From a virus, in IMG/VR virus record IMGVR_UViG_3300045581_000900, positions 32,001 to 96,000 of that record: 64,000 nt of DNA; one strand, written 5' to 3'. Below the pieces are notes generated by a model, which was not told the DNA's origin, did no database searches, and saw nothing but the letters and a program-made list of their open reading frames with translations. Positions 1-64,000 of this stretch are shown one piece after another. The translations under genes and the position numbers were made by a program. Position 1 is the stretch's first letter, and each line of letters begins with the position of its first letter.

Positions 1-2364
1 TGGGCCGGTGACGCGGTAGTTCTCCGGGTGGTATTCCACCGGATGAGCCACAGCGGTGTACTTCACGACCGTACCGTTGCTGTTCGAGAGGGCCTTGTAG
101 ACGCCCCACTTCAGCGGGTTATCGGGGTGAAGCTGACCGGCGATATCGTCGAGGTCGGCCACGTCGCTGATCGAGTTAACCTCGTCGGCGAGTTCGGCCA
201 AGAACTCACGATACTCGGCGTAAACCTTGCCCTTCTCGACAGGCAGCGGCTGCTCAGCACCAGCCGAGGTCCACTCGGGGTGATAGGCAGTGATGCCCTC
301 TTGGACGCAGACCTGCGTGTCTTCGAACCAGTAGTTCGTAAGCTGGTCAGCTTCGGGACGAACGCGAGAAATCTCGATGTTGTCCTTGATGAACAGCTTC
401 AGATCGAGCGGCACGTACCGCTCGTCGATGGCTTCGTCGTCACGCTGGAAACGGATCGGCGTGGTTCCGGGGATTACGGAGCCGGAGTTGGTCAGAACCC
501 AACCCGAGCCCTCGTAGGTGACACCGGCGGTGACGCCGAAGTAAATGTTCTTAACAAGCTCTTGCGTGGTGTCAGCGTCCGTGGCACGAGTCCAAGCCCC
601 CTCAGCCGCGACGTAAACACCGTTCTCGGTCTCTTCGTCTTGGTTGACGACGAGCACGCGGTTGCCAGACTCAACCATAACGCCGTCGATATTCTGAAGA
701 CCGGACAGCGTGATGTTCGTGTCAGCAACAACGCGGACAGGGGTCTTGACCGTCGAGGCACGGATGTAGGTGTCACGCATCTCCGAGGGGAGATCGTCAC
801 GGAGGATGAGCTTACGGACCGGACCAGCCTTGCTGGAAACCACAGCCACGTAGAACTTGTCACCCTTGCGGAGCTTGGCGTCGATGAACGCCTGAGCCAC
901 CGCACCCGTGCCTTCGCCACCCTCGAACGTCACCGACGGCGGGTTGTAGTAGCCGCTACCGGGGTTGGTGATGGTGATGCTGTTTACCGAGCCGGCCTGA
1001 TTGATCGTGCAGGTCGCAGTGGCCTGAACGCCAGTCGGATCGTCGGGGGCACTGAGCACGACAGTCGGGGCAGACTCGTAGGTGCTGCCGCCGTTGTCGA
1101 GGTCGATCGCTTCGACCTTACCCGGAGCCTTGATGACAACCTTCACGCCGTTCGTGCCGATGCCAACCTCGCCGCCGTTCTCGACCACTTCGGTCGGACC
1201 AGAGAAATCGAGGCCCTTCACCGTACGCACAGTGATCTCGGGGAAGCCGACGAGGTCGCCGTCTTCCACCGCGTCGAACGTGCCGCCCTTGGTGACCTCG
1301 ACGATATAAACGTCATTCTTGGCACCGTTGTAGGCACCAGCGATGTCGCCGTCGGGCTGGACTTCGAACTGACCGTCAGCGGCCGAGTCGACTTCCGTAG
1401 CATTGAACTCTTGCTTGACGTTCACCACCCACTTCTGGCCGGTCACAAAGTTGTCATAAACAACTTCGTTCGCCGCGGCAGCTTCAAGGCAGCCTTCGAC
1501 GTCGGTCAGGTCGAACTTCACACGCAGGCCGCGGGTGCCGATGTTGGTCCACTCGCCGAAATCGGCCGGCTGGACTTCTTCGACATTATCGCGGCTCGAC
1601 GCCGAACGAACACGCAGGCGAGCCGCGTTGCAGCCCGAGATCGTGCTCTTGATAACTTGAATCGTGTACTCTTCTTCAACGTCACCGCTCTGGATGCCGC
1701 TGTAATCCGAGCCGTCAACCTCAACAAGCTTAATGCAGTTAACACGACCCGCAACCTGCAGGTAGTTGTTATCCGCGTCTGGCTCGTCGACGTAGTAGGC
1801 CGTATTGGGCTGGTTGTCGTCGTCGGCTTCGGCCGGCTTGATCAGCGACGGCACGAGGTCCGAGGCGAAACCGACCACTTCGGTCCACAGTTCGACTTCG
1901 AGGCAGTCGCCGTCACGGTCGACAACCGTGCGGAGATATACAACGTCACCGGCCTTCACGTCGCGGTCGAGGAAGTCGCTGCTACGCGGGTAGGCCGAGG
2001 TATTGGACTTGAAAGAAAGGTCGTCGGACTGAATCCAATTGAACTTGCCCTCAACCGTAGTGATACGGGTGTAGGTGCTCTGCAGGTCGTGCTCGAAATA
2101 CTTGAGCAGGGCGTCGTCCATATAGACCTTGGCGTAAGCAAGGTCGACGATCGAACCCGGACGACGCTGCGGCCAGCCATAGCAGACGTCGTTCAGACGG
2201 TCGTACTGGCCGAGCAGAATCGTCTTCTTCTCGTCGCGATCGCTATAGCGGTGCAGGATAGCGTGGGCACCGGCGATATGAGCACGCAGCGGTTCCGTGA
2301 TTTCGGTCGGAACGATGCGGAACTCTTGGAAGACTAATACTTGTGGTTTTACGTAACTAGACAT
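1..2364 (-). CDS. Tail sheath-like protein (partial, runs off the left edge; absent from ORF track)
   Basis: ATG at 2364 with GGAGG RBS; my translation MSSYVKPQVLVFQEFRIVPTEITEPLRAHIAG... is open to position 1. The N-terminus resembles the Y..PGVYV.E start of contractile sheaths. It has inserted beta-rich domains (NGGSTY..APTV, NPGSGY..PPSV) and follows the neck/terminator genes. Confidence 0.7.
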   Translation of the reverse strand, partial: MSSYVKPQVLVFQEFRIVPTEITEPLRAHIAGAHAILHRYSDRDEKKTILLGQYDRLNDVCYGWPQRRPGSIVDLAYAKVYMDDALLKYFEHDLQSTYTRITTVEGKFNWIQSDDLSFKSNTSAYPRSSDFLDRDVKAGDVVYLRTVVDRDGDCLEVELWTEVVGFASDLVPSLIKPAEADDDNQPNTAYYVDEPDADNNYLQVAGRVNCIKLVEVDGSDYSGIQSGDVEEEYTIQVIKSTISGCNAARLRVRSASSRDNVEEVQPADFGEWTNIGTRGLRVKFDLTDVEGCLEAAAANEVVYDNFVTGQKWVVNVKQEFNATEVDSAADGQFEVQPDGDIAGAYNGAKNDVYIVEVTKGGTFDAVEDGDLVGFPEITVRTVKGLDFSGPTEVVENGGEVGIGTNGVKVVIKAPGKVEAIDLDNGGSTYESAPTVVLSAPDDPTGVQATATCTINQAGSVNSITITNPGSGYYNPPSVTFEGGEGTGAVAQAFIDAKLRKGDKFYVAVVSSKAGPVRKLILRDDLPSEMRDTYIRASTVKTPVRVVADTNITLSGLQNIDGVMVESGNRVLVVNQDEETENGVYVAAEGAWTRATDADTTQELVKNIYFGVTAGVTYEGSGWVLTNSGSVIPGTTPIRFQRDDEAIDERYVPLDLKLFIKDNIEISRVRPEADQLTNYWFEDTQVCVQEGITAYHPEWTSAGAEQPLPVEKGKVYAEYREFLAELADEVNSISDVADLDDIAGQLHPDNPLKWGVYKALSNSNGTVVKYTAVAHPVEYHPENYRVTGP

Positions 2365-2368
2365 ACGA

Positions 2369-2382
2369 AGGCCTCCATGCCT
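2369..2382 (-). promoter_or_regulatory. RBS hairpin with AUGGAG hexaloop (CsrA/RsmA-type site)
   Basis: AGGC-ATGGAG-GCCT directly upstream of the sheath ATG. Confidence 0.6.
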
Positions 2383-2459
2383 CAGTTATTTGTGTGCGGG
2401 GTCAGTGCGTTCGAGTAGTATACACAACCACTCGTGCAACAAAAAAACACCTCGTTAAT

Positions 2460-3170
2460 TTAACCTGACAACAAATCTGATGCCTTGAAGACAATCCGCT
2501 TAAGACGCGGTGCGAGGGGCTGAAGCGACCAAGCTTCTTCGGCCACATACGCGACGGTGACGGGGACGGCATATCCCTGCGTCGCCTCTTGTACTTCTCC
2601 AACACCTCCGACCTCAGACACATAGAACTTGAAGAAGTTCATCTGCTCCCTGATCATTGGCGAGAAAAGGATTAAAAACTTAACAACCTCCGTTGCTAAA
2701 AATTCTGTTTCGGCTCCGTTCTGCGACAGGCAAAAAAGTGTATGGCTGCCCTCCCAGAACCCCGAGTAACTAACTTCTCCAGTATAGTAGTTCGAAACCG
2801 CTCTGTCACCAATTACTTTAGAATTCCACTGCCAACTGTTTCTTTTAATGAGCACAGCCGGCCGCTTGTCCGCTGTATTCGGTGCCCAGCGTGTAATACT
2901 TTCTATCAAAATGCCGCCCGGATTCAAACCACTATCTGACTCCCGCCATCCCCCGATCTCTTTTACGTGCCGGCGGACTTTGGGGTCTTCAATATTTTGT
3001 GGGTCCGAAAAGTGACCAATTAATAGTTGCCGCAAAAAGCCGGTCATTACATGGGGCCGCATGCCGTAAGAGCAGAGCGAGCTTACCTTTTCGACGCGGT
3101 TTTCTGTGGTACTGCCGTCTGGAAATTCGCCCTCCAGATGATCGTCATTGGGATTCGGGCAATTCGTCAT
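2460..3170 (-). CDS. Putative tail terminator/completion protein
   Basis: 236 aa, directly upstream of the sheath; RPAVLIKR and beta-rich C-terminus. Assignment mainly from synteny. Confidence 0.45.
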   Translation of the reverse strand: MTNCPNPNDDHLEGEFPDGSTTENRVEKVSSLCSYGMRPHVMTGFLRQLLIGHFSDPQNIEDPKVRRHVKEIGGWRESDSGLNPGGILIESITRWAPNTADKRPAVLIKRNSWQWNSKVIGDRAVSNYYTGEVSYSGFWEGSHTLFCLSQNGAETEFLATEVVKFLILFSPMIREQMNFFKFYVSEVGGVGEVQEATQGYAVPVTVAYVAEEAWSLQPLAPRLKRIVFKASDLLSG

Positions 3171-3317
3171 CTGTCTGGTCCTCTGTTTCCGGCCAAAATT
3201 TTACGCCGGCTTTTAACGGGTTTTTCTTGTCCGGCTTAAATAAACTGATTTTCGGCAACATTTCGATCTTCTTGCCGTACAGCGATATTTTCTTTCCGGG
3301 AAATTGCGGTGCCGGTG

Positions 3318-4628
3318 TCATATCCGCCAGAACTCCTCGTCTGGGTCGCCGGCAGGCTTTACGTCGTAAACTACGCCGCTTTCTGGGGTACTAAGAATTT
3401 TATCGTCTTCTGTCTTGAAGAATGACGGGTCACCTTCGGCGTCCGTCTCGCCGAGCGGGAATTGCGGCACATATGTCGGCACTAAGTCTTCTTCTGGCAC
3501 GGTTACAGTCACGGATTTGGTGTCCGGCCCATATTCCCCCGCCTTTTCAAACAGAATAACGTAGTCGCCGGGATCGAGTTTGATAGATCGGGTCCAGCGG
3601 CCGTTCACGCGGGTCGTCGTCTTCGCGACGGCCAAATTACGGTTAACGTTTACGCCGTTTGCGTCAAAGACCGCCTTCCGAAAAATATACACGTCTGCTC
3701 CCACAACACCGCAGCCGTCGGTGAGTGTGTAGGCCAGTTCGTCTAAACCGCCGTAGTCTTGGTCGACCGGTATGTCGCCGCAGCCAGCCATCGGAAGCGT
3801 GGGCCCGGTTCTGACCGACGGCTCGCCACCGATCTCTACTGCATAAATACTGTTGCTGAACGGCATCAGGCCCATACGCACCTGATAGATGACGGGCACG
3901 CCGCGGAGGGCCGCAGCGACCTGAATGCTCTCAACCACCCAGCGTTCGTCCGACGAGCCGTTCACCCAAATGTCATCTTTATTTAATCCGGGGAAGCCAA
4001 TGACTCTGGCTTCGACATACGGGTTTTCGCGGGTAGTGCCTTTCGGCTCTCCGACATCGCTCTGCTCGTTTTGCGGCGACAGGTCCCAGCATTGCATCGG
4101 CTGGGCAGGGTGATATCCCACCTCGAAACCCGTGCCATTACAGACCGGGCAGTTGGCGTCAGTGACTTCGCTCGACATTTCGTCGCGGCAGCGGGGGCAT
4201 GGAACGCCGTACCGCATTGGTTTGATTAAATAGCCGGGTATCGAGACCAGCCGATGCCGCAGTTGTTCTTTGCGGATAATTTCGCGGGACAGCACCCAGT
4301 CGCGTTCTGTTAACTCGCCGAAGACGTTGGCGGCCTGTGAGATGTATACATTCTGCGGCGTGGTGAGCTTGACGCGATAATGCGTCATTAACGTGTAGCC
4401 GGCCTCACGCCACGCCGGGTCTAAAGCGAAATATCCATTCGTGACAGGCTGGCCGACGTCGACCCAGTCAGTCGCGTCCCGAAGCCCCGTCCGGCCAAAT
4501 TGAAGCTGGAAAACGTAGGGGCCGGGCTCTTTAAACAGTTTCTCTAACTGCCACCAGACGCGGGAAACGCCGCGTACCATGTGGTCTACCGATACACGAC
4601 GAAATGGGAAAATACGTGCTTGGCTCAT
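3318..4628 (-). CDS. Putative neck/head-closure protein with Zn finger
   Basis: 436 aa; CPRC...CPVCNGTG motif; lies in the head-tail junction region. Confidence 0.45.
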   Translation of the reverse strand: MSQARIFPFRRVSVDHMVRGVSRVWWQLEKLFKEPGPYVFQLQFGRTGLRDATDWVDVGQPVTNGYFALDPAWREAGYTLMTHYRVKLTTPQNVYISQAANVFGELTERDWVLSREIIRKEQLRHRLVSIPGYLIKPMRYGVPCPRCRDEMSSEVTDANCPVCNGTGFEVGYHPAQPMQCWDLSPQNEQSDVGEPKGTTRENPYVEARVIGFPGLNKDDIWVNGSSDERWVVESIQVAAALRGVPVIYQVRMGLMPFSNSIYAVEIGGEPSVRTGPTLPMAGCGDIPVDQDYGGLDELAYTLTDGCGVVGADVYIFRKAVFDANGVNVNRNLAVAKTTTRVNGRWTRSIKLDPGDYVILFEKAGEYGPDTKSVTVTVPEEDLVPTYVPQFPLGETDAEGDPSFFKTEDDKILSTPESGVVYDVKPAGDPDEEFWRI

Positions 4629-4650
4629 GGCTTGATTATAGCGGGCGGCT

Positions 4651-4697
4651 GATAGCTAAAAAAAAAACGCTTACGCGTGCGGAGCCGTCGCCTCCGC
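4651..4697 (-). terminator. Terminator with conserved T-run-AGCTATC tail
   Basis: Hairpin(s) followed by T10-AGCTATC on the minus strand. Confidence 0.6.
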
Positions 4698-4717
4698 TGC
4701 CTACAAATTGTCAATGC

Positions 4718-5014
4718 TTAGAACCACCGGTTCAGGCAGTTCTCCAGCATTTTCGCGATTTCCGTGCCGTGGATCACACGTTCCCACGCGATGCCGTATT
4801 CGTGCATGTCGCCGCGAAGGTGTGCCGACTCGGCAATCGTCTCTTCGCACCGCACGCACGTACGAACACAATCCAGCGTCTCGGTGAAGATTCGCTTGAC
4901 TGTTTCGCTGGGGCCGAAATTGCGATGGCACTCCATTGCGTGCGTCTCCATCGCAAAGAGGTCGTTGGCGAAACGCTCTTCAGCCGACCGCTGAGTCTGG
5001 GTCATTGTCGTCAT
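4718..5014 (-). CDS. Hypothetical protein (single-gene cassette)
   Basis: Start reassigned to ATG 5014 with AAGGAGG RBS; lies between a promoter motif and a terminator. Confidence 0.65.
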   Translation of the reverse strand: MTTMTQTQRSAEERFANDLFAMETHAMECHRNFGPSETVKRIFTETLDCVRTCVRCEETIAESAHLRGDMHEYGIAWERVIHGTEIAKMLENCLNRWF

Positions 5015-5110
5015 TATTGCCCTCCTTAAGGCAAAGTCTTTTACCCAAAGACTCTGGGGAGTACTGCTAGCCGACGATACATATCGCCGGAATGCTAGGT
5101 TCCTCATATG

Positions 5111-5138
5111 ATATACCCTGTTTTTGTCGGTTATTTAG
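5111..5138 (-). promoter_or_regulatory. Phage promoter-like motif CTAAATAA-N13-GGTATAT
   Basis: One of six copies with an identical 13-nt spacer. Confidence 0.75.
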
Positions 5139-5147
5139 AGCCGCTCG

Positions 5148-5182
5148 AATAGCTAAAAAAAGCCCCCAATGGTCTGGGGGCT
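5148..5182 (-). terminator. Intrinsic terminator with T7-AGCTAT tail
   Basis: AGCCCCCA-loop-TGGGGGCT hairpin then T-run and AGCTATT. Confidence 0.8.
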
Positions 5183-5776
5183 TGAGTGAAATGTGGGCCG
5201 GTCGGGAAGGCTAGCTTCTTCCCGACCGGCCATCCCCCGTTAACACCTGATTGTCACACACAATCAGTTCACTGTGTTACGGGCTCGTTGTTTACCGGCC
5301 GTGACGGCAACACCACAACGTCGGTCGCCCTAGGGCTGTGGACAGGGGGTACAACGAGAAAACATGCTCGCACAGGATTGGGCCATGCGAGCGTGGCGTA
5401 AATTTAGGCGGCACCCAGATTTACAGTCTCCGAACAATCCCATCAGAGTTTCGGCAACCTACGATCTGGGCAGAAAACAGTTTGTTACTTTCAAAGAACT
5501 TACCGGCGTTTCGGTTTCCCGACGTCCCGGTATTCGGACTCGATTTCACAATAAGGGTGCTGCTGCCAACCACCCCGAGGCTGCCTGTGCCGACAAGACA
5601 CAGGCTTTTTGTCCAAGGGCTTCACCTACGAAAGCCTTTGTTCCGTTCGGACCAGTACCGCCTAAAGCGACGAGCCCCCAGAGCGACGACGGAACAAGCG
5701 TCGCTCCAAGGGCGTATTAAACGTATTCATAGTTAGGGAAAGGGCATCTTCGACCTCCTTTCAGGAGCCGCCTACG
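5183..5776 (-). ncRNA. Candidate large structured ncRNA (~600 nt)
   Basis: No minus-strand ORF; long-range stems 5403-5414/5655-5666 and 5281-5288/5670-5677; 14-bp hairpin 5196-5231; many local hairpins; GAAA tetraloops on the minus strand. Confidence 0.6.
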
Positions 5777-7300
5777 TCATTTCATCTTCAGGGCCAAGTC
5801 AAAGCCCCTGAGCATCCGAGACTGGTCAACGCAACCAATCGCCATGCTCAGTTTTTCCATCGCTTCCGGTCTCCAATTTGGAAGCAGATTGGGTACGGTC
5901 GGCTCGGGTCTTCCACTGGATGTCGCCCAGTTATGAAGCCAGAGCACTCGGGTTACAGACCGTAGTTCTGCGATCTCCCCGTAACGGTCGACCGCGTGGT
6001 GGTCGCCAAGCATGACGACAACACGAACCCTGTAACTACTCTCGCCGCGGCACACTTCCTCAAAAAGCCGTTCGGCCTCTCGGGGGCTTGTGGCCGCGGG
6101 CCTCCCGTTAAACCACGGAATGTACTCTTCGCTGGAGTCCACGCCGCCGTTAAAGTGGGGAAGCACCAGCACGTCGGAGCCTGCGACTCCGGCGTAGCCC
6201 GCCGCGTTGGCAAGGTCGCAGGCTGGCTGGGCCTGCTCCGCACAACTCGGCGAGATGTCGGGAAGAAAGAGGACCACCGGGCGGCCGGCGACCGTATCTT
6301 CCTTGAGTGCGTTGGGGAGCGGACGGCGGACAACCATCCGTTTAACCAACTTTGATGCACTCAAGACAGGTACGGGTCCCGTGGTTTCACCCACGGTCCC
6401 GCCATGCTCAACGAGCCGATTGATCAGTTCGGCCATCTGATTCCTCAACTTCTGGGAAACGTTTTGCAGGCGGCCAAGGCCCCGCGAAACTTGTTTCCGA
6501 GCGGTGAGGGAGACGCCGGCTGCTTGGGCTTTCGAGTTATACGAAAGCTTTTTGCGGGCCTGTCCCAATTTACGTTTTGCCGCTTTAACCGCGGCGTCTG
6601 TCCCCGGCTTTTTGCCGTTTTTGGCCGCGGCTTCCAGAGCGTCTTTCAACTCTCTCTTGGCCGCCTCAAGGGCTTTCTGCTGGGGGCTCGGCTGCGGTTT
6701 GGGCGGCGGGGTCGGAGCCGGCGGCGGGGGTGTAGGTTCAGCGTTAGCTTCGCCGTCACCGCCAGACGCAGGACCGGTCGTCTGCGTTTGGCTGGACGGT
6801 TGCGGCTGCCCCTGACCCGACTGCCCCTGCCCCTGCTGACCTTGGCCCTGTTGGCTTTGGCCAGACTGCCCTTGCCCCGGCTGGGCTTGGCTCTGTTGGC
6901 TTTGGCCAGACTGCCCTTGCCCCGGCTGGGCTTGGCTCTGTTGCCCCTGACCCTGCTGGTTCTGGCCCGGCTGGCCCTGCGGCGGTTGCTGCTTGGCCCG
7001 CTCCTGCTCGATAACTTCGAGCAGGTCCGCGTTCGGCCCGTATTCGCGGGCCCAGCGGTCAGCGAGGCGGCGAACATCCGGGACGATGGTGCCAGCCTTT
7101 TTGCACTCGTAGCACTTGCAGGCGTTTAACAGGCCGCCGTCCCGCAAGACGTTAGCCCGACGCCACCGGTTTACGCCGGTGACGAAAGCCCCAAGCCTCC
7201 CGAGAGCGGATTCGACGTCGCTGTCGTACACGCCGCCGAAAGCAATGCCGCGTTCAGCGGCAGAGAAACACTTCTGCAGTTGCCGCAATGTGAGCGACAT
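5777..7300 (-). CDS. vWA (MIDAS) domain protein with Gln/Gly/Pro-rich linker; MoxR partner
   Basis: FLPDISPS = DxSxS MIDAS motif; directly downstream of a MoxR-type AAA+ ATPase. Confidence 0.7.
   Translation of the reverse strand: MSLTLRQLQKCFSAAERGIAFGGVYDSDVESALGRLGAFVTGVNRWRRANVLRDGGLLNACKCYECKKAGTIVPDVRRLADRWAREYGPNADLLEVIEQERAKQQPPQGQPGQNQQGQGQQSQAQPGQGQSGQSQQSQAQPGQGQSGQSQQGQGQQGQGQSGQGQPQPSSQTQTTGPASGGDGEANAEPTPPPPAPTPPPKPQPSPQQKALEAAKRELKDALEAAAKNGKKPGTDAAVKAAKRKLGQARKKLSYNSKAQAAGVSLTARKQVSRGLGRLQNVSQKLRNQMAELINRLVEHGGTVGETTGPVPVLSASKLVKRMVVRRPLPNALKEDTVAGRPVVLFLPDISPSCAEQAQPACDLANAAGYAGVAGSDVLVLPHFNGGVDSSEEYIPWFNGRPAATSPREAERLFEEVCRGESSYRVRVVVMLGDHHAVDRYGEIAELRSVTRVLWLHNWATSSGRPEPTVPNLLPNWRPEAMEKLSMAIGCVDQSRMLRGFDLALKMK
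6848..6943. repeat. 45-bp tandem repeat (2+ copies) encoding QQSQAQPGQGQSGQS
   Basis: ctgttggctttggccagactgcccttgccccggctgggcttggct at 6848 and 6893. Confidence 0.9.
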
Positions 7301-7371
7301 TGCCAACTCCTTTCTCGTGGCGTTAATAAAAGGGGCCAGATTCCCGCCACAGAATCTGGCCCCTGTTTAAC

Positions 7372-8196
7372 TCATCGGCGTTTGAACTCGCCGTAGAGGA
7401 CGGCCCCGGGAGACTTAACCTCCCGCTCGATGGCCTTTCGGTCCTTATCGGCCTTCACGAGAAAGGCGTCGATCAGGGCTTCGGTGTCCTCGACCGAAGC
7501 GACCAAGTCACGAGCTTTCAGGAGTTCACGCAACTCCTGCAGGCTCGGCTTGGACTCGCCCTTGGTTCGCACGGCGTTAGCCATGCGAACGATGAGGCGA
7601 CACGCCTGCGATGGAGCCCCCGTGCTCTTGCGAAGCACGTCGGTTTCGATGTTCTCCGGCAAGAACTCCATCGTTACCCGGAAGCAGCGACGCTTCACAG
7701 CCTCCGGGATATCGCCCTCCTCGTTTGCCGTGAGGACGACGAACATCCTCTTGAGGTCTGCCTGATGCATGTGATGCCGAGCGTCCGGCACCCGACCATG
7801 CTGCAGGAAATCGAGGATCAGCGGATAGAACCTCGATCCGGCTTTTTCCACCTCGTCGAGGGTCACAACTACGTCGTGGTGCTTCGTGGCCTTAACAGCC
7901 CGGAGAAGCTGACCGTCCATGTAGGCCTCGTCGGCGTGATTAACACCAACGGCGACCTTCCCGATATCCACGCCCTGATTGACCTCTTCATTTGTCAACC
8001 AAGGATGGCAGGGAATGAAATAGTGCATCGCCCCCCTGCCGCGGGCGAAGCAATCGGCGAAGAAGGTCTTGCCGGTGCCGGGCGAACCGACGAGCAGTAC
8101 CGCTCGCATCGTCGCCGTGATCGACGCCAGCCACTTAGCCGCCAAACCCTCACCACGGCGAGCGTGGTAGTTGGGGAGCAATGTTTCAACAGACAT
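7372..8196 (-). CDS. MoxR-family AAA+ ATPase
   Basis: Walker A GSPGTGKT, Walker B VTLDEVEK, sensor VLTAN, Arg finger EAVKRRC. Confidence 0.85.
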   Translation of the reverse strand: MSVETLLPNYHARRGEGLAAKWLASITATMRAVLLVGSPGTGKTFFADCFARGRGAMHYFIPCHPWLTNEEVNQGVDIGKVAVGVNHADEAYMDGQLLRAVKATKHHDVVVTLDEVEKAGSRFYPLILDFLQHGRVPDARHHMHQADLKRMFVVLTANEEGDIPEAVKRRCFRVTMEFLPENIETDVLRKSTGAPSQACRLIVRMANAVRTKGESKPSLQELRELLKARDLVASVEDTEALIDAFLVKADKDRKAIEREVKSPGAVLYGEFKRR

Positions 8197-8237
8197 GCCA
8201 GCCTCCTATGTAGGAATAGAAAATCGTGCCACAACAA

Positions 8238-8265
8238 ATATGCCGCAATTTGGCCGATTATTTAG
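8238..8265 (-). promoter_or_regulatory. Phage promoter-like motif CTAAATAA-N13-GGCATAT
   Basis: Exact consensus, upstream of the MoxR gene. Confidence 0.75.
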
Positions 8266-8273
8266 CCGCGGCT

Positions 8274-8319
8274 GATAGCTAAAAAAAACGTCACCCGGGC
8301 CGAAGCCGGAGTGACGTTT
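8274..8319 (-). terminator. Intrinsic terminator with T8-AGCTATC tail
   Basis: AAACGTCAC...GTGACGTTT hairpin, T-run, AGCTATC. Confidence 0.8.
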
Positions 8320-8355
8320 AAACGTTAAAACGTTTTGCAACTGCTCGGGCGGGCC

Positions 8356-8895
8356 TCAGTTTGCACTGGGCTCCCACTTCCGATGGACCGTTCCGACAGC
8401 CGGCTTGGGCTCGTCGGCCTTCTGCTTCAACTGCTCGGCGAAGGCTTTCACCTTTGCCTTTGCAGCCTCTGCCGCAGCCTCTTCTTCGGCCCGCTCTTTT
8501 TCCATCTTCACGCCGTCTTCGAAAATCTGCTCGGCGATGTACTGTGCGTCGACGGTTTCCATGAAGCTGCTGCAGACAGACTCAAGGAAGTTCATCGAGG
8601 TCGCCATCTCGTCCGCAGCCTTCTTGTGTTCCTCGTCGCCCGTCTCGGCAGCGATTCGCATGAGGGCCACGATCTCGTTCATCGTCGACGCCAGCGAATT
8701 GCCAACGATGCTGGCGATCCAGATAGTCATCGCACCGATCGCTCCGTTGCGGTGCTCCTCGTCCCACTCGGTCTTACCGAGCCGGTCGAGGCCCTTGCGG
8801 CTCGCCGCGTACGGGTGTGCGGACCACGGCAGGTCCGCCGCCTTCTTCCGAAAGTTTTCCAGCGTTTGCTGCGTGGCTGTATTGACCGATTTCAT
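8356..8895 (-). CDS. Hypothetical helical protein (single-gene cassette)
   Basis: Start reassigned to MKSVNT at 8895 (AGGAG RBS). Confidence 0.7.
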   Translation of the reverse strand: MKSVNTATQQTLENFRKKAADLPWSAHPYAASRKGLDRLGKTEWDEEHRNGAIGAMTIWIASIVGNSLASTMNEIVALMRIAAETGDEEHKKAADEMATSMNFLESVCSSFMETVDAQYIAEQIFEDGVKMEKERAEEEAAAEAAKAKVKAFAEQLKQKADEPKPAVGTVHRKWEPSAN

Positions 8896-8976
8896 GCCAA
8901 CTCCTACAGGTGGTGGAAATGGCCGCCGCAGACAAACGCCGCGGGGCGGTGCCGAACAGATAAACGGCACTACCTA

Positions 8977-9004
8977 ATATGCCAGCCTTCAGCCCCCTAT
9001 TTAG
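8977..9004 (-). promoter_or_regulatory. Phage promoter-like motif CTAAATAG-N13-GGCATAT
   Basis: Consensus with the same spacer. Confidence 0.7.
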
Positions 9005-9019
9005 GTGTGTCAAAACCTA

Positions 9020-9039
9020 GGCTAAAAATATTTTTAGCC
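9020..9039. repeat. Perfect 20-bp palindrome GGCTAAAAATATTTTTAGCC
   Basis: Read directly; lies at the right border of the accessory insertion. Confidence 0.8.
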
Positions 9040-9060
9040 GACGTTTTGTAACAGGGGCGT

Positions 9061-10050
9061 TTAATACCGAATGCGTATGGCGTCGGTGTAGGCACTGTAC
9101 TTGTAGTTCGACCCAACCTCGCCGTAGCAGCTTTCGAGGTTAATACTGGCTTTCGTCGCCCGCACCCACTCCCGATATGCCTGCCACCGAGTCTGGCCGG
9201 CACGCTCGTAGCTGCCCTCTTTGTTCTGGTCGTCTACCGCAATACCGCCGGCCTGATACGAAAGCTGGTTGCGGCGGAACTGCTCGGCCACCATTAAGAA
9301 CAGGTTGGCACAGATGCCTTCAAGCCAATGATATCTAAACGGGAAGTTCTGGGTGTTGTAGTTACGGCCCAGCGGCGGTGGCACCTCATTCCAGTACATA
9401 ACCGGCCGGGCGATAGCGAGGGCAATCTCCGCGTCGTCGAACATGAGGTTTTCCAGCAAATAGCTTTCGCCGGGAGACGAGTCGCGGAGGTGGAGCCTGA
9501 TTTCAGCGATACTGGGCGGACCACCGTTGCGGCCGTCATTGCCCAGTGTGCCTCGGTTAATAATCAAATAAAACGTGTTCGAGAAGATGATGCACGGCTG
9601 GTCGGCTTCTTCCGCCGGCACATTGATCAGGGCCATCTCGGCGTAATAGATGCCGGGGATGCCGACCATGTTTTTAGTCAGATTAACGCTGACACGGCCT
9701 TCTGCGGCGTCTGTCACCGTGGCGTCGACCTGTTGGACGGGCTTGGAGTTGCCCAGCGAGATTTGCTCCTTGAGCCGCAGCACGACCTTATACGGCAACT
9801 CGTCGCACGCAGACATGTTTACGGGCACGCCGTCGCGGTCCACCATCTGCCAGTCAATCGTGGCACACTGGCCCTGCCCGATCGAAATAGCCTTCATACG
9901 GCCGAGTAGCGGCTGCCCGTTCTGCTCGGAAACCGGGGCCGTAATAACGTTTTGGCCGGCACAGGCTACAGGCGTTAAAACCTGCTCCGTGTTGCGATTG
10001 TCGCAGCAGGGCACGAGCGGGTGGGACGTCGGGGTCGCGATGACAGCCAT
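9061..10050 (-). CDS. Putative head-tail adaptor with N-terminal Ig/BppU-like domain
   Basis: C-terminal helical region (DDAEIALAI...WNEVPP...LSYQAGGIAVDD) resembles adaptor proteins; follows the capsid genes. Confidence 0.45.
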   Translation of the reverse strand: MAVIATPTSHPLVPCCDNRNTEQVLTPVACAGQNVITAPVSEQNGQPLLGRMKAISIGQGQCATIDWQMVDRDGVPVNMSACDELPYKVVLRLKEQISLGNSKPVQQVDATVTDAAEGRVSVNLTKNMVGIPGIYYAEMALINVPAEEADQPCIIFSNTFYLIINRGTLGNDGRNGGPPSIAEIRLHLRDSSPGESYLLENLMFDDAEIALAIARPVMYWNEVPPPLGRNYNTQNFPFRYHWLEGICANLFLMVAEQFRRNQLSYQAGGIAVDDQNKEGSYERAGQTRWQAYREWVRATKASINLESCYGEVGSNYKYSAYTDAIRIRY

Positions 10051-10139
10051 GTGTGTGCTCCGTTTTTATCAGTATACAAACAGAAAGGGCTGACCGTTAA
10101 ACGGCCAGCCCTTCCGCGTTTCAGACAGTCAAAGTTGAA

Positions 10140-10544
10140 TCACGTGCCGGCCGGGCCAGTAGCACCCGTAGCACCCGTAGCACCCGTGGCACCAGCACTG
10201 ACGGCAAAGCCACCGCCGCCGGCACCGTCCCACGAGGGAGTCGACGTGCCGAGTTGGCTCGCCGAATTCATCGCAAGCTCCTTGGTGACGCTGCCAGTCT
10301 CGCTGAGCAGGTACACCGACGGAGACTTTACGATGTCGAGGAGGTTGTTAGTCAGGGCACGTTCCAGAGCCTTGAACTTACGCTGGCTGCGTTGAGCACC
10401 CAGCTTGGTCACAAGGTCGCCGGGCACGGTGTACGTGGCGTTGTTAGCCAGCGTTTTACCGTGGGTTCCCAGAAACCCAAACGCCATGGTTTTACCCGAG
10501 ACGTTTTTTACAGTCGTATAAAGATCAGAAGAAGTTGTGGGCAT
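10140..10544 (-). CDS. Small virion protein with collagen-like C-terminal GAT repeats
   Basis: GATGATGATGATGPAGT tail; downstream of the capsid gene. Confidence 0.55.
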   Translation of the reverse strand: MPTTSSDLYTTVKNVSGKTMAFGFLGTHGKTLANNATYTVPGDLVTKLGAQRSQRKFKALERALTNNLLDIVKSPSVYLLSETGSVTKELAMNSASQLGTSTPSWDGAGGGGFAVSAGATGATGATGATGPAGT

Positions 10545-10555
10545 TTTTTACTCCA

Positions 10556-10945
10556 TTACTCTGCGGATTGCATGGCCGCAGATGCCGCGGCTTGCAGTGT
10601 CAGTACAGCATTAGCGATTGCAGGTTGATCGGCGGCGAGAGCAGCCACGTCGCGAAACGTGGACTGCTTCTCAGCCTGTCCGCCAATCCCCGACGCCGCC
10701 AGCACCGCATCAAGCTGCTGATTTACAGCAGCGAGACCATTGTGCCGGGCTGCGGCGGTTTTCTCCTGCTCGGCCGTATAGAGCACATGGAGCTTTTGAG
10801 CAGCGGCCCACATTTCCGCGGCTTCGCCCTCAGTCGACGGCGAGATGCCGGCGGCAGCGAGCTTTTCGAAGAAATAGGGGGCAGCAAGTTGGGCCACAAC
10901 CGTGGCGTAAGCCTGCTCTGCTGCTTCCTTAATGTTATCAGCCAT
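10556..10945 (-). CDS. Ala-rich head-associated protein
   Basis: 129 aa; KEA, KLA, KTA, KQS motifs. Confidence 0.6.
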   Translation of the reverse strand: MADNIKEAAEQAYATVVAQLAAPYFFEKLAAAGISPSTEGEAAEMWAAAQKLHVLYTAEQEKTAAARHNGLAAVNQQLDAVLAASGIGGQAEKQSTFRDVAALAADQPAIANAVLTLQAAASAAMQSAE

Positions 10946-10973
10946 TTTTAGTGCTCCTTGTTATTTATACGGC

Positions 10974-11900
10974 TCAGACAAACGTTACCTTAGCGAGACC
11001 GTTCGTGTGACCGAACGAGCCGCCTTGCGTGTTATAGGCGAAGTACTCAAGCATGTAGGCCTCACGACGGATATACATCGTGGTGGGCTCAAGCTCGTAG
11101 TTCTTGCCGATGAACTTCGGCGAGGCGAACATGTACAACACGTCGTTCGGGACGAGGTTCCGCTTGATCGTGACGATCCAGCGGCAGTTGAGGAAGTTGG
11201 TCTCCGCCCAACCGTTCTTGATGATGTCCTGCGAGAAGTCACCACCCATCTCGTCGCGACCGAACTTGAGGAGTTCCTTGATCGTGATGTTATTCACGAG
11301 GCAGGTCTCAACCTCAAAGTGGCTGGGAGTCGAGGGCATAACCTTCAGGGCATCAACAATCGTCTCGCGGGTGATACCGCCCGAGATCGTGACGTTCTGC
11401 GGAACGCCCGAAAGCGGGTTGTTGGTGTCAACCGTACCGACAGCGGCGTCCATCGCGGTGATGAACTTCGAGTCCTCTTCGGCGAGCATGTCCTTGATCA
11501 TGTTGTCGCTGAGCACCTGACGGATGTCGATGACATACGTGCGGAGTTCGTCGACGTCCTTCACAGCACGGGGCGACACGATCCGGTCAAACATGACGCG
11601 GTAACGCGGGCCACGGATGTAGAAGTTGATCGGGAGCGTCGCAAACGGAAGCGACACAGCCGCCGGGGAATCGGGCTCCTTGTCGACCACCTTCACCGGC
11701 TTGTCCGTGTCAACCTGACGATCGAGTTCGTCGTTGGTGATGGTCAGCGGCGGGATGATCCGACGGTAGAACCCGTCTTCACGCATCTTGGTACGCGTGA
11801 AGTCGTTAACCGCATCAATGGCCTGCTTCTGCATGCCGGGAGTGTCAAGCTGCTCAAAGAGCGTTTCATTGAGCAACTGGATTTCTTGCTGAGTGGGCAT
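10974..11900 (-). CDS. Major capsid protein (HK97-like, probable)
   Basis: ~308 aa from ATG 11900; strong codon bias; order protease-scaffold-decoration-MCP; F.RRIIPP and DML.EED..FI segments typical of large-phage MCPs. Confidence 0.75.
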   Translation of the reverse strand: MPTQQEIQLLNETLFEQLDTPGMQKQAIDAVNDFTRTKMREDGFYRRIIPPLTITNDELDRQVDTDKPVKVVDKEPDSPAAVSLPFATLPINFYIRGPRYRVMFDRIVSPRAVKDVDELRTYVIDIRQVLSDNMIKDMLAEEDSKFITAMDAAVGTVDTNNPLSGVPQNVTISGGITRETIVDALKVMPSTPSHFEVETCLVNNITIKELLKFGRDEMGGDFSQDIIKNGWAETNFLNCRWIVTIKRNLVPNDVLYMFASPKFIGKNYELEPTTMYIRREAYMLEYFAYNTQGGSFGHTNGLAKVTFV

Positions 11901-11904
11901 TTTA

Positions 11905-11920
11905 AAGACCTCCATGTCTT
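11905..11920 (-). promoter_or_regulatory. RBS hairpin with AUGGAG hexaloop
   Basis: AAGAC-ATGGAG-GTCTT upstream of the MCP ATG. Confidence 0.65.
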
Positions 11921-11935
11921 CTGTTAGGGATTAAT

Positions 11936-12493
11936 TCACGGTGTCCAGTCGGTTGCACCCGGCAGCCAGACGCACCAAAACGAAAGGGCCTGAATACCAT
12001 TGTGGTTCGTTGTGGCACCACTGGACACCACGCCCACAACCGGGGTTTCATACTGCACGACGCTGTCGTTCGTCAGCACACCGTCCGTCGAAGCCGGGCT
12101 GGCCGTCGTGGTAGCGGTGAGCAGATCGCCCGGCACGTAGTCCTGCTCGGCGTCGAACTCCGTGGTGGAGATTTCGTAGCCGCCAGTTGCAACGAGACCC
12201 GACAGCTTGCCGGTCGGGGCGACAGCGAGGTGCATGAACTTACCACCGGCAGTTGTGCCGGGGTTAGCGACGTCCGCGTCGGTGCTGCCGTTGAGCAGGA
12301 AGATCGCTACGTTCGTCTTGGAGACGCCCGGAACGAAATCGCCGTTCGCGTCAACGTGAACAACCCGCCCACGCTTTACGTCGAAGTCGATGCTGGGCGA
12401 CAGCTTGGCACTGTAGTCCAGCGAAGCCATATCGAACCAGCCCTTCTTAACGTCAAGGCCGTGTTCAAACATCAGATCAGGAGCGTTAGCCAT
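11936..12493 (-). CDS. Putative capsid decoration/cement protein
   Basis: 185 aa beta-rich (YEISTTEFD..Y.PGDLLTA), directly upstream of the MCP. Confidence 0.55.
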   Translation of the reverse strand: MANAPDLMFEHGLDVKKGWFDMASLDYSAKLSPSIDFDVKRGRVVHVDANGDFVPGVSKTNVAIFLLNGSTDADVANPGTTAGGKFMHLAVAPTGKLSGLVATGGYEISTTEFDAEQDYVPGDLLTATTTASPASTDGVLTNDSVVQYETPVVGVVSSGATTNHNGIQALSFWCVWLPGATDWTP

Positions 12494-12495
12494 TT

Positions 12496-12513
12496 TTAGA
12501 CCTCCATGTCTAA
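12496..12513 (-). promoter_or_regulatory. RBS hairpin with AUGGAG hexaloop
   Basis: TTAGAC-ATGGAG-GTCTAA upstream of ATG 12493. Confidence 0.65.
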
Positions 12514-12530
12514 GAGAAAGTTATTTCAGT

Positions 12531-12962
12531 TCAGGTAGTGGGCGGATTCAAACCAAGGCCTGTGAACAGCTTCACGTCAGAGGCCTTGAGGCGACCATCG
12601 CGGGCACCCACATACCCGCTCGTCAAACTTGCTGAAGGGTCATAGCTGGCAGACTTCTGCTGCCCAACCGGCGTACCAAGACGGGCCATTTCGGCGGCGT
12701 TCTTGTGGCTGGCGAGCTTGACCACGAGTTCCATCGTGCGAACCGGGTCGTGAAGGGCCTTTTCAAGGGCTTCCTTCTGGTGCGACTCGATACGCTCGTG
12801 CTCGACGCAGGCTTGCACAGCGGCCGGAATAAGGGCCGCAAGCTTTTCAGCCTGCTCTTCTTGATTCTTAATCACGCTGGCAGCCTTGGTCAGAGCCGCA
12901 TCGGAAAAACCGATGTAGTCGATGACCTTCTGCACGAGCGTGTTTGTGTTATTTGCGGGCAT
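12531..12962 (-). CDS. Head assembly/scaffold-like helical protein
   Basis: 143 aa, several KxA motifs. Confidence 0.5.
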   Translation of the reverse strand: MPANNTNTLVQKVIDYIGFSDAALTKAASVIKNQEEQAEKLAALIPAAVQACVEHERIESHQKEALEKALHDPVRTMELVVKLASHKNAAEMARLGTPVGQQKSASYDPSASLTSGYVGARDGRLKASDVKLFTGLGLNPPTT

Positions 12963-12980
12963 TATTAAAACCTCCCTAGA

Positions 12981-14348
<1,368 letters not shown>

Positions 14349-14394
14349 GTTTATCTCCTTTGAGGCCTAATCGTTACGAGCGATTAGCGTCTTT

Positions 14395-15852
14395 TCATGT
14401 GACATAATTTTGCAGTACACACTGGTTTGCTGTCAACAAATTATTCCGGTATTTTTCGCTCGCAGCCGCGAAGGCAGCAATCTTATACAAAGCGTAGTGC
14501 TTGGCAAGAGCCGTTTCCGCGTTACTACAAGCCCGTTTTTCGTGTTGTAAGGGAGCCGGTTCAAGATTACGAATCGCAGCCAAATAGGCCCGCTTTTCAA
14601 CCTGTGGCGTTAACATGCTGTGCGTCGCGGCGGCCTTCTCGGCCCAGAGGCGTACGGCTGTTGATGCGTGGTCAGCGGGATAGAACTTGTTGTTCTCCAG
14701 CAACGAAACGATGTCCTCTGCAGCGGCCAGTTTTGAAAAAATGTTCGGCAACGCATTGGTTACCGCGTCTACGAGTTCAACATTAGCAGATTTAACTGTT
14801 AACGCCAAGAAGTCCCGCACCGGCAAGACTACGCCAGCATCAGCCAGCCCACGTAAAACCTCCGCCATTTTAGCAAACGGACAGCCATTTACATCAAGGG
14901 CTGGTTGTACTTCTGGGTGGGACGCGATCGTTAACTGTGTCCAGCCGATCGGCCGACCGCTTAACTCCTGCTCGGCCTGCACCAGTTGCTGCAGGGCGTT
15001 CATCTGCTGGGCGGCTCGTTTAGACGCAAAAGCAGCGTCCAGCCCGAACGGCATGGTCACGCCCATCTGCTCGGCAAGCTCGGCCCCGGAAATAACAGCA
15101 TTACTCGCGGCCTTCTCCAGTCGGCCCGAAACGTAGGCAATACGGTCGGCCGGGCGGAATACATAGGAGATGTCGAAGAACGAGGGGTTGGGGTTGTCAG
15201 CGTGCAGAACGTGCCCGTCTGACATCACCCGCCCGATATTGTGCTTTAAACCGCCGGCTTTGCAGTGGCCGCCGTTCTCGATTGAGTCGCAGTATTCGGC
15301 ACGGGTCCGGGCCGTGTTGCCGCAGGCGGAGCACTTATCAAACGGAATCTTGCAGGCCATCGAAACAGGGATGTCCTGATCGTTCGACAGCCGCTCCATC
15401 TCCTTGTCGGCGAGCAGTCCGCCGTTTCGCTCGGCGGCTTCCTTGCTGCCGTTCAACGCACAGATCAGTTCGATCCGCTTCATCGGCTCGTTGTAGTACG
15501 ACGCTTTTACAAGCCCGAAGCTCTTCGCGGGGTTCTTGTTGGCGTGGTCCCGATAAAACCGGGCAAACTTTTCAAACGTGTGGTGATACTTGCTGCAGCA
15601 GTCGCGGGTAAAGCCGTCGCCGTTACGGTTCGGGCCGTAATCCTCGGTCGCCCCGATGGCGATAAGGTGGACCGGAATTTCATCCTTGGCGAACTTGATC
15701 GTCGAGGCCTTCTCAACGAACTCAGCACCGGCACGCTTCACAAACGCTTGTTTGTCGCTGCCGATGATACCGCGGCTGGAAACTTTGATAAGGGCGGCAA
15801 CCGGCTCGCTAAAGTCTTGCGAGTGCGGCTGGATGACTTTAATCATGCTCAT
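14395..15852 (-). CDS. Prohead (maturation) serine protease with Zn-finger insertion
   Basis: NRNGDGF...RDH...VSMAC..CSAC...FFDISYVFRPAD pattern of HK97/herpes-fold prohead proteases. Confidence 0.75.
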   Translation of the reverse strand: MSMIKVIQPHSQDFSEPVAALIKVSSRGIIGSDKQAFVKRAGAEFVEKASTIKFAKDEIPVHLIAIGATEDYGPNRNGDGFTRDCCSKYHHTFEKFARFYRDHANKNPAKSFGLVKASYYNEPMKRIELICALNGSKEAAERNGGLLADKEMERLSNDQDIPVSMACKIPFDKCSACGNTARTRAEYCDSIENGGHCKAGGLKHNIGRVMSDGHVLHADNPNPSFFDISYVFRPADRIAYVSGRLEKAASNAVISGAELAEQMGVTMPFGLDAAFASKRAAQQMNALQQLVQAEQELSGRPIGWTQLTIASHPEVQPALDVNGCPFAKMAEVLRGLADAGVVLPVRDFLALTVKSANVELVDAVTNALPNIFSKLAAAEDIVSLLENNKFYPADHASTAVRLWAEKAAATHSMLTPQVEKRAYLAAIRNLEPAPLQHEKRACSNAETALAKHYALYKIAAFAAASEKYRNNLLTANQCVLQNYVT

Positions 15853-15860
15853 GGTTATGC

Positions 15861-17654
15861 CTACATAAGTCGGTTGGTGCGGATGTCGCGTGTCTCGGCC
15901 TGAATCTTGTCCCGCTCAGCCCGGAGTTTGTCCATCTCCAGAATCTGCTTCACGTCAAAATCAGCCAGACTGCCAGCTTCGAGCCGCTTTCGCAGCACGG
16001 ACTGAATCATGCCCGGCGAATCGACAAGGTTCGGGGCCAACTCGGAAATCTCGTTAAACGCCATGGCCACGTCTTGCGGATCATAGCCCGAGATTACAGG
16101 GTCATTAAGCACAAGGTCGTGCAGGACGCCCTTGGCCCGAATCGTTTTCAATGCCTGCTCGTGATCGGCATCGGTGAGCGATTGAAAGTGTTCTTTTGTC
16201 TTGTCTTTCTTGCCGTCACCATGCAGCATCTTGCCGATCTGCCCAGTCACGCCTTCTTGGCTCGCACCGATTAAACCGCCGACCATTTTCACTGGCGTTG
16301 TAATACCAATTTTGTTGTCTTTCAGTATCGAGTTTAATCCGCCAGACGTGTCCTTCGCGACTTGTTTTCCTCCGGCGAGTAACGCGTTGATCGGGTCCTT
16401 GGTAGCCTGACTTATCTGTGTAAACGGATTTTTTGGCTCCGGGACGCTATCGCGGGTTGCTCTTCCGTCGGCGACTCTTTTTTCATGCTCCGCAATGCTG
16501 TCGTCCCACGGTTTAAAAAGCTCGTCGACATATTCTTCGGTGCTTTGTTCGCCACGAGCCGCTTCTTCGCGGTCCAGTTTTTTGTCGATGGACTTGGTGC
16601 TGGTCAGCGGCGGCGAATCCTTTGAGCCAGCGAAATCCCGGGCGGTGAACGACGTGCGACCGGCGAACGGGTCGGTAGGCATTAAGCCGCCTGTTAAGTA
16701 CGGTTCTTGCAGAGCTTTGCGGGTTTTTGCGGCCTGCACGCGGGCGTCAAGTCCGCCGGCTTCTTTTAACGTCAGTGGTTCGTCAGCGGGATTGTGCAAG
16801 ATAGAGCCTGTAATAAACTCTGGTGCTTCTTTCTTACCAAATCCCGCATCAGCTTTTTTTGTGGCTACCCGGCTCTGTGCCTCGTTGTAGTGCTCAACGG
16901 TGCCAATCACGTCTTCCACAAGCTTGTACAGCGGGTCATGCCCGTAGTGGTTCTTGCCGCTGTCTGCCTGCTTCGTAAAGTGCGGGTACACCGCGGCGAT
17001 CTTTTGCAGGACGCTCACGCCGCTGGGACCAAGCCGCAAGCCGACCTCACGCAGGGCGTCTCCAAACGGCATATTGCCGGGCGTGCGGAAATACGTATTT
17101 AACTCTTCAAGGCTGTTCGCGGCTTTCTGATATGCCGCGGCGGCTTGCCGCCGCGTTTCTTCTGCCGCACGCAGTGCGGCATTTTTTTCGCTTTGGGCCC
17201 GCATTACAGCCGCGTGCTCGTCACGCGGTGGCGGGGTCCATGTCTTCTCGGGCAGAGCCACACCGGCACTCGCGGCCTTCTGCATCGCGTCCCGGCGGCG
17301 GTTTAAAAAGCCAGACGGCGGTACTGCATACTCGGTCGAGACGAGTTCGGACCGTTTCAGTTCCGCAGATGTCTTCACGTTCTCGGGGTACAGGGCTTCA
17401 AGAATCACGCGAACGTCAGCCAACGGAAACTCAGCCGCCTTTTCCAGCGTGTTTTCGCCGCCTTCTCGCTGCTTTGTCGTCCGGCCGGTGTTATAGGCAT
17501 GCACCATCAGGTTAACGTGCCCGGACGGAATATTGGCGTCGCTGGCACTCTTGATAATCGCGTCATTGGGGCTCATGCCTTCGTTAACAAGCGAGGCGGC
17601 CTTCTCAATGGCGGAGATTAGCTTCCGCTCGGCTTCCTTGGTGAGTGTACGCAT
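15861..17654 (-). CDS. Putative internal head protein, KxA-rich
   Basis: 597 aa; about 12 KxA motifs in the N-terminal half. Confidence 0.55.
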   Translation of the reverse strand: MRTLTKEAERKLISAIEKAASLVNEGMSPNDAIIKSASDANIPSGHVNLMVHAYNTGRTTKQREGGENTLEKAAEFPLADVRVILEALYPENVKTSAELKRSELVSTEYAVPPSGFLNRRRDAMQKAASAGVALPEKTWTPPPRDEHAAVMRAQSEKNAALRAAEETRRQAAAAYQKAANSLEELNTYFRTPGNMPFGDALREVGLRLGPSGVSVLQKIAAVYPHFTKQADSGKNHYGHDPLYKLVEDVIGTVEHYNEAQSRVATKKADAGFGKKEAPEFITGSILHNPADEPLTLKEAGGLDARVQAAKTRKALQEPYLTGGLMPTDPFAGRTSFTARDFAGSKDSPPLTSTKSIDKKLDREEAARGEQSTEEYVDELFKPWDDSIAEHEKRVADGRATRDSVPEPKNPFTQISQATKDPINALLAGGKQVAKDTSGGLNSILKDNKIGITTPVKMVGGLIGASQEGVTGQIGKMLHGDGKKDKTKEHFQSLTDADHEQALKTIRAKGVLHDLVLNDPVISGYDPQDVAMAFNEISELAPNLVDSPGMIQSVLRKRLEAGSLADFDVKQILEMDKLRAERDKIQAETRDIRTNRLM

Positions 17655-17655
17655 T

Positions 17656-18588
17656 TCATTCTCCCGGAAAATCTAGTTTAGATATTTCTTCGGCGGAAGC
17701 GTCGAGGGTGCCGCCGGCGGCAAGAATCATCATTTCATCGCCGCGTAATTCTGCCGCTTGTCCATCAAAGGGTAACATTTTTGACCCCTCTGAATCCAGT
17801 TTCGTCCCAACTTTAAACGGCAACCCGACCAGCATCTGCCCAATATTGTCAATAATTGAGTGCTGAGCCTTGGTGGCGTTGTCGGTTGTACGTTCAATTT
17901 CAACGTATTTCACAAACGCTTCAATCAGCGGCAATTGCGTGTGACTGTTCACTGGGATGGTCACCGCCGCAAGGGCCGCCTTGTATTTCATGGTGTTGAT
18001 GGCGAAATCCTGCAGGAATCCGCCGACTTCGTCAGCCGACGTCGGTTTGGGCACGCTCGGGCCGCGATTGATCGCCGCATCAAGGGCGTATTCCCCGCCC
18101 TGCAGGCCGATCATCTTCCAGAGCAGGTCGTAATGCCGCTCGCTTAATCCCCGGGTCACAGCGTCGGCCAGAATGACGCCCTGTATGTAATCCGGGCGGT
18201 TGAGTTTTTCCCGCACGTCGAAAAAAACGTTTATGTAAGCCTCCACGACACCGACCTCGGTGCCCATTTTCTCCGCGATAGCCTCGTCGGTCTCGCCGGC
18301 CAAGACGCGGGCTTCTAGTGCCCACCGCATCTGGTTCTTGTCTTCGGACCAGATAGAGTACGCCCAGAACATGTCCGGGTCGCGGAGCATGACGTTGTAT
18401 AAAGCGTCCTGCCGCCCAGCGGCCCGCTCTACGCGGCGTTTCGTCCGCAGAGCCCGCCGAATCCATGTAAAGCCTTCGGGGCCGTCAAGGCGTCGTGTTG
18501 TTTTTTGACCACCCGCGTCGATTTCACAGGCACGGGCCCAACGCCAGTGCGGAAATCGCTTGTTGTAGTCTTTGCAGGACTTAAGCAT
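17656..18588 (-). CDS. Hypothetical protein with possible HTH
   Basis: 310 aa; ETDEAIAEKMGTEVGVVEAY segment. Confidence 0.55.
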   Translation of the reverse strand: MLKSCKDYNKRFPHWRWARACEIDAGGQKTTRRLDGPEGFTWIRRALRTKRRVERAAGRQDALYNVMLRDPDMFWAYSIWSEDKNQMRWALEARVLAGETDEAIAEKMGTEVGVVEAYINVFFDVREKLNRPDYIQGVILADAVTRGLSERHYDLLWKMIGLQGGEYALDAAINRGPSVPKPTSADEVGGFLQDFAINTMKYKAALAAVTIPVNSHTQLPLIEAFVKYVEIERTTDNATKAQHSIIDNIGQMLVGLPFKVGTKLDSEGSKMLPFDGQAAELRGDEMMILAAGGTLDASAEEISKLDFPGE

Positions 18589-18591
18589 GCG

Positions 18592-18981
18592 TTACCGCAG
18601 GGTCGGGGTGTCCACCGTGACCGAGAACACGTAGTTCTTCGTGCCTGTGCCAGCCGGCGTAATTTTCAGATATAAATACCGCACGGGCGTCGAGGGCTTG
18701 CCGTCCCGGTTCAGATACGACAGGTTTAAGTCCTCGTCAGCCGGCGTGGCCTGATCAAATGAAAGCAGCTTGAACGCGGCTTCGGGCAGCGTGCTGTTTG
18801 GGGCCTCGTCCCGCTTGCTGGTATACAACGTCGCGGTGAAATCGCCCGTGGCTCCGCCAGCGGCTTCTACAAGGCTGTAGCCCTTCAAAATACCGCGGTG
18901 CGGCATCGGGATATCAATAACCGACGCCTCGCCGGCGGGAACAGTAAACGACTTGCTACCAGACCAAACTGTGCTCGGCAT
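18592..18981 (-). CDS. Small beta-sandwich protein
   Basis: 129 aa, tightly packed in the operon. Confidence 0.55.
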   Translation of the reverse strand: MPSTVWSGSKSFTVPAGEASVIDIPMPHRGILKGYSLVEAAGGATGDFTATLYTSKRDEAPNSTLPEAAFKLLSFDQATPADEDLNLSYLNRDGKPSTPVRYLYLKITPAGTGTKNYVFSVTVDTPTLR

Positions 18982-18990
18982 AATTCACCT

Positions 18991-21384
18991 TTAAATGTTA
19001 GCGGAAGGCCCAAGATCGACATCGCCGGCCGACTCCTCGGGGAACGGCTCGATGGTCTTCTGCTTGAGGAAGAGGATCACGTCGCCCAACATCTCGAACG
19101 CGTTGCGGAGCGAATCTTCCAGTTCCGGCATATCGGCCTTGCCGTAGCGATCGGCGAACCGGTCGCCATGCCAATAGAACATGAACAGGATGCGGCCCAG
19201 CTTGTCGAGACCCTTGGTAAGCTCACCCATGTAGCGGTCCACAAGGCCGTCATCCCGCACGGCCCGAAGCATGGTGCCGATCATGGCGGTGTCAAACACC
19301 TCACGCTGGCCAGTTTGGGCCGCCTGCATCACCTGCTGCACGGCACCCTGATCCAGTTGCGTGTTGGGGTTGTACACGCTGCGATCCGTCTGGCTAGCCG
19401 ACATACCCGGCACGGGCACACCGACGTCGATGCCAAGCTGCGTGGGGACGCTCGTCCCCATGATGGTCTCGCCGCCCATGACCGGCCCCGGGTCTGCCGG
19501 GGCTGTGGGGGCGTTCTGGATCATCATCGGCGAGCCATACGGGTTTGCGTACTTCACGTGGCAGGCAAACTTCCGCTTAGCCTTGGCACGCGAAAGAATT
19601 TCGCGTGCATTTTTTTCGCGAAGGCCGTGCTTGGCGACCAGCGAAACAAGGGCTTGCTTCTCCGAAAGCTCCTTCTCGATCAGTTGTTGCTTCGGGCTGT
19701 GAATCTCGACGGCCGTGCCGTTGTGATACACCGTCAGGCTCGACAGCTTCTGCATGATTACAAGCTGGGCGTCAGCCAGATTGCCCGGCATCAGCGGCGG
19801 ATTGTCGCTCTCGCCGCAGCCGCAGGAGCCCTGACCGCCCTCAGCCGCGTCGGCCACATCGTCTTCGCCCGGAGCACACTTTAAGAGCTTATACGTGCTC
19901 GGCACGAAGATGTCGCCCATGCTGGAGCGGATCGAGCCGCCGCCCTTGGCGTTTAAATGAATTCTGACGCCGTCGCGGTACTTGTCGTAGTTCAGCGGGT
20001 CGGTGTAGCAGCAGGGCGAAATTGAGCCCTTGGGCGGGAACTTGGAGTGATCCTCCATGTGAACTTCGTAGGCATTTCCGCCGAACTCAGTCTCGCCGTA
20101 CTCACGAATCACGCGGAACGGCACCGTGGTATCGCCCGACTTGCAAATCGCCATGTACCGGCCGTTTTTGGAGAGACTGGTGGCGTCAGGCAGGCCGTTG
20201 AGCCATGTATCAAATTCGTCGCCTTCCACGCGGGAGAAGCAGAATACGTGGTCGGCACGGGTGTTGATCCACTCAGGCCTGCCTTCGGTACGGACGACGG
20301 TCACAAAGTCAGACCGCTTGGCGGGCCCTTGTGGATATACCGCGACGTAGCACTTTTCGATCTCGCCCGGCTTGACTAGCACCATGTACAGGCCGCTCTG
20401 GGTGGGATTGAACAGTTTTTGCTCAACCTGAATCTGGTACGGCACCGAGACGTTATCCCGATCCCGCTGGTCGAGAATAAGCACGCCATCCCGCAGCAGC
20501 TTTTCTTGGTCTTCCTCGGTATGCCCGGGCGGAAGAGCCGTCTGCGTCGTGGCGTCGTACGTAATGACTTTCAGCGTCTCTTTCGCCTTGGGCGTCTCCG
20601 GGGCGTCAGAAAGCACGCTGGCGATCTTAGTCGCGTTCTGGCGGGCACTGGCGGCACTGATAGCCTCGCTAATAACGTCTAAACCGTGGAATTCGTCAAT
20701 CGCCTGAGCCAGATGCGGGGCGTACTGGCAGGTTTTAACAAGAGCCGAAATCGTATCCATTCCGGCCTGCTTGAGAAACGCCTTGAGGTTCAGCTTGTGG
20801 CCGAGTTCTTCAAACGCCAGCTTCGTGTTCATCGTGGCGGTCTTGGCCAGTGTCGGCATCACCGCGGTCATCATCTCCTTCAGCGTCGGTTGGGCCGAGC
20901 CGAACTTGGCGGGGCTGCGGGAAAGCTGCGTAAAATCAGGCTGCCGCTGGCCGAACTGGGTGAGATTCTTATCAATGCCGCTGCCCAGAATGCTGGGCTT
21001 GCGGTTGACGAGATAGTTGACCCAGTTTTCCTTGAGCGGGACGAACATATCCTGATTCTTGATATACAGGAGTTCGTGGCCTTTGAGGTCGCCGTTCAGG
21101 AAGAAAACCGGGGCATACAGCCACATGGAGCCGACCTTGAACGCAAAAACACCGACAGCCTTGGTGTTTTCCCGATTGCGGTCGAGAAGTTGAAAGCCGA
21201 TCTCGTGGTCCAAAAGCTTCGGAGCAGAATCCCGAAGATAGGCGTGGGCCAGATTAGAAAAAGCCTGTTCAAACGCCACGTCGTCACCGCGGCCACCAAT
21301 CTCGGCGGTTTTAGTGCGGTCGTGAGACCGGACGACGTTTAACCAATGCTTCCACGAGGCTTCTTTTGACTTTTTATTAAACAC
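18991..21384 (-). CDS. Large putative virion protein
   Basis: Start reassigned to GTG 21384 below the RBS hairpin; KEA, KTA, KQA, KIA, KYA motifs. Confidence 0.6.
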   Translation of the reverse strand: MFNKKSKEASWKHWLNVVRSHDRTKTAEIGGRGDDVAFEQAFSNLAHAYLRDSAPKLLDHEIGFQLLDRNRENTKAVGVFAFKVGSMWLYAPVFFLNGDLKGHELLYIKNQDMFVPLKENWVNYLVNRKPSILGSGIDKNLTQFGQRQPDFTQLSRSPAKFGSAQPTLKEMMTAVMPTLAKTATMNTKLAFEELGHKLNLKAFLKQAGMDTISALVKTCQYAPHLAQAIDEFHGLDVISEAISAASARQNATKIASVLSDAPETPKAKETLKVITYDATTQTALPPGHTEEDQEKLLRDGVLILDQRDRDNVSVPYQIQVEQKLFNPTQSGLYMVLVKPGEIEKCYVAVYPQGPAKRSDFVTVVRTEGRPEWINTRADHVFCFSRVEGDEFDTWLNGLPDATSLSKNGRYMAICKSGDTTVPFRVIREYGETEFGGNAYEVHMEDHSKFPPKGSISPCCYTDPLNYDKYRDGVRIHLNAKGGGSIRSSMGDIFVPSTYKLLKCAPGEDDVADAAEGGQGSCGCGESDNPPLMPGNLADAQLVIMQKLSSLTVYHNGTAVEIHSPKQQLIEKELSEKQALVSLVAKHGLREKNAREILSRAKAKRKFACHVKYANPYGSPMMIQNAPTAPADPGPVMGGETIMGTSVPTQLGIDVGVPVPGMSASQTDRSVYNPNTQLDQGAVQQVMQAAQTGQREVFDTAMIGTMLRAVRDDGLVDRYMGELTKGLDKLGRILFMFYWHGDRFADRYGKADMPELEDSLRNAFEMLGDVILFLKQKTIEPFPEESAGDVDLGPSANI

Positions 21385-21387
21385 AGA

Positions 21388-21403
21388 GCCACCTCCATGC
21401 GGC
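21388..21403 (-). promoter_or_regulatory. RBS hairpin with AUGGAG hexaloop
   Basis: GCCGC-ATGGAG-GTGGC. Confidence 0.6.
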
Positions 21404-21429
21404 AGATATTGAACCAATCCCTTATCAAT

Positions 21430-23403
21430 TTACAGTGTTTTAGGCGGCGAGCCTAGAGGACCCGGCAGTGGACTTGCGGGGGACATGCGGGGTACTTGCG
21501 GGGTACTTGGGGGGTACTTGGGGGCTGGCTCCGGTTTCCAGCCGCTTGTTGTGCCAGAAACGCCGAATTGTTCGCCGCGGGCCAAAGCCGGCACATAGCT
21601 GCTCCCGGACGTATCACTGGCACGGCCGCGGTGCACGCTATTAAGAAATCCGCGTTCCTGATACGACCCGAGCATTCTTGTCATCCAGTCGGGGTCGTTG
21701 GAGATATTCGCCATGCCACGAACCATTTCAGATTCAAACGGCGGCGGTTCTTTGTGGGCTTGGATGTTTGTAATTCCGTACTTCTTCAGATTATCGGCCA
21801 CGCTTTTTGTAATCTTCGTTCCGATCGAGTAATGCAGGGCGGGTTCTTCCAGATAGTGATTTGAAAGTGTCGCCGGGTTGCCCGCAATGGCCCCGTCTCT
21901 GGGTTTCCACGATCGTTCCAGCATGGAATACGGCACAATGTCGTCCGGGGCGTAATCGCCGTACTCGTCATTGAGCCGCACATGATTAATCAAGCCGCGA
22001 GCGACCAGTTCGATATTCCGGCGGTGAGCGGTAATGCCTGAGTTCTTCAATACATCACGCATGGCAGAAACGAAATATCGCCGGCCCTCGCCGACGCCTT
22101 TGTGCCTGACGATCTCCGCCGGGTTGGGCATGCCATCAGACAGCACGTCGCCGGCTTCGAGCATGTCGCCTTTCTTGACAGAGACCACGCGGTCAGCAGG
22201 GACGTAGTGCTCTTCGCCGTCCACCACGACGTACGAACCGCCTTGAGCCGCCGGGCGAATTTCCTGCACCCGGCCCTCTCGCTGGGCATGTGTGGCCCCG
22301 TCGGGATATTTCTTGGGCACCTGCACCAGAGCGTTAATAGCCTTGAAGCCGCCAATAGACTTGGCCCCGCCGACACCGCCGGAGTGCTTTGAACTAAGCT
22401 GAGACTGGCTGACCGGCTCCGAGAGAGCTTGAGCCGCGGCCACGCCCACATAGTCGCCTACGGGCGGCAAACGGCCCTTTTCGCGGTAGCCGACGTCTTT
22501 GGCGTACACGCCGCCGTCTTCAGGGCCGCCCACCGTCGGGCTGCGGACAAGGATGTCTTTGACGCCCATCTCTTTAAGGTCTTTGAGAATCTTGGGCGTG
22601 AGCAGCGTGTTTCGCTTGTAGGGGCCGATCGGGCGGGCCAGAAACGCCCCTTCGTTGTCGGGATCGTCCACATCGGAGGGCATACCGCGGTTCGAGGCTG
22701 TGGTCGCTCGCTCTTCGTCATCATCGTCGTCTGCCGTTACAAGCAGGCGGTGAGCCATCTGCGTAAGCTGCTTGCCGTAGAAGCCGGCGTCGGCCGTGGC
22801 TGTTTTGACGTCAATGACGCCCTTGCGGGTGCCGAAGCTCGCGGCGAAGTATTCCGCCGGCGTTAAGCCTCGCCCGTAAGACCGCAGCACCGGCAGCGGA
22901 ATCGGCTCGTCCTTGTGGTCGACGTACTGCAAATCGGCACCGATCAACGAGTTCAGCGTAAACTTATTGCCGGACCCGCCGCCCAACACCTGCTGCACCA
23001 GCGGGTTATTGTTCTCTAACGCCTCGTTGTAAACATCGTCGATGAGTTTCTTCTGCGTATCTGCCGCCAACTGCAGAATCTTTAGCTGCCGCTCTTTTTC
23101 CGGCATGTTCGGCGTGGCCATGATGCCGCGGAGCTTTTTACGCACGTCAAGTTCCGCCCGGCGGCTGGCAAACGTGGGCTTGATGTCTTTTAAGCCCATC
23201 GACAAACCGCCAGTCGAATACGCCACGTCGCGGGAGACGTCATGAATCTTCTTCATGACTTCGCGGTACTTGTCCGGGTGCCGCTTTGCTAGGTCCGTCG
23301 CCAGCGAGCCCATATTTTTCTTGTCGAGCACGCGGTTGTAATCCCGCATGTCTTCAGGCAGAGCTTCGTTGATGAGCAGTTGGCCTAGCGTCGTTTTTAA
23401 CAC
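21430..23403 (-). CDS. rpoC2: RNA polymerase beta' C-terminal subunit (bridge helix, trigger loop)
   Basis: GLTPAEYFAASFGTRKG..D..TADAG (bridge helix); VGVAAAQALSEPVSQSQLSSKHSGG (trigger loop); RRNIELVARGL. Confidence 0.9.
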   Translation of the reverse strand: MLKTTLGQLLINEALPEDMRDYNRVLDKKNMGSLATDLAKRHPDKYREVMKKIHDVSRDVAYSTGGLSMGLKDIKPTFASRRAELDVRKKLRGIMATPNMPEKERQLKILQLAADTQKKLIDDVYNEALENNNPLVQQVLGGGSGNKFTLNSLIGADLQYVDHKDEPIPLPVLRSYGRGLTPAEYFAASFGTRKGVIDVKTATADAGFYGKQLTQMAHRLLVTADDDDDEERATTASNRGMPSDVDDPDNEGAFLARPIGPYKRNTLLTPKILKDLKEMGVKDILVRSPTVGGPEDGGVYAKDVGYREKGRLPPVGDYVGVAAAQALSEPVSQSQLSSKHSGGVGGAKSIGGFKAINALVQVPKKYPDGATHAQREGRVQEIRPAAQGGSYVVVDGEEHYVPADRVVSVKKGDMLEAGDVLSDGMPNPAEIVRHKGVGEGRRYFVSAMRDVLKNSGITAHRRNIELVARGLINHVRLNDEYGDYAPDDIVPYSMLERSWKPRDGAIAGNPATLSNHYLEEPALHYSIGTKITKSVADNLKKYGITNIQAHKEPPPFESEMVRGMANISNDPDWMTRMLGSYQERGFLNSVHRGRASDTSGSSYVPALARGEQFGVSGTTSGWKPEPAPKYPPSTPQVPRMSPASPLPGPLGSPPKTL

Positions 23404-23412
23404 GGCAATTCA

Positions 23413-23637
23413 TTAGTTTTTTGGCGGCGGAGGAAGTTCATTCACTGTCGGGGCCGGCGTGGTAACGCCGGCCATTTTTAACACCGTAGCAAAGTCATTG
23501 TCGCCGACAGCGGAATACACAATCCCCTCTGCCACGTGAGTTGCGACAAAGATCGGGTTCTTTAGGTCGTCTTCAATGACAACCGTATGAGCCTTCGTCT
23601 CTGCCGGAATTAAATTATGCTGCGTTTTAACCAGCAT
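23413..23637 (-). CDS. Small hypothetical protein between the RNAP genes
   Basis: 74 aa, overlaps the upstream stop. Confidence 0.6.
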   Translation of the reverse strand: MLVKTQHNLIPAETKAHTVVIEDDLKNPIFVATHVAEGIVYSAVGDNDFATVLKMAGVTTPAPTVNELPPPPKN

Positions 23638-24343
23638 GATTCGTCAAACTCCGGCACAGGGCGGCGACGGCACTTGCTTTCGTTTGAAGATCGAACGTTT
23701 CTGGCGTCGACGGGGTTGAAGACACACTGGGATCAATCGGCCGCCCGATAGAGCGGGCAGCGTGCGTATCTACCGCGTCCCACCAGTTGGCCATCTTCGG
23801 GGCACCGGCGTCGGGCGGCATAGGAGCACCGCCAGCCGCGGCCGGATCACCGCCCGGCGGAGCCGCAGGCGGAGGAGCCATTGGACCGCCGGGAAGGGCG
23901 GTTTCCGCCGGCGGAGCACCGGTTGTGCCGGGCGGCAGCACCAGCGATTCAGGAGCAACCTGCACGCCCATCGCGTTCATGATCGCCGTAAGTTGCTGCT
24001 GCATGTTGTAAAGCCGGTAATCGAGCATTTGCATCATCTGCTCAGGCTTAAGTTTCTGACCGCCTGCGGCACCACCAGCGGGAGCCGGGGCTGGCTGTGC
24101 GGGCGGCAGAGCACCCAGCATCGACGGGTCCATCATTCCCGGCGGAACAGCACCGCCAGCCGCCGCAGGGTCGCCAGCCGGAGGAGCCGCACCCATCGCT
24201 GCCTGCATCGGGTCAGCGGGCGGAACAGCACCTTGAGCCGCGGCAGCCGGGTCCATACCGCCACCGGGAGGCACCACAGCCGACTTTTCAAACAGAGCCC
24301 GCTTGGCGAGCGATAACAATTCGGGATTTACCGTATAGGACAT
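23627..24343 (-). CDS. Pro/Ala/Gly-rich protein with central coiled coil
   Basis: 238 aa; EKSA and PKMA flank the low-complexity core. Confidence 0.65.
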   Translation of the reverse strand: MSYTVNPELLSLAKRALFEKSAVVPPGGGMDPAAAAQGAVPPADPMQAAMGAAPPAGDPAAAGGAVPPGMMDPSMLGALPPAQPAPAPAGGAAGGQKLKPEQMMQMLDYRLYNMQQQLTAIMNAMGVQVAPESLVLPPGTTGAPPAETALPGGPMAPPPAAPPGGDPAAAGGAPMPPDAGAPKMANWWDAVDTHAARSIGRPIDPSVSSTPSTPETFDLQTKASAVAALCRSLTNHAG

Positions 24344-24344
24344 G

Positions 24345-24360
24345 ACTACCTCCGTGTAAT
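24345..24360 (-). promoter_or_regulatory. RBS hairpin with ACGGAG hexaloop
   Basis: ATTAC-ACGGAG-GTAGT next to ATG 24343. Confidence 0.6.
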
Positions 24361-24366
24361 ATCAAG

Positions 24367-27300
24367 TCAAGGCTTATCTTCTACGATGTGAACCGGCGTG
24401 TCCACATCAATCTCGCCGCGTCGGTACGCCGCGAGAGCGTCCTTTTTGCTGCGGTAGACCCGTGGCTTGGAGCGGTTGTTCATTTTGCTGGAAGCTAAGT
24501 ATACACCAGTCTGGTAATCTTTATTCGGCACATAATGGGCTTTGAAGTTCGCCGTGGCAAAAAGGTTCTTGCTCGGCAGCATCTTTTCCACGGCTTCTTT
24601 TGCCGCTTCTTCGGTACTGGGGACGTGGTACTGCATGGCGTCCCCGTCGAAATCAGCCCCGAAACCCTTGGTAATTACCGGATTTACTTCCATAACTTTG
24701 TTTTTAGTCAGCCGCGGATAAAACGCCATCACGCCGTAGCGGTGCAGCACAGGAGCCCGGTTGATCACAATGGGCTTGGCGTTCATCTGCGTGTTTAACT
24801 CGTCAAAAGCGGCTTTATTTTTGTCTTCTACAGCCCGCAGGGCGTTCATTCGGGGCATTCCGCGGCGGACGAGGCCCCGGACGACGAACGGCTTGTAAAT
24901 CTCCCACGCTTTTTCCTCGGGGAGAGCGACTTCGTCCATGTCGAGGTCGGGATTCGGGGTAATCACCGCCCGCCCCACAAGGTCGACGGTGCTGGAGAGC
25001 AGTTTTCGCTGCATGGTGCCGAATTTGGGGCTGTCGCCGAAAATTTTCGACAAGAAACCGCGGACGTTACGTTCGACGTTCTTGGGGTGCTGCGGATCAC
25101 CAAGACCCGTCACGGCTTTCATCGAGTCATACAGAGATAAACGCTCGTTACCATAATCGGCAAACGTCCCGGAGGCTTCTTTTAAGACGTTATTGGAGTC
25201 GAGCAGTTCTTTGTAGAGATAATTCGCGTCATCCACGAGCGGGAGTTTCTTGGAGCCCATAGTCGAAACAGGGCGGAAAGCCGGCGGCAGCACACCCACT
25301 TTCGTGAGCATCCAGTCTTTCGGGTGCACGTTGGTTGTTTCGGCACCTTTTAAAAAGCCCAACCGGCGAACAGCGGCGTCTCGAACTGTCTTGCGGCCTG
25401 ATTTGATGTCTTCGCGAGCCTGCTCAATTGCCTTCGGCAGATTAATGCTCTTCAACGCATCATGAATGGCCGCAGGTCCCGTTTTGTCGCCTAACTTGTC
25501 TTGGCCGGCCAGAATGCCGCGGAATTGCTTTTCGGTAAGCCCAAGAACGCGGCGAATGGGTTCTTCCATGATCGGGTTGGGCATCGGCTCGTGTAACGTG
25601 ATCTTCGCCCACCGATTGCCGCCATGACCGCCCGTAAGCGTCTCATCGAACAAGCCGCCTTTGATGGGCTTGAGATTGCCTTTCCAGTCGACGGTCTCGG
25701 CACTGGTGATTTCACGCTCGCCGGCTAGTTCGTCGACGGATTTGTCTGTTAAAGCCATGATGTGCGTCTTAGTTCCCGTACGCACTGTATTCACGCCAGA
25801 CGCCCGCAGTTGATTCACAAACTTTTCGTAGACGTGCGGAACTTTGGGGAGCGGCGGGTCGTAACCGGCCATGAATTGCGTCCAGTACTCAGGATTAGCT
25901 TGGCCGCGTACCATCTTGGAGTCGCGAACTACTTTGCCGGCACCGTGGGAAAGCAAAGCTCCCAGTTCGAGCATGCCGACGCGTTTAGCCCCTTCTGATC
26001 CGCCCTTGGCTGGTGTGCCTTCGGCTGTATAGCCGCCGGTCGAGCGTCCTTGGCCCTTGGATTCGGCCGTGTGATGGAGTTTCATGAAGAACCGGTGGCC
26101 CGTTAAGATTCCCTTGATCTTCCGGCCAGATTCGGGGTCAGTCAGGTCTTCCGTGTCAGAGAGCCCGTGTTTGGCAAGTTCCTGCTGGGCGAACTCAATT
26201 AAGTCCTTCTGGTCGTCGAAATCTTTGATCTTGAACGGCTGCCCGGTCTTAGCCGCGACTTTGCCCAGTGCCGCCTCAACGATCTGGGCGGGGTTTACAC
26301 GGCTAATAAGTCCGAGGGGGCTGACCAGTATCTCCATCGGGTTTCCGTCTTTATCGGTCGGCATCTGCTGATCTGGGACGATTTCAGATACCACGCCCTT
26401 GTCGCCGAATCTGCCGGTGATCTTGTCGCCCACTTCCATCTGGGCTTTTGATTTCACGACAACCGAAACACCCTTCTTGGTGTGCTCGACGTCCGTAACA
26501 ATCCCGGGAGAGTGGTGCTCCCACGTCAGAGTCTCGTTCGCAAACGCACCGCCGCGGCCTCGATGCACCTTGCCGTATACCTGTTCGCGTTTCTTGGCCA
26601 CGAGAACGAGCGGGTCACCGAAGTTCACAACGGTGCCTTTCTTGATCGCCCCGTTGTCGTCGAAGCTCTCCAGCATCTTCTTGTCGTACTCGGACGGGAA
26701 CAACGACATGAACGCCTTTTTGCCGACGTGGGTGTTGTCGTCCCACTCGGCTTCGTGCTGATACATGTGCTGGCTGGTAAGTCTCTTGGCCGCAGACTCA
26801 GAGATCACCACGGCGTCTTCGTAGTTTCTTCCGCGGAACGGCAGATAGCCCACGCGAAGGTTTAATCCAAGAGCCGCGGAGCCGTTCTTATCGGTAAAGT
26901 TGGACGTGGCAATAAGCTGCCCGGGCTTGATAGTGTCGCCGGGCTGCACAGTCGGCGTCTGTGTCCAGAACGTCTTCCGATTGAACGGCATGTCGTTATA
27001 CAAGTCGATAGTCTGCTTTTTGCCGTCTTGATCGCGAATGATGATCTCGTCTGGCGTAATAGCTTCGACCTTGCCGGCAAACTGTGATTTAATCGCTCCC
27101 AGTTTCTCGCCCATCTCGTCTTCGTGCGAGGTGCCGGGCAGGTCGGCTTTTTCCGACTGCACAAACGGTGACTCGGCGTTTTCCAGCGGGAGAGCCTGTG
27201 TAAACATACGGCTGCCCATGATGACACGCTGGCCCTTTACCATGGACTTCATCGGCACCATGTTTGTGAGAGCCGAGAACGTGCTGTCCATGTTGGGTAC

Positions 27301-28803
27301 GGTGTACTGGGCGTCTTTTTTGGGCACGTACTTAATCTTGCCGTTCACCAGTGCCGCGACCATCGGAAGATCGGACTTCTCTTCGCCGGGGAACATCAGC
27401 GGCATGTCGGCGAGTTCCTGCGGCGTCTTGTACTCAGTCTCGCCCGTCTGGGAGTTCTTCACGGGCACGACAAACGTGTGCAAATTCTGGGCTGACTTGC
27501 GGGCACCGGCGGCAAATCGCATATCGACGCCTACCTTGCCGCTCTCGGGCGTGCGGAGATAGTCGATAAAGCCGAAATGACTCGGCTGCACGCTGCGGGA
27601 TTCGGCGGGAACGGCGTCGAGCGAGCCGATGCCGCCTTCGCCCAGTCGCGTGACGCGGGTCTGGTGATCGAAGATTTCAGCCGGGTTGATCTCTTCGAGG
27701 CTGGAACCAAGACCTGACCCGATAAGGGCCGCGGTGATCGACTTGTTAAACACGCCGGAAGGAATGTGATCCAGTGACTTTTTGGCCGTGGCTTTCCAGA
27801 GCAGTTGCCGCAGGGCTGTCTTGTCTTTGACGAACCGCTCCGAGATCAAATCCTCGGGGCCGAAGACCTGCTGATACGTCATGCTGTCGCGGTCGTCGCT
27901 GTCGGCTTCTTTACGATTGACGGCGATCAGCTTCTTCGTGATGTCGAGAATCGCGTCGGGGGTGAGATTCTTGTAGGGCTTGCCGAGCGTGCGTTTGGTG
28001 ACCTCTTCGTCCAACTCTGTCTTGTTAAACTCCGCCGCGATGGCCTTGATCTTGGCGATCTGGTCTGCGTTGGCGTCTGGTTTGAAGACAAGGCGTTGAT
28101 AAAGTTTGTCGAGCGTGCCGGCATCGCCCTTCTGCATGTTGACGGCTGTGATCTCATTGCCCCACGCCTCCCGCATCTGCTTGTCGGTGACGCCGAGCGT
28201 CTTCAGCAGGGGCATGAGCGGAATCTTGGCTTGGCCGATTTGAATCTGGAACTCGCCGGTCTTGGGGTCCATGTAATACCGGTGCGAGCGACCTTTGCCG
28301 GGCAGAGTATTGACGTGCGACTCCAGTTCGCCGTTCTCCTTCTCGCGGGTGAACACGCCCGGCCGCAGACGGAGTTGGTGGGCAAGGGTGTATTCAACGC
28401 CTTTGTTCACGAACGTGCCGGAGTCGGTGAGATACGGGACGTTGGCGATCGTAGCTTGGCGGGACGCGACCGGCTGCTGTGTTTTGTTGTCTATGAGCGT
28501 CCACGTGCCGGTGAGCTTCCGGGCCAGAGAGCCACGCGTGAGCACGGCCTTCTTTTGGTCCTTGCGGCTGAACCGTTCGGGGCCGGCGTAGCCGACGTTC
28601 TGCAACTGCAGCGTGTACAGATCGTTTTGAATCGGCTCGATGCTCGACGCACTTCGCAGAGCTTCGTTGAAGATATTGTCGCGAAGAGCGGGTACGTCGC
28701 CGAACGCTCGCGTCTGCGGCTGAGCGATCGGCTGCTTTGGCAGCGGCGGAGCAAGCGGCGGAAGTTGCGGGGCTGGTTGCAGCGGATCAGGCATGGCTCT
28801 CAC
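24367..28803 (-). CDS. rpoB: RNA polymerase beta fused to N-terminal beta' (catalytic)
   Basis: beta motifs TPESGKVG, NYEDAVVISE, GDKITGRFGDKGVV, MKLHH; then beta' motifs VDLVGRAVITP, NRAPVLHR, GADFDGDAM. Confidence 0.92.
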   Translation of the reverse strand: MRAMPDPLQPAPQLPPLAPPLPKQPIAQPQTRAFGDVPALRDNIFNEALRSASSIEPIQNDLYTLQLQNVGYAGPERFSRKDQKKAVLTRGSLARKLTGTWTLIDNKTQQPVASRQATIANVPYLTDSGTFVNKGVEYTLAHQLRLRPGVFTREKENGELESHVNTLPGKGRSHRYYMDPKTGEFQIQIGQAKIPLMPLLKTLGVTDKQMREAWGNEITAVNMQKGDAGTLDKLYQRLVFKPDANADQIAKIKAIAAEFNKTELDEEVTKRTLGKPYKNLTPDAILDITKKLIAVNRKEADSDDRDSMTYQQVFGPEDLISERFVKDKTALRQLLWKATAKKSLDHIPSGVFNKSITAALIGSGLGSSLEEINPAEIFDHQTRVTRLGEGGIGSLDAVPAESRSVQPSHFGFIDYLRTPESGKVGVDMRFAAGARKSAQNLHTFVVPVKNSQTGETEYKTPQELADMPLMFPGEEKSDLPMVAALVNGKIKYVPKKDAQYTVPNMDSTFSALTNMVPMKSMVKGQRVIMGSRMFTQALPLENAESPFVQSEKADLPGTSHEDEMGEKLGAIKSQFAGKVEAITPDEIIIRDQDGKKQTIDLYNDMPFNRKTFWTQTPTVQPGDTIKPGQLIATSNFTDKNGSAALGLNLRVGYLPFRGRNYEDAVVISESAAKRLTSQHMYQHEAEWDDNTHVGKKAFMSLFPSEYDKKMLESFDDNGAIKKGTVVNFGDPLVLVAKKREQVYGKVHRGRGGAFANETLTWEHHSPGIVTDVEHTKKGVSVVVKSKAQMEVGDKITGRFGDKGVVSEIVPDQQMPTDKDGNPMEILVSPLGLISRVNPAQIVEAALGKVAAKTGQPFKIKDFDDQKDLIEFAQQELAKHGLSDTEDLTDPESGRKIKGILTGHRFFMKLHHTAESKGQGRSTGGYTAEGTPAKGGSEGAKRVGMLELGALLSHGAGKVVRDSKMVRGQANPEYWTQFMAGYDPPLPKVPHVYEKFVNQLRASGVNTVRTGTKTHIMALTDKSVDELAGEREITSAETVDWKGNLKPIKGGLFDETLTGGHGGNRWAKITLHEPMPNPIMEEPIRRVLGLTEKQFRGILAGQDKLGDKTGPAAIHDALKSINLPKAIEQAREDIKSGRKTVRDAAVRRLGFLKGAETTNVHPKDWMLTKVGVLPPAFRPVSTMGSKKLPLVDDANYLYKELLDSNNVLKEASGTFADYGNERLSLYDSMKAVTGLGDPQHPKNVERNVRGFLSKIFGDSPKFGTMQRKLLSSTVDLVGRAVITPNPDLDMDEVALPEEKAWEIYKPFVVRGLVRRGMPRMNALRAVEDKNKAAFDELNTQMNAKPIVINRAPVLHRYGVMAFYPRLTKNKVMEVNPVITKGFGADFDGDAMQYHVPSTEEAAKEAVEKMLPSKNLFATANFKAHYVPNKDYQTGVYLASSKMNNRSKPRVYRSKKDALAAYRRGEIDVDTPVHIVEDKP

Positions 28804-29915
28804 ACTGCCGGGGTGTTTTGATTGCCTAACGCCATCGCCTTTACCTGAGCCACTTCACGCGGGTCGATCCACGCTCCGGGCAAAGAAGTTAACCGCTCAC
28901 GAGCTTTGCGGGCCCGGGCAAGTTGCTTTGCCGCCGAGTTTTCTTGTGTCTTGTTATACATGTATGTGCCGCCGACACCTGCTGCTCCCAGACTCGCTAA
29001 CGCGGTCAGAGCAACGGGCAGCGTGATACCGACGTCAGCAAGCGTGCTGCCCCAGCCCTCGTTTTGCTTCAAGCCGTTGTTAGCTCCGTTCCCGCCGCCG
29101 CCAGAGCCAGCCCACGCTTCGGGGCTGGTGTGCACGTAATCCCAGAAACTAGCTCCCTTTTCTTTATACCCGTTAAACGCCGCATCCAAGGCTGCCGCTG
29201 CTTTTTCGTCGGCCACAAGCGTTTTGAAATATTCGTTTCGGGCGTCTTGGATTGCGTTGACGTTTTTTTCTTCTTTTGCTTTTGTATCGCGGCTGTCGAG
29301 CAGCGTGTTGGCCAATGCACCGCCGGCAACAAGGCCCGCAGGCACTGCCGCATACCGTCCGGCCATCGCCAGCCCCTCGTAAAAATTATTGGCGGCTTGC
29401 GGTATGTCAGACGTTGATTTTTGCTGCGACTCCGTCGCAAGTCGGCCAAGATTTGTTAACCCTAGCCCGCCAGCGAGACCAACGCCGCCGCCCATCGCGG
29501 CTCCTGAGAGAGCCGCCCGAAACTTATCTTTCTTCGCTCGATTGGCGTTCAGGTACGCCCCGATCCCGGCTCCCGCTACTGGCAGGCCGTAAAATAAGGC
29601 CTTGTCCAGCGGCGATAACGGACCAGCGGAATCCCACGTTGAAGACAGCTTTTCTACTGGTTGTTCGGCGGTTACGTCTTCGGGCAGAAAGCCAGACGTG
29701 GCAATCGCGTTATAGTCGGGGGCTTTTGGAAGGTGATCGTCCACAAGCTTTTTCTTAGTCCTTTTGAGCAGGTGAAACAGCCCCATGCCGCCCATACCTA
29801 ACGCAGCGTTTGTTAAAAAATTGCCAACGGCCGCGGCATGGTGCCGATCCCAAATCCGTTGGTCGTTTATGGCCCGTTCCGCGGCGGCGGCGGCCGGATT
29901 TGCTTGTTTCTTCAT
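28800..29915 (-). CDS. Gly-zipper membrane-segment virion protein
   Basis: Multiple Gly-rich hydrophobic helices separated by KQA/KLS/KAA/KGA. Confidence 0.65.
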   Translation of the reverse strand: MKKQANPAAAAAERAINDQRIWDRHHAAAVGNFLTNAALGMGGMGLFHLLKRTKKKLVDDHLPKAPDYNAIATSGFLPEDVTAEQPVEKLSSTWDSAGPLSPLDKALFYGLPVAGAGIGAYLNANRAKKDKFRAALSGAAMGGGVGLAGGLGLTNLGRLATESQQKSTSDIPQAANNFYEGLAMAGRYAAVPAGLVAGGALANTLLDSRDTKAKEEKNVNAIQDARNEYFKTLVADEKAAAALDAAFNGYKEKGASFWDYVHTSPEAWAGSGGGGNGANNGLKQNEGWGSTLADVGITLPVALTALASLGAAGVGGTYMYNKTQENSAAKQLARARKARERLTSLPGAWIDPREVAQVKAMALGNQNTPAV

Positions 29916-29922
29916 AATGCAC

Positions 29923-30270
29923 CTACTTGGGCGGAATCATGCCATAGACCTGACACCACTCCAGCCAGACTCTGTAATGTTTTTTTTCTTCGTCCCAGTG
30001 GTTTTCACGTTTTTGCAACATGTACCAGCCGTTAACAATCTTATCATTTATGTCGTCAAATTCGTTTTTTTGCGACACGTCCCATAGTTCAAACAGTTTC
30101 GACTTGAAATCGAGCCGAAAATCTATGCCTTCTAGCTCTTCCTGCTTTAAGTTCGGTGTGACGCCGGCTGCGGCGAGTACGGGGAACCCTTCAGGCGTCC
30201 CGGGCCAATGAAGCCGATTATTGCCGTGCTGCTCCCCCGCAACTTCACCGAAGTACTTCCTTGTACTCAC
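29923..30270 (-). CDS. Hypothetical protein
   Basis: 115 aa, GGAG RBS, operon-packed. Confidence 0.7.
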   Translation of the reverse strand: MSTRKYFGEVAGEQHGNNRLHWPGTPEGFPVLAAAGVTPNLKQEELEGIDFRLDFKSKLFELWDVSQKNEFDDINDKIVNGWYMLQKRENHWDEEKKHYRVWLEWCQVYGMIPPK

Positions 30271-30284
30271 AAATCACTCCGTTA

Positions 30285-30683
30285 TTAAAGGCCCTGAGCT
30301 TTCCGATACTTCAGATATGCCTGCCGAGCTTTTAAACGATCGGTGTACGCCTTGTAGGTGTTCGCGAGTTCTTGAGCCTTGATATCGTCTTCCGTGACAT
30401 CCGGCTCGTTGAGTTTTGCCAGCCCGTAGCCACCTGCGGCACCAGCGGCCAAACCGAGCCCGACCGGCACTCCGACGGCTAATGTGGCGACCGGCTTGGC
30501 CGCCTCCACAAGGGCTTTTGCCCCGCCACTAATAGCAGACCCTACGCCCAGTAAGTCAAGAGATGCTTTTTCAAGCCAGACGGCTCGCTCGCAGGCCGCC
30601 TTTTGCGATAATTTTTCTTCACGGCAGCGGGCGGCGAACCCAAGCTGAAAAGCTGTCTTGGCGTCAATATTGGCAAAATCCAT
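30285..30683 (-). CDS. Gly-zipper protein with AFQLGF N-terminal tag
   Basis: KTAFQLGF...EKAS followed by hydrophobic helices. Confidence 0.65.
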   Translation of the reverse strand: MDFANIDAKTAFQLGFAARCREEKLSQKAACERAVWLEKASLDLLGVGSAISGGAKALVEAAKPVATLAVGVPVGLGLAAGAAGGYGLAKLNEPDVTEDDIKAQELANTYKAYTDRLKARQAYLKYRKAQGL

Positions 30684-30684
30684 G

Positions 30685-31176
30685 TCACTCTCCCGGCAGA
30701 ATTAATTTTTTGGGGCCTGTGTTCGGCCCACCCATTGTAAAATCTGGGGCGACATGTTTTCCAGTGTCTTTTCCGAGCGGAAGCATGCCGGGCAGGCGAG
30801 TTGAAAAATCAGCCGCACTCGCCAAAGAAATACGGCTTTTTCGGTTCGGGCGGTGCTTTGTAAACCACTCGTCGACCTTGGGGTCGTTGCGGTCGCCCTG
30901 CTCTTTGGCCTCGTTTGTGCAGGCGACCATGTCCTCAATCGCCTTGATAAGCTCGCTGCGGTCGGCCGAGAGCCAGACGGCCTTGCTGGGATTTTCAGCG
31001 GCAATCGAGCGGAGCCGGCGGGCTTCGTCGGACAGGGCCTGAGCCCGCAAGAGAAATTCTTTACGCGTTAAAACGTAAAACTCACCGGTATCTTCGTCAT
31101 GCAGGCAGACAAAACCGTTTTCGGCGTAAAACTTAAGCCCGCGGAACGTGTAACACTTGCCGGTGACCTTTTGCAT
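30685..31176 (-). CDS. Hypothetical protein
   Basis: 163 aa; start codon lies in TGC-AAGGAT-GCA hairpin. Confidence 0.7.
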   Translation of the reverse strand: MQKVTGKCYTFRGLKFYAENGFVCLHDEDTGEFYVLTRKEFLLRAQALSDEARRLRSIAAENPSKAVWLSADRSELIKAIEDMVACTNEAKEQGDRNDPKVDEWFTKHRPNRKSRISLASAADFSTRLPGMLPLGKDTGKHVAPDFTMGGPNTGPKKLILPGE

Positions 31177-31255
31177 CCTTGCACCTTTGTCGCATGTATC
31201 GGACCATAGAACGCGTAGGCACGTGTATATCAGCCGTTACGCGTTTCGGCAACGG

Positions 31256-31603
31256 CTATTGCACCAGCCGTGTGCCTACCGGTGCCGGCTGCTTGTACCG
31301 ATCCGGGTCTGATTTTGGTGTCTTAACGCCCGGAGCGGCGGGATAGATATCAAGTGTGTCACCTGTCGGCCCTTCGCAGTCGGGGCACTTGGTCCACGGG
31401 TTATTGCTGTCGCCGGTCCGCACACGGCCAGTGCCGTTGCAGTTCGTGCAGTCCTTCGTCGGCACCTTCGGCTTTGTGGGGGCCGCACTGGGAAGCGTGG
31501 CGGCGTAAGCAACATGAGCCGCAATCTCGCCGACGTAGTCGGTGTTGTCGGCGTGGTTGACTGGAAACAAAAACGCCAACACCGTCAAAAGCCACTTCCA
31601 CAT
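31256..31603 (-). CDS. Signal-peptide protein with DnaJ-like Zn finger
   Basis: Hydrophobic N-terminus; CTNCNGTG...CPDC. Confidence 0.65.
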   Translation of the reverse strand: MWKWLLTVLAFLFPVNHADNTDYVGEIAAHVAYAATLPSAAPTKPKVPTKDCTNCNGTGRVRTGDSNNPWTKCPDCEGPTGDTLDIYPAAPGVKTPKSDPDRYKQPAPVGTRLVQ

Positions 31604-31672
31604 AGCAGTATCCTTTGTTTAGCCATCTTGTGCGGAACGACATAACTTTCTGCTGTCATTCCGCTCGCAACG

Positions 31673-32698
31673 TCAAATCTTACCCCGTGCCCCGTAGCTC
31701 TTCAGTTTTTTGGGCGGCCAGCCGTTCACGCCGGAGAACGCGATCATTGAGCGGTTCTTCATATCAGACCACTTTGACCAGAACGAGCCAACCGGAATGT
31801 CATAGTTGGTGCCGTAGATACGCGTCCCGCCGCGGTTCCATTCACCCCACGAATTTTGAATTAACACCAGCGGCTCACCATAAAGTTTAATAATCTCGGG
31901 GCGGTCGTCGACTCCGAGATAGGCAAGGGCGTGGGCCCAGCCCTTCGATGTCCGCTTAGATACGCCATTTTCATCTCTGACGTCAGACCACGATTCGCCG
32001 CCACAGCTACTAACACAGTAACCGTTGGCCAAGAAGTCGCGGAGTTGTTCAAAGCTCGTGACTTCCGTCGCGGTGCGGATTAAATGATTTTTGCCGATCT
32101 CAAGCCACGAGTCGGGCGGCGTTCGCGAGCCGTAAATACCGGCGTTGCGAGCACTGTACTTTGTGAGATCAACGCCGATCTCGTCGTACTTCTTTCGAAG
32201 CCACAGGCCGCTTTCTTTCAGCACGACCTGAGCCGCGGCCCCGCAACTCCATCCGTCCCCACCATGCCGACGCCAGTTGTAAATGGCTTCGGTGCTGAGC
32301 ACGCCGAAGGCGATGGCAACCTCGCTGACTTCAGGGGCACCTTCTAACTTGCCGCTGACCTCGTCGGGCTTGCCGCTGGTGATCTCGCAGCACATGGTGC
32401 CGAGACCGGCGTTTCGCGTCGACCAACTGACACAGTCGCCGCGGCCCTGACCGCCACCGGGTAAACAGCCGGGATACAAAGAAAGAATTTCAAGAACCGG
32501 AAGGCTTAACTTGCCCTTGCCGCTGTCTTCCAGCCCGAATGACTGGCAGGCCATCGCACCATCGGGAATACCGCCGCTGGAGCGGACAAAGTCCCACAGT
32601 TCTTCGTTGGCCCTGGGATCGGAGTACGCCCCGAGAAAACCACTCTCGTACGCTTTGACGACGTCAAAGACATCTGTGAAAAACAGTTCTTCAGCCAT
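31673..32698 (-). CDS. Papain-like (C1) cysteine peptidase
   Basis: Q..GDCVSW, WAHAL, IQNSWG catalytic motifs. Confidence 0.8.
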   Translation of the reverse strand: MAEELFFTDVFDVVKAYESGFLGAYSDPRANEELWDFVRSSGGIPDGAMACQSFGLEDSGKGKLSLPVLEILSLYPGCLPGGGQGRGDCVSWSTRNAGLGTMCCEITSGKPDEVSGKLEGAPEVSEVAIAFGVLSTEAIYNWRRHGGDGWSCGAAAQVVLKESGLWLRKKYDEIGVDLTKYSARNAGIYGSRTPPDSWLEIGKNHLIRTATEVTSFEQLRDFLANGYCVSSCGGESWSDVRDENGVSKRTSKGWAHALAYLGVDDRPEIIKLYGEPLVLIQNSWGEWNRGGTRIYGTNYDIPVGSFWSKWSDMKNRSMIAFSGVNGWPPKKLKSYGARGKI

Positions 32699-32709
32699 CG
32701 TCGTCCTCC

Positions 32710-33165
32710 TTAACGAGCCGACGCGATAATCGTGTCGCAGGCTTTGACGAGCTTGGCCTGTATCAGCGGCGTCACTGCGTTTACTACACTGGCGTCCGTA
32801 TCTTTGTCCTGCACGGCTTTATAGAACACAGCCTCGATCGCCTCGTCGAGTCCGGGGTACTTGCCCGGCGGCTCAATAGCAAGGGTCAGTGTTTCACCGT
32901 GCACTTCTTCCCACTTCTCTGTCGTGTTCACTCGCTTGCCGTTGTCTTTGTTCAAGACAGCCTTCAAGCCGCGGTACACGCTGACGATGCGAGCCTTGTC
33001 GGCGGCGGAGGCGTTCGCCAAGAGTTTCACGATTTCGGCGTCGGCAGGCACATTGACCTCGGGCGTCGACTCTGCCGGTTTTGAAAACGATGGCAGCGAA
33101 ACGCCGTTCGGGTACACAATGGCTACTGCCAGCACCAGCCCAGCAACCCATACAAGCTTCTTCAT
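32710..33165 (-). CDS. Secreted/membrane-anchored protein
   Basis: N-terminal signal/TM segment. Confidence 0.65.
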   Translation of the reverse strand: MKKLVWVAGLVLAVAIVYPNGVSLPSFSKPAESTPEVNVPADAEIVKLLANASAADKARIVSVYRGLKAVLNKDNGKRVNTTEKWEEVHGETLTLAIEPPGKYPGLDEAIEAVFYKAVQDKDTDASVVNAVTPLIQAKLVKACDTIIASAR

Positions 33166-33195
33166 GAAAAGTACTCCCGGTCGGGTATAGGTAGG

Positions 33196-33477
33196 TCAGG
33201 CTAAGGGCTTCTTCTTGGTGTGCTCGACGATCACCCGCAGCAGAGCCGTGCAGGCATCGACGCCCTCGGGGCAGTTTTCAGCCGCCAGCTTGTCGCGAAG
33301 CTCGGTGACCGAGATCAGGTCGTTGACGATCGTCACAGCAATCGAAGGCTGCACGTCTGCATCGGCGGAGCCGCCGGCCTTCAGCCTGCCGCGAACAAAC
33401 GCCAACAATTCCTTCCGATACACGACCAGCAGCAGCGTCACAAAAACGCCGGCCGCTACCAACTGAAATGTCGTCAT
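33196..33477 (-). CDS. Small membrane-anchored protein
   Basis: N-terminal TM segment. Confidence 0.65.
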   Translation of the reverse strand: MTTFQLVAAGVFVTLLLVVYRKELLAFVRGRLKAGGSADADVQPSIAVTIVNDLISVTELRDKLAAENCPEGVDACTALLRVIVEHTKKKPLA

Positions 33478-33507
33478 AATTTAATCTCCTGTAACCTAGC
33501 TATTTTA

Positions 33508-34323
33508 TCATGTTTGCGGGACAAGTACGTAGGGCCTGCCGTTGATCATAATCTTGCCGCCAATTTTAAGTCCAGCGTCCTTTGTTAATGGATACCGGCC
33601 TTTGCGTTTGCCGTACAGCTTTACCATCTCTTCAATGTCGCCGGCACGTGGGGCTGTGCAGTTCGGGTCGTAGTACGGGGCCATTAAATTCCCTGCGTTT
33701 AAATGCCCCAGCCCCAACGCGTGCCCGAGTTCGTGACACATGACCGCTACGGCCATATTAAACGACCAGTCTTCTGCCTCGTCGTACATCTGATCAAGCT
33801 GCATGTTTTCTGCCACGCCGCACGGAAGTTCGCTCCACGCCAGCGTGCCACCGCGTGCGTCGAGATTGTGCTTTCTGCCCGAGCCAGAGCGGGCGTAGAT
33901 ATTGGCGTGCTCTTTCTTCTCCACGCGGGTCGGCTCGATCGCACACACCTCAGCCCACTGCGAAAACGCAATATCGTACGCCTCTTTAATCTGCTCGTCC
34001 GACATGTTCGGCAGCTTGATGTCGTGGTAGTACGTGATCTTCTGCATGGGCCACTTGCAGGGGTCCAAGCCTGCGGCGGTCAGATTAAAATCAGGCAGGC
34101 CGCAACGAAGCTTCCGAATACGATGGGCGGTCTTCTCATTGACGTCGCCGCTCTCCTCCAGCCCGTTAAACTTCTGATATTCGCGGACCGCTTTTTGCAG
34201 TTCGGCCCCCTTCAATTTTTTAACAGCCGCCCACGATTTGTCGCCAAAGTACCCATAGTCGTACAAGAACTTTAAAACGTCATTGATCGGGAGTACGCTG
34301 TTTAATGCCGGCTTCCGTGCCAT
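33508..34323 (-). CDS. Matrixin-like (M10) metallopeptidase with PG-binding-like N-domain
   Basis: AVREYQKFNGL..SG, RCGLPD cysteine switch, HELGHALGLGH, LMAP Met-turn. Confidence 0.88.
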   Translation of the reverse strand: MARKPALNSVLPINDVLKFLYDYGYFGDKSWAAVKKLKGAELQKAVREYQKFNGLEESGDVNEKTAHRIRKLRCGLPDFNLTAAGLDPCKWPMQKITYYHDIKLPNMSDEQIKEAYDIAFSQWAEVCAIEPTRVEKKEHANIYARSGSGRKHNLDARGGTLAWSELPCGVAENMQLDQMYDEAEDWSFNMAVAVMCHELGHALGLGHLNAGNLMAPYYDPNCTAPRAGDIEEMVKLYGKRKGRYPLTKDAGLKIGGKIMINGRPYVLVPQT

Positions 34324-34335
34324 ACATCACCTGCG

Positions 34336-34746
34336 TCAGTTAGAGGATTGAACAATGCCAGCAATATCGTCGCGGCGGCATTGCTTCACCGAGCGAACGG
34401 CCGCCTCAAAAAACGGATTTTTCTTGCCGGGTTCGATCCCTCGCTCGGAACAGTGCTTCGCCCACAGGCTGTTCAGCCGTCGCTTGAGCCGCATTAACTT
34501 TCGCGGCGGCAGCATGCTGACGTTGGCCATGTCGAGTTCGACATCAGCCGCAGACCGGTTTTTCATGCACAGGTTCACCACCTGCAGAATCACCGAAATG
34601 ATGAACAGGATGGTAAGCGGGTCGAAGCCGTAGCTTGCCCGCTCTTCCTGCGACATCAGGTCCGCGATCAGGTTCTGTTCTAGGTTTTTCAAGCCTTGCG
34701 AGGCGTCGATCTTCTCCCGGAGGGTCGTGAGTTCTTCGTGTGTCAC
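34336..34746 (-). CDS. Hypothetical protein with one hydrophobic helix
   Basis: FDPLTILFIISVILQVV. Confidence 0.6.
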   Translation of the reverse strand: MTHEELTTLREKIDASQGLKNLEQNLIADLMSQEERASYGFDPLTILFIISVILQVVNLCMKNRSAADVELDMANVSMLPPRKLMRLKRRLNSLWAKHCSERGIEPGKKNPFFEAAVRSVKQCRRDDIAGIVQSSN

Positions 34747-35108
34747 AGAGCCCTCATCTTTTCTACAGCCACAGCCTCGACGTACTGATACTTCATCGTC
34801 AGCAACTGCGACTTCAACGCCGTGCGGCTGGCAATAAACTTCCAGATGAGAATCGAGTTCACCACGATCACCTCACTGGCCCCGACAAGAGCCGTGATCG
34901 CTTTCGTGAGCGTTTCCACCTCGGCGTTGCTCATCCAGCCCAGCAGGACGACGACCGCCAGCAGATTGGACACCGCGGTCGTGACCGTCGTGACAAGCTC
35001 GGGTGTCACCCACTTGGTCACTACGGCGTTTTCATCACGGCTGAACAGGTCAGTAATGAACCGCAGTTCTGCCACGGGAGCGTCAACAGGTTTTTTCATA
35101 GTCGCCAT
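34743..35108 (-). CDS. Two-TM holin-like membrane protein
   Basis: Two hydrophobic helices; upstream of the peptidase cluster. Confidence 0.45.
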   Translation of the reverse strand: MATMKKPVDAPVAELRFITDLFSRDENAVVTKWVTPELVTTVTTAVSNLLAVVVLLGWMSNAEVETLTKAITALVGASEVIVVNSILIWKFIASRTALKSQLLTMKYQYVEAVAVEKMRAL

Positions 35109-35118
35109 ACTGCACCTC

Positions 35119-36093
35119 TTAATTTCTATTAAACATTGCCGGCACGATTGCGTGCATCATACCACCCCAAAGTCCCATGTCTTGTAACTTTTGTTGGCCC
35201 AGCGGTGTTAAACCGGCCATTGCCGACAACGCTCGGCCCGCGATGTTTGCCGTCGCCAATCCGACGCCCGCAGACGCAATACCGCGAATCACGTCGACAG
35301 GCCGAATAATCGGAGAACGTTGGGCCGTGCTGATGCCTGTCATTAAGCCAGTTGTCGCTGCGGCGTAAGCCGGGGGCGTAAACTGGCTCCCACCAGTATA
35401 CATTCCGCGTTGTACATCTTGCCATGCCGCCTGATTAAATTGCGGCACGGACACCGTCGGAGCAAACAGACTCGCGTTATTAAATTGTGCGAAGCCGACT
35501 TTTTCGTCAGGGGCGGTCGTGGGCGTCGTGTTCGGCGTCACCCATGATTTCCAGAAGCCGATGTCTGGTCGCGTGCGGTAGGTGGCATAGGCGTTGTTTA
35601 AACCAATTAACCCGCCGCCAGCGAGGCCCATCAGGCCGAGATTCTTCCGCAGCCGACCACGCTCCAGATAGCGTTCTGGAAACAGGTTCTCTGCCAGTGC
35701 TCCCGCCCCGTAACCGACACCGCCAAGCATCAGCCCAGAGACGATCGCGTTGGATAACGGCGTCGGGCCGCCCAGCATTTTGTGGCCAAAATCGAACGCG
35801 TGACTGATGCCGGGAATCGCCGCAGATTTAATCAAAATTTCGCGGTCCCAGTCCGGCAGGGTTTCTCGGCTTCTGAGCACGACACAGCGACCATTATCGA
35901 CGGCCAGCTTGGAGAGCGGCTTCGGTCGGTAGAGCACGAGCACGTCGTCGACCGTGTCCCATGTGGCTGTGGTGCCGGCTAAGTCACCGGTCTGGGCAGC
36001 GATCTTGAAATACAGATGCTGCAGGTGCATGGCCTGCGGCAGCAATTCAGCGACGCGGTTTGGCACCTGCTGCCAGTCTTGAAGCGTGGTCAT
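35119..36093 (-). CDS. Gly-zipper virion cargo-like protein
   Basis: KIA/KLA/KSA motifs, Gly-rich helices. Confidence 0.6.
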   Translation of the reverse strand: MTTLQDWQQVPNRVAELLPQAMHLQHLYFKIAAQTGDLAGTTATWDTVDDVLVLYRPKPLSKLAVDNGRCVVLRSRETLPDWDREILIKSAAIPGISHAFDFGHKMLGGPTPLSNAIVSGLMLGGVGYGAGALAENLFPERYLERGRLRKNLGLMGLAGGGLIGLNNAYATYRTRPDIGFWKSWVTPNTTPTTAPDEKVGFAQFNNASLFAPTVSVPQFNQAAWQDVQRGMYTGGSQFTPPAYAAATTGLMTGISTAQRSPIIRPVDVIRGIASAGVGLATANIAGRALSAMAGLTPLGQQKLQDMGLWGGMMHAIVPAMFNRN

Positions 36094-37835
36094 TTCGGCC
36101 TCCCCAACGCCATGTTTAAAAACTGGTCGCCGTAGTTGTGAATGGCTTGTTCGGCGAAGTCGGGTTGCTCCATTTCGCCCCGCATGGCTTTCATGGCAAG
36201 TTGGTAGCGGTACTGCGGGCTTAACGCCGCCATGTACCGCTGATGATTCTGCCGAGCGTTGATCATGAAATCGCCGCGGCGTTTCACCTCCATCAACTGG
36301 TTCTGAATGTTTTCGAACACCGGCTTGTTGTAATCATATTTAATCGGCTGCCGCAGGCTGTACATGTTGCGAAGTTGATTCATATACACGTTCTCGGCCG
36401 CCTTCACGGTCGCCGGAATAGCCGTCGGGTCCATGTGCAGCCGAAAGTTCGTCGGCGTATGCGTGACACCCTTGTGGTACGGCTTCGGGTCGTCAATCCG
36501 CCAATCGTGCGGCGATTGTTCCATTAATCGCCGCAAAATCTGCGTCTTTTGTTCGTACTGTTTGTTGTCCGAGTGCTTTTTAGCCGCCAGCAGCTTTTGA
36601 ATGATGGCTTTATCAGCGGCAATAGCGGCTTTTTCTATTTCTTTGATTTTTTCGTAGTAGTGGGGGTCTTCGGACAGATGATCTTTGGCAATTTCTTTGG
36701 CGATTTGATCATTACTTGTGTGTTCGTGCTCATGCTTGGCTCCTTCGGCTAACGCGGCTGGAGAAAATTCCTGATCGGGTAAATTATCGGCTTCTCCGCC
36801 CGGTAACAGGTCTTTTTGTCCCGAGTGGGAAAGTTCGGCAGCCGCGGCTTTGTTAATAGCCGGAGCTAAGAGTTTTTTAATGTCCGGGCCCATGTAGTCG
36901 TCGCCTTCGGGCAGGCCGTGCGACAACGTAACCACTGCGTCAGAACCGACAGTGGCATTAAAGTTTCCGGGCTTGAGTTTGTGCTTCAGCAGTTCCAGAT
37001 AATGCTCGTGCTGCCAGCCTTCTCGCGGGTCGTTACCGAGCGGCCGAAACGCTGTCGGCCTAATCTTGACGCCGAGTTCTTCAAACATCTCCCGGGCGGC
37101 GGCTTGGGCCGGAGTTTCGCCCGCTTCGATGCCGCCGCCCATAAACCGCCGTTTGCCGATATTCTGCGGCCATTTTGAGTTGTTGAGCGTTTCCATCAAA
37201 TACTGGTTTTTATACGGCATTACGACGCGGACGCGGGGCTGCGGCTGATCGCTGGCCGCTTTTCTCACCTCGTTATCCTGCAGCACTTTCTTGCGGCGAA
37301 CAGCGACGGTGATGTGGAACTGATGGTCGCCGTTCATGAGCGGCGAGAGCCCGTAGCTCTTGCGTAACGCGGCCAGTTCAGGGCTGGAGACTTGAATGAC
37401 CCAGACTTTGCTGATACTGCCGGCCTTATTAATGCTTATTTCCTTCATGCTCCCCAGTCGATAGGAGAACATGTGGCCGCGTTCGTTGATCTTGTCAACA
37501 CCGATCTGCTCCACCTCGTCAGCCTTCATGACCGAGATGTGGGCGTTGAGCACGTCTGCAGCAACGTTCGGCACGCTCCACACGCCACTCGTCGGCAATT
37601 CGGCTCCGGGAACCGACATGGCGTCGAATACGCCGCGGACAAGGGCGTTCGGCACGGAGAGCAGCAGCCAGCCGCTTTTGGCTAAATACAGCCGGCCGAC
37701 AAGCGGGTAGTTCGTCGCGGCCTGCTTGTTGCCGCGGTACAGCCAGCCAAACGCGTGGCCGGCTTTATATTCGGGCGTTTCGGCGTAAAGCTCGGGTCGC
37801 CACGTTCGTTGATCTAAGACTGAGAAGCCATCCAT
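36090..37835 (-). CDS. Multidomain polyprotein: 2H-phosphoesterase-like + Nudix + DUF5661-like + two further domains
   Basis: HISV...HITV pair; GGGIEAGETPAQAAAREMFEELG Nudix box; EHEHT..IAKEIAKDHLSEDPHYY; domains separated by KQA/KAA. Confidence 0.75.
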   Translation of the reverse strand: MDGFSVLDQRTWRPELYAETPEYKAGHAFGWLYRGNKQAATNYPLVGRLYLAKSGWLLLSVPNALVRGVFDAMSVPGAELPTSGVWSVPNVAADVLNAHISVMKADEVEQIGVDKINERGHMFSYRLGSMKEISINKAGSISKVWVIQVSSPELAALRKSYGLSPLMNGDHQFHITVAVRRKKVLQDNEVRKAASDQPQPRVRVVMPYKNQYLMETLNNSKWPQNIGKRRFMGGGIEAGETPAQAAAREMFEELGVKIRPTAFRPLGNDPREGWQHEHYLELLKHKLKPGNFNATVGSDAVVTLSHGLPEGDDYMGPDIKKLLAPAINKAAAAELSHSGQKDLLPGGEADNLPDQEFSPAALAEGAKHEHEHTSNDQIAKEIAKDHLSEDPHYYEKIKEIEKAAIAADKAIIQKLLAAKKHSDNKQYEQKTQILRRLMEQSPHDWRIDDPKPYHKGVTHTPTNFRLHMDPTAIPATVKAAENVYMNQLRNMYSLRQPIKYDYNKPVFENIQNQLMEVKRRGDFMINARQNHQRYMAALSPQYRYQLAMKAMRGEMEQPDFAEQAIHNYGDQFLNMALGRPK

Positions 37836-37995
37836 GGCAGCCCCGTATGTTTACTTCTGGGCCGCCGCCGCTGTCGTGGAATAACTTTCTGGGGCCGCGG
37901 CGGCCGCTGGACCACACACAGTAATCGCGTGTGCAGACAAAAACATCGCCCAGCCACATAGGGCCGCCATAATCCACGCCATCAGGCTCATCTGG

Positions 37996-38370
37996 TTACG
38001 GATGTGTTGATTCATGGTCATCGTTGTCGCCGTAGCGGTGTGTGTCATCCCGGTCCCTTTCGTGATTAATGATGACTTTAATCCCGGCACCAGACAAGAG
38101 CGAAATTAAGATGTCAGTCAGCGTCGAGCCGCCCATGCCCGCGAGGACACAGATGCCGATTAGACCGTGAATATTCGCCGCCTTTTGATAGTTTTCGTAC
38201 CAAATCAGGGAAATGGCCAAACCCATAAACCCGGCGTTTAACATCGAGCTTACCACCGCTAGTTTAGAAAGTTTGCGGCTGAAACGCAAAAGCGTCGCCA
38301 GCCCGGCAAACGCCGAGACCCCGAACGCCGACGCAAACACCGATAAAGACACGATAAATTCGTCGACCAT
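37996..38370 (-). CDS. Three-TM holin-like protein
   Basis: Start reassigned to MVDEF at 38370; three hydrophobic helices, charged C-terminus. Confidence 0.6.
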   Translation of the reverse strand: MVDEFIVSLSVFASAFGVSAFAGLATLLRFSRKLSKLAVVSSMLNAGFMGLAISLIWYENYQKAANIHGLIGICVLAGMGGSTLTDILISLLSGAGIKVIINHERDRDDTHRYGDNDDHESTHP

Positions 38371-38387
38371 GATTTTTTGCGTTAAAA

Positions 38388-38620
38388 AGGTGTGTACCGC
38401 AAGCCCCCGCGATCCCCTATCCGCGGGCCCGACCCTGACCGAAATCAGGGCTTCACGACGACTTTCGAGGGCAAGAAATTTGCCCCGTGTGGCATTCGCC
38501 GTACCCCCAATCGTGTTCACGACTAAACCTGACCACGAAACCGTGTTGCCGCATTTACATCCCTGTAGCAGCAGCAACCCTAACCAGCCGACCACCACGG
38601 CTAACTCACGGTACACACCT
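38388..38620 (-). ncRNA. Candidate structured RNA (~233 nt, multibranched)
   Basis: Closed by perfect 12-bp AGGTGTGTACCG/CGGTACACACCT; at least six internal hairpins incl. CCCTGAT-TTCG-GTCAGGG. Confidence 0.55.
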
Positions 38621-38702
38621 AATTGTACAAAACGGGGGGTGCGTAAATACACAACCCTGTTTTGCCTGCACGAATTTTCAACGAGCGATGCCCGCGGGCT
38701 AC

Positions 38703-39158
38703 TCAGATATAACGGGCTGGCTCGTTGCTGCATAGGCCCGCTGGTTCGAAATTCTCCAGCCAGCCGGGTTCGGCAAGCTCGGGGTACGCGGCGATCGAGC
38801 GGTCGACCAGAGCGTGCGGGGGCAGTGTCCAGATAAACTGCGAACTTGTTAACGACATAAAGTCGAGGCTGACCAGAAAACAGTGGGCGTTAATGTTACA
38901 CAGGGCGTCCATCGTCTCGGGGTCCGACGCCCGGCACCACACCCGGTGCTTTGATAACAATGCCGGCGGGGCCACATGAAAGCCGGACTCGTTCGGCAGG
39001 ATGAAGCCGCCGTTGCGAAAGCACACGTCGACGCACACGTGCCAGCCTTCTTTTAACGCCTGTTGAATATGCGGCAGCGTGTTCTCTTTCTCCGGCTGCC
39101 GACCCCGAATGTTGCCCAGATGTGAAATGATAATGCCGCTAAACTTTTGTCGATTCAT
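38703..39158 (-). CDS. Glycerophosphodiester phosphodiesterase-like protein (degenerate)
   Basis: IISHLGN...ENT...ALKEGWHVCVDV resembles the HRG/ENT/ExD motifs; start uncertain (39158 or 39248). Confidence 0.55.
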   Translation of the reverse strand: MNRQKFSGIIISHLGNIRGRQPEKENTLPHIQQALKEGWHVCVDVCFRNGGFILPNESGFHVAPPALLSKHRVWCRASDPETMDALCNINAHCFLVSLDFMSLTSSQFIWTLPPHALVDRSIAAYPELAEPGWLENFEPAGLCSNEPARYI

Positions 39159-39269
39159 GATGACATCCTTGTCGCTGGGCTGCAGAGTGCGAGCCGTCAA
39201 ATAGATAGAGGACCGCCCATCGTAGCGAACCACGATGGGCGTGTCCATGCTTCGGCGAGAGTCCGCGGA

Positions 39270-40304
39270 TCAGAGCACTTTCGCCGCGATCAGACACCCG
39301 CGGGCGACGGCATGCAGCGGATCGTTGGCGTGCCGCACTTCTTTGACCGGCAGCGGAAACTCGTTCTCTTCGAGCTTCTTGGCAAACAAGTCGACGAAGC
39401 CTTTGGCCTGACTCGTGCCGCCGGCGATCACGACCGGCAGCGGGTTCTTGAACTTGGGCAGGAGCTTGTGCCCCTTCATCGCCGCGGCCAGATTCTTGGT
39501 GGTGTAGTCGATGAGCCGTTCGTAGTAGGAACTCACCGCGGCTAAGACAACATTATCGTTCGGCTGGCCGATCGTGAACTCACCGTTCTCTTTCTCGGCC
39601 TGCACAACGCTGTCCGGCTCGCCCACGGCAATGGCACTCATGCGGTCAATCCAGTCGCCCGATTTTGTCGTCGAAAACATGACGGTCGGCTCGCCGTTGA
39701 GCATGACGCAGCAGTTCACCATGCCCGCTCCGCACGACAACGCCACGCCGGTGTATTCGTCACCCTCCAGTTCCGAGTAGCACAGGGCCTCGGCCTCGTT
39801 GATCGCCCGGGCGTTGTAGCCGCACGAGGCCAGCACGGTCTTGACGACGTCTTCGTGGTAGCCGACGTCGAACTCGTCGTCCTCTTGGTCGACAGGCTGG
39901 GCGGGCACGCAGAACACCAGCTTCTCGTCCTGCTCGACTGCCTTGCCGCAAACCTGCTTGAGGATGTACGCCAAGACACGCTTGGCTTCTTTCTCTTTCG
40001 AACTCACGACGCCGCGGTACATGGGCCGCTTGGCCGACTCGTTCCGCTCGATAGCTTTCTCGATGGCGTCTTGGCCCAGAATGATGAACGTGCCGTCGGT
40101 ATCTTTGACGAAGACTTTGCCCTGCAGTCCCTTCTCAATCATCTTCGTCGCCACCGGAGTCGTGGGCTTGATACAGTAGAACGCGTCGCGGAATTCTTTG
40201 TAAGTCGTGTATTCCGTCTTGTCGTCGCTGGTAAAGCTGACGGGGCCTTCGGTGTCACTGGCCAGCACGATATACGAGGTTCCGACGTCGAGTCCTTTTG
40301 CCAT
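39270..40304 (-). CDS. Actin-like ATPase (MreB/ParM/MamK superfamily)
   Basis: GLDVGTS (phosphate 1), VFCVPA, INEAEA (connect 1), SCGAGMVN (phosphate 2), IAGGTS (adenosine), DPLHAVARG (connect 2). Confidence 0.85.
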   Translation of the reverse strand: MAKGLDVGTSYIVLASDTEGPVSFTSDDKTEYTTYKEFRDAFYCIKPTTPVATKMIEKGLQGKVFVKDTDGTFIILGQDAIEKAIERNESAKRPMYRGVVSSKEKEAKRVLAYILKQVCGKAVEQDEKLVFCVPAQPVDQEDDEFDVGYHEDVVKTVLASCGYNARAINEAEALCYSELEGDEYTGVALSCGAGMVNCCVMLNGEPTVMFSTTKSGDWIDRMSAIAVGEPDSVVQAEKENGEFTIGQPNDNVVLAAVSSYYERLIDYTTKNLAAAMKGHKLLPKFKNPLPVVIAGGTSQAKGFVDLFAKKLEENEFPLPVKEVRHANDPLHAVARGCLIAAKVL

Positions 40305-40306
40305 GA

Positions 40307-40669
40307 TTACTTTCCTTTCAGTTGTGCTAGTTTCGACACCGACGCGTTGATCGTGTCTTCCTGAGCCGTGGTCCGGCCCAGTTCAACGTCCGAGCCCTTC
40401 TGGATCGTGTCGGTGTCGATTTTAGTTACGACTGTACGCGTATCAATATCAATTTTGCCGAGTTTTTCCTTTGTGGCGGAAACTTTTGCGGCTTTCTTTT
40501 CCTGTTCAAAGAAGCTGGTCGGCGATTGGACGCGGCTCTCCATGATTAAACTTGGGCCGCCGTCGATGCCGTGGATTTTGCGGAGCACGGTATAGAGAAA
40601 GTCCATGCGGGCAAAGAAATAGCCCAGCAGGAAACCGCCCAGAAAGCCGAGTGTTACATACGCTGCCAT
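40307..40669 (-). CDS. Membrane-anchored protein upstream of the actin-like gene
   Basis: N-terminal TM; C-terminal SVSKLAQLKGK; 2 nt from the actin start. Confidence 0.7.
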   Translation of the reverse strand: MAAYVTLGFLGGFLLGYFFARMDFLYTVLRKIHGIDGGPSLIMESRVQSPTSFFEQEKKAAKVSATKEKLGKIDIDTRTVVTKIDTDTIQKGSDVELGRTTAQEDTINASVSKLAQLKGK

Positions 40670-40679
40670 AGTCGCCTGA

Positions 40680-40931
40680 TTATACAGCAGCGTCCCCTTT
40701 ATACTCGTCCATTACGTCAAAACCGGCCCGCACGTCAAAAATACTCGGGGCGTGCTGGGCCGCTTCGTGCAGGTCCCACAATTGCGGATAGTGCTTTAAC
40801 AGCCGGCGGGCTTCGGCTCTGACGGCGGCCGGAATCTTCTTAAAACCACTCCCGGACGGGCTGGCCAGCTTGATTAAAAACTTGGCCGTGGCCATCACCG
40901 CTCGGGAGCGTTCGTACGGGAGCGTCATCAC
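40680..40931 (-). CDS. Small conserved phage protein (BPSL0761-like)
   Basis: [11 protein letters not shown]...VRAEARRLLKHYP; family name recalled, not searched. Confidence 0.6.
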   Translation of the reverse strand: MMTLPYERSRAVMATAKFLIKLASPSGSGFKKIPAAVRAEARRLLKHYPQLWDLHEAAQHAPSIFDVRAGFDVMDEYKGDAAV

Positions 40932-41257
40932 GCCGTCGCCTTATTCTTGCTGTTCTTGTGCGTGTCGTACTCTTCCTTGACGCACCAGTTCCACATGTGC
41001 GGCGGCTGCTTCGGCCACGCCGGAAATGGCGACGGGGCTGGGGTCCACGGGTTTTGAATATTCTTTTGCGGCGGCTGTTTCTCGTGGGCGTCCTTCACGA
41101 CCTGAATCGCGGCCTCGGCCATGTCGAGCCGGGCGACCAGCACCAGAAGCTGGTCTTCAAGTTCGCTGATCCGGGCGTGCAGCGACGGTGTCTTGGGCTT
41201 GGCCGGCTTTTTAATACTTTTCACGGGCTTCTTGTTATTCACAATCTTCTTTTTCAT
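40928..41257 (-). CDS. Hypothetical protein
   Basis: Start MKKKIV at 41257, ATGA overlaps. Confidence 0.55.
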
Positions 41258-41664
41258 GGCATCCATACCTTCAGTGGGTCGACGGCTCCTTTGCCGAAGA
41301 CGGGGAGAGTTTCGCACACCGGGAACATATCTTCAAGGCGTTTAAAGACGCTTTTGTCGGCGGCTCCAATTCCCTCGGGCATGTCGTCGATCCAGATGTC
41401 GATCGTGTAGCCCAGAGCCAGCGTCCGGTCTCGCTTTGGCGAGTGATTGCAGAACACGACGTCGGACAGAAGCTTGAACGTGCTTTCGCCAAACACGGCG
41501 GCCATTTCCAGCCGGCTATAGGCACTCTCGGTTCGGCCCGTGACACAGAGAACCTTGTGCCCCCGCTTCACCGCGTGCTTGATAAAAAACCGCCAGAATT
41601 CGACGTCGCTGGTGAACGTGCGGTCGAAGTCGATGGCAATCGTCGTCGCCCGATACGGCGTCAT
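41254..41664 (-). CDS. HAD-superfamily phosphatase
   Basis: [17 protein letters not shown] motifs I-IV. Confidence 0.8.
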
Positions 41665-41876
41665 GTAATCTGGCCGTCCTCGATCATGGCCTCAAAAATA
41701 TCAAAAGCCTTCTTACTGCGAATCTGATGAAGTTGCTGCAGCCCCAGCAGAGCATTGGTCAACTCATCCGTGTCCAGTTCGCCCTCCATGACGGCGTCGG
41801 CCAACAGCCCGATATCGTCAGCGGTGTTCCACGCGTTCATAATCGCCGTCTCTAGCCCAAAACGATCGTCAGCCAT
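41661..41876 (-). CDS. Small acidic hypothetical protein
   Basis: Start MADDRF at 41876 with AAGGAGG RBS. Confidence 0.65.
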
Positions 41877-42147
41877 AATCAGCCTCCTTACTTCTTTTTC
41901 TTCTTGAGCTTCTTCTCTAACTGCCGAATGTATCTCGCTTGGTCGTGGCACTGCTTGGACAGCGTCTTGACCTTCTTCTTCGTCCACTTGTCCCAGAATG
42001 CCATGTGCGTTTCTACTTCTTTAACCGCTGTCCTTTTCGATGCCGCCCGGAAGCCGGAAGGCGTACCAGTCTGTAGGAAAAATGGACGATATTTCCTACA
42101 GACGCCGCAGTCCCGTGAATGAAATCGCGGTGTTTTTACTCCCTCAA

Positions 42148-42220
42148 CTGCCCGGGTAGGACTCGAACCTACAACCCCAGCATTAACAGTGCCGTGCTCT
42201 GCCAGTTGAGCTACCGGGCA
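42148..42220 (-). tRNA. trnN: tRNA-Asn(GTT), CCA not encoded
   Basis: TGCCCGG acceptor; AGCTCAACTGGCAGAGC D-arm; CGGCA-CTGTTAA-TGCTG anticodon arm; GTAGG-TTCGAGT-CCTAC T-arm. Confidence 0.95.
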
Positions 42221-42376
42221 TTCTTTTGTTTCACCGCTCGTGTGTTTCTATTGCATCGCTGATCTATGCGATCCGTGATCGTCGAGCACAGCACGTGCAG
42301 TACCCAGAAAACGACTACCGCCCAGAACAACGCGTAAAACGCCGCGAACAGAAAAAAGGGGCTAACAACATACACG

Positions 42377-42982
42377 TTACCGCCCCCAACTGTCGCCAGC
42401 AGCGGCATGGGCACTGCGGTACTGCAGGGCCAGCGTGTCAGCCAGAATCCGCCGCATCTTCTCGGCGTCCTCGTAGCTGTCCTGAAGCTGGTCTTCAAAG
42501 AACAGCGTGAGGTACGGAGCCACTGTCGGATGGGCGGACGACAGCCGCTCCAGTTGCGTCAGCCGGCACGCGTAGTTCTTAACAACTTCTTCCTCTAGCT
42601 GAACTGCGTGCCAGAGGGCGTCTTCGACCTTGGTGAATACCGGAAACGACTTGCCCGACTGGTTGGGAAGGGCAAAGTTCAGGCCCAGAAGCCGGTCCAA
42701 GAACTGCTGCACGTGCTCCAGTTCACTCTTGGCGGCATTCGTAAAGAACTCTTTGTACTCTTCCGCGTGCAAACCCGTGATATGGCTAGCGTGATAGAGA
42801 TAAAACTGGAGGTGCGTCCACTCGTTCTGCAGGTCGTCGTTCATCAACTGCAGAAACTGCGGCAGCGTGATCACCGGGTCAACAGGTGTAAACACCATCT
42901 CGACCGGGGAGCCCTGACCACCGCGGCAGCAACTCGAACTACCCGTCGGGCCAATCGGACCGGTTTCGCCTGTATGCGACAT
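42377..42982 (-). CDS. Ferritin/bacterioferritin-like protein
   Basis: NDDLQNE...Y..HA, ELEH, LEEEVVKNY four-helix diiron pattern; start 42982. Confidence 0.75.
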   Translation of the reverse strand: MSHTGETGPIGPTGSSSCCRGGQGSPVEMVFTPVDPVITLPQFLQLMNDDLQNEWTHLQFYLYHASHITGLHAEEYKEFFTNAAKSELEHVQQFLDRLLGLNFALPNQSGKSFPVFTKVEDALWHAVQLEEEVVKNYACRLTQLERLSSAHPTVAPYLTLFFEDQLQDSYEDAEKMRRILADTLALQYRSAHAAAGDSWGR

Positions 42983-42987
42983 TATCT

Positions 42988-43003
42988 TTCTCCTCCATGA
43001 GAA
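42988..43003 (-). promoter_or_regulatory. RBS hairpin with AUGGAG hexaloop
   Basis: TTCTC-ATGGAG-GAGAA. Confidence 0.6.
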
Positions 43004-43054
43004 TTGCGGGCAGTGCGTATTTGTACGGCAGGGGCTAACCACCGTCAATGGGAA

Positions 43055-43966
43055 TTAGACCCGGGCTTTGATAGCTAAATTAAAGCTGTCCCGCCACAAC
43101 GGGGCCACGATGGACCAGTCAAAGAACCGACTGAGCTTCACCGCCGCGTCCGACATGGACTGATAGAGTTCCGGCTCGGACCGTAAACGCTGCAGCCACG
43201 TGACGGCTTCGGCGACAAACGCCTCTTCCTCCAGCGGCAGCACGATCCCGCCACCAGCACCGGCAATCACAGGAAACAGCCCCACCGGCGTACCCAAGGT
43301 CGGCACACCCGACGCCGCCGCCTCGATAGCCGTATACGGGTTGCCCTCGGTGGTCGAGCAGAAGATCACCACGTCCACATTGCGATACAGCCGGTCGGCG
43401 GCGAGAAAATGAAAGTTCTCGCGGTTGTAAAACTCCAGTCCTGCCTGCTCGGCTACCCGTTGGGCCAGATAGCCACGTTTCAGGTCAGGCTTGCCGTCGT
43501 CGCTGCGGTGCATGCGGGCAAAGTAGCCCAGCCGCGTAACTGACTGGCTTCTGGGCCGGATGTAGTTGGCTGTTGTCACGCCCACCGGCAGGATCGTCGG
43601 GGCACGCGGTACGCCAACTCGTTCTGCGGCGTCCTGAATCGCCGACGAGACCGCGGCAAAGCCGGCTAATTTGTCAAAATACTCCGGCGGAAACCGGCGG
43701 AGAGCGTCTTCGAGATCGAACTCGCTGTGGGCGTGGGCGAAGCACTTCTCCAGCGGCCAGCCGTAAATATCGTGCAGAAAGAAACAGCCCACCGGCGTCG
43801 AGTAATACAGGTCGTACTTGTCGCGGAGCATGGCTGCTTCTTCGGCGAGGTACAGCCGCGTCCAGCACAGCACGTCACCGTCGACTTCGGGATGCAAGAA
43901 CTTGATCAGTTCATTGCATATTTTCCCGAACACCCAGTTGTTCTCTAGAAAATAGAGGATTCGCAT
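43055..43966 (-). CDS. GT-B (family 4-like) glycosyltransferase
   Basis: MRILYF start; KRG; STTEGNPYTAIEAAASGVP. Confidence 0.85.
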   Translation of the reverse strand: MRILYFLENNWVFGKICNELIKFLHPEVDGDVLCWTRLYLAEEAAMLRDKYDLYYSTPVGCFFLHDIYGWPLEKCFAHAHSEFDLEDALRRFPPEYFDKLAGFAAVSSAIQDAAERVGVPRAPTILPVGVTTANYIRPRSQSVTRLGYFARMHRSDDGKPDLKRGYLAQRVAEQAGLEFYNRENFHFLAADRLYRNVDVVIFCSTTEGNPYTAIEAAASGVPTLGTPVGLFPVIAGAGGGIVLPLEEEAFVAEAVTWLQRLRSEPELYQSMSDAAVKLSRFFDWSIVAPLWRDSFNLAIKARV

Positions 43967-44021
43967 GCCGGCGTTATACCCGCCCGGCCAAAAGAAGTAA
44001 ACGGGTTTTACCGCCCGTCGA

Positions 44022-44678
44022 TTAAAACGGATAAACCCCGTAGGCGTTGGTGAGCATGCTGGCGGCGAACTCCTCGTACGACTTGCCGAGCGGGAGATGC
44101 AGCGAACCGTCGTCATCCACCGTCAGAAACTTCACATATTCCGGCCTTTGCTTAAACGCCGTGAGTACCGCCAACTCCCGAGCCCGCCAGCCGAGCGACG
44201 GGTCGTGCCGGGCCTCGAACATCTTCTGGAGAATTCCGGCGAACCATGCGTCGCCCGTGTCGATCTCGCGTAACTGCCGGGTCGCCTCGGCCACGGCTTG
44301 GTTGAACAAGTAGTCGGGCTTGCCGGTCTCCAAATACTGCTGCTTTAATCGGTTGAGCAGAGCATGCACCTCGCTGGCCGTGGCCGGTGCTCCGGGCAGG
44401 CCCATGACCAGCGTGACCAAGAGCCAATTGGGCGTCGTGAAGAGTATCTCGCCGGGTTTGCGGGCGGCGTCGAGGGCTTTCTTGCCAGCACGCCAGCCGG
44501 AGCGATTCCCCTCCGCATCAAGGGTGTCCATGTACGCCTGAATCGTCTTGGCCACCTCGGCGGTCGTGTCGGTGGTCAACTCGGTGATCGTCGGAAGCTC
44601 GGCCAGTTTAAACAGCTTGACAACCCGCACGAACAGGCGGCCAAGCAGGGCACGCATCCCGTCGGGCAGCTTGTTCAC
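44022..44678 (-). CDS. Hypothetical protein
   Basis: Likely GTG start overlapping the upstream stop. Confidence 0.55.
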   Translation of the reverse strand: MNKLPDGMRALLGRLFVRVVKLFKLAELPTITELTTDTTAEVAKTIQAYMDTLDAEGNRSGWRAGKKALDAARKPGEILFTTPNWLLVTLVMGLPGAPATASEVHALLNRLKQQYLETGKPDYLFNQAVAEATRQLREIDTGDAWFAGILQKMFEARHDPSLGWRARELAVLTAFKQRPEYVKFLTVDDDGSLHLPLGKSYEEFAASMLTNAYGVYPF

Positions 44679-46534
44679 TTGTCTGACTTCTTCTTCTTGT
44701 CTGTCTTCTTCTTGCCACTGCCCACAGGCCGGCACGAGTCGTTGCTGTACGGCTTCTTACCCGGGACTGGTTCATACCCGGCCCAGCAGCGGGCACTCTT
44801 CATGCACATGACGACGATGGTCTTCTTCGCCGCGGGCTTGGCTTGATTCCGTAGATTCAGTTCGTGCTCCCGGCGGGCTGAGTCCACGCGGTACGGTGCC
44901 CCCTTGGCTTTTTCAGCTTTCAGGTCGCTAAGTTCCTTGGCGTCCATGTCGTTGAACGCCCACTTCTCAACGAGTTTATTGATGTTCATGTCTGAGCTAC
45001 CTTTTACTGTGCCCGGCTGGGCTTGTGCGATCTGCTGCTGCTGGTTATTACCCCAATTCCACGGCATTCTTGAGTTGCCGATTGTGTAGTCATATGCTCC
45101 CTGAGCCGCGGACTGAGCCGCGTTGTACGCTTTTTGCGGAAGGATTTCAGTGGCGAACGTGGAAACCGGGTCGTCTACATACCGTTGCCCCTGCTGCTGC
45201 ATCTGAGAAAGTTCGCTCTTCGGGTCGTTCAAGTGCCCGTGCAGCATGGCGGCGTTTTGAGCGGCACGAACCGCCTGCTCGTCCGTCATGTTGGTGTCTG
45301 AAAGATTTTGCAGCATTCGCGGCCGCATGCCCTCGGGCAAACGCATCAGCGTGGCCAGTTGCTGCTTCTGCTGCTCGGCTTTGGCCAATTGCTCTTTTAT
45401 TGCCGCGGGCGAAAAACCGCCGCTACCTTTGGCTTTAATCGCAGCAATCGGGTCGTCGGCGGTGAGCATTGAGAGGTCTTGCTTGCCCTCAGGAATCATG
45501 CCCAGAAACGAGCCCATGTTGTACGCGGCATCCGCGGTCATGTTCTGAGCCCCTTGGCCGAACATGCCGCCCGCGGCTCCGCCCAACACACCGGCACCCA
45601 AGCCCAGAGCCCCCATAATGCCCATGCCCATGCCGCCGCCGCCGAACAATGACGACATAATGCCGATTAAGCCCATTGGCAGACCGATGCCGACCATCGC
45701 CTGCAGCGGGAGCGGCATGTTTTGAAACGTGCTCATCGCGTTGTTCACCATCTCGCCGTAGCCCTGTGGCGTCGAGGCTTTCTCGGGATCAGCCTGCACC
45801 TGCTGCTGGATGTGGGCGTCTATGGCTGCTTTAAACTTGGCCTGATATGCCTGTGCCTGCGGCGTGTTCTTGCCCGCTTGGGCGTCTCGGAATCCCTGCA
45901 CTAACTCGGGGTTCTGCTGCAGATGGTCGGTGACGAACTTCTCGGCGAACTGTTTCCGTTCCGCCTCCGGGATATTACTGTCATTCAGCTTGCTTTCGAT
46001 CTCTGAAAACGCGACAGGCGTCACTTCAGGAGCCGGGCCTGATGTCTCCACCGGCTTGCCCTGTGTATCCGTCATCGTGCCCTGCATGTTCGACACGATC
46101 GGCTGCGGCTGGGTGTTGCCGGCCATCTGCGGTTCAGTCGGAGCAGGAGGGGCCACCGGCTGTGCTGGCTGGGCTAACGATGCTGGGCCCGGCGTCGACA
46201 CCATAGGCGTCGTGGGGTTTATCGGAGCTTGCGGGGGAGCAGGAGCAGGCGGTGGCGGGGCGACGGGTGGCGTTGCTCCCATCAGGCTGTCCATGCCCGC
46301 CCGGCCGAAGTCTTTCCGCTGTTGAAACGTCGCCGGGAACAGCGGCTTCGCGAGTGGTGCCGGCGGCTTCGCCAGTGATGGCGACGGACCAGCCCCGAGC
46401 GACTGTGTCGGTGACGCCGTGGTAGTGGACGCACTGATACCGCCCGACGCGTTCGACGTCGTTAAACTAGGCTGGGACGCACCGATTGCGGCGTACTTGT
46501 GCATCACGCCGCGAATAAGCTGGGCCGTCGTCAT
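44675..46534 (-). CDS. Pro-rich/Gly-zipper virion cargo-like polyprotein with C-terminal CWxGY module
   Basis: HKYAA leader; Gly zipper; EKWA; KSA-RCWAGYEPVPGKKPYSNDSCRP. Confidence 0.65.
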   Translation of the reverse strand: MTTAQLIRGVMHKYAAIGASQPSLTTSNASGGISASTTTASPTQSLGAGPSPSLAKPPAPLAKPLFPATFQQRKDFGRAGMDSLMGATPPVAPPPPAPAPPQAPINPTTPMVSTPGPASLAQPAQPVAPPAPTEPQMAGNTQPQPIVSNMQGTMTDTQGKPVETSGPAPEVTPVAFSEIESKLNDSNIPEAERKQFAEKFVTDHLQQNPELVQGFRDAQAGKNTPQAQAYQAKFKAAIDAHIQQQVQADPEKASTPQGYGEMVNNAMSTFQNMPLPLQAMVGIGLPMGLIGIMSSLFGGGGMGMGIMGALGLGAGVLGGAAGGMFGQGAQNMTADAAYNMGSFLGMIPEGKQDLSMLTADDPIAAIKAKGSGGFSPAAIKEQLAKAEQQKQQLATLMRLPEGMRPRMLQNLSDTNMTDEQAVRAAQNAAMLHGHLNDPKSELSQMQQQGQRYVDDPVSTFATEILPQKAYNAAQSAAQGAYDYTIGNSRMPWNWGNNQQQQIAQAQPGTVKGSSDMNINKLVEKWAFNDMDAKELSDLKAEKAKGAPYRVDSARREHELNLRNQAKPAAKKTIVVMCMKSARCWAGYEPVPGKKPYSNDSCRPVGSGKKKTDKKKKSDK

Positions 46535-46536
46535 CG

Positions 46537-46725
46537 TCAGGCCTTCTTGTTGTGTTTATTCGCCGGGTCACCGTGCACATCACGATACGTCTTGCCATCA
46601 TGCGGGGCTCGCACGGTCGGCGTGACATCGCGGCTGGCGGCTTTCGTTTCCCACTCGATCTGCCGCACGCCGGTCAGGTCAATGGGAAGATTCTTGGGGT
46701 TCTTGAGATTGCGAAAGTGTTGCAT
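46537..46725 (-). CDS. Small hypothetical protein
   Basis: 62 aa, AAGGA RBS, fills operon gap. Confidence 0.5.
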   Translation of the reverse strand: MQHFRNLKNPKNLPIDLTGVRQIEWETKAASRDVTPTVRAPHDGKTYRDVHGDPANKHNKKA

Positions 46726-46736
46726 GCGAGATTCCT

Positions 46737-47132
46737 TTAACGAGCGAAGCCGCCCGGTTGACCGTCTAAAAATGTCTTGGTCTGCGTGTTGAACTTCCGG
46801 CCGTTGTCCGTCGTGATGATGTGCGGCGGGTCCTGCTGGCCCGTAGCATTGTTAAACGCAGTCGAGGTCGCCGAGAGCGGAGCGGACACAGGACCGGCAC
46901 CCGTTTGATTCGCCATCGCCGACGAACCCGGAAGCATGCCCATCGCCCGCTGGAACAGCGACGGCGAGGTCGACGCCGCAGGGGCAGGGGCCGGTGCTGG
47001 GGCTGGGGCGGGAGTCGGCGTGGGTCGCGGCAGCTTAGGAGGCGTCGCCGGCGTGGCGAGCGTTTTCATCATGCTGCCGCTCCGTGGCGTGACAGCCGCA
47101 AGTTGATTTCCAAATTGAAACGCAGACGGCAT
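46737..47132 (-). CDS. Pro-rich protein with SAFQFG N-terminal tag
   Basis: MPSAFQFGNQLA. Confidence 0.6.
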   Translation of the reverse strand: MPSAFQFGNQLAAVTPRSGSMMKTLATPATPPKLPRPTPTPAPAPAPAPAPAASTSPSLFQRAMGMLPGSSAMANQTGAGPVSAPLSATSTAFNNATGQQDPPHIITTDNGRKFNTQTKTFLDGQPGGFAR

Positions 47133-47147
47133 GGTTGAGTCCTTTAC

Positions 47148-47450
47148 TTAAAAAGCTTCTGTGTCCGAGTCAGTGTATTTAAGTGAACGATTGGTAACTG
47201 AGAGTTCCGTTTTGTGACACCGCCCGCCCTCGCAGCAGGTTTCGTTAATCGTGCCGCAGCGGGTGCACACCAGCTTGCCTCGAATATCCATTAACTCACC
47301 GCGACAGATATGGCATTGCGTTGCTGTGGACATTATTGTAGCAAACTCCGTACTGCCCCGAACGTGCCGCGGTAAATAAGGGCAGTTTACACATCCGTTG
47401 CCGCAGCATCGCCCGTGCTGGAGTAACGTCTCCCGGGACAGCGGTTTCAC
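47148..47450 (-). CDS. Cys-rich protein (CCGNGCxNCPY plus Zn ribbon)
   Basis: Resembles DUF5522-type motif (recalled); may be two small genes in one frame. Confidence 0.5.
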   Translation of the reverse strand: MKPLSRETLLQHGRCCGNGCVNCPYLPRHVRGSTEFATIMSTATQCHICRGELMDIRGKLVCTRCGTINETCCEGGRCHKTELSVTNRSLKYTDSDTEAF

Positions 47451-47794
47451 ATGTGGGCGTGGGTGAACCGGGCTTCATATGCGGCGTAAATCTCCGCATA
47501 GGCCACGCCCCACGCGGCGTCATGGGCCAGTTTATTAAACGCCTCGTCGTCGATGGCGTTGTCGAGGCGGTGGTTCCACGCCCGGGCATGGGCCCACTCG
47601 TGGATCAACACGTCCATCGAACGGCTTTCATCCAGACTCTTGTCGATCTGGATGTGGAACTTCTTACCCTGCTTCCAACAGCGGCCGTCGAGTTTTGTCA
47701 GCTTAACCCGCCGCACGCTGACCGGAAATGCCGCGGGGCACTCCGTTTTCAGCATCTTGAGGAGAGACTGGTACTGTCGAAAGCGGGTCGCCAT
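47447..47794 (-). CDS. Small HExxH zincin-like protein
   Basis: LIHEWAH...AHDAAWG; start 47794 under TGTC-ACGGAG-GACG hairpin. Confidence 0.7.
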   Translation of the reverse strand: MATRFRQYQSLLKMLKTECPAAFPVSVRRVKLTKLDGRCWKQGKKFHIQIDKSLDESRSMDVLIHEWAHARAWNHRLDNAIDDEAFNKLAHDAAWGVAYAEIYAAYEARFTHAHM

Positions 47795-47998
47795 GGCCGT
47801 CCTCCGTGACATGAAGCAGGCCAGCATCCTGCCGACCAGTCACCGATTGTATCAGGCCCTGAAAGAACTGGCGAACGCTTCTGAGCGAAAGCCGTGCCAC
47901 TGCATCTGCCGCCGCTTTCAAGCCGCTTTCAAAGCTGCACAGGGCGGCCCACGGGCACCCAACCAACAGCGGCGGACACCCCAAAATTCACGAGCAAA

Positions 47999-48067
47999 AC
48001 CCGGTTTCCACCCGGATTTCACGCCCAACCAACAGCCTCGACCCGGTTTCCACCCGGATTTCACGCC
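47999..48067. repeat. 27-bp direct repeat, 42-bp period, intergenic
   Basis: acccggtttccacccggatttcacgcc at 47999 and 48041. Confidence 0.9.
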
Positions 48068-48088
48068 GGCTCGCTTGACAGGCATTGG

Positions 48089-49969
48089 TCAGGCGGGTTG
48101 TTCCCGGTTTTCCGAGCCGATGTCGCGGAGCAGATTGCGAAAGGATTCGTTCAACTGTTCTTTCTCGGCCGTGAGGCGTTCGAGCACCTCATCAGCCGTG
48201 CGGTGCCGCTGTTTGCCGAAGAGTTTCCGGCCGAGCACGCCCGGCTCTTCAGAAGCGTTTAAATATCTTTGCACGGCGACGTTCTTGAGTTCCTCGGGCA
48301 GGCCGGCATGACTGTCGAACCGCAGGCCACGACCGCGGGCCTGCTGGAGCCGAGCCTCGTTCCAGTGGGGGTCCAGAAGCTGGATCAAACTCGTGCCCTT
48401 GGTCGAGATGCCCTCCGCGGCGGCCGGGCCTAAGAGCAACGCCCGGAGCTTGCCCTCGTTATAGTCTTTCAGGGCCTGCTGGCGTTGCTTTGTGGGAATG
48501 CTGCCGTGAAAAATCCCATAAGGAATCTGGTTCTTCTCCAGTGCCGCAGCATACGGGTTGATGCCGGAGTCGACGAAGTTGGAATAGATAATCGCCTTCT
48601 TGCGAGGGTCTTCGTCGAGCACTTTCTTGAGGTTGGTGTACGCCGTCTGCAGCTTGCCCGACTGCTCGAAGGCCTTGAGCGGGTTCTTGTCGGCCCGGAA
48701 CGTCTGCGTCGACAGCCCAGCCTGCCGCATGCCGTTCAAAAAGCTGTTTAAACGACTAAGCTCGTCCTTCGAGAGCGGGAACTCGCGGTCCAGTTTCCAG
48801 AGAAAGCCCGGCGGAATCTTCGTGCGGATCGCCTTGTGAATCTTCTCTTGTTCGGGCGTGAGCGGCGTACGGATGATCTCTTCGTTGACGTTCACGCCCT
48901 CGGGAGTCTTGCTGGGCTGATAATCGACTTTGCCCTTGAGCAGTTCCCGCAGTTCTGCCTCGTTCTTAATAAACGGCCGCACGCCGGGCTTCACGCCTCG
49001 CAGCCAGCCCATCCAGCCGGGCTTCACCTTCTTGTAGCCCACATAGCGTTCGGCAAAGCTCTCGGGGTCGATGCTCTTGCCCTGCAGCATCGAGACCAAC
49101 GGGGCCAAGTCTGTGGGCGAATTCGTGATCGGCGTGCCGGTTAAGAGCATTACGCGTTTGGCATTGCGGGCCGCCTGCATGGCCGCTTGGGTCATCGCCG
49201 AGTTGGGATTTCTAAGCCTCGCCGCCTCGTCCATGATCAGCGTGTCGGGCTGGGACTTGAACGGCTTGCCCATGCCGAGTCCTGTGTAGCTCATGACCTC
49301 GGGATTGGAGTTGCGGGTGAACTTCTTGATCTCTTTCTCGAAGTTCCCCCGCAGACTCGCCGGCACCACGGCCGCATAGCTCCCGCCATGGAGTTTCCGG
49401 GCCGCTTCCGCCGCGGCTATAGACGACAGAGATTTCCCCGAGCCCAAGCCGTGATAGACGAGTAATCGGGGATTCTCGCCCGTGATTTTGTCGGCAATAC
49501 GCTGCTGGTGGTCTTGTAGCTGGACGTCAGGGCTTAATTCCGCCTGTTTCTGCCGGTCGGCCAGATGCTGCTGAATCGCCTTGTTTTTATAGGCTTCCAG
49601 CATGTCTACGACACCATTTCGCGACTCGCTAGGGACCAAATTCGCAGGGTCGATGCCCCAGTTGCGTAACGCCCAGCCGCGTCTGGCTGTGGGGTTTTTC
49701 ACAAACGGGCCGCCATGGCGAGCCTTGAAGCTCAGCCAGCGTTTCATCTGCCGCTCGTCCTCGTCGGGAATCCTGCGGCCCGATGCGTAACGTTTGTACC
49801 ACTGGGCCCAGCCCTTCGGGTCATGCTGGCTGATCCATTCGGGCTTCCACTCCCCCAGACTGGCTAAACGCGGACCTTGGCCGCGGTACAACGAGTCGTA
49901 CACGCCCAGACTTTCCATCTGTTCGGGCGTGTAGTCCGGCGTGAATTTCGCAGCAAGGTCGTCGGGCAT
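48089..49969 (-). CDS. SNF2-like SF2 helicase with an N-terminal extra domain
   Basis: HGLGSGKS, MDEAA, LTGTP, EGIST, QARGRGLR; N-domain ends at KQA. Confidence 0.85.
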   Translation of the reverse strand: MPDDLAAKFTPDYTPEQMESLGVYDSLYRGQGPRLASLGEWKPEWISQHDPKGWAQWYKRYASGRRIPDEDERQMKRWLSFKARHGGPFVKNPTARRGWALRNWGIDPANLVPSESRNGVVDMLEAYKNKAIQQHLADRQKQAELSPDVQLQDHQQRIADKITGENPRLLVYHGLGSGKSLSSIAAAEAARKLHGGSYAAVVPASLRGNFEKEIKKFTRNSNPEVMSYTGLGMGKPFKSQPDTLIMDEAARLRNPNSAMTQAAMQAARNAKRVMLLTGTPITNSPTDLAPLVSMLQGKSIDPESFAERYVGYKKVKPGWMGWLRGVKPGVRPFIKNEAELRELLKGKVDYQPSKTPEGVNVNEEIIRTPLTPEQEKIHKAIRTKIPPGFLWKLDREFPLSKDELSRLNSFLNGMRQAGLSTQTFRADKNPLKAFEQSGKLQTAYTNLKKVLDEDPRKKAIIYSNFVDSGINPYAAALEKNQIPYGIFHGSIPTKQRQQALKDYNEGKLRALLLGPAAAEGISTKGTSLIQLLDPHWNEARLQQARGRGLRFDSHAGLPEELKNVAVQRYLNASEEPGVLGRKLFGKQRHRTADEVLERLTAEKEQLNESFRNLLRDIGSENREQPA

Positions 49970-50122
49970 AGCGTCACTGCCGGATGAAATACACCAGTGC
50001 CACCGCCAGCCCTGCCGCCAGAGCCGTCACGGCGTAAATAAAAACAGCAATAGCGTCGGGAGCTTTTTTAGCCATAGTCTCGCCATTTTACACGGTTTTT
50101 CCGGCCGGCCCAACTGCGGTCT

Positions 50123-50380
50123 TTACTGCCAGTCGCTGAGATACACCACAGCGATATAGGTGCCCACGAACGCCCCCAGACTCAAGGGGACGATATACAG
50201 GACATTATGCGTGTAACTCATGACGCCCACGGCCCCGAGACTGTACAGAATCGAGCCGGTAAAACTGGCCGCCAGAGCCCGTTTCTGGCTCACGCAGAGG
50301 ACGTACAGGGCGTAGAGAATGTCAAACAGGACATAGACGACAAAAACCATGAACGCCGTCAGCCAACTGAAATCCTGCAT
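50123..50380 (-). CDS. Small three-TM membrane protein
   Basis: Hydrophobic throughout; AGGAGG RBS. Confidence 0.7.
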   Translation of the reverse strand: MQDFSWLTAFMVFVVYVLFDILYALYVLCVSQKRALAASFTGSILYSLGAVGVMSYTHNVLYIVPLSLGAFVGTYIAVVYLSDWQ

Positions 50381-50389
50381 GCGATCCTC

Positions 50390-50632
50390 CTAGATTCTGT
50401 GGGCTGTTCGCCACACGACGTAGAGCCCACAGCCCGCCGAGACCAAGCCCAGATATCTCGCCCATGTATACACGTGGGCGAACCAGAAAATCCCCAGCCA
50501 GATCGCGGCCAGTGCGGTGATCGCCGCCAGAATGGGCAGCTTGGCGTGATGAAACCAGAGCGACATGGGCCCGCAGAGAAACAGCAGGCACCAGATCACA
50601 AACACCATGATCGCCAGACTTTCCATAAACAT
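50390..50632 (-). CDS. Small membrane protein
   Basis: Three hydrophobic segments from MFMESL. Confidence 0.55.
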   Translation of the reverse strand: MFMESLAIMVFVIWCLLFLCGPMSLWFHHAKLPILAAITALAAIWLGIFWFAHVYTWARYLGLVSAGCGLYVVWRTAHRI

Positions 50633-50790
50633 CAACTCCGTTTGATTTTCTTTTTCGGGCATTCGCGAAAGCCGCATACGGAGCACTTGCCCCATTGGCC
50701 GACTTTGTTGCAGTCGCAGCGGCTGCACCAAAACAGCCCGCGTTTTGCAATCTGGCTTCGTTGCCGATTCGTTAACACCGCGTCTTCCAT
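50632..50790 (-). CDS. Small Zn-ribbon protein
   Basis: CSRC...CSVC. Confidence 0.55.
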   Translation of the reverse strand: MEDAVLTNRQRSQIAKRGLFWCSRCDCNKVGQWGKCSVCGFRECPKKKIKRS

Positions 50791-50863
50791 GCTCGTTTCC
50801 TTGCGAATGTACACACAAAAAGCACTCTACACTTGCTGCGTGTATATGCCAGTTTGTGTGTAG

Positions 50864-51478
50864 TTAGGATTTCCCGAAACAGACGCACCAGTACAGCCGG
50901 CCGCGGGAGTCTTTCCGTGCTCCGCAGCCGATCTTGTTAAAACCAGTGCTCATGATATTACGCCGATGCCCCGGCGACCAGAGCCAACTTTTCATGACAC
51001 TCTCGGGCGTCTCTTGGCCCCATGCGATGTTCTCGCCGGCCCGAGAGAACCCTAGTTGCATGAGCTTTCGCATCGACGAGTGCACCATGCGGCGATTTTC
51101 CGCCATCCAATTGGCGTGCTCTTGAGCGTAGTTTGTTAATTTTTCATCGACCTGTAACGGCGGCAGATTCCACGCCCAACTGGCTTTCTCCCGGGCGGTG
51201 TTGTGCAGGGCGGCAAGCTGGTCGGTGTCGGCGTCAACGGTGTTGCGAAGCAGGGGTAGACTCTGAAGATTGAGCTTGCGGCGAAATTTATCATTTTCGC
51301 GAGACTTGAGCAGGTACATCTGCTGGTATTCGCTGGCGAGCTTCCGCTGACCGTCCAGTTCGTCGTAAAGCTCCAGTAAGACCTCCGCGGCCCTGTCATG
51401 CGGTCCGCCGATCACAGCCTCGGAGAACCGGCGAAGCTCCGCGGCTAAGAGGGCGATGTCCTGCTGCTCGTACCTCAT
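50864..51478 (-). CDS. CAP/SCP domain protein
   Basis: HN..R, AQEHANWMA..H, GENIAWG, WLWSPGHRRNI. Confidence 0.9.
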   Translation of the reverse strand: MRYEQQDIALLAAELRRFSEAVIGGPHDRAAEVLLELYDELDGQRKLASEYQQMYLLKSRENDKFRRKLNLQSLPLLRNTVDADTDQLAALHNTAREKASWAWNLPPLQVDEKLTNYAQEHANWMAENRRMVHSSMRKLMQLGFSRAGENIAWGQETPESVMKSWLWSPGHRRNIMSTGFNKIGCGARKDSRGRLYWCVCFGKS

Positions 51479-52323
51479 GGCTGCACCTCGGCGTCGGCCA
51501 AGGCGATCTCGGAGCCGGTCGTGCTCTGGGCCTTGAGAGCCAGTTCATAGTTCTCGATCTGCCGGTGCACCCAGTCGTGATACATGCTCACACGGGTAAA
51601 CGCGGCCTCGTCGCCATAGGTGCCGTCGGTCTTCTTGTCGGCGGCGAGTAAAAACGAATTAATCCCAGCGAGCTTGTCGCCAATAAACATGCCGCCGCCT
51701 GAATCCCCCGGCGTAATCACAAACTCCAGCGGCATCCGACCTTTGCCGGCCGTGGGCGAGCAGAAGAGAACCGCGTCCGCACGACCGTCGATCACGTTGT
51801 GCCCGGCACGCTTGCGTTGGTCCGATGTCTCGGCGTTCGCTCCGCTGGAAAACGTGCCCTGAATCCCGTAGCCGGCAATCGTGATCGCCTTTCCCATCTC
51901 GTCCTGCTGGTCGTAGAGCGGCGTGTAAAAATCGAGCTTGAAGTCCGTGCCGCTGTAGCCTAGAGCAAGGTCGTGCCAGCCGACTTTTTCTGACACATAC
52001 TCGCGATGAATGATGACGGTGCTGAGCGGATATTCCGTGCCGTCGTCCTTGAGAATCTTTTGGCCGTACGTGCCCTCGACGACATGGGCCGCGGTGAGAA
52101 TCCAGTTGGGCCGGATAATCACCGCCGAGCCGTGCTGCTCGTGTTCTTTCTTCGGGCAGTCGGGGTTCGTGCACTTGATCTTGGCGATGATTTTCACCAC
52201 GCCCGGAAACTGCTGGCCGAACTCGACGTACTTGCTGTCGGGGGTATTCGGGTCTCGCGTGCCGGCCTGTACCGCCTCAGCACCAATAGCTAAAAAAAAC
52301 AGGAGTGATGTAAAGAGTTTCAT
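51475..52323 (-). CDS. Secreted trypsin-like (S1) serine protease
   Basis: Signal peptide; LTAAH, DLAL, GDSGG. Confidence 0.92.
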   Translation of the reverse strand: MKLFTSLLFFLAIGAEAVQAGTRDPNTPDSKYVEFGQQFPGVVKIIAKIKCTNPDCPKKEHEQHGSAVIIRPNWILTAAHVVEGTYGQKILKDDGTEYPLSTVIIHREYVSEKVGWHDLALGYSGTDFKLDFYTPLYDQQDEMGKAITIAGYGIQGTFSSGANAETSDQRKRAGHNVIDGRADAVLFCSPTAGKGRMPLEFVITPGDSGGGMFIGDKLAGINSFLLAADKKTDGTYGDEAAFTRVSMYHDWVHRQIENYELALKAQSTTGSEIALADAEVQP

Positions 52324-52365
52324 GATCGGCCTCCTTGCTACCGGCAGATGCGGCAGTGAAATGAG

Positions 52366-52683
52366 TTAGTTGCGGTCACGCAGCCATGTTTGGAATTCCT
52401 TCTTGTTCATGAGGCCGGCACGACGGGCCACCTCACGGGTTTTGTCGTCTAAACGCACCACGGTCGGCACGGTGGACACAGCGAAAATCTCGGCGGTTTC
52501 GGGGGACTCGATGATGTCGATCCGCGAAACAACAAAACCCTGAGTTAACTCAGGGTTCTCTTTGAGCATCTGCTCAAACTTGGCACAGGGCCGGCACCCC
52601 GGCATGTGAAAAATGAGTAATTCGTCGGCAAATAGTGCCGAAGAAAAGAGGGCCACAAGCAGGCCCGCGAGAAAAGTTTTCAT
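52366..52683 (-). CDS. Secreted thioredoxin-fold protein
   Basis: Signal peptide; CRPC; cis-Pro VPT. Confidence 0.85.
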   Translation of the reverse strand: MKTFLAGLLVALFSSALFADELLIFHMPGCRPCAKFEQMLKENPELTQGFVVSRIDIIESPETAEIFAVSTVPTVVRLDDKTREVARRAGLMNKKEFQTWLRDRN

Positions 52684-52764
52684 GGCTGTTCCCCCCGCAG
52701 ACCCAAAGACCCACAGCCGCCAGAGGAATTAACTTACCACAGAAGTTAACACTTCGCCAAATAG

Positions 52765-53352
52765 TCACCCGCCGCCGGGCCAGAACGCCTGACAATGCCC
52801 GGAGGCGACGTGGACCAGATAGCCCAGTCCGGTCAGGCGGGCAATCAGGGCCTGACTCTCCTGTGCGGGCACTAACCCGTTGTGCTCAAAGAAGATAGAC
52901 ACGGGCCGGAGCGAGAGCGTGTCGAAGAAGTCGTTGAGAATAATCGCGTCATGGCCCTCCGTGTCGATCTTCAAAAAGTCGATGTGGGTAATGTTGTATT
53001 TGGCGACGAGGTCCTTGATCCTGACGACGGGCACCGTGGTCTTGACCACGCACTCCGGTGGAATCACGCCCTGCCTGACGCCCGCCTCGACGGTCGGATG
53101 CGGCTTGCCCACGGAGTTACAGCCCCGCAGCCAGTTGTTCAGCCCCCGCTGCTCGATGACGTCTGACGGGACGCGATACAGGTCGATCTGGCCCGTATAG
53201 TTGCTCACCGCGACGTTCTCTTTCCGACACGTGGCCGGAAGCCTGTCGAAGTATTCTTTCACGGGCTCGATGAACAAACCGTCGACGACGCCCGCCTGTG
53301 TATCGAAGTCACAGGTGCCGATCTCAATGATAAATGGCCGGGGTGGTGTCAT
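52765..53352 (-). CDS. FkbM-family methyltransferase
   Basis: IEIG, IEP, IDFLKIDTEGHD, IFFE. Confidence 0.85.
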   Translation of the reverse strand: MTPPRPFIIEIGTCDFDTQAGVVDGLFIEPVKEYFDRLPATCRKENVAVSNYTGQIDLYRVPSDVIEQRGLNNWLRGCNSVGKPHPTVEAGVRQGVIPPECVVKTTVPVVRIKDLVAKYNITHIDFLKIDTEGHDAIILNDFFDTLSLRPVSIFFEHNGLVPAQESQALIARLTGLGYLVHVASGHCQAFWPGGG

Positions 53353-53427
53353 ACGAAAAAACCCAGCCCGAGGAGAAGTTCGGGCTGGGCTCTAATGGTC
53401 CTGCGGTAGCGGGAAAGACGCAGTGTT

Positions 53428-53946
53428 TTATTTTCGTCGCAGGCTGTGGGCTAACGTCGTACCGAACGCGAACGCACTGGCGATCTTGGGTTCTTCGGAG
53501 CCGTACGTGTGGTCGCCGTAGGCTTTGCCGGCCATGCCGCCGAGCACCGTGCCTGCCGCGAGGCCGCCGGCACCGCCAGCCGCTGCACCACGCAGAGCCC
53601 CCATCAGTCGGCTGCGACGCCTGAGCCGCACGCCGCCCTCCTCGTCGATTTCACCCACGGCACCCGGATCATACGCCCCGTGCAAACCGCCGCCGATCAC
53701 GCCGGCGAGGCCACCGCCCATGCCGCCTAAACTCGCTCCCGCCAGCGGAGCGACCGCCTGCGAAATGGCTTGGCTTAAACTTTGCTCGGCGGCCTTCGTT
53801 TCACCGCTCGTGTGCTCGCGGCTGAACTCGTCGGGGGTCATCTTCTTGTGCTCTTCATACTGCATCTTAGGCTTCATGCCCTCGACCGGCTCGCTGCAGT
53901 CGTATACTTTCGCGGCCTTGGTCAGCAGTTCAATGTTTACGCTCAT
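53428..53946 (-). CDS. Gly-zipper hairpin cargo-like protein
   Basis: KAA x2, Gly zippers, KIASAFAFG. Confidence 0.65.
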   Translation of the reverse strand: MSVNIELLTKAAKVYDCSEPVEGMKPKMQYEEHKKMTPDEFSREHTSGETKAAEQSLSQAISQAVAPLAGASLGGMGGGLAGVIGGGLHGAYDPGAVGEIDEEGGVRLRRRSRLMGALRGAAAGGAGGLAAGTVLGGMAGKAYGDHTYGSEEPKIASAFAFGTTLAHSLRRK

Positions 53947-53973
53947 GTCGGGGTTCCTGTTTTAAAAGTAGTA

Positions 53974-55866
53974 TTAGCGGCCCAGCGTCGGTGAGCCGGG
54001 CAGTTGCATGTTGCTCATGTCAATGCCGGAGGCGTCAAAGCCACGACTCGGTGCTGTTCTGATATTCTCTTCGACCTGCTTGTCTCGAACCTGTTGCAGC
54101 ATGCGGGCGAACTCGGCGGGATTCTTCTGCTTCATCGCCAAGACTTCGGGCGAGACGTTTTCAATTCCAGCCTGCTGGTCCATGCTGGCCTGCTGGGCCT
54201 TGGCCGCGGCCTGAGCCTTCGACTTGGCATACGCCGACGGGCCCATCAGCGACTCGTTCTGGCGGTCAAACTTGGCCTGCTCGTTGGCAGCAGCACGGGC
54301 TCTTAACGCGGCTACGCCAGCGGTATCCGTCGGCGTATACGTCGGCGATTTAGGAGCCTGCATGTTCGCCATGTTCGGGCCCTTGTAGAGCGGATTCGAG
54401 ACCTGCCCGCCGGTGTTCCCGCTGGCAATACTTGCTCCCATCGTGCCCGGAGCACTCGCAGTCTGGGCGTCACGGAACCGCTTGGCCTCGCCCTTCTGCA
54501 GGCTCGGGCTGAAATAATCTTTGTCAGAACCGCGGTACGACTTGGCATAGTTTCCGCCGCGGCCCTGTTCTGTGGCCAGAGCGACTTCCTGCGGCGACTT
54601 CGGGTTGGCGGTGCTCGTCGGTGCCTTGGGTCCGAAGCCCAGTCGCTTCGCCAGATCGCTGCCAAAGCCCGTCGCCGCACCGTAGGCACTGTTCACGGCA
54701 TCAGGGGCAAAGTGGCCAGCCAGTCCGCCAGCACCAGCACCCATCACGCCGCCGCCGATCAGGCCACGCAGAGCCGCACCAAATCGGCTGCGTTGCTTGC
54801 GGCCCACGAGATTGCCCTCGTCGTCATAGACGTCTTCTTCGCCCGGAGCGACAAGGCCGGCTAAGCCGCCGGCCAAGCCACCGCCCAAGCCACCCATGCC
54901 AGCACCCTGCAGGACGCCGGCCGGAATATTGCTGGTTAAATTCTTGGCGTAGCTGCCGAGGTCCTGCAGCGACGGCATAGCCTGCTTTTCACTCGCCGTC
55001 TTGCCGCCCATGAGCCCGCCCAGACCGATCCCGGCCAGCATCGAATTTAAATTGCCGCCGTTGGCCAGATGCGAGCCGATGTACGTGCCCGCACCACCTG
55101 CCGCCGCACCGAGCAACGCATTGCGAAATCGGTTCTTGCGACTGAGCAAGGCACCGGCTGCACCGCCGGCCAGAGCACCACCGGCCGCGTTTGTCAGATT
55201 GCCCGAGATACCCAGTCGGCCGGCAAGCGTCGTGTCTTTCTCACGCTGCTGTAATTCAGGAGCCACCGGATTCCCCGAGGGACGAGCCTCACGCACATGC
55301 ATCGGCCGACCGTCGAACACAGGCTCAGGCTGACCAGACGAAAACGGCCAGATGGCCTCTTTGCTCAGGGCCTGAATCCGCTCTGCCTTCTCGTTCAGCG
55401 ACAGCGACGTGTTGTTCACAATCGCGGCGAGCTTTTCATGAGCCGCCTTGGACGACTCGCCTTCGCTGTCGTCTTCTCTCTTCGGAGCTTTTTTCTTCTG
55501 CGGAGCCGGAGCTTTCTGCTGCCACGGAGCTTTCTTGCCCGTGATGCCCTTGGCGATGCCGGCACCAGCGTGATAGCCGCCGTAGCCGCCAAAGCCCGCA
55601 CCGCCCACCAGCCCAGCCAGTGTCGGAAGACCCATCGCCACGCCGCGGTACTCGTCGGGCACAAGCTGAGAAATGCCGGCTCCGATGCCACCACCGGCCA
55701 GAGCACCGGCCAGTCCGCCGGCACCAGCACCAACGCCGAGCCCGATCCCACGGCCGGCACCGTGCACGGCACCCTCACCACGGCTGCCTGCGGGCGACGA
55801 CATCGCACCAATACCGGCACCGATTAATCCGGGCAGAACAATCTCAGCTTTTTTTTCGTTGGGCAT
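53974..55866 (-). CDS. Gly-zipper polyprotein with three modules
   Basis: Modules start after KKA, KEA, KQA. Confidence 0.7.
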   Translation of the reverse strand: MPNEKKAEIVLPGLIGAGIGAMSSPAGSRGEGAVHGAGRGIGLGVGAGAGGLAGALAGGGIGAGISQLVPDEYRGVAMGLPTLAGLVGGAGFGGYGGYHAGAGIAKGITGKKAPWQQKAPAPQKKKAPKREDDSEGESSKAAHEKLAAIVNNTSLSLNEKAERIQALSKEAIWPFSSGQPEPVFDGRPMHVREARPSGNPVAPELQQREKDTTLAGRLGISGNLTNAAGGALAGGAAGALLSRKNRFRNALLGAAAGGAGTYIGSHLANGGNLNSMLAGIGLGGLMGGKTASEKQAMPSLQDLGSYAKNLTSNIPAGVLQGAGMGGLGGGLAGGLAGLVAPGEEDVYDDEGNLVGRKQRSRFGAALRGLIGGGVMGAGAGGLAGHFAPDAVNSAYGAATGFGSDLAKRLGFGPKAPTSTANPKSPQEVALATEQGRGGNYAKSYRGSDKDYFSPSLQKGEAKRFRDAQTASAPGTMGASIASGNTGGQVSNPLYKGPNMANMQAPKSPTYTPTDTAGVAALRARAAANEQAKFDRQNESLMGPSAYAKSKAQAAAKAQQASMDQQAGIENVSPEVLAMKQKNPAEFARMLQQVRDKQVEENIRTAPSRGFDASGIDMSNMQLPGSPTLGR

Positions 55867-55873
55867 AGTTAAC

Positions 55874-56338
55874 TCACGCGGTTGTGGTGATCTGGTCTAA
55901 AAGAGGTTTGTTGACGTCAACAGCGTCATACTTCTTGGTGACGGACAGCGGCAGAAACCCCAGAGCAGTCTGTTTCACGCCGGATAAAATTTTGTCGATT
56001 TCAGGATTATACTGCGAAAGCGTTTGGCTTGCATAGTTGGATAACGCACTCGTGCCGGCCCCGATGGCCGCTCCTTGTAACGCCCCCATCCACGGATTTC
56101 GCTTCTTTTTCGCGATCACATTGCCGTGGGCGTCGAGCTTTTCATGATAGCCCGGCCAGAGTAATCCCCGGCCGAAACCCAAGCCGCCGCCGACCGTGGC
56201 CGCGATTAACAACTGCCGCAGAGCCTTGTAGTCATGGGGCAGCCGCGGATCGACGCCATACATGTGCTCAAACTGGGTTTTATATCCGTCCCAGAAGGAC
56301 TCGGCGATCTTTTCACCGAACTCGCGTGGCGTACTCAT
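55874..56338 (-). CDS. Gly-zipper hairpin cargo-like protein
   Basis: MSTPREFGEKIA leader. Confidence 0.65.
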   Translation of the reverse strand: MSTPREFGEKIAESFWDGYKTQFEHMYGVDPRLPHDYKALRQLLIAATVGGGLGFGRGLLWPGYHEKLDAHGNVIAKKKRNPWMGALQGAAIGAGTSALSNYASQTLSQYNPEIDKILSGVKQTALGFLPLSVTKKYDAVDVNKPLLDQITTTA

Positions 56339-57741
56339 TTGTTTTTATCCCATGCATCAAGAGCGGCGTAGCCCATGGCGGGTGTGGCGGGCGAGTTGTC
56401 TGCCTTTAAAAACTGCAGGGCGAATGGAGCCCGATTGCCCCCCATGTTTTCCTTCCATGTGTAGTTGTCCTGCCGCGGAGCCACCTCGAACTTTTGCCCC
56501 ACCCACGGAAGCTCGTCCGACAGGATATTATCCCACACCCACCGGCCGCCAATCGTCTTCATCGTGCTGGAGTTCGTGTGGCCTGTGTCCTTCGTGGTGT
56601 ACCAGCCCAGACTCTCGCTCAAGGGAGCTTCACGCCACTTGGAGTCGGTCAGGAACTTGCCCAGATTCTTCTTGAAGTACTCGCTCTCCAGCTTGCTCGG
56701 CGTCACGTCCCAGCGGTCGAGCACCATGCCCTGATACTTCCCGTCGGGCGTCTTCACGTACGGCACCTGCATGCCGCCCATCAACTGGTTGACGCCGAAG
56801 AAGTCGTACACGTTGGGCTGGTAGCTGGGATATTTGTTAAACGTCCTGAGAGCCGTCTCGGGGTCCTTGAGCAGTTGCTCCGGCCCTGACGAGGAAAGAC
56901 TATCGCGTTTCAGCCCGACGTGCGTCTTGCTGCTAAACAGCGTCTTGAGCCGGTCGGCGTACTCGGGGCTTTTCTCGTTGAGCGAGTAGTAGCCTTCGGG
57001 GTTCTTCTGCCACCACGGATTCGCCTTGTCGACCGGCAGGCCAAACTGCCGCCGCACGAGTTCCATGCGGGCCGGAAGCTGCTTGAGCGGGTCGGTCTCG
57101 CCCGTGGCTTTGTTCGTGCCCCAGTACTTCATCGCGTCTTCGTCAAAGTCCTGCTTGTCAAGAATAGCCGCGTTCCAGATACGCTTGAGCGACGGCGTGA
57201 TCTCCTTCGTGGCCGTGGGGCGATAGCCCATCGGTATCTTCGTGTTGGCAATGTACCGGCGGAACCGGTCGCCCACGATGTTGCTCAAGCCCGCCCCGGT
57301 CAACGCACCTGTTAACACACGCTTGAGCGTCTGGCGTTTGCCCTTCTTGTCCTTGCCGCGGATGAGGTCGTACAGGCCGCCGACACCAGCCCCGGCCAAA
57401 CCGCCGGCCACGGTATCGGGCACACGGAGCTTGGGCAGATGCCAGCGGATGTTCTCCAGCACCTCTTTCAGGTCGGCGGTCTTCTCGGCCGGGACAGGAG
57501 CCAGTCGCTTTTTCTTAGCTATCGCCTTGGCTTTCACACTGGGCCGCTGCTGGTTTAAATACCATAACGCGGCCCCCAAGCCGCCCACCGTCGCGAGCGG
57601 GGCGTAGTTCCAGAGCTTTTCTTTCACCGCGTTGTAGTCGTACGTGGCGGCGAAGCCCGGCTCATTGATGTCGGGCAGGTCGGGGTACTGCTGGCGAAGC
57701 GTGTCCCGGAAGTCAGTCGGTGAAGGGAAGGGAGCGGGCAT
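56335..57741 (-). CDS. Gly-zipper protein with globular C-terminal domain
   Basis: EKTA boundary before the Gly hairpin. Confidence 0.65.
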   Translation of the reverse strand: MPAPFPSPTDFRDTLRQQYPDLPDINEPGFAATYDYNAVKEKLWNYAPLATVGGLGAALWYLNQQRPSVKAKAIAKKKRLAPVPAEKTADLKEVLENIRWHLPKLRVPDTVAGGLAGAGVGGLYDLIRGKDKKGKRQTLKRVLTGALTGAGLSNIVGDRFRRYIANTKIPMGYRPTATKEITPSLKRIWNAAILDKQDFDEDAMKYWGTNKATGETDPLKQLPARMELVRRQFGLPVDKANPWWQKNPEGYYSLNEKSPEYADRLKTLFSSKTHVGLKRDSLSSSGPEQLLKDPETALRTFNKYPSYQPNVYDFFGVNQLMGGMQVPYVKTPDGKYQGMVLDRWDVTPSKLESEYFKKNLGKFLTDSKWREAPLSESLGWYTTKDTGHTNSSTMKTIGGRWVWDNILSDELPWVGQKFEVAPRQDNYTWKENMGGNRAPFALQFLKADNSPATPAMGYAALDAWDKNK

Positions 57742-57749
57742 TGGCGACG

Positions 57750-58724
57750 TTACTCCTCTGCTGTAGCCGTGCGGGCCGGAGCCTTCTCGTCGTCTTTTTC
57801 AGCAGACTCGTCGTCGTCCTGCCGGGCCTTGGCCGCGGGCTTCTTTTTCTTCTTGGGGGCTCGCTCGGAGACGTACTTGCCACCAGCCCCGGCGGATTCA
57901 GCAAGGCCATATAGCTTGCCAGCAGCCAGACCAGCCAGCGGACCCATGGGCCCAGCGAGACTGCCCAGATAACTGCCCATGCCCGCCGGAAGTACCCGCT
58001 GCCGTTCATCGAGAATCTGATTGAGCTTCTTGGGGTCATTGCGATAGGCCTTTCGCAGAGAATCCTCGCTGTTAAAGTTCGCGGCGGCTTCTTGATACAG
58101 CATGATCGGCGTCAGGGCCCGCGAGAGCATGTACGCGTCCCGGGTCAGGCCGCCACCCTGCCGCTTGAGCCAGCCGGTCACGCCCTTGCCCTTGGGCACC
58201 GGGCGGGAATTAAAGTCGATGGCGTGGCCGAGTTCGTGCGTGAGCGTGGCGGGCGAATTGCCATATAAATGCGTCGTGTCGCTGAACGGATTGTAGTGCG
58301 AGCCCCGCATGGAATTCATCGTCAACGCCGTGAGCGGATACGACGCCAAGCCTAAGCCTTTGCCCAGAATGCTCGTTCTGGGGTTGCTCATGATCCGGGG
58401 AATATCCCGGGTGAGTCGCGTGCCGCCCAAGACCACGGTATGGTTCTTCAGTTCCTGCGGATTGGCCCGCTCCATGTCTTGGGCAAGCTGCTGGAGAGCC
58501 ATCGCCCGGCGGTCCTTCTTGCTGATCTCCGCCTCGTTCCAGCCGCCCGTGGCACCCTCCCAGTCCGTCGGGTTCACGTGGCTCTTGAGTGTTAAGAGCG
58601 GCAGGCCCGAGAGCACGCCGCCCGCTTGGCCGACCGTCGAGGCCAACGCCCGGCTGGGCAGCCCCGCTCGTTCAACGTTGATAGCCTGCTTGACCAGCTT
58701 TCCAAACGCGACAGCGTGCGACAT
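57750..58724 (-). CDS. Zn-metallopeptidase-like (HExxH...E) cargo protein
   Basis: MSHAVAFGKLVKQA leader; THELGHA...QEAAA. Confidence 0.65.
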   Translation of the reverse strand: MSHAVAFGKLVKQAINVERAGLPSRALASTVGQAGGVLSGLPLLTLKSHVNPTDWEGATGGWNEAEISKKDRRAMALQQLAQDMERANPQELKNHTVVLGGTRLTRDIPRIMSNPRTSILGKGLGLASYPLTALTMNSMRGSHYNPFSDTTHLYGNSPATLTHELGHAIDFNSRPVPKGKGVTGWLKRQGGGLTRDAYMLSRALTPIMLYQEAAANFNSEDSLRKAYRNDPKKLNQILDERQRVLPAGMGSYLGSLAGPMGPLAGLAAGKLYGLAESAGAGGKYVSERAPKKKKKPAAKARQDDDESAEKDDEKAPARTATAEE

Positions 58725-58762
58725 GACAATGATCCTTGCTGGAGAAAAAGACAGTTATTTAT

Positions 58763-60595
58763 TTATTCAGTGGGCAGCCGCAGCGGGCCCATCTTGTGCA
58801 TCCGTTCGGCGAGCCGTTTGAGTTCCTTGGAGCTATAGCCGACGCCCGAGCTTCGCATGGCGGCCTCGTAGTCGTCCGCGGTGCCCTCTTCGGGCACGCT
58901 GGCCAACGCGTGAGCCGCCGCCGTGGGCCGGTCCTTGAACCCGTCGCCGATCCACTTGTACAGGCTGCGGGTCTCTTTATTCGCTTGGCGGCCACTGGGC
59001 CGGCCCCAGTCAGTCTCGATGTACGGGAACGGGGCCAGACCAATAGCCGTGCCACCGATCGGGCCGCCGAGGCGTAACGCGATATCAGGCGTCGGAACCA
59101 CGCCGCCTAAATATCTGTATCCCACTTGGGGATTGAGGCCCCATTCGCCGAGTTGCCACTTCTGGCCGCCCCAGCTTGGCGAGAGATTTAACACCCGCTT
59201 GGCAGCTTCTTTGCCGAAGCTTTCCGCGGCACTGCACTTGCAGTTCCACTTGCGTAACGCCTTGTTAATCCGGGAGTCGGGGTCCTTCTTGGTCTTGCTG
59301 CCCGTGTTCACCCGCTTCATGCCGCACATCCGTGAGCAGAACGAATTCTGGCGTTTATCGCGTTCGCCCGTGGGGTTCTTTTCGGTCACCGGAGCCTTGA
59401 GATTGCCGCCGGTTTCGCGGTTGTAGCTCGCCCGGCCTTTGGCGTTTAAGCCGCCCTCGTCGTTCTTGCCGGCAGCCCGTTGCCATGCTGGCGTGCTGGC
59501 CCATTTCACCACGGCACTTTTCACGCGTTCTTCGGCCAGAATATCGAGCATAGTATCGGGCTCAACGTGGTCCATGCCCATGAGCCAACCCTGAATGGGA
59601 TCACCGCTGCTGCTGGACTTGAAATGCGTATTTAAACGGTCATAATCCGGCTGAAAATCCTGCACGGGATACTCGCTGTCGTCGTAGTCGCCCTGTGTAT
59701 AGTTGCGGTAGCCCGCCCGCAGAGCTTTCGACAAGAGCGAGCCGGCCAACATACCGCCAGCCAGCGGACCAAACGGCAAATGCACAGTATTCGCCGGCGG
59801 CTTTTTCTTCTTGGCCGTGGTTTTCGCCGCCGAAATCTTGGTGTTCACGGTATTGGGTGCCGACAGGCTGGCATTGCCGTTGATAATTCCGCTCATAGAT
59901 AACCCCGAATGAAATTTAATTGGGTCCGTGGTCGCCGAGGACTGGCCGGCACCTACGGGTGTCGGATTCGCTGGCTGGGATTGTTGTTTTTGCTGCGATT
60001 GTGCTGGCTGGGCAGGGGCTTGAGCCTGCTGCATCCCCATTGGGAGTGGTATCTGCGGCGTGGCGACGGGGTACTGTTTTAAACCTTGGTTTTTTCCCAC
60101 GCGGACGGGAACGCGGCCCTCCCGTTCAGCATTCATGTTCTCCATGGTCTGTTCAATCGCTGGAGATAACACCACGGAAAGCTTCTGTAGCAGCGTGTTT
60201 ATGGCATTTTCGCCCTGACCTTCGTCGATATTCTTGCCCGTATCTATGCTGCTGGAAATCAGCCCCTTTTCTCGCTCTTCTCCGGCATACACTGGCTTTT
60301 CACTCTGCGGCATGTCGACTTTTTCCTGTTTGGAGTCGGCTGTTTTCGCGTTTTGGGCCGGATCGGGGTCTAAAATAGAAGGCACGGTAAAGTTAACACT
60401 GTCCGTAAATCGACGAATTAAACCCGAAATGTTAATTTGGGCTGTTTTCTCCGCGGGCTGGGTTGTATCGTTTTTATCACTGGCGTACATGGGCAAATCC
60501 TTATTGGACTTGGGATATTTATGGGCCCAGCGTTTGGCGATATCAGGGTGTTCGGCCCAGAGAAAGCGGCGTTGTTTCTCAGATTTAAACGGCAT
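58763..60595 (-). CDS. Multimodule polyprotein including a DUF6321-like module
   Basis: MPFKSEKQRRFL module; AWQR..GKN..GGLNAKGRASYN...SFCSRM...ALRKWNC module bounded by KWA/KCS. Confidence 0.7.
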   Translation of the reverse strand: MPFKSEKQRRFLWAEHPDIAKRWAHKYPKSNKDLPMYASDKNDTTQPAEKTAQINISGLIRRFTDSVNFTVPSILDPDPAQNAKTADSKQEKVDMPQSEKPVYAGEEREKGLISSSIDTGKNIDEGQGENAINTLLQKLSVVLSPAIEQTMENMNAEREGRVPVRVGKNQGLKQYPVATPQIPLPMGMQQAQAPAQPAQSQQKQQSQPANPTPVGAGQSSATTDPIKFHSGLSMSGIINGNASLSAPNTVNTKISAAKTTAKKKKPPANTVHLPFGPLAGGMLAGSLLSKALRAGYRNYTQGDYDDSEYPVQDFQPDYDRLNTHFKSSSSGDPIQGWLMGMDHVEPDTMLDILAEERVKSAVVKWASTPAWQRAAGKNDEGGLNAKGRASYNRETGGNLKAPVTEKNPTGERDKRQNSFCSRMCGMKRVNTGSKTKKDPDSRINKALRKWNCKCSAAESFGKEAAKRVLNLSPSWGGQKWQLGEWGLNPQVGYRYLGGVVPTPDIALRLGGPIGGTAIGLAPFPYIETDWGRPSGRQANKETRSLYKWIGDGFKDRPTAAAHALASVPEEGTADDYEAAMRSSGVGYSSKELKRLAERMHKMGPLRLPTE

Positions 60596-60665
60596 AGCGG
60601 ATTTGGTTCCCAAGCTGAATGTGCCTTATATCTTCGCAAATGAGGTGCCGGGGGTAAAGGGCTCT

Positions 60666-60704
60666 GATAGCTAAAAAAAGCCGCCTAGGTGTTAAGTAGG
60701 CGGC
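60666..60704 (-). terminator. Intrinsic terminator with T7-AGCTATC tail
   Basis: GCCGCCTA-loop-TAGGCGGC, T7, AGCTATC. Confidence 0.8.
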
Positions 60705-60726
60705 GAGAAACTAGCAGATGTTACAT

Positions 60727-60939
60727 TCAAACGGAACAAAGCCGTTGAACCCGGTGAGCGTCATACCAGCCGGCGTTCGGGAGTGGGGTAAGTGTCGGTC
60801 CTGTGATGCTTTCCGGTTTGAACATGACCAAATAAGATGGGGCGGCCCAGCGGCTCCCGGGATAAATATCAATAACCGTACCCCGCATCTTTTCATCGTC
60901 ATCGAACGTAACAACAACACGATCGTTTTTCTTAATCAT
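60727..60939 (-). CDS. Small SH3/KOW-like hypothetical protein
   Basis: KNDRVVV...GTVI pattern. Confidence 0.55.
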   Translation of the reverse strand: MIKKNDRVVVTFDDDEKMRGTVIDIYPGSRWAAPSYLVMFKPESITGPTLTPLPNAGWYDAHRVQRLCSV

Positions 60940-60966
60940 GACGTGTAGCTCCAGAGGGTGAAAAAA

Positions 60967-61284
60967 TCAGCAGATGCCGGGGATGTGAATTCCGGCCTTG
61001 GACGCGGCGTCACGGTGCTGGCGGAAAACACGCTGCCAGTACCGGTAGTCGTCAACCGCCCTTTTTTGACTGGCCGGCGAGTAGTCTTCCCCGAGTTCAG
61101 GCGTCCACTCGTACGACAAGGCAAGTTCCATTCTGGCCTCGGCGAGGTCATACTGCTTCTTCAGGTCGATGACGTTCTGCTTGAGAATCTGGTTGTGCTC
61201 CATTTTGTTGGCAATGAACTTGAGCACGACCAAGGCGATCACGAACACCAGCATGACGATCAGGAAAAACTGTTCGGCGGTCAT
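60967..61284 (-). CDS. Membrane-anchored hypothetical protein
   Basis: N-terminal TM; AGGAG RBS; downstream of the promoter motif. Confidence 0.7.
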   Translation of the reverse strand: MTAEQFFLIVMLVFVIALVVLKFIANKMEHNQILKQNVIDLKKQYDLAEARMELALSYEWTPELGEDYSPASQKRAVDDYRYWQRVFRQHRDAASKAGIHIPGIC

Positions 61285-61326
61285 GTATATGACTCCTAGA
61301 GTGAATGGTTACAGGTCCCTTATTTG

Positions 61327-61354
61327 ATATGCCCGGATTATGTTGGTTATTTAG
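61327..61354 (-). promoter_or_regulatory. Phage promoter-like motif CTAAATAA-N13-GGCATAT
   Basis: Exact consensus. Confidence 0.75.
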
Positions 61355-61363
61355 CCGGACGCC

Positions 61364-61627
61364 GATAGCTAAAAAAAGGGGCGAGTTGTTGAGTTAGGCA
61401 GGCACTACAGCCTGTTTCTCCTCTCACTCACTCCCCTTTACTGCGGTTGACGTACGCAGCTTTACGGGCAATACCCTATGGCTTTCGCCCAAGGGTTCGG
61501 GACCACCTTGCTTTTTTGGCCGTCTTACGGGCTGTCCATCGGATATTACGTCCGGGGACCAACTGAGGGATAAGCAGAACCTCGCCAGAAACCAAGAAAC
61601 ATTAAACCAACATTATCGGGTACAGCA
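61364..61627 (-). ncRNA. Candidate structured RNA (~250 nt) ending in a terminator with T7-AGCTATC tail
   Basis: ORF-free; GGC-GAAA-GCC and other hairpins; long terminal stem ~61375-61439. Confidence 0.4.
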
Positions 61628-62071
61628 TCAGAGGCTGTACCACTTACCGGCACCGGGCAGACCAATAAAGGTCTTCTGCTCGCCGTCACGGGTCGTCCAC
61701 GTGGCAGTGGAATACACAACGCCCGGACGGACTTTCACGTCAGCCAGCCCCGTCTCGATCGCGATGTAGACGGCGTTCCGCTGGAAGAACGTCGCCTCTG
61801 GATTCACGTCGATGTTCGCGTACTCGAACGTCTGCGGCGGAGGGACCACTGCAGCCGTTCCGCACGCCACCAGCACGAAGGCCACCAGCGGGGCCGCGAT
61901 TCCGCAGGTGATCCGGGTCGCGAGGTAGGCCCAGTAGGATTCCGGGGCCACCTTGTCGACAATCCGGTAGAGCACCGTGGCGAACACGAAGTCGCAGGCA
62001 ATCATCAGCAGGAACATGATCAGGGCAGCGGTCAGGATTGCAAACGTCGTCATTGGTTTTGTCCTCTTCAT
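61628..62071 (-). CDS. Membrane protein
   Basis: Two TM segments. Confidence 0.65.
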   Translation of the reverse strand: MKRTKPMTTFAILTAALIMFLLMIACDFVFATVLYRIVDKVAPESYWAYLATRITCGIAAPLVAFVLVACGTAAVVPPPQTFEYANIDVNPEATFFQRNAVYIAIETGLADVKVRPGVVYSTATWTTRDGEQKTFIGLPGAGKWYSL

Positions 62072-62120
62072 AAAAGTATCGAAACCATCAACACCCAGCC
62101 GAACACACGTCGGCGGGGAA

Positions 62121-62181
62121 AGTCCGTGTGCAGGATTCGAACCTGCTCGGCACCTTGGGCAAGTGCTTTCCTTTCACGGAC
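62121..62181 (-). other. tRNA-like element lacking a D-arm
   Basis: GTCCGTG/CACGGAC acceptor; GCACT-TGCCCAA-GGTGC arm; GCAGG-TTCGAAT-CCTGC T-arm. Confidence 0.6.
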
Positions 62182-62189
62182 GGCTTTGG

Positions 62190-62435
62190 TCAGCCGGAGA
62201 CGGGCTCCGCGATGACCGTGCCGTTGGACAGCGTGGCGTGCTGGTAGCGGCGGCGGGTCACGCCGTGCTCCCAGTCGAACCACGCCAGAGCACCCGTGTC
62301 ATTGCCGACAAACTCGGCGAACGACTCCCGGACCGCGGCGAGACCGCGACCGGTGCCCACGACCTTGACGGTCTCGGCCAGCAGGCTATCGAACTGGGCG
62401 GCCTGCTCACGGGTAAAGGTGGTGTTGTTCTGCAT
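62190..62435 (-). CDS. Hypothetical protein
   Basis: Start MQNNTT with GGAG RBS. Confidence 0.6.
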   Translation of the reverse strand: MQNNTTFTREQAAQFDSLLAETVKVVGTGRGLAAVRESFAEFVGNDTGALAWFDWEHGVTRRRYQHATLSNGTVIAEPVSG

Positions 62436-62537
62436 GATAGAATCACTCCACAGCGACACAATTGAGTTAAAGTTCAACAGCCCTGTCGAACCCCGGGCAG
62501 GGCACTACGTCGCGAATAGTATTCCCCTGCTTATTAG

Positions 62538-62565
62538 ATATGCCGTGGTTTTGCTGTTTATTTAG
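62538..62565 (-). promoter_or_regulatory. Phage promoter-like motif CTAAATAA-N13-GGCATAT
   Basis: Exact consensus. Confidence 0.75.
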
Positions 62566-62586
62566 CTATTGGCGGGCAGGGGTTTT

Positions 62587-62616
62587 GATAGCTAAAAAAA
62601 AAGCCCCGAAGGGCTT
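62587..62616 (-). terminator. Intrinsic terminator with T9-AGCTATC tail
   Basis: AAGCCC-TTCG-GGGCTT, T-run, AGCTATC. Confidence 0.8.
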
Positions 62617-62626
62617 CGGCTGGGGA

Positions 62627-62947
62627 CTAGCCGCGGGACAACCCACGGCAGCCGACGACGTTGCCAGCGTCGTCGCGGACGAGTTCCCCGGGGGCGAACA
62701 CATCGTCCCGGTCGCTGCAACGAGCGGCGACCATCCCCGACACAACATAAACTGTTCCCCGCTTCGGGGCCGGAAGCCCCTCGACCTCGCCAAAGGAGGT
62801 CATCGACGTGGGAATGCCGTCGACCTCGGGCCCGGCGGCCCGAGTGGTGGCGACGCGAGCCACCGTCCCCGACTTTGCAATGACGCGAACGTCACCAGCG
62901 GGGAGCACGATCTTGATGTCGTGCGGCGTCAAATTCGTAATCGTCAT
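62627..62947 (-). CDS. Conserved-looking phage hypothetical protein
   Basis: NLTPHDI...GLPAP..GTVYVVS...VRDDAGNVVGC; GGAGG RBS. Confidence 0.7.
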   Translation of the reverse strand: MTITNLTPHDIKIVLPAGDVRVIAKSGTVARVATTRAAGPEVDGIPTSMTSFGEVEGLPAPKRGTVYVVSGMVAARCSDRDDVFAPGELVRDDAGNVVGCRGLSRG

Positions 62948-63052
62948 ATAAACCTCCAAAAAGAAACACGCAACGTAAACACGGACGTTGCACCCGTTTG
63001 CTCCCTGATGAGTGACGTGCTTGAGAGCACCAGCCCGGAAGTAAGCTTTCGC

Positions 63053-63211
63053 CTAAATCACATCCCAGCCGTTGAGCCGGATGTGCACCGTATCCAGCTT
63101 CTTGGCCAGCCGGCGGTTCAGCCGGTGGTTCAGCCGCTTGAGGAACTTGCGGCTCTTGGCCACACGGCGGGTCTGGCAGCGAAGGCTCCAACCGCGATTC
63201 CAATCGGTCAT
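63053..63211 (-). CDS. Small basic protein
   Basis: 52 aa, Arg/Lys-rich, GGAGG RBS. Confidence 0.55.
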   Translation of the reverse strand: MTDWNRGWSLRCQTRRVAKSRKFLKRLNHRLNRRLAKKLDTVHIRLNGWDVI

Positions 63212-63325
63212 ACATACCTCCGTTAAAACAACAAAAGAACGCAACCAATCACCGCTGGTTGCATACGGGTGCACACAGTGAGTCACGTGCTCGTGTGCTC
63301 CAAGCCCGGTGTAGGTTCGCAAGAC

Positions 63326-63622
63326 CTACGGGGAGTCGCTGAGGCACGGCTCGACAATCCCACCGTGTTTTTCAATCACGGCTTCGACGACCTCGACCGG
63401 CACGTATCCGTAGACCGTACCAGTGGCGTCGTCAGGATTCTCGGCGTACTCCATGAACTCTCCGACCCGTCGCGAGGGAAAGCCGATTTCGACGGCGATC
63501 CATGGCCCGACGCTATCCCGCGGCGTGCAGTAGTGCGTGACGCTCGCCTGTACGGAGAGCGTCAGCCCGTCGGCACACTCGATGGGAAGCACCTGCCGAA
63601 AACGGTTCTTGGGCTCATCCAA
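63326..63622 (-). CDS. Conserved-looking phage hypothetical protein
   Basis: CADG.TLSVQAS..HYCTPR...VEIGFPS...VYGYVP. Confidence 0.7.
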   Translation of the reverse strand: MDEPKNRFRQVLPIECADGLTLSVQASVTHYCTPRDSVGPWIAVEIGFPSRRVGEFMEYAENPDDATGTVYGYVPVEVVEAVIEKHGGIVEPCLSDSP

Positions 63623-63760
63623 CTGGAAAGCCTTGAACTCTTCTCGGAGGTTTGCGGGGTCAAGCAGGTAGGCGTTGAGGTTAAACGCTATGGCCTGATC
63701 CTTCGAAGATGGCAGTCATACAACACAGGTGCCCGATGACTGCAAACCGGGGCACAGAGA

Positions 63761-63788
63761 ATATGCCACGGTATTGTTGTTTATTTAG
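63761..63788 (-). promoter_or_regulatory. Phage promoter-like motif CTAAATAA-N13-GGCATAT
   Basis: Exact consensus. Confidence 0.75.
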
Positions 63789-64000
63789 CTGGCGACCGAC
63801 GGGCTTAGGGCACCGTGAGTGACACCAGATTCCCCGACGGTTCCGGCCCGCTGGATAAGCTAGACCATACAGATGCGGGCGGTTGTTCCGGCGGCGTGGC
63901 GGCGGTGGTGGCAAACTGGTTTGTCCAGAAATGAATTTGGGCGTCAGGCGTGTACGTGGGCAGAGCCCCGAGATTTTTTCCGATATACCACGCGTCCGAC

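Follow-up and report, generated by a model that had tools for sequence, protein, structure and literature searches.

Candidate CsrA/Rsm-type operator hairpins at the ribosome-binding sites of a jumbo-phage family

Published CsrA sites carry ANGGAN loops, with a SELEX motif RUACARGGAUGU (PMC6849547, PMC3791407), and the RsmE/CsrA consensus is 5′-(A/U)CANGGANG(U/A)-3′, as quoted in PMC6849547. [quoted passage not shown] We found 83 GenBank phage records matching CsrA, and no description of a phage CsrA self-regulon in the literature searched. Small phage proteins are known to control translation at initiation-region RNA, as the MS2 and PP7 coat proteins do on the replicase start hairpin and T4 RegA does; T4 RegB cleaves early mRNAs at GGAG. 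The hairpins described here resemble the RsmE-hcnA and CsrA-glgC operators of Pseudomonas and E. coli (RsmE-RNA complex 2JPP): GGA occupies hexaloop positions 3–5, the loop begins with A and is closed by a C-G pair, and the site overlaps the SD or start codon.

The window, a stretch of 64,000 nucleotides (positions 32,001 to 96,000 of IMG/VR record IMGVR_UViG_3300045581_000900), comes from an uncultured phage of ~200 kb; hairpin statistics were taken over the whole 111.9-kb contig that holds it (G000). An earlier note on this DNA had listed eleven hairpins close to gene starts, and all 11 were found at the coordinates given there, on the minus strand. At eight of them the SD lies in the loop of a hairpin with a 4–6-bp stem and the loop ends 5–10 nt ahead of the start; the other three, which the note called related, have stems of only 3 bp. 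The sites are as follows.

2368..2383, minus strand: GAGGC-AUGGAG-GCCUU, its hexaloop holding the SD, 8 nt ahead of the start (2364) of a 1178-aa tail-sheath-like gene that extends beyond the low end of the window
11904..11921, minus strand: GAAGAC-AUGGAG-GUCUUU, precedes the major capsid protein gene (10974-11900)
12496..12513, minus strand: UUAGAC-AUGGAG-GUCUAA, precedes a 185-aa gene (11936-12493) directly upstream of the capsid gene
21388..21403, minus strand: GCCGC-AUGGAG-GUGGC, with one G-U pair, precedes a 797-aa gene of unknown function (18991-21384, GTG start)
24345..24360, minus strand: AUUAC-ACGGAG-GUAGU, precedes a 238-aa gene (23627-24343, minus strand) flanked by two putative RNA polymerase genes, as read from sequence alone
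31172..31183, minus strand: UGC-AAGGAU-GCA, 3 bp, loop end and closing G forming the start codon of a 163-aa gene (30685-31176)
32701..32716, minus strand: UCGUU-AAGGAG-GACGA, closing pair U-G, precedes a 341-aa gene (31673-32698)
37827..37838, minus strand: GCC-AUGGAU-GGC, 3 bp, start codon of a 581-aa gene (36090-37835) at loop positions 1-3
41258..41269, minus strand: GGU-AUGGAU-GCC, 3 bp, immediately 5′ of a 109-aa gene (40928-41257)
42988..43003, minus strand: UUCUC-AUGGAG-GAGAA, precedes a 201-aa ferritin-like gene (42377-42982)
47798..47811, minus strand: UGUC-ACGGAG-GACG, precedes a 115-aa SprT-like gene (47447-47794)

The capsid label holds by a match to phrog_2522 and an annotated relative, and the sheath label by the C-terminal part of the orthologue in relative G001, which matches tail-sheath PHROGs (E ~2e-8). 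The G001 sheath orthologue carries Ig-like insertions. Six exact CTAAATA-N14-GGYATAT promoter motifs are present, and the genes behind them lack the hairpin, as had been remarked of the promoter-cassette genes.

A site was scored when a stem of at least 4 bp closed an NNGGAN hexaloop with its GGA at positions −20 to −3 of a gene start, starts being taken from a home-made caller with a bias toward SD-bearing starts. Two null models were used, permutation of 3′ arms among genes and shuffling of the 5′ arm, both preserving the SD and the chosen positions. In this contig-wide scan against SD-preserving nulls, which the earlier note had proposed, 11 of the 73 genes with a GGA in the interval carried a hairpin; 1.76 were expected from 3′-arm permutation and 1.55 from 5′-arm shuffling, and 11 or more were reached in 0 of 20,000 trials of either control. 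Counted by sites, 11 of 81 RBS GGA sequences lay in an ANGGAN hexaloop with a stem of at least 4 bp (~1.8 expected), and among genes with a GGAGG SD the hairpin was present in 10 of 23, versus 1.7 expected. The rate was 13.6% at RBS GGA, 0.6% at other coding-strand GGA and 0.5% on the antisense strand, and NN-GGA-N was the only register enriched. The 8-mer CANGGAGG as a plain string was not over-represented in the window (12 occurrences, 8.4 expected); the signal resides in pairing and position. Enrichment of stems of at least 4 bp was repeated in relatives (observed/expected 15/2.7 in G001, 11/2.4 in G003, 23/4.4 in G011 and 30/2.5 in G005). The three related sites are present but individually within chance, since ~4 such 3-bp stems are expected.

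Of 88 RBS hairpins, 93% have A as the first loop base, compared with 41% of RBS sites that lack a hairpin; the second and sixth loop bases vary, and 58 hairpins (66%) are closed by C-G. The resemblance to CsrA/RsmE operators that had been pointed out extends to loop size, GGA register, A1, the variability of positions 2 and 6, the C-G closing pair and SD/start overlap, and the capsid-gene site, ACAUGGAGGU, fits the extended consensus, in which an A-U or U-A pair flanks the C-G closing pair. A second class of sites has the AUG in the loop or closing pair (a 725-aa gene just outside the window, 31172 and 37827). Predicted free hairpins are weak (−1.0 to −6.6 kcal/mol, mean predicted occupancy 0.11), their 60-nt contexts are predicted to fold no better than shuffles, and only at 42988..43003 does the hexaloop hairpin dominate the predicted folds. 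Such weakness is more in keeping with a site shaped by induced fit to a protein than with a structure that stands by itself.

The observation that stems differ yet stay paired was borne out by covariation at two sites, those of the capsid gene and of the 185-aa gene next to it upstream. At the capsid site (39 distinct relatives) 87.7% of cells were paired, with 32 double-change cells, and at the 185-aa-gene site (42 sequences) 81.4%, with 31 double-change cells; neither was equalled in any of 500 shuffles. The hairpins are under selection, and G-U pairs identify the sense RNA as the folded strand. The sheath-site hairpin is kept in G001 (loop ACGGAG), G003 (3 bp) and G005 (AUUGGC/GCCAGU, 6 bp). 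At the 797-aa gene the variants are CAGC/GCUG in G003, UUCC-ACGGAU-GGAA in G005 and UUGUUCC-AUGGAU-GGAGCA in L195. The 238-aa-gene site reads UGUUUAC-AUGGAG-GUAAAUA in G001 and UUAAAC/GUUUA in other relatives, and is lost in G003. Orthologues of the ferritin-like gene retain a hairpin whose stem is unrelated in sequence (GAA/UUU in G001, ACUG/CGGU in G003). The hairpin of the 341-aa gene (32701) is lineage-specific, the G001 and G003 orthologues lacking it, and that of the SprT-like gene (47798) is not kept at its position in G001 or G003. Among the 3-bp sites, 37827 shows in G003 a compensatory change from GCC/GGC to GCU-AUGGAC-AGC that preserves pairing, taken alone a weak case; 31172 has 2 bp in G001 and is absent in G003, and the 109-aa gene behind 41258 has no orthologue among the relatives compared. 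Five genes form the conserved core of putative targets, namely the major capsid, 185-aa neighbour, tail-sheath-like, 797-aa and 725-aa genes, and lineage-specific targets add to these five.

A csrA gene (PF02599, above the curated cut-off) was found in G001–G005, G009–G012 and G015, and CsrA is encoded by all 10 near-complete relatives with at least 65% capsid identity. The phage proteins all keep M1, L2, V3, L4 and R6, together with the R-x-E of the final strand. The G011 protein matches RsmE (2JPP) at 1.9e-16, the nearest solved structure to the G001 protein is a Bacillus protein (1T3O), and one lineage has a single-chain two-domain CsrA. In three lineages (G005, G010a and G012) the RBS of csrA itself is folded into a hairpin of this type; csrA of the window's clade lacks one. 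The search for csrA or GGA-rich sRNAs suggested by the earlier note was positive for csrA in ten relatives; csrA was not found on the 111.9-kb contig, which ends 4–7 kb before the conserved position of the gene. From synteny alone, in which csrA lies 8.4–11.1 kb downstream of the G000:3314-4228 orthologue and hence 4–7 kb beyond the contig end, we infer a csrA gene for this phage as well, in the stretch of genome that the contig does not cover. Neither the window nor 120 kb of G001 gave a match to a Csr/Rsm sRNA of Rfam, clusters of at least three hairpins were absent from the window's clade, and FliW (PF02623) was missing from the five complete relatives searched; an antagonist non-homologous to these may still exist.

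Presence of csrA and presence of hairpins track together across phage lineages of 56–69% GC, which probably infect different hosts. In the distant CsrA-less relatives G006 and G007, A-first RBS hairpins occurred at 0 of 208 and 2 of 247 RBS GGA sites, with no enrichment, and the five core orthologues had none; these genomes have more SD sites, and their SDs are equally strong. In a third distant CsrA-less relative, G008, the two sites checked, before the capsid gene and before its neighbour, have no hairpin. The unrelated csrA-bearing phages F116 and Vibrio 219E41.2 had 0 RBS hairpins, so carriage of csrA alone does not predict them. The co-occurrence may represent a single evolutionary event, in which case other clade-private factors would co-occur equally.

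We read the hairpins as putative operators of a CsrA/Rsm-type post-transcriptional regulon on the phage family's own mRNAs, with a probability of about 0.68; the virus probably controls translation by a circuit of its own, acting through these candidate CsrA sites. The earlier note had proposed a regulon under host or phage CsrA that gates capsid and tail synthesis. Its kind is supported by geometry, csrA in relatives and co-occurrence, though csrA is not on the contig itself; capsid and sheath are both candidate targets, but so are the ferritin-like, SprT-like and 238-aa genes and genes of the early region. In the proposed mechanism, a phage CsrA dimer would clamp the ANGGAN hexaloop and its C-G closing pair, host CsrA possibly taking part as well. 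With the SD GGAG or, in the second class, the AUG held in the loop, bound CsrA would exclude the 30S subunit and set the timing or dose of translation. Relief would come through titration by the flood of late mRNA, or through an antagonist. Both binding and repression by CsrA are inferred. There is no obvious reason for a phage to repress its most abundant virion proteins, and the single sites of the window's lineage, the negative searches for a sponge RNA or FliW and the hairpin-free csrA of its clade also weigh against the reading.

In G005 (69% GC), 11 genes have a second hairpin 22–51 nt upstream, where ~1.55 pairs are expected by chance. The upstream hairpins have non-SD loops (ACGGAC, AAGGAC, AGGGAU) and no start codon behind them. 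Two such pairs were found in G001, one in G003 and none on the window's contig, which has single sites only. Dual sites are typical of high-affinity CsrA targets, and Mercante and co-workers are said to have described in 2009 two sites per target, ~10–63 nt apart, bridged by one CsrA dimer. By analogy, the G005 arrangement is the dual-site layout of CsrA bridging.

Could host CsrA alone read the sites? Virion translation would then be tied to the host Csr state, or late mRNAs would soak up host CsrA, and phage csrA would act on host mRNAs. The motif is a generic CsrA/RsmE site, host manipulation is the published view of phage csrA (PMC8450108, PMC11879866), and csrA of the window's clade lacks a hairpin. 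We nevertheless consider this unlikely, because the hairpins follow the phage's own csrA across lineages whose hosts probably differ, csrA itself bears the hairpin in three lineages, and F116 and 219E41.2 encode csrA and infect CsrA-bearing hosts yet lack RBS hairpins. Phage and host CsrA may both bind the sites.

Recognition by another clade-private RNA-binding protein or endoribonuclease, for instance at a processing site before each cistron, in a logic like that of T4 RegB cleavage at GGAG or of coat-protein operators, is less likely again. The hairpins stand exactly at cistron boundaries, most genes of the phage family lack a known function, and co-occurrence with csrA is confounded by phylogeny; but six features of CsrA sites (hexaloop, GGA at 3–5, A1, free positions 2 and 6, C-G closure and dual spacing) would have to coincide, and no candidate protein was found.

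That no trans factor is involved, the hairpin displaying the SD in its loop or tuning access so as to set the rates of highly expressed genes, we regard as improbable. The sites do occupy strong GGAGG SDs of abundant proteins, and loop display could plausibly shield the SD from longer-range pairing. Against this stand the low predicted occupancy, the shuffle-like folding of the contexts, and A1 and C-G closure, which SD display does not need; C-A-Y before GGAGG probably adds no complementarity to the usual 16S 3′ end. Nor would SD display account for the upstream hairpins of G005, the AUG-containing loops of the second class, or the lack of hairpins at equally strong SDs of CsrA-less relatives.

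That the hairpins arise by chance, or as an artefact of the composition of SD-rich leaders and of the start-codon calls, is very improbable, for although the 8-mer is unenriched, the caller favours SD starts and 3-bp sites are within chance, the nulls keep SD and positions, register and antisense controls were included, and the signal repeats in four relatives, is absent in two with more SD sites and covaries among orthologues. Chance origin was rejected for stems of at least 4 bp by permutations, controls and covariation; it may still account for 31172 and 41258.

Within the CsrA-operator reading, a more specific version would make the circuit virus-autonomous: the phage's own CsrA would repress capsid, sheath and core mRNAs, with threshold-like release by titration or an antagonist, and one lineage would have elaborated the scheme. 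We hold this tentatively, at somewhat short of even odds. If true, it would amount to a host-independent post-transcriptional timer or dose control of jumbo-phage virion assembly, and one lineage would have gone further by pairing a single-chain two-domain CsrA with dual-hairpin leaders.

Compared with other csrA phages, the putative sites here sit on the phage's own mRNAs, while F116 and 219E41.2 lack RBS hairpins. The likeness to MS2/PP7 coat protein, RegA and RegB lies in a phage protein acting on initiation-region RNA, as proposed for phage CsrA; the folds are unrelated, the motif is not common to them, and they have one or few operators, compared with 10–30 here. The CsrA-FliW-flagellin (hag) system of Bacillus subtilis offers a parallel in which CsrA acts on the SD of a massively produced self-assembling protein, a counterpart predicted for the phage; it differs in that the five complete phage relatives lack FliW and no sign of feedback from assembly state to translation was seen in the phage. 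RsmE-hcnA and CsrA-glgC further share with one phage lineage an upstream second site 22–51 nt away, and with phage CsrA the same RNA-binding residues. They differ in that regulator and targets (capsid, sheath and others) are viral here, the window's lineage has mostly single sites, and no CsrB/RsmZ-type sponge was found.

The 11 hairpins that the earlier note had placed at ribosome-binding sites (RBS) were all found at their positions on the minus strand, which holds 112 of the 116 genes identified with our own codon-model caller. Over the whole source contig, an NNGGAN hexaloop closed by a stem of at least 4 bp (G-U pairs permitted) was present at 11 of the 73 genes having GGA at −20 to −3, eight of these 11 being inside the window. 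Comparison with shuffles that keep the Shine-Dalgarno (SD) sequence, the check proposed in that note, revealed an excess: 1.76 hairpins are expected when 3′ arms are permuted among genes and 1.55 when the 5′ arm is shuffled, and none of 20,000 trials with either SD-preserving control reached 11. Genes with a GGAGG SD carried the hairpin in 10 of 23 cases (1.7 expected). The hairpin rate per GGA was 13.6% at RBS, 0.6% elsewhere on the coding strand and 0.5% in antisense. A register scan detected enrichment only with two loop bases 5′ and one base 3′ of GGA; along its diagonal, identical hairpins recur after dropping their closing pairs. Three "related" sites with 3-bp stems, also listed in the note, are at chance level when taken alone. 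The observation of RBS hairpins is confirmed.

Hairpin stems differ between relatives and stay paired. At the capsid gene the arms are GAAGAC/GUCUUU, AGAAC/GUUCU, GGAAC/GUUCC, GGCAC/GUGCU and CGAUC/GAUCG around an invariant CAYGGAGG loop; in 39 distinct sequences 87.7% of cells are paired, compared with 68% after shuffling and at most 64% with the partner slid, and the 32 double-change cells were equalled in 0 of 500 shuffles. The site of the 185-aa upstream neighbour gene is 81.4% paired with 31 double changes (0 of 500 shuffles). The proposed selection on structure is thus borne out at both sites. Stems of the 797-aa gene are GCCGC/GUGGC, CAGC/GCUG, UUCC/GGAA and UUGUUCC/GGAGCA. The 725-aa gene, just beyond the window, retains GGAC-AAGGAU-GUCC with AUG within the loop, and its compensated variants include GGC/GCC, GGUC/GGCC and GAGGGGC/GUCCUUU. 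The G-U pairs in stems place the structure on the sense RNA.

Predicted stabilities of the free hairpins are low (−1.0 to −6.6 kcal/mol), with a mean occupancy of 0.11. Minimum free energy folds of 60-nt contexts contained the full hexaloop hairpin only at 42988 and a shortened 3-bp form at 32701, and these contexts showed no extra stability over shuffles (z-scores near 0). Because covariation is strong, we read the poor folding as that of hairpins probably stabilised by a protein and not as a lack of structure.

The hairpin-bearing genes of the window are:

Capsid
185-aa neighbour of the capsid gene
797-aa protein of unknown function
341-aa protein of unknown function
Ferritin-like protein
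SprT-like protein
Tail sheath carrying Ig-like insertions (the C-terminal part of the orthologue in the relative G001 matches sheath PHROGs)
238-aa protein, encoded between putative RNA polymerase genes

Three early-region genes outside the window likewise bear hairpins. Capsid and tail-sheath genes are both among the putative targets, which extend beyond the capsid and tail synthesis suggested to be gated. Hairpins of the 341-aa and SprT-like genes are specific to the window's lineage. PHROGs and Pfam searches gave no match for the 185-, 238-, 341-, 725- and 223-aa proteins (the last encoded next to csrA in relatives), and the 797-aa protein had none in the protein atlas or by tblastn. Orthologues of the ferritin-like gene (PF00210; window 42377–42982, minus strand) retain a hairpin, though its stems are unrelated. 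Regulation of iron-storage genes is reported for CsrA of E. coli (PMC6686035), a possible parallel to the ferritin-like phage target. A single tRNA gene (window 42148–42220, minus strand; Rfam 66.3 bits) separates the ferritin-like gene from the cluster that follows.

A CTAAATA-N14-GGYATAT motif has six exact copies (0.01 expected) on the coding strand, each before small genes, and looks like a phage-specific promoter class:

5111–5138, minus strand
8238–8265, minus strand
8977–9004, minus strand
61327–61354, minus strand
62538–62565, minus strand
63761–63788, minus strand

Genes behind all six lack the hairpin, in agreement with the earlier note.

Loop statistics were obtained from 88 RBS hairpins pooled from five genomes. 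The loop opens with A in 93% of hairpins; at RBS GGA sites outside hairpins, A takes this position in 41%. The second base is unconstrained (A 43%, C 34%, U 15%, G 8%), the sixth is usually the G of the SD, with C, U and A found too, and C-G closes 66% of the hairpins. The phage hairpins share the ANGGAN loop and the consensus (A/U)CANGGANG(U/A) deduced from the RsmE-hcnA complex, and those of the start-codon class agree with the CsrA SELEX motif RUACARGGAUGU (PMC6849547, PMC3791407). In the 69% GC relative G005, genes of which were called with a codon model seeded by homology, another hairpin lies 22–51 nt 5′ of the RBS hairpin at 11 genes, among them capsid and the sheath and 725-aa orthologues (about 1.55 pairs expected by chance). 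The loops of these additional hairpins (ACGGAC, AAGGAC, AGGGAU, AAGGAA) make poor SDs and have no start codon behind them. The RBS of csrA itself lies within such a hairpin in G005, G012 and one of the two G010 copies (G010a). CsrA autoregulates in E. coli, and the phage csrA hairpins recall this arrangement. The dual hairpins and csrA's own hairpins are hard to explain without a protein that binds GGA loops.

The source contig is 111,939 bp long and about 55% complete by CheckV; GC content of the window is 56–60%. IMG/VR contains 65 relatives of the capsid protein (54–99% identity), many on contigs of 190–235 kb, some with terminal repeats, so the window's contig covers roughly one half of a jumbo phage genome of ~200 kb. 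By capsid, the closest isolates (Vibrio phage D69, Salmonella phage Arash) are only 27–28% identical, and a megablast search with the capsid region matched no isolate phage. The contig (G000) terminates within a repeat-rich, 1151-aa tail-fibre-like gene. Its positions 1–3305 and 111677–111937, outside the window, both match one short repeat in a tail-fibre-like protein (1151 aa) of G001. It was probably at this repeat that the assembly broke or was mis-joined, which would account for the ~85 kb absent from the contig.

A PF02599 search of the window's contig found no csrA. In relatives csrA lies 8.4–11.1 kb downstream from their counterpart of the gene at G000:3314–4228, which would place it 4–7 kb past the contig end; the four relatives most similar at this anchor gene all share the arrangement. 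Among contigs sought as same-species representatives spanning the csrA region, anchor-gene identity never exceeded 67%. csrA scored above the Pfam cut-off in every relative at least 90% complete and at least 65% identical in capsid: G001–G005, G009, G010 (two copies), G011, G012 and G015. Ten phage CsrA sequences retain M1, L2, V3, L4, R6 and R-x-E of the last strand. CsrA of G011 (67 aa) is similar to RsmE (2JPP; 1.9e-16) and to E. coli CsrA (1.5e-15); that of G001, also 67 aa, matches Bacillus CsrA. The following loci lie on contigs of relatives:

L066:1165–1653, minus strand, csrA of G005; 163 aa, a single chain with two CsrA domains, of which the second is interrupted by an insertion
L070:1674–2345 (G001) and L067:1661–2332 (G003), minus strand, conserved 223-aa gene ending a few bases before csrA

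The two-domain protein is possibly a single-chain "dimer"; its single-sequence AlphaFold2 model was unusable (pLDDT 33). The G005 lineage combines this protein with dual-hairpin leaders. The two csrA genes of G010 (L106, L108; 78.9 and 72.5 bits) are separate and oppositely oriented. In the window's clade, CsrA proteins (G001, G002 and G015; L070, L068 and L112) have in common a short C-terminal G-L-E-R motif after the RNA-binding core; this motif is missing from CsrA of high-GC lineages and may serve as a tail that binds a partner. The 223-aa gene is a candidate for a partner or a co-regulated gene. G001 also encodes a tmRNA (Rfam 125.6 bits; tag GASAPALAA) beside six tRNA genes (L076:7246–7764 and 9589–12286), in a region corresponding to the genome part absent from the window's contig.

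RBS hairpins with stems of at least 4 bp were counted in relatives with and without csrA.

Observed and expected RBS hairpins
G001, csrA present: 15 observed, 2.7 expected
G003, csrA present: 11 observed, 2.4 expected
G011 (62% GC), csrA present: 23 observed, 4.4 expected
G005 (69% GC), csrA present: 30 observed, 2.5 expected
G006, csrA absent: 3 observed, 3.8 expected
G007, csrA absent: 8 observed, 2.9 expected

With 92% and 100% completeness, G006 and G007 exceed the other genomes in number of SD sites; A-first loops occur in none of the hairpins of G006 and in two of G007. Five core genes (capsid, its 185-aa neighbour, sheath-like, 797-aa and 725-aa) have the hairpin in csrA-bearing genomes and none in CsrA-less ones. 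In G008, the third CsrA-less relative, the two sites inspected, of capsid and its neighbour, lack it. A single evolutionary event may underlie the association, which is therefore supportive, not decisive. No RBS hairpins were found in the unrelated csrA-carrying phages F116 and Vibrio 219E41.2; the proposed self-targeting is thus special to this family and not automatic with csrA.

Searches for an antagonist (Csr/Rsm sRNA, GGA-hairpin cluster, FliW) found none. No hairpin clusters that could form a sponge RNA were detected in the window's clade, and visual inspection of the structured gap at 5108–5776 of the window showed no evident series of GGA hairpins. A three-hairpin cluster of G011 at 76.1 kb was rejected as a sponge, being not GGA-rich and having a terminator-like first hairpin.

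CsrA is among the best-studied bacterial translational regulators, and its sites overlapping the SD repress by default. The CsrA regulon proposed in the earlier note is supported in kind, by the site match, csrA in relatives and co-occurrence. Sites on the phage's own mRNAs, compensatory conservation and loss where csrA is absent point to a CsrA-type regulon that would be viral at both ends: the compensated hairpins are kept across a family of 56–69% GC and are gone where csrA is absent. In the literature searched, we found neither CsrA sites described on virion mRNAs of the phage itself nor post-transcriptional control of virion-protein synthesis of such kind, and a possible use is suggested for csrA genes of many uncultured phages. 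Phage csrA genes are already known (PMC7366521, PMC8450108), with host manipulation as their proposed role (PMC8450108); csrA of PTXU04 is semi-essential for plaque size, its role in the life cycle being described in that paper as not tested (PMC11879866). While csrA of other phages is assumed to act on the host, here the cis-sites belong to mRNAs of the phage itself, those of capsid and sheath among them.

Follow-up and report, generated by a model that had tools for sequence, protein, structure and literature searches.

The window analysed here is a 64-kb stretch of DNA from a 112-kb IMG/VR virus record whose completeness is estimated at 55%. Near one end of the window lies a series of genes transcribed in the minus direction, beginning with an AAA_5 ATPase of the NorQ/MoxR type (274 aa, nt. 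8196-7372) and a putative vWA/MIDAS protein carrying a DxSxS motif (509 aa, nt. 7306-5777). These are followed by a gap, a 129-aa gene (nt. 5107-4718), a 436-aa core gene (nt. 4628-3318), and a 236-aa gene (nt. 3170-2460), beyond which the minus-strand series continues with a tail-fibre-like gene. The first-pass annotation had described the gap as gene-free, and we likewise noted no minus-strand ORF of more than 50 aa between nt. 5776 and 5108. Occupying this gap is a predicted structured RNA, which runs on the minus strand from just past the vWA stop codon to the T-run of a terminator (nt. 5776-5155, ~590–620 nt; alignments A1, A3, and A13; models R1 and R2). RNA position 1 was set at window position 5779.

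The whole region folds more stably than its shuffles (z −5.3), and the RNA body stripped of its terminators does so as well (z −3.4), with none of 100 shuffles equally stable. The plus strand of the region also folds well (z −4.5), so folding of a single sequence cannot choose the strand; the minus strand was chosen given the orientation of the surrounding genes, which are all on that strand, the G-U pairs, and the terminator. At the 3′ end, the perfect 14-bp, GC-rich hairpin reported at first is present (nt. 5231-5196, minus), and in four homologues (L011, L013, L017, and L018) a T-run directly follows its equivalent, which thus acts as the terminator. In the window phage, a second GC-rich hairpin (nt. 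5183-5160) runs directly into TTTTTTT, forming an intrinsic terminator (nt. 5155-5183, minus) at the end of the region, where one had been expected.

A junction/promoter-like motif, TTTTAGCTAT, occurs seven times in the 64-kb window, always on the minus strand, versus 0.05 copies expected (nt. 4652-4661, 5149-5158, 8275-8284, 52286-52295, 60667-60676, 61365-61374, and 62588-62597). The copy starting at nt. 8284 stands ahead of the AAA gene and is the probable start of a transcription unit, that at nt. 5158 lies just past the gap terminator, and that at nt. 4661 precedes the 436-aa gene; the motif count over the 64-kb window placed no copy between the vWA gene and the RNA. In relatives, the motif is followed by TATAAT 6 nt ahead of the ATG of the next gene, a spacing that implies a leaderless mRNA, and the combination looks like a phage promoter giving leaderless mRNAs. 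Given that the promoter-like motif is found before the AAA gene and again past the terminator, yet never between the vWA gene and the RNA, and that the first helix of the RNA (P1, see below) starts no more than 5 nt from the stop codon in the homologues, we infer that promoter motif, AAA gene, vWA gene, RNA, and terminator constitute one unit, in which the RNA would be the 3′ end of the AAA-vWA mRNA.

The neighbouring proteins and the AAA-vWA junction

The AAA protein matched Pfam AAA_5 (E 1.5e-12), and its best solved relative was NorQ (E 7.5e-9 over residues 32-258). Metagenomic protein collections contain upwards of 100 relatives of the vWA protein, none with a recorded Pfam domain, and the protein itself gave no match to Pfam, VWA included. 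It comprises four parts, namely an N-terminal domain (~110 residues, confidently predicted), a Q/G/P-rich linker predicted to be disordered (pLDDT <50), a conserved, basic helical region rich in Arg and Lys, and a putative C-terminal vWA domain. An Atlas search with the N-terminal domain returned sub-threshold leads only (DUF2201_N and CobT). The best fold matches of the vWA protein were the Rea1/MDN1 MIDAS and NorD vWA domains, which were weak (E 0.007–0.03, low TM-scores), while the D-x-S-x-S motif is invariant in 35 vWA homologues and an HExxH motif is absent. A recognisable RNA-binding domain was found in neither protein by Pfam and fold searches; the vWA protein could bind RNA via its Arg/Lys-rich helical region. 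The linker (residues ~110–200; nt. 6450-7050, minus) corresponds to a long low-complexity stretch with a strong AT-skew anomaly.

A further structured element lies at the AAA-vWA junction, just before the vWA ribosome-binding site (nt. 7315-7364, minus), and consists of a 14-bp hairpin with the loop UGUGGCG, followed by a CGCCAC box. In six relatives, this hairpin has a covarying stem of 13–15 bp and an invariant UGUGGCG loop, with a CGCCAC or CCGCCA box, complementary to the loop, ~10 nt past the hairpin. The element is present in the window and in L011, L012, L014, L017, and L018, and absent from L013 and L015. A possible function is that of a pseudoknot operator or attenuator controlling the AAA:vWA ratio.

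Homologues, coding potential, and fold of the RNA

Using scans with the vWA alignment, the downstream core protein, and RNA patterns, we gathered nine distinct copies of the RNA region, comprising that of the window, seven from IMG/VR phage contigs (L011, L012, L013, L015, L017, L018, and L025), and one from a metagenome contig (L022). All nine share the same gene order, with the AAA and vWA genes followed by an ORF-free gap of 580–770 nt, a 410–450-aa gene, and a ~240-aa gene. The vWA proteins of the homologues are 38–66% identical to that of the window, and their gaps contain common conserved islands separated by variable stretches. Searches of GenBank phages with the region (blastn) and the vWA protein (tblastn) gave no match, no cultured relative being known, a metagenome scan yielded two loci only, and a protein scan of prokaryote genome contigs found none. 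Among 185,579 prokaryote genomes, the RNA pattern matched 15 times, in GC-rich genomes; all 15 failed both R1 and R2 and are thus chance matches. A 17-mer scan returned three matches outside the known contig, which showed no further similarity by blastn and failed R1 and R2, and a second RNA-pattern scan of IMG/VR recovered family contigs only, plus four matches failing R1.

The closest relative of the window, L011 (73% nucleotide identity), is informative as to coding potential. Indels between the two are not multiples of three, and the 143-codon open stretch on the plus strand of the window falls in three frames in L011. Neither of the plus-strand ORFs at nt. 5338-5736 and 5364-5720 is conserved; the latter had been named at the outset as the reading frame whose translation would speak against an RNA. 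Apart from the mini-ORF described below, no conserved ORF was found among the homologues on either strand of the region. Given the indels not in threes and the broken and shifted frames in the closest relative, we regard the region as non-coding, the mini-ORF apart.

Comparison with catalogued RNAs returned little. At the gathering score, Rfam 15 identified only a tRNA (nt. 42148-42220) in the 64-kb window and nothing in the region itself; a relaxed Rfam search of nt. 4900-6000 gave a best E of 0.73 (21 bits vs. a 49-bit cut-off), on the terminator hairpins. The Rfam families covered by this comparison include ROOL, GOLLD, OLE, RNase P, tmRNA, group I and II introns, pRNA, and riboswitches. 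ARAGORN identified no tRNA or tmRNA gene at nt. 5000-5900, and at the first reading no tmRNA, RNase P, or group II domain V signature had been seen. With nine divergent homologues, strong covariation, and no Rfam match, the comparative evidence shows that nt. 5776-5155 (minus) specify a previously uncatalogued structured non-coding RNA of ~590–620 nt, as the first-pass annotation had proposed. Covariation across the nine homologues backs ~15 helices, although these sequences are few and related, two of the alignments are model-fitted, and the independent changes are fewer than the cell counts given below suggest.

The outermost feature, P1, is a long-range helix in which the first bases past the vWA stop codon (UAGGCGGC, nt. 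5767-5774, minus, 2 nt past the stop) pair with a segment ~360 nt downstream (GCCGCCUA, nt. 5405-5412, minus). Inside P1 lie a ribosome-binding site with the mini-ORF, a hairpin (H1) with a pseudoknot, four core hairpins, and the long hairpin Pe, and past it lie Pf, a three-way-junction domain, and a further hairpin, ahead of the terminator. When the 22 nt before the ribosome-binding site were compared with every 40-nt window elsewhere in the RNA, the single best partner in seven of the nine sequences proved to be the homologous window immediately 3′ of Pe. The paired sequences vary among the homologues, at 8–13 bp each, and in L011 and L013 the stop codon itself is inside the helix. P1 is also contained in the minimum-energy fold of the window RNA.

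The 3′ strand of P1 falls within one arm (nt. 5414-5403) of a 12-bp stem to which attention had first been drawn, the other arm being TTTAGGCGGTAC (nt. 5655-5666, minus). This stem is present as described, with one G-U pair and enclosing 240 nt, but it is not conserved: the internal arm (nt. 5666-5655) is deleted in L011, and in no sequence but those of the window and L018 does the 3′ arm pair best with it. The pairing of the 3′ arm that is conserved and covaries is with the segment directly following the vWA stop codon, and TTTAGGCGGTAC is an alternative partner for the P1 3′ strand that is not conserved. The idea that the RNA switches, as a conserved feature, from one of these two 5′ arms to the other was considered and rejected as unsupported, the internal arm being the best partner in those two sequences only. 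Right after the P1 3′ strand, we also noted a box, ACGCCACG, which resembles the CGCCAC/CCGCCA box of the AAA-vWA junction.

Within P1, the first element is an extended Shine-Dalgarno site, GAAAGGAGG (nt. 5754-5762, minus), the sole copy of this sequence and the strongest such site in the 64-kb window, where most genes have weak ones. Two GAAA tetraloops had been proposed for the region and both loops exist; however, one of these (CTCCT-GAAA-GGAG) is the Shine-Dalgarno site of the mini-ORF and not a plain tetraloop hairpin. The mini-ORF itself (ATG CCC TTT CCC TAA, encoding MPFP-stop; nt. 5733-5747, minus) has a counterpart in all nine homologues, each with a Shine-Dalgarno-like site, a start codon 5–7 nt further on, 3–5 sense codons, and a stop. 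In the clade of the window, its changes are synonymous only (CCC/CCG/CCA and CCC/CCU), and distant members have Trp where the window has Phe, a pattern which, in this small sample, suggests that translation of the mini-ORF or its peptide matters.

H1 (nt. 5675-5712, minus) is a 14-bp hairpin with compensatory changes in 8 of its 14 pairs, and its loop (nt. 5697-5689) forms the 5′ strand of a pseudoknot with ACGGAACAA (nt. 5638-5646, minus). When six sequences were aligned with MAFFT, without fitting to a model, 85% of the cells of H1 and the pseudoknot were paired and 15 of 23 pairs showed compensatory changes, a count reached by none of 500 shuffles and compared with 2–7 in slid controls. The pseudoknot comprises nine pairs (92.6% paired), seven of them with compensatory changes. 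The 12 nt before the first core hairpin, Pa, pair best with the H1 loop in eight of nine sequences, and none of 392–507 downstream windows matches the pairing of the H1 loop. An outer stem of 8 bp suggested earlier (GGGCTCGT/ACGAGCCC, nt. 5677-5670/5288-5281) does occur in the window; it conflicts, however, with the covarying helices, overlapping H1 as well as P3a and P3c (see below), and has no counterpart in L011.

The core (nt. 5500-5639, minus; model R1) is formed by the hairpins Pa, Pb (loop CUUGUCGG), Pc, and Pd. Pd displays an invariant 4x4 internal loop (GACG/AACG) and ends in a GNRA loop in some members and in an extended hairpin in others, and a further helix, outside Pd, differs in sequence among all nine homologues (read by eye, uncounted). 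Model R1 scores 84–130 bits in family members only. In the R1 alignment, 90% of cells are paired and 17 of 28 pairs show compensatory changes (shuffle mean 8.9, none of 500 as high; slid controls 3–7). Downstream of the core, the long hairpin Pe (nt. 5414-5470, minus) contains a conserved GUAG/GUAAA internal loop, and the hairpin Pf (nt. 5366-5392, minus) has a covarying stem; for these two, RNAalifold on a plain MAFFT alignment predicted 22 pairs, with compensatory changes in 12.

The 3′ domain (nt. 5233-5366, minus) is built around P3a (CUCGUUGU/ACAACGAG), which closes a junction holding a variable hairpin and P3b (7-nt loop), with the hairpin P3c (GUGAA bulge) following. Model R2, which covers this domain, scores 63–115 bits in eight members; 91% of cells are paired and compensatory changes occur in 16 of 28 pairs, with no shuffle among 500 as high and slid controls of 2–5. 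In L018, the closing helix P3a is swapped for another complementary pair of strands (read by eye).

Distribution of the cassette and known systems compared

All nine copies of the RNA sit directly behind a NorQ/MoxR AAA+ gene and a vWA/MIDAS gene. The 436-aa protein downstream is encoded by a core gene, found at 43 loci (L043-L085; 53–88% identity) in a clade of ~200-kb uncultured phages; it displays invariant Cys pairs (CxxC twice) and has no match in Pfam, PHROG, or a PDB sequence search. Among these 43 loci, the distribution of the RNA (by nhmmer, R1, and R2) coincides exactly with that of the AAA and vWA genes. The RNA follows the vWA homologue at every examined locus where the sequence extends far enough downstream, and ~30 related loci that lack the AAA and vWA genes beside the same core gene also lack the RNA, the genes of 329-aa and 436-aa type being either adjacent there or split by other inserts. 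Five relatives that are 97–100% complete have no vWA gene anywhere, and two independent RNA-pattern scans of IMG/VR, whose matches were confined to cassette-bearing contigs apart from chance ones failing the models, and one core-gene scan did not find the RNA apart from the gene pair.

The cassette-bearing phages form one subclade and are each other's closest relatives, with the neighbouring 329-aa gene 77–97% identical to that of the window in cassette-bearers vs. 59–71% in others. The distribution is best read as a single acquisition of a ~3.9-kb block (the 204-aa gene, AAA, vWA, and the RNA) followed by vertical inheritance, and the RNA is probably the terminal component of an accessory cassette that entered between two core structural genes of uncultured ~200-kb phages. 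Given this apparent single gain in one subclade, the co-occurrence of the RNA and the gene pair is not independent evidence of a functional link. The RNA has been kept, nonetheless, beside proteins which have diverged to 38% identity. The link to the MoxR/vWA pair envisaged in the first-pass annotation thus holds for location, with the RNA found only where both genes are, and its functional side stays conjectural. The 204-aa gene (nt. 8356-8970, minus) lies upstream of AAA in its own unit and encodes a helical, acidic/lysine-rich protein with no family match, present in cassette-bearing phages only; the protein is a candidate fourth member of the island.

Several known systems share features with this locus. 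ROOL and GOLLD are large, ornate RNAs, often borne by phages or prophages, for which cryo-EM structures are available (bioRxiv 10.1101/2024.12.08.627333). The present RNA resembles them as a phage-borne, ORF-free, multi-domain RNA of ~600 nt recognised by covariation, but it matches no Rfam model, lacks their tRNA-gene context (the only tRNA of the window is 37 kb off), and is fixed behind a protein-gene pair, with an internal ribosome-binding site and mini-ORF.

On the protein side, the studied MoxR-vWA pairs are NorQ/NorD, CbbQ/CbbO, RavA/ViaA, midasin/Rea1, and a tail-assembly pair of an archaeal virus, all acting on protein clients and not RNA, with midasin acting on a pre-ribosomal particle (PMC7159879). 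The present pair is similar in that its AAA_5 protein is closest to NorQ and its partner has a putative C-terminal MIDAS/vWA domain with weak Rea1/NorD fold matches. It differs in having an RNA beside it; midasin alone among those pairs handles an RNA-protein particle, and does so through protein contacts, and our search of the literature found no account of a MoxR-vWA pair that comes with its own RNA gene. In Ro60/Rsr and Y RNA, a protein containing a vWA domain is matched with a small RNA, and a phage example has been described (PMC12135203). There, a protein with a C-terminal vWA domain, putative in the present case, is likewise encoded beside a structured RNA; however, the vWA protein of the window has no TROVE domain by Pfam, its TROVE/Ro60 fold matches are weak (E 0.07–0.35), and Y RNAs are ~100 nt with another architecture.

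A retron ncRNA (msr/msd) was also considered and rejected, as there is no reverse transcriptase in the record of the window or in four cassette-bearing records. RVT_1 was absent from the former and from those four genomes (two 100% complete, two partial), the small proteins of the cassette are not RT-like, and the cassette has one large RNA, not repeated small units. The pRNA of phi29 (~174 nt) is a structured phage RNA which works with an ATPase in virion assembly. The present RNA is likewise a structured phage RNA, in a cassette that also sits among structural genes, but it has no Rfam match, its neighbouring ATPase belongs to another family, and no tie to packaging was seen.

Possible roles of the RNA

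New structured RNAs of more than ~400 nt are rare, and those known are ribozymes, ribonucleoprotein scaffolds, or large RNA-only assemblies. The reading we place first, at a little under an even chance and from genomic evidence, is that the RNA is a partner or client of the AAA+/vWA pair in a ribonucleoprotein. As the RNA abuts the vWA stop codon, newly made vWA protein could load in cis onto the RNA encoded immediately after it. Remodelling or release of the vWA-RNA complex would then fall to the AAA+ ring, in the way that MoxR-vWA pairs treat protein clients, and a ribosome parked at the mini-ORF might keep P1 open during synthesis or protect the 5′ end of the RNA. The fixed MoxR-vWA neighbours provide a testable handle on the function of the RNA.

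A more far-reaching reading, which we think unlikely, is that of an AAA+/MIDAS machine centred on RNA, where a NorQ/NorD-like pair would load and remodel the ~600-nt RNA as its dedicated client, scaffold, or catalytic core. Such a machine would be a miniature phage analogue of midasin on its ribonucleoprotein, with the super-strong Shine-Dalgarno site and mini-ORF tying the RNA to host ribosomes. If true, the cassette would represent the first MoxR-vWA system to include an RNA, and the RNA itself a new class among large functional RNAs.

Alternatively, the RNA may act autonomously in trans, as a large ribozyme, as an assembly scaffold, or as a sponge or decoy that draws off a host factor or a defence system, only sharing a cassette and transcript with the gene pair. 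In its size, its pseudoknot, the invariant internal loops, and the several domains of its fold, it does resemble large RNAs that are independent of their neighbours; only one gain event underlies its association with the proteins, and the cassette sits among neck and tail genes. We nonetheless consider independence from the pair somewhat improbable, though a serious contender, given that the two RNA-pattern scans and the core-gene scan never placed the RNA apart from the pair, and that it follows immediately on the vWA stop codon and lacks a separate promoter motif.

The RNA might instead be a cis-acting 3′ UTR that governs how stable the AAA-vWA mRNA is or how it is translated. P1, whose 5′ strand overlaps or abuts the stop codon, would sense terminating ribosomes, and the Shine-Dalgarno site and mini-ORF would hold a shielding ribosome, a scheme to which we give only a modest chance in whole and in this detail. 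In its favour are the Shine-Dalgarno site, unique in the window, the conservation of the mini-ORF, and the second conserved RNA element at the vWA ribosome-binding site. However, ~15 conserved helices, a pseudoknot, and invariant loops over ~550 nt far exceed what known stabilisers or 3′ UTR elements need, and the core and 3′ domain have no evident tie to translation. Whichever role applies, the mini-ORF and the stop-codon helix P1 are a candidate for studying how translation shapes RNA folding.

Very improbable is a long leader or riboswitch for the genes downstream (the 129-aa gene here, the ~410–450-aa core gene in relatives). The RNA does lie upstream of these genes on the same strand, but the terminator and then a promoter-like motif stand in between, the TATAAT 6 nt before the core-gene ATG implies a leaderless mRNA, and in relatives lacking the cassette, the same core gene is expressed with no such RNA present. 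That there is no RNA gene at all, only a decayed or unusual coding region or chance structure, is scarcely credible in spite of plus-strand frames of up to 143 codons in the window and a plus strand that folds well too, given the frames broken and shifted between close relatives, the indels not in threes, the many compensatory changes, and the lack of Pfam or PHROG matches.

Among the downstream genes, the 129-aa gene (nt. 4718-5107) is absent from this position in the other cassette-bearing phages, and its homologues occur in differing neighbourhoods in other ~200-kb phages (L005 and L006). It resembles a small mobile cassette in its own right, equipped with a promoter motif.

Follow-up and report, generated by a model that had tools for sequence, protein, structure and literature searches.

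The proteases that mature the heads of tailed phages and herpesviruses recognise short motifs: L/I-x-E in T4, S/A/G-x-E in phiKZ, A-x-E in SPN3US, and V/L-x-A followed by S in herpesviruses. Some phage enzymes, namely 2H phosphodiesterases of the Acb1 type and Nudix proteins, destroy the nucleotide signals of immunity or act on RNA ends. That jumbo phages encode counter-nucleotide enzymes has been put forward as a general idea (PMC7824862). In the giant phages phiKZ, 201phi2-1 and SPN3US, substrates can be predicted from the motif and the protease cleaves itself; of the 14 sites mapped in SPN3US, 13 belong to the N-terminal propeptides of eight head proteins, and cutting at the last one frees the protease of its C-terminal propeptide (PMC10052503). 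Polyvalent proteins of phages and conjugative elements were described by Iyer, Burroughs, Anand, de Souza and Aravind in 2017 (PMC5512222).

The locus described here comes from a jumbo phage, uncultivated and about 200 kb in size, and the window analysed, 64,000 nucleotides (IMGVR_UViG_3300045581_000900:32001-96000), is a part of its genome. It encodes a multi-enzyme protein, P0001, which we read, with a probability of roughly 60%, as a cargo polyprotein processed by the prohead protease, a variant of both head-protein processing and polyvalent proteins. Its extension to a mostly uncultivated clade of ~200-kb phages is more tentative, and we place it slightly short of an even chance: these phages would load their capsids with true polyproteins, composed of a leader and swappable counter-defence enzymes, to be freed by an assemblin-like protease at K-x-[AS].

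Table 1. Features of the window discussed in the text, in order of position (K-x-A counts are observed and expected)
Feature	Coordinates	Strand	Description
Major capsid protein	10974-11915	minus	matches phrog_2522 and Arash gp226 major capsid protein
Small K-x-A-rich head protein	12531-12962	minus	6 observed, 1.7 expected; enrichment kept in 41 orthologues
Scaffold-like head protein, K-x-A-rich	12981-14348	minus	11 observed, 5.5 expected
Prohead protease candidate	14395-15852	minus	catalytic domain ~aa 46-246; linker LEKAA followed by S, 247-250; helical C-terminal domain
Fast-evolving K-x-A-rich head protein	15861-17654	minus	12 observed, 5.4 expected
808-aa portal-position head protein	18991-21417	minus	11 observed, 4.4 expected
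M10 matrixin-like metalloprotease with peptidoglycan-binding domain	33508-34323	minus	Pfam Peptidase_M10, E 5e-19; PG_binding_1
Multi-enzyme ORF (P0001)	36090-37835	minus	581 aa; leader, 2H, Nudix, DUF5661, module 4, module 5
P0001 leader, putative propeptide, aa 1-39, KQA at end, then A or S	37719-37835	minus	
P0001 2H phosphoesterase module, aa 40-194, C-terminal KAA 192-194	37254-37718	minus	Pfam 2H-SAK
P0001 Nudix hydrolase module, aa 195-331, C-terminal KAA 329-331	36843-37253	minus	Pfam NUDIX
P0001 DUF5661 module, aa 332-404, C-terminal KAA 402-404	36624-36842	minus	Pfam DUF5661
P0001 unnamed module 4, aa 405-480, C-terminal KAA 478-480	36396-36623	minus	
P0001 unnamed helical module 5, aa 481-581	36093-36395	minus	AlphaFold helices 483-577
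Second modular protein	48089-49969	minus	N-domain, KQA aa 141-143 (nt 49541-49549), SNF2 helicase; Pfam SNF2 and Helicase_C
Trypsin-like serine protease	51475-52323	minus	Pfam Trypsin, E 9e-16
Zincin-like (HELGH) peptidase, N-terminal leader with KQA aa 12-14	57750-58724	minus	weak Pfam Peptidase_M43 match
Third modular protein with DUF6321	58763-60595	minus	Pfam DUF6321, E 1e-21

The original prediction had read P0001 as a leader followed by 2H, Nudix and three further modules, an order borne out by the Pfam domains. Residues 98-183 match 2H-SAK (E 1e-10; 42.4 bits, cut-off 27), residues 230-291 NUDIX (E 4e-10; 40.4 bits, cut-off 21.1) and residues 365-402 DUF5661 (E 4e-8). The two 2H motifs (HISV, residues 99-102; HITV, residues 174-177) hardly vary, with H99, S101, H174 and T176 as the near-invariant residues of this module in the homologue alignment. 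The Nudix box is intact and readable from the translation, and structure searches aligned a Nudix fold to residues 194-330 (Z up to 11.7; top match 3r03, Z 11.7, residues 194-327). Intact H-x-T/S motifs, two in number, and the intact Nudix box are features shared with the Acb1-type and phage Nudix enzymes. In the DUF5661 module E369 and D385 are invariant, and E371, H372 and H386 nearly so; module 5 is conserved across the family. Foldseek and VIA searches with the P0001 model were dominated by the Nudix domain and yielded no structural assignment for modules 3-5 or the 2H fold.

More than 400 homologues of P0001, of 360-1007 aa and variable architecture, were found; relatives differ in whether they have the Nudix module, and P-loop kinases, zincins and Cys-rich modules come and go in the same way. 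Among phages, megablast gave no match, and tblastn of P0001 matched only the DUF5661 stretch of Virus Rctr197k. At least two distinct effector domains in one phage polypeptide, together with mosaic relatives, place P0001 among the polyvalent proteins. As expected of processed cargo, it starts with a leader that ends at the motif (KQA[AS], 37-40) in a disordered segment; of 68 homologues, 65 have K37, 64 have A39 and 66 have A or S at the putative P1'.

P0001 has five K-x-A motifs and no more (KQA at 37 and KAA at 192, 329, 402 and 478), each at a module junction. The AlphaFold model has only three internal segments with pLDDT below 50 (28-41, 183-195 and 330-340), and sites 37, 192 and 329 lie inside them or at their edge, for which a rough binomial estimate gives a probability of about 0.004; the Nudix fold at 194-330 is bounded exactly by two KAA sites. 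At sites 4 and 5 the pLDDT dips are no more than moderate, and the model places site 4 within a helix. Full-length homologues retain all five sites, and indels start and stop at K-x-[AS]. Across ~120 homologues these junctions are the points of module insertion, deletion and permutation: extra modules are inserted directly after KAA 192-194 in related phages, module 4 is missing exactly from site 4 to site 5 in one relative (L053), and in another (L055) it lies N-terminal to the Nudix module, with HKVAA as the joint. Homology breakpoints in this family fall within 3 aa of K-x-A in 38% of cases, against 7% for random positions, control motifs being near random. The AlphaFold overlay, the indels and the breakpoints agree with the claim that domain boundaries in P0001 fall on K-x-A.

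A simple count gives a different answer. P0001 contains 5 K-x-A against 4.3 expected from shuffles, a chance level, and in the five ORFs taken for cargo by the original prediction neither K-x-A nor K-x-[AS] exceeded shuffles, so the signal is positional. Inside modules, both K-x-A and K-x-S fall 4- to 10-fold short of expectation. In the P0001-family module cores, K.A was observed 19 times against 212 expected (0.09) and K.S had a ratio of 0.10, while thirteen control motifs ranged from 0.63 to 1.98; these family statistics rest on related, non-independent sequences. The definition of cores is partly circular for the reference sequence, and a control matched for core choice shrinks the K.A effect from 0.09 to 0.24, a value near the 5th percentile among 326 motifs (1.25 for A-x-K). 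The same motif with A or S at P1' at every P0001 junction, and its avoidance elsewhere, argue that exposure to a K-x-[AS]-specific activity is required. Codons at the junction sites vary; selection therefore acts at the protein level and not at the DNA level, and a DNA-level recombination signal at the junctions was ruled out on this ground.

The second modular protein had been described as an N-domain joined through KQA to an SNF2 helicase, and this reading stands, with the same junction pattern across genomes. Its relatives have gained modules or carry the N-domain at the C-terminal end, and every such rearrangement falls at K-x-[AS]; 31% of breakpoints are no more than 3 aa from the motif, compared with 3% of random positions. 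The helicase core has a K.A ratio of 0.35, mostly owing to one near-invariant KKA, and a K.S ratio of 0.09. In two multi-enzyme families, independent of each other, in silico evidence supports K-x-[AS] as a mark of module junctions and as a motif shunned within the modules themselves. For the DUF6321 protein, division at K-x-A/S fits by eye in a six-genome alignment: its orthologues (401-798 aa) have conserved blocks flanked by K-x-[AS]. They came from the genome search, a pattern scan for relatives of 58763-60613 having returned none. In one related genome (G004) the SNF2 and DUF6321 proteins both carry embedded zincin modules.

The motif is also dense in the head module, as had been proposed. 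Five head ORFs (12531-21417) contain 54 K-x-A against 21.6 expected (z 7.0), including 14 against 4.6 in the whole protease ORF, where the C-terminal helical domain is rich in them. No other spaced dipeptide is as over-represented in these proteins (runner-up z at most 3.7), and in local-window shuffles, with about 22 expected, none of 1000 reached 54 (z 7.7). Eleven control patterns were flat, among them the mirror and shifted forms A-x-K, KA, AK and K-x-x-A. The local shuffles and these mirror and shifted motifs rule out a composition artefact. K-x-S, which the prediction had joined to K-x-A, was not significantly enriched in head proteins (15 observed against 11 expected). The remainder of the genome shows no K-x-A enrichment (about 140 against about 160), and the first 45 residues of proteins genome-wide only a weak one (26 against 19.9).

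Across ~40 related phages, conservation is 0.75-0.98 for K and A of the head-protein motifs, compared with 0.43-0.83 for the x between them and 0.31-0.77 for K and A elsewhere. Values for motif and other K are 0.90 and 0.62 in the scaffold-like protein and 0.85 and 0.31 in the fast-evolving protein, where motif A reaches 0.87 and other A 0.50. The 808-aa protein shows this contrast least; its K-x-A motifs cluster in the N-terminal 270 aa and the C-terminal part, and a PDB sequence search, the protein atlas and tblastn against phages gave nothing for it. The capsid protein has a single K-x-A, a putative maturation site (KQA, aa 30-32, nt 11820-11828), conserved in 100% of 37 orthologues. In two complete relatives (G001 and G005) the enrichment recurs genome-wide, and both encode a ~400-aa protein with 15-16 sites. 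In silico, K-x-A in head proteins behaves as a selected short linear motif, with K and A conserved and x variable.

The candidate protease gene lies between the portal-position gene and the scaffold-like and capsid genes, in synteny with gp218-226 of Salmonella phage Arash. Its AlphaFold model (pLDDT 86.6) matched, over residues ~18-249, VZV protease (Z 9.4), T4 gp21 (5jbl, Z 8.9) and HCMV protease (Z 6.9), unrelated structures scoring Z 5.1 or below; Foldseek matches were weak, the highest probability being that of HCMV protease. S164, in a 'VSM' motif, and H103 are invariant in 70 diverse homologues and are the candidate catalytic residues; H62 is present in 65 of the 70, and a four-Cys cluster follows the candidate catalytic Ser. 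Residues 248-252, in the linker, form the only internal segment with pLDDT below 50. The modelled fold agrees with the original assignment to the prohead protease type, and an assemblin/T4 gp21 protease fold is supported in silico. Searches with the protein gave no protease match in Pfam and nothing among PDB sequences; the only curated family was PHROG 2774 (function unknown), and a homologue from a Gordonia phage bears the annotation of capsid maturation protease.

Arash is a cultured relative, and its protease domain is 40% identical to that of the candidate. K-x-A is again the top pattern in Arash gp218-224 (37 observed, 17.9 expected); the capsid-protein site, KEA in Arash, and the site after the protease domain align position for position between the two phages, and the 808-aa protein is weakly similar to structural protein gp218. 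Since the Arash head proteins share the K-x-A signature, the head-protein part of the hypothesis is testable in culture. The virion helicase gp217 of Arash, abundant in purified virions (PMC10585845), aligns to the SNF2 protein from residue 147. Tblastn against phages found no P0001 homologue in Arash. The scaffold-like gp223 and the protease gp222 are reported at 85-100% mass-spectrometric coverage in virions (PMC10585845), a coverage compatible with cleavage or its absence. RNA polymerase is a major virion component in Arash; yet K-x-A is not avoided in the large subunit, with 12 motifs in our phage where 10.3 would be expected and 61 against 60.5 in the pooled count, so either not all packaged proteins are exposed to the protease or the fold shields buried sites.

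Taken together, the protease fold, motif selection, junction placement and the virion homologue of the SNF2 module partly support the original prediction, of which simple counts and K-x-S in head proteins did not stand. They suggest, short of proof, a prohead protease that cuts the P0001 chain into separate virion-carried enzymes. For cleavage, the P1 assignment, packaging, injection and enzyme targets we infer the following course. The protease would recognise K-x-A (Lys as P3, Ala as P1) and cut after Ala, preferring E at P4 and either Ala or Ser at P1'. Judging by T4, phiKZ and herpesviruses, the enzyme may trim a 32-residue N-terminus from the capsid protein, cut its own protease-to-scaffold linker and chop the scaffold-like proteins. 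The P0001 chain would enter the prohead in one piece and be cut at the K-x-A junctions into separate enzymes, to be kept in the capsid until delivery alongside the DNA; their likely targets are RNA ends or signals derived from nucleotides.

That K-x-[AS] is instead a linker or docking motif of polyvalent proteins that stay uncut, its enrichment in head proteins reflecting binding to, e.g., scaffold or protease, we regard as unlikely. N4 vRNAP, ArdC and TraC1 are delivered uncut (PMC5512222) and site 4 of P0001 is helical in the model, but this explanation does not account for the avoidance within modules, the 15-16 sites in a ~400-aa protein, the conserved site 30 residues into the capsid protein or the site in the protease's own disordered linker. 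A shade less likely again is cutting of the junctions by another protease, be it the zincin-like, trypsin-like S1 or M10 protein or a host enzyme. All three genes are in the window, two of them conserved in relatives; the zincin-like one has a KQA leader of its own, related polyproteins contain zincin (HELGHH) modules, Iyer et al. (PMC5512222) suggested that MPTase domains let polyvalent proteins process themselves, and trypsin-like enzymes cut after Lys. Yet the motif is densest in head-assembly proteins beside the assemblin-fold protease, the P3-x-P1 shape fits the assemblin/T4 gp21 superfamily, a trypsin-type cut needs no conserved Ala two residues past Lys, and the hydrophobic N-terminus of the trypsin-like protein, signal-peptide-like by eye, would put it outside the cytoplasm.

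It is also improbable that P0001 is an ordinary cytoplasmic multi-domain enzyme, never packaged and unrelated to a genuine head processing at K-x-A. Its gene lies ~15 kb from the head module among neighbours of mixed function (e.g., an actin-like protein and a glycosyltransferase), and an HMM of its leader, run against six proteomes, retrieved only its own orthologues and no leader or targeting sequence shared with other proteins. Against this stand the conservation of the motif and its A/S P1' at each junction, its avoidance elsewhere and the virion location in Arash of the helicase module of the sister modular protein. Chance or composition, such as Lys- or Ala-rich helices, is a very improbable source of the pattern: the raw count of P0001 does match expectation, but the z of 7.7 under local shuffles, the flat mirror and shifted patterns, and the recurrence of junction placement and breakpoint statistics in two families and distant relatives all argue against it.

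Processing of P0001 by the prohead protease would most resemble that of T4 gp21 and its cargo IPI-III and Alt, with which the locus shares a protease fold match, a short P3-x-P1 motif, leaders ending at the motif and site-dense scaffold proteins. T4 carries enzymes in the head and injects them, as we propose here. The differences are that P1 is Glu in T4 whereas here P1 would be Ala and P3 Lys; that T4 cargo only loses its leader, whereas several internal junctions would be cut here and several enzymes freed; and that T4 internal proteins have a cleaved capsid-targeting sequence, whereas no shared targeting sequence was detected here. Like phiKZ (gp175), 201phi2-1 and SPN3US (gp245), this phage would unite a virion RNA polymerase and numerous ejection or internal proteins in a large capsid; those phages differ in motif chemistry, have no sequence relation to this clade detectable by megablast against phages, and are not described as releasing multiple folded enzymes from one chain. 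Herpesvirus assemblin (the UL26 or UL80 protease-scaffold fusion) provides the best structural match, through VZV, and shares the putative Ala at P1, Ser or Ala at P1', and the order of protease domain, linker site and scaffold-like helical domain with more sites. It has a hydrophobic P3 in place of Lys; the four-Cys cluster and the bacterial host set our protease apart.

Polyvalent proteins resemble P0001 in joining conflict-type domains (2H, Nudix, SNF2, P-loop kinases, zincins) in one polypeptide, in extensive domain shuffling among relatives and in their predicted delivery with DNA; for them, autoprocessing by embedded MPTases or no processing was proposed (PMC5512222), whereas the tripeptide code at every junction here, common to head-maturation substrates and shunned within modules, points to the prohead protease. 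If the proposal is correct, tailed phages would have their own equivalent of the polyprotein strategy known from RNA viruses: a single maturation protease would build the capsid and unpack a modular enzyme payload, tying the polyvalent-protein concept to head maturation. With the code at every junction, modules could be freely shuffled between cargo genes, which would explain why these phages fuse their conflict enzymes and shuffle them like cassettes. The presence of K-x-[AS] at junctions, together with its avoidance elsewhere, would then be a rule predicting the proteins that travel with the DNA in hundreds of uncultivated jumbo phages, and a scan for both would predict the injected proteome straight from sequence. 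The putative Ala at P1 would also bring phage prohead proteases nearer to the herpesvirus assemblins.

Two further ORFs of the window, 53974-55866 and 44675-46534, have K-x-A motifs between low-complexity blocks, and K-x-A is mildly enriched in orthologues of the M10 protease (21 observed, 10.8 expected).

The focal ORF (581 aa) gives Pfam matches, all above cut-offs, to 2H-SAK (residues 98-183), NUDIX (230-291) and DUF5661 (365-402). Neither of the 2H motifs (HISV, HITV) is disrupted, nor is the Nudix box, and their key residues are nearly invariant among 74 homologues. In jumbo phages, enzymes of both kinds are recognised as counter-nucleotide tools or as tools acting on RNA ends (PMC7824862). 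Five K-x-A motifs are present, KQA at residue 37 and KAA at 192, 329, 402 and 478 (sites 1-5). Their number is that of chance (5 seen, 4.3 from shuffles), and counts likewise stayed at expectation in the four further ORFs that the original prediction had read as K-x-A-delimited, whereas the placement of the focal sites goes beyond chance. In the AlphaFold model (pLDDT 74.6) internal segments fall below 50 only at 28-41, 183-195 and 330-340. All three contain or touch a K-x-A site, with a rough binomial estimate of ~0.004 for three of five sites in such segments. A structure search aligned residues 194-330 to solved Nudix structures, the exact stretch between two KAA sites. The claim that every domain boundary falls on K-x-A is borne out most clearly in this overlay by sites 1-3, in or at the edge of disordered segments; sites 4 and 5 show only moderate confidence dips, site 4 lying inside a predicted helix. 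Next downstream comes an ORF that shares an ATGA overlap with the focal stop. It carries three K-x-A within its first 91 residues (1.0 expected), ranges from 327 to 442 aa across relatives and may be a further cargo protein.

Coordinates of the features discussed, in the window unless a relative's genome is named
Feature	Position	Strand	Basis or remark
Focal ORF, 581 aa	36090-37835	-	translation + Pfam
ORF downstream of focal ORF	35119-36093	-	
Candidate prohead protease (head-module ORF)	14395-15852	-	
Head-module ORF	12531-12962		
Head-module ORF	12981-14348		
Head-module ORF	15861-17654		
Head-module ORF	18991-21417		
Capsid protein	10974-11915		
MoxR-like ATPase	7372-8196	-	
657-aa protein	21430-23403	-	
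1478-aa neighbour	24367-28803	-	
M10 metalloprotease	33508-34323	-	
Actin-like protein	39270-40304	-	
tRNA-Asn (GTT)	42148-42220	-	gene
Proposed modular ORF	44675-46534		
SNF2 protein	48089-49969		
Trypsin-like protease	51475-52323	-	
Proposed modular ORF	53974-55866		
DUF6321 protein	58763-60613		
~400-aa protein, 15-16 K-x-A	G001:C1:154051-155256 (L069); G005:C1:114269-115453 (L077)		z 6-7.5
SNF2-protein insertions in relatives	G001:C1:47950-50319 (within L064-L065); G004:C1:164473-167757		

More than 400 homologues of the focal ORF were found, of 360-1007 aa, some without the Nudix module and some with additional P-loop kinase modules. Aligned, the differences in architecture begin and end at K-x-[AS] motifs, and among close relatives K-x-[AS] is kept at all five junctions in every full-length member. 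In one relative two added modules, the first of them a Cys-rich mini-module, follow right behind the first KAA, each with a terminal K-x-A; this phage is also without module 4, and the ends of the deletion are exactly sites 4 and 5. A different relative carries module 4 on the N-terminal side of Nudix, with HKVAA as the joint. At the leader end, the alignment columns hold K37 in 65/68 homologues, A39 in 64/68 and A or S at the following position (P1') in 66/68. Codons at the family's K-x-A sites are variable, and the constraint therefore acts at the protein level. When the internal homology breakpoints of 120 family members were mapped, 38% were no more than three residues from a K-x-A, compared with 7% for random positions; for the controls A-x-K, E-x-A and L-x-A, breakpoint proximity is near random.

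Within the modules the motif is avoided. Counted over all five module cores in 74 homologues, K-x-A appears 19 times where ~212 were expected (ratio 0.09); the ratio for K-x-S is 0.10, and those of thirteen controls fall between 0.63 and 1.98. Because the reference that defines the cores has no internal site, the test was rerun on homologue-versus-reference differences, counting only positions that differ from the reference and masking identically for every motif. This put K-x-A at 0.24, near the 5th percentile among 326 motifs, with A-x-K at 1.25 and R-x-A at 1.15; since the sequences are related, these avoidance figures measure effect size and should not be read as independent probabilities.

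The SNF2 protein has KQA at 141-143 between its N-terminal domain and the helicase. Four of its relatives have the N-terminal domain moved to the C-terminus, joined through K-x-[AS], and in others an ART-like or a large zincin-containing module is placed between two such motifs. Of these inserts, one has FYHGT at its beginning, which resembles ADP-ribosyltransferase-type domains, and the large one carries the zincin motif HELGHH. Across 121 homologues 31% of breakpoints fall at most 3 aa from K-x-A (3% for random positions). The helicase core gives ratios of 0.35 for K-x-A, a single near-invariant KKA accounting for most of it, and 0.09 for K-x-S; controls are mostly at 0.87-2.2, but K-x-G is low as well (0.33). 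The proposed layout of the SNF2 protein finds its junction motif recurring across relatives, with breakpoint and avoidance statistics in agreement, and the K-x-A-delimited layout proposed for the DUF6321 protein shows similar junction behaviour in an alignment judged by eye. Modules are also exchanged across families, Nudix or DUF6321 being present in some SNF2 members. No orthologue of ORF 53974-55866 was detectable in the five complete relatives, and matches to ORF 44675-46534 in relatives were too short for alignment.

An unbiased scan of spaced dipeptides (gaps 0 to 3) placed K-x-A on top in the five head-module ORFs, the candidate protease included. Together they hold 54 K-x-A against 21.6 expected (z 7.0; runner-up pattern z <=3.7), as anticipated by the original prediction, which had called the motif dense in head proteins and protease; the same scan showed no enrichment in the genome outside these five. 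Local shuffles in 20- or 40-residue windows gave z 7.7 for K-x-A in the head ORFs and were flat for A-x-K, KA, AK, K-x-x-A, R-x-A, K-x-G, K-x-S, K-x-V, K-x-L and E-x-A. Alignment of 39-44 orthologues of the head proteins showed motif K and A, though not x, conserved above other K and A, with the greatest contrast in a fast-evolving 597-aa protein (K 0.85 vs 0.31, A 0.87 vs 0.50) and the smallest in the 808-aa head protein. The single K-x-A of the capsid protein (residues 30-32), with 100% conservation, falls opposite KEA at 27-29 of gp226, the capsid protein of the cultured Salmonella phage Arash. Across gp218-224 of Arash, too, K-x-A ranks first among the patterns (37 vs 17.9 expected). In the complete genomes of two relatives (G001 and G005) the enriched set consists of the same head orthologues plus a ~400-aa protein with about one K-x-A per 25 residues, the clade's most extreme case and probably a core or scaffold protein destined for degradation; its gene is missing from the source contig, which is incomplete. 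Upstream of the head genes lies a MoxR-like AAA_5 ATPase gene (Pfam E 1.5e-12), present in G005 and not found in the other complete relatives.

The candidate protease belongs to a very large family (2625 representative clusters). With its model (pLDDT 86.6), a Foldseek-independent structure search retrieved VZV protease (Z 9.4), T4 gp21 (Z 8.9) and HCMV protease (Z 6.9), unrelated structures scoring <=5.1. Every one of 70 diverse sequences keeps S164 of the 'VSM' motif and H103, and together with the assemblin/T4 gp21 fold match these residues are in keeping with the predicted assignment as a VSM-serine protease. Directly after the putative catalytic Ser, residues 172-201 hold four invariant cysteines (C174, C177, C188 and C197), readable in part in Arash gp222; the cluster has the look of a zinc-ribbon-type element inserted into the assemblin fold. 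Behind the catalytic domain, LEKAA|S lies inside the only internal disordered segment of the model, and the helical C-terminal domain has eight further K-x-A. Arash gp222 has a KVA past its protease domain. This order of catalytic domain, linker site and helical K-x-A-rich domain resembles the herpesvirus protease-scaffold fusion. Cleavage motifs of T4, phiKZ and herpesviruses follow a superfamily P3-x-P1 pattern, the residues being A-x-E in SPN3US, and K-x-A matches this shape with its small P1' residue. Many homologues (P0241, P0246, P0290 and others) are 830-1300 aa long, with the match split into two or three stretches around query residue 170, near the putative catalytic Ser, which suggests large insertions, possibly inteins, or duplications.

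A link to the virion comes from Arash gp217, a 472-aa helicase with 34% identity (E 4e-74) to residues 147-618 of the SNF2 protein, a stretch starting just past KQA. In the Arash virion proteome gp217 reached 100% coverage and 1148 spectra, comparable to the portal-position and capsid proteins, and RNA polymerase subunits were also abundant, RNA polymerase being the most abundant virion protein (PMC10585845). Given the abundance of both the helicase and RNA polymerase in Arash virions, the lineage therefore packages enzymes. In RNA polymerase, counts against expectation show that K-x-A is not avoided. The 657-aa protein of the window matches RNA polymerase Rpb1 domain 5 (beta-prime C-terminal half) and is 27% identical to Arash gp216, an RNA polymerase subunit given as beta in the record and beta-prime in the paper; its 1478-aa neighbour is highly conserved (78-89%).

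The most economical reading, to which we assign a probability of about 0.6, is a full mechanism with cargo polyproteins cut by the assemblin-fold protease. K-x-A would be the motif that the enzyme recognises, with K-x-S a less clear second one. Cuts at many K-x-A sites would break up the scaffold-like proteins, the capsid protein and the protease itself would be trimmed at K-x-A, and the multi-enzyme proteins, as cargo polyproteins, would be split at the junctions within the prohead. Exposure to a K-x-A protease predicts both selection of the motif at junctions and selection against it inside modules, a combination that K-x-[AS] as a passive linker does not predict. Two results weigh against the mechanism: an HMM of the focal leader found no leader shared with other proteins in six proteomes, and RNA polymerase shows no K-x-A avoidance. 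The cutter might instead be one of three other proteases encoded in the window, namely a zincin at 57750-58724 that itself starts with a KQA leader, a trypsin-like enzyme and an M10 enzyme, and relatives with embedded zincin modules keep alive the MPTase autoprocessing proposed by Iyer et al. (PMC5512222). Relatives conserve both the trypsin-like protease, whose N-terminus resembles a signal peptide, and the M10 enzyme, which has a peptidoglycan-binding domain; these two may act in lysis, entry or processing.

In T4, phiKZ and SPN3US it is well established that prohead proteases process head and internal proteins. The mapped SPN3US sites all lie in N-terminal propeptides, except the protease's own C-terminal site (PMC10052503), and polyvalent proteins are an already described class (PMC5512222). 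What appears to be new is the putative K-x-A specificity of a large clade of uncultivated phages, the role of K-x-A as a junction code joining shuffled enzyme modules, and the avoidance signature.

The window covers bases 32001-96000 of a 111,939-bp IMG/VR viral contig with a CheckV completeness of 55%, and nearly all of its genes are on the minus strand. Relatives with head proteins 64-91% identical are phages of ~195-205 kb, some with terminal repeats; the nearest cultured relatives, phage Arash and three Vibrio phages, are distant (capsid proteins ~28% identical, protease domains 40%). The window also encodes a 344-aa actin-like protein with a full-length Pfam Volactin match (E 8.5e-62), which shows 77-87% identity across the five complete relatives.
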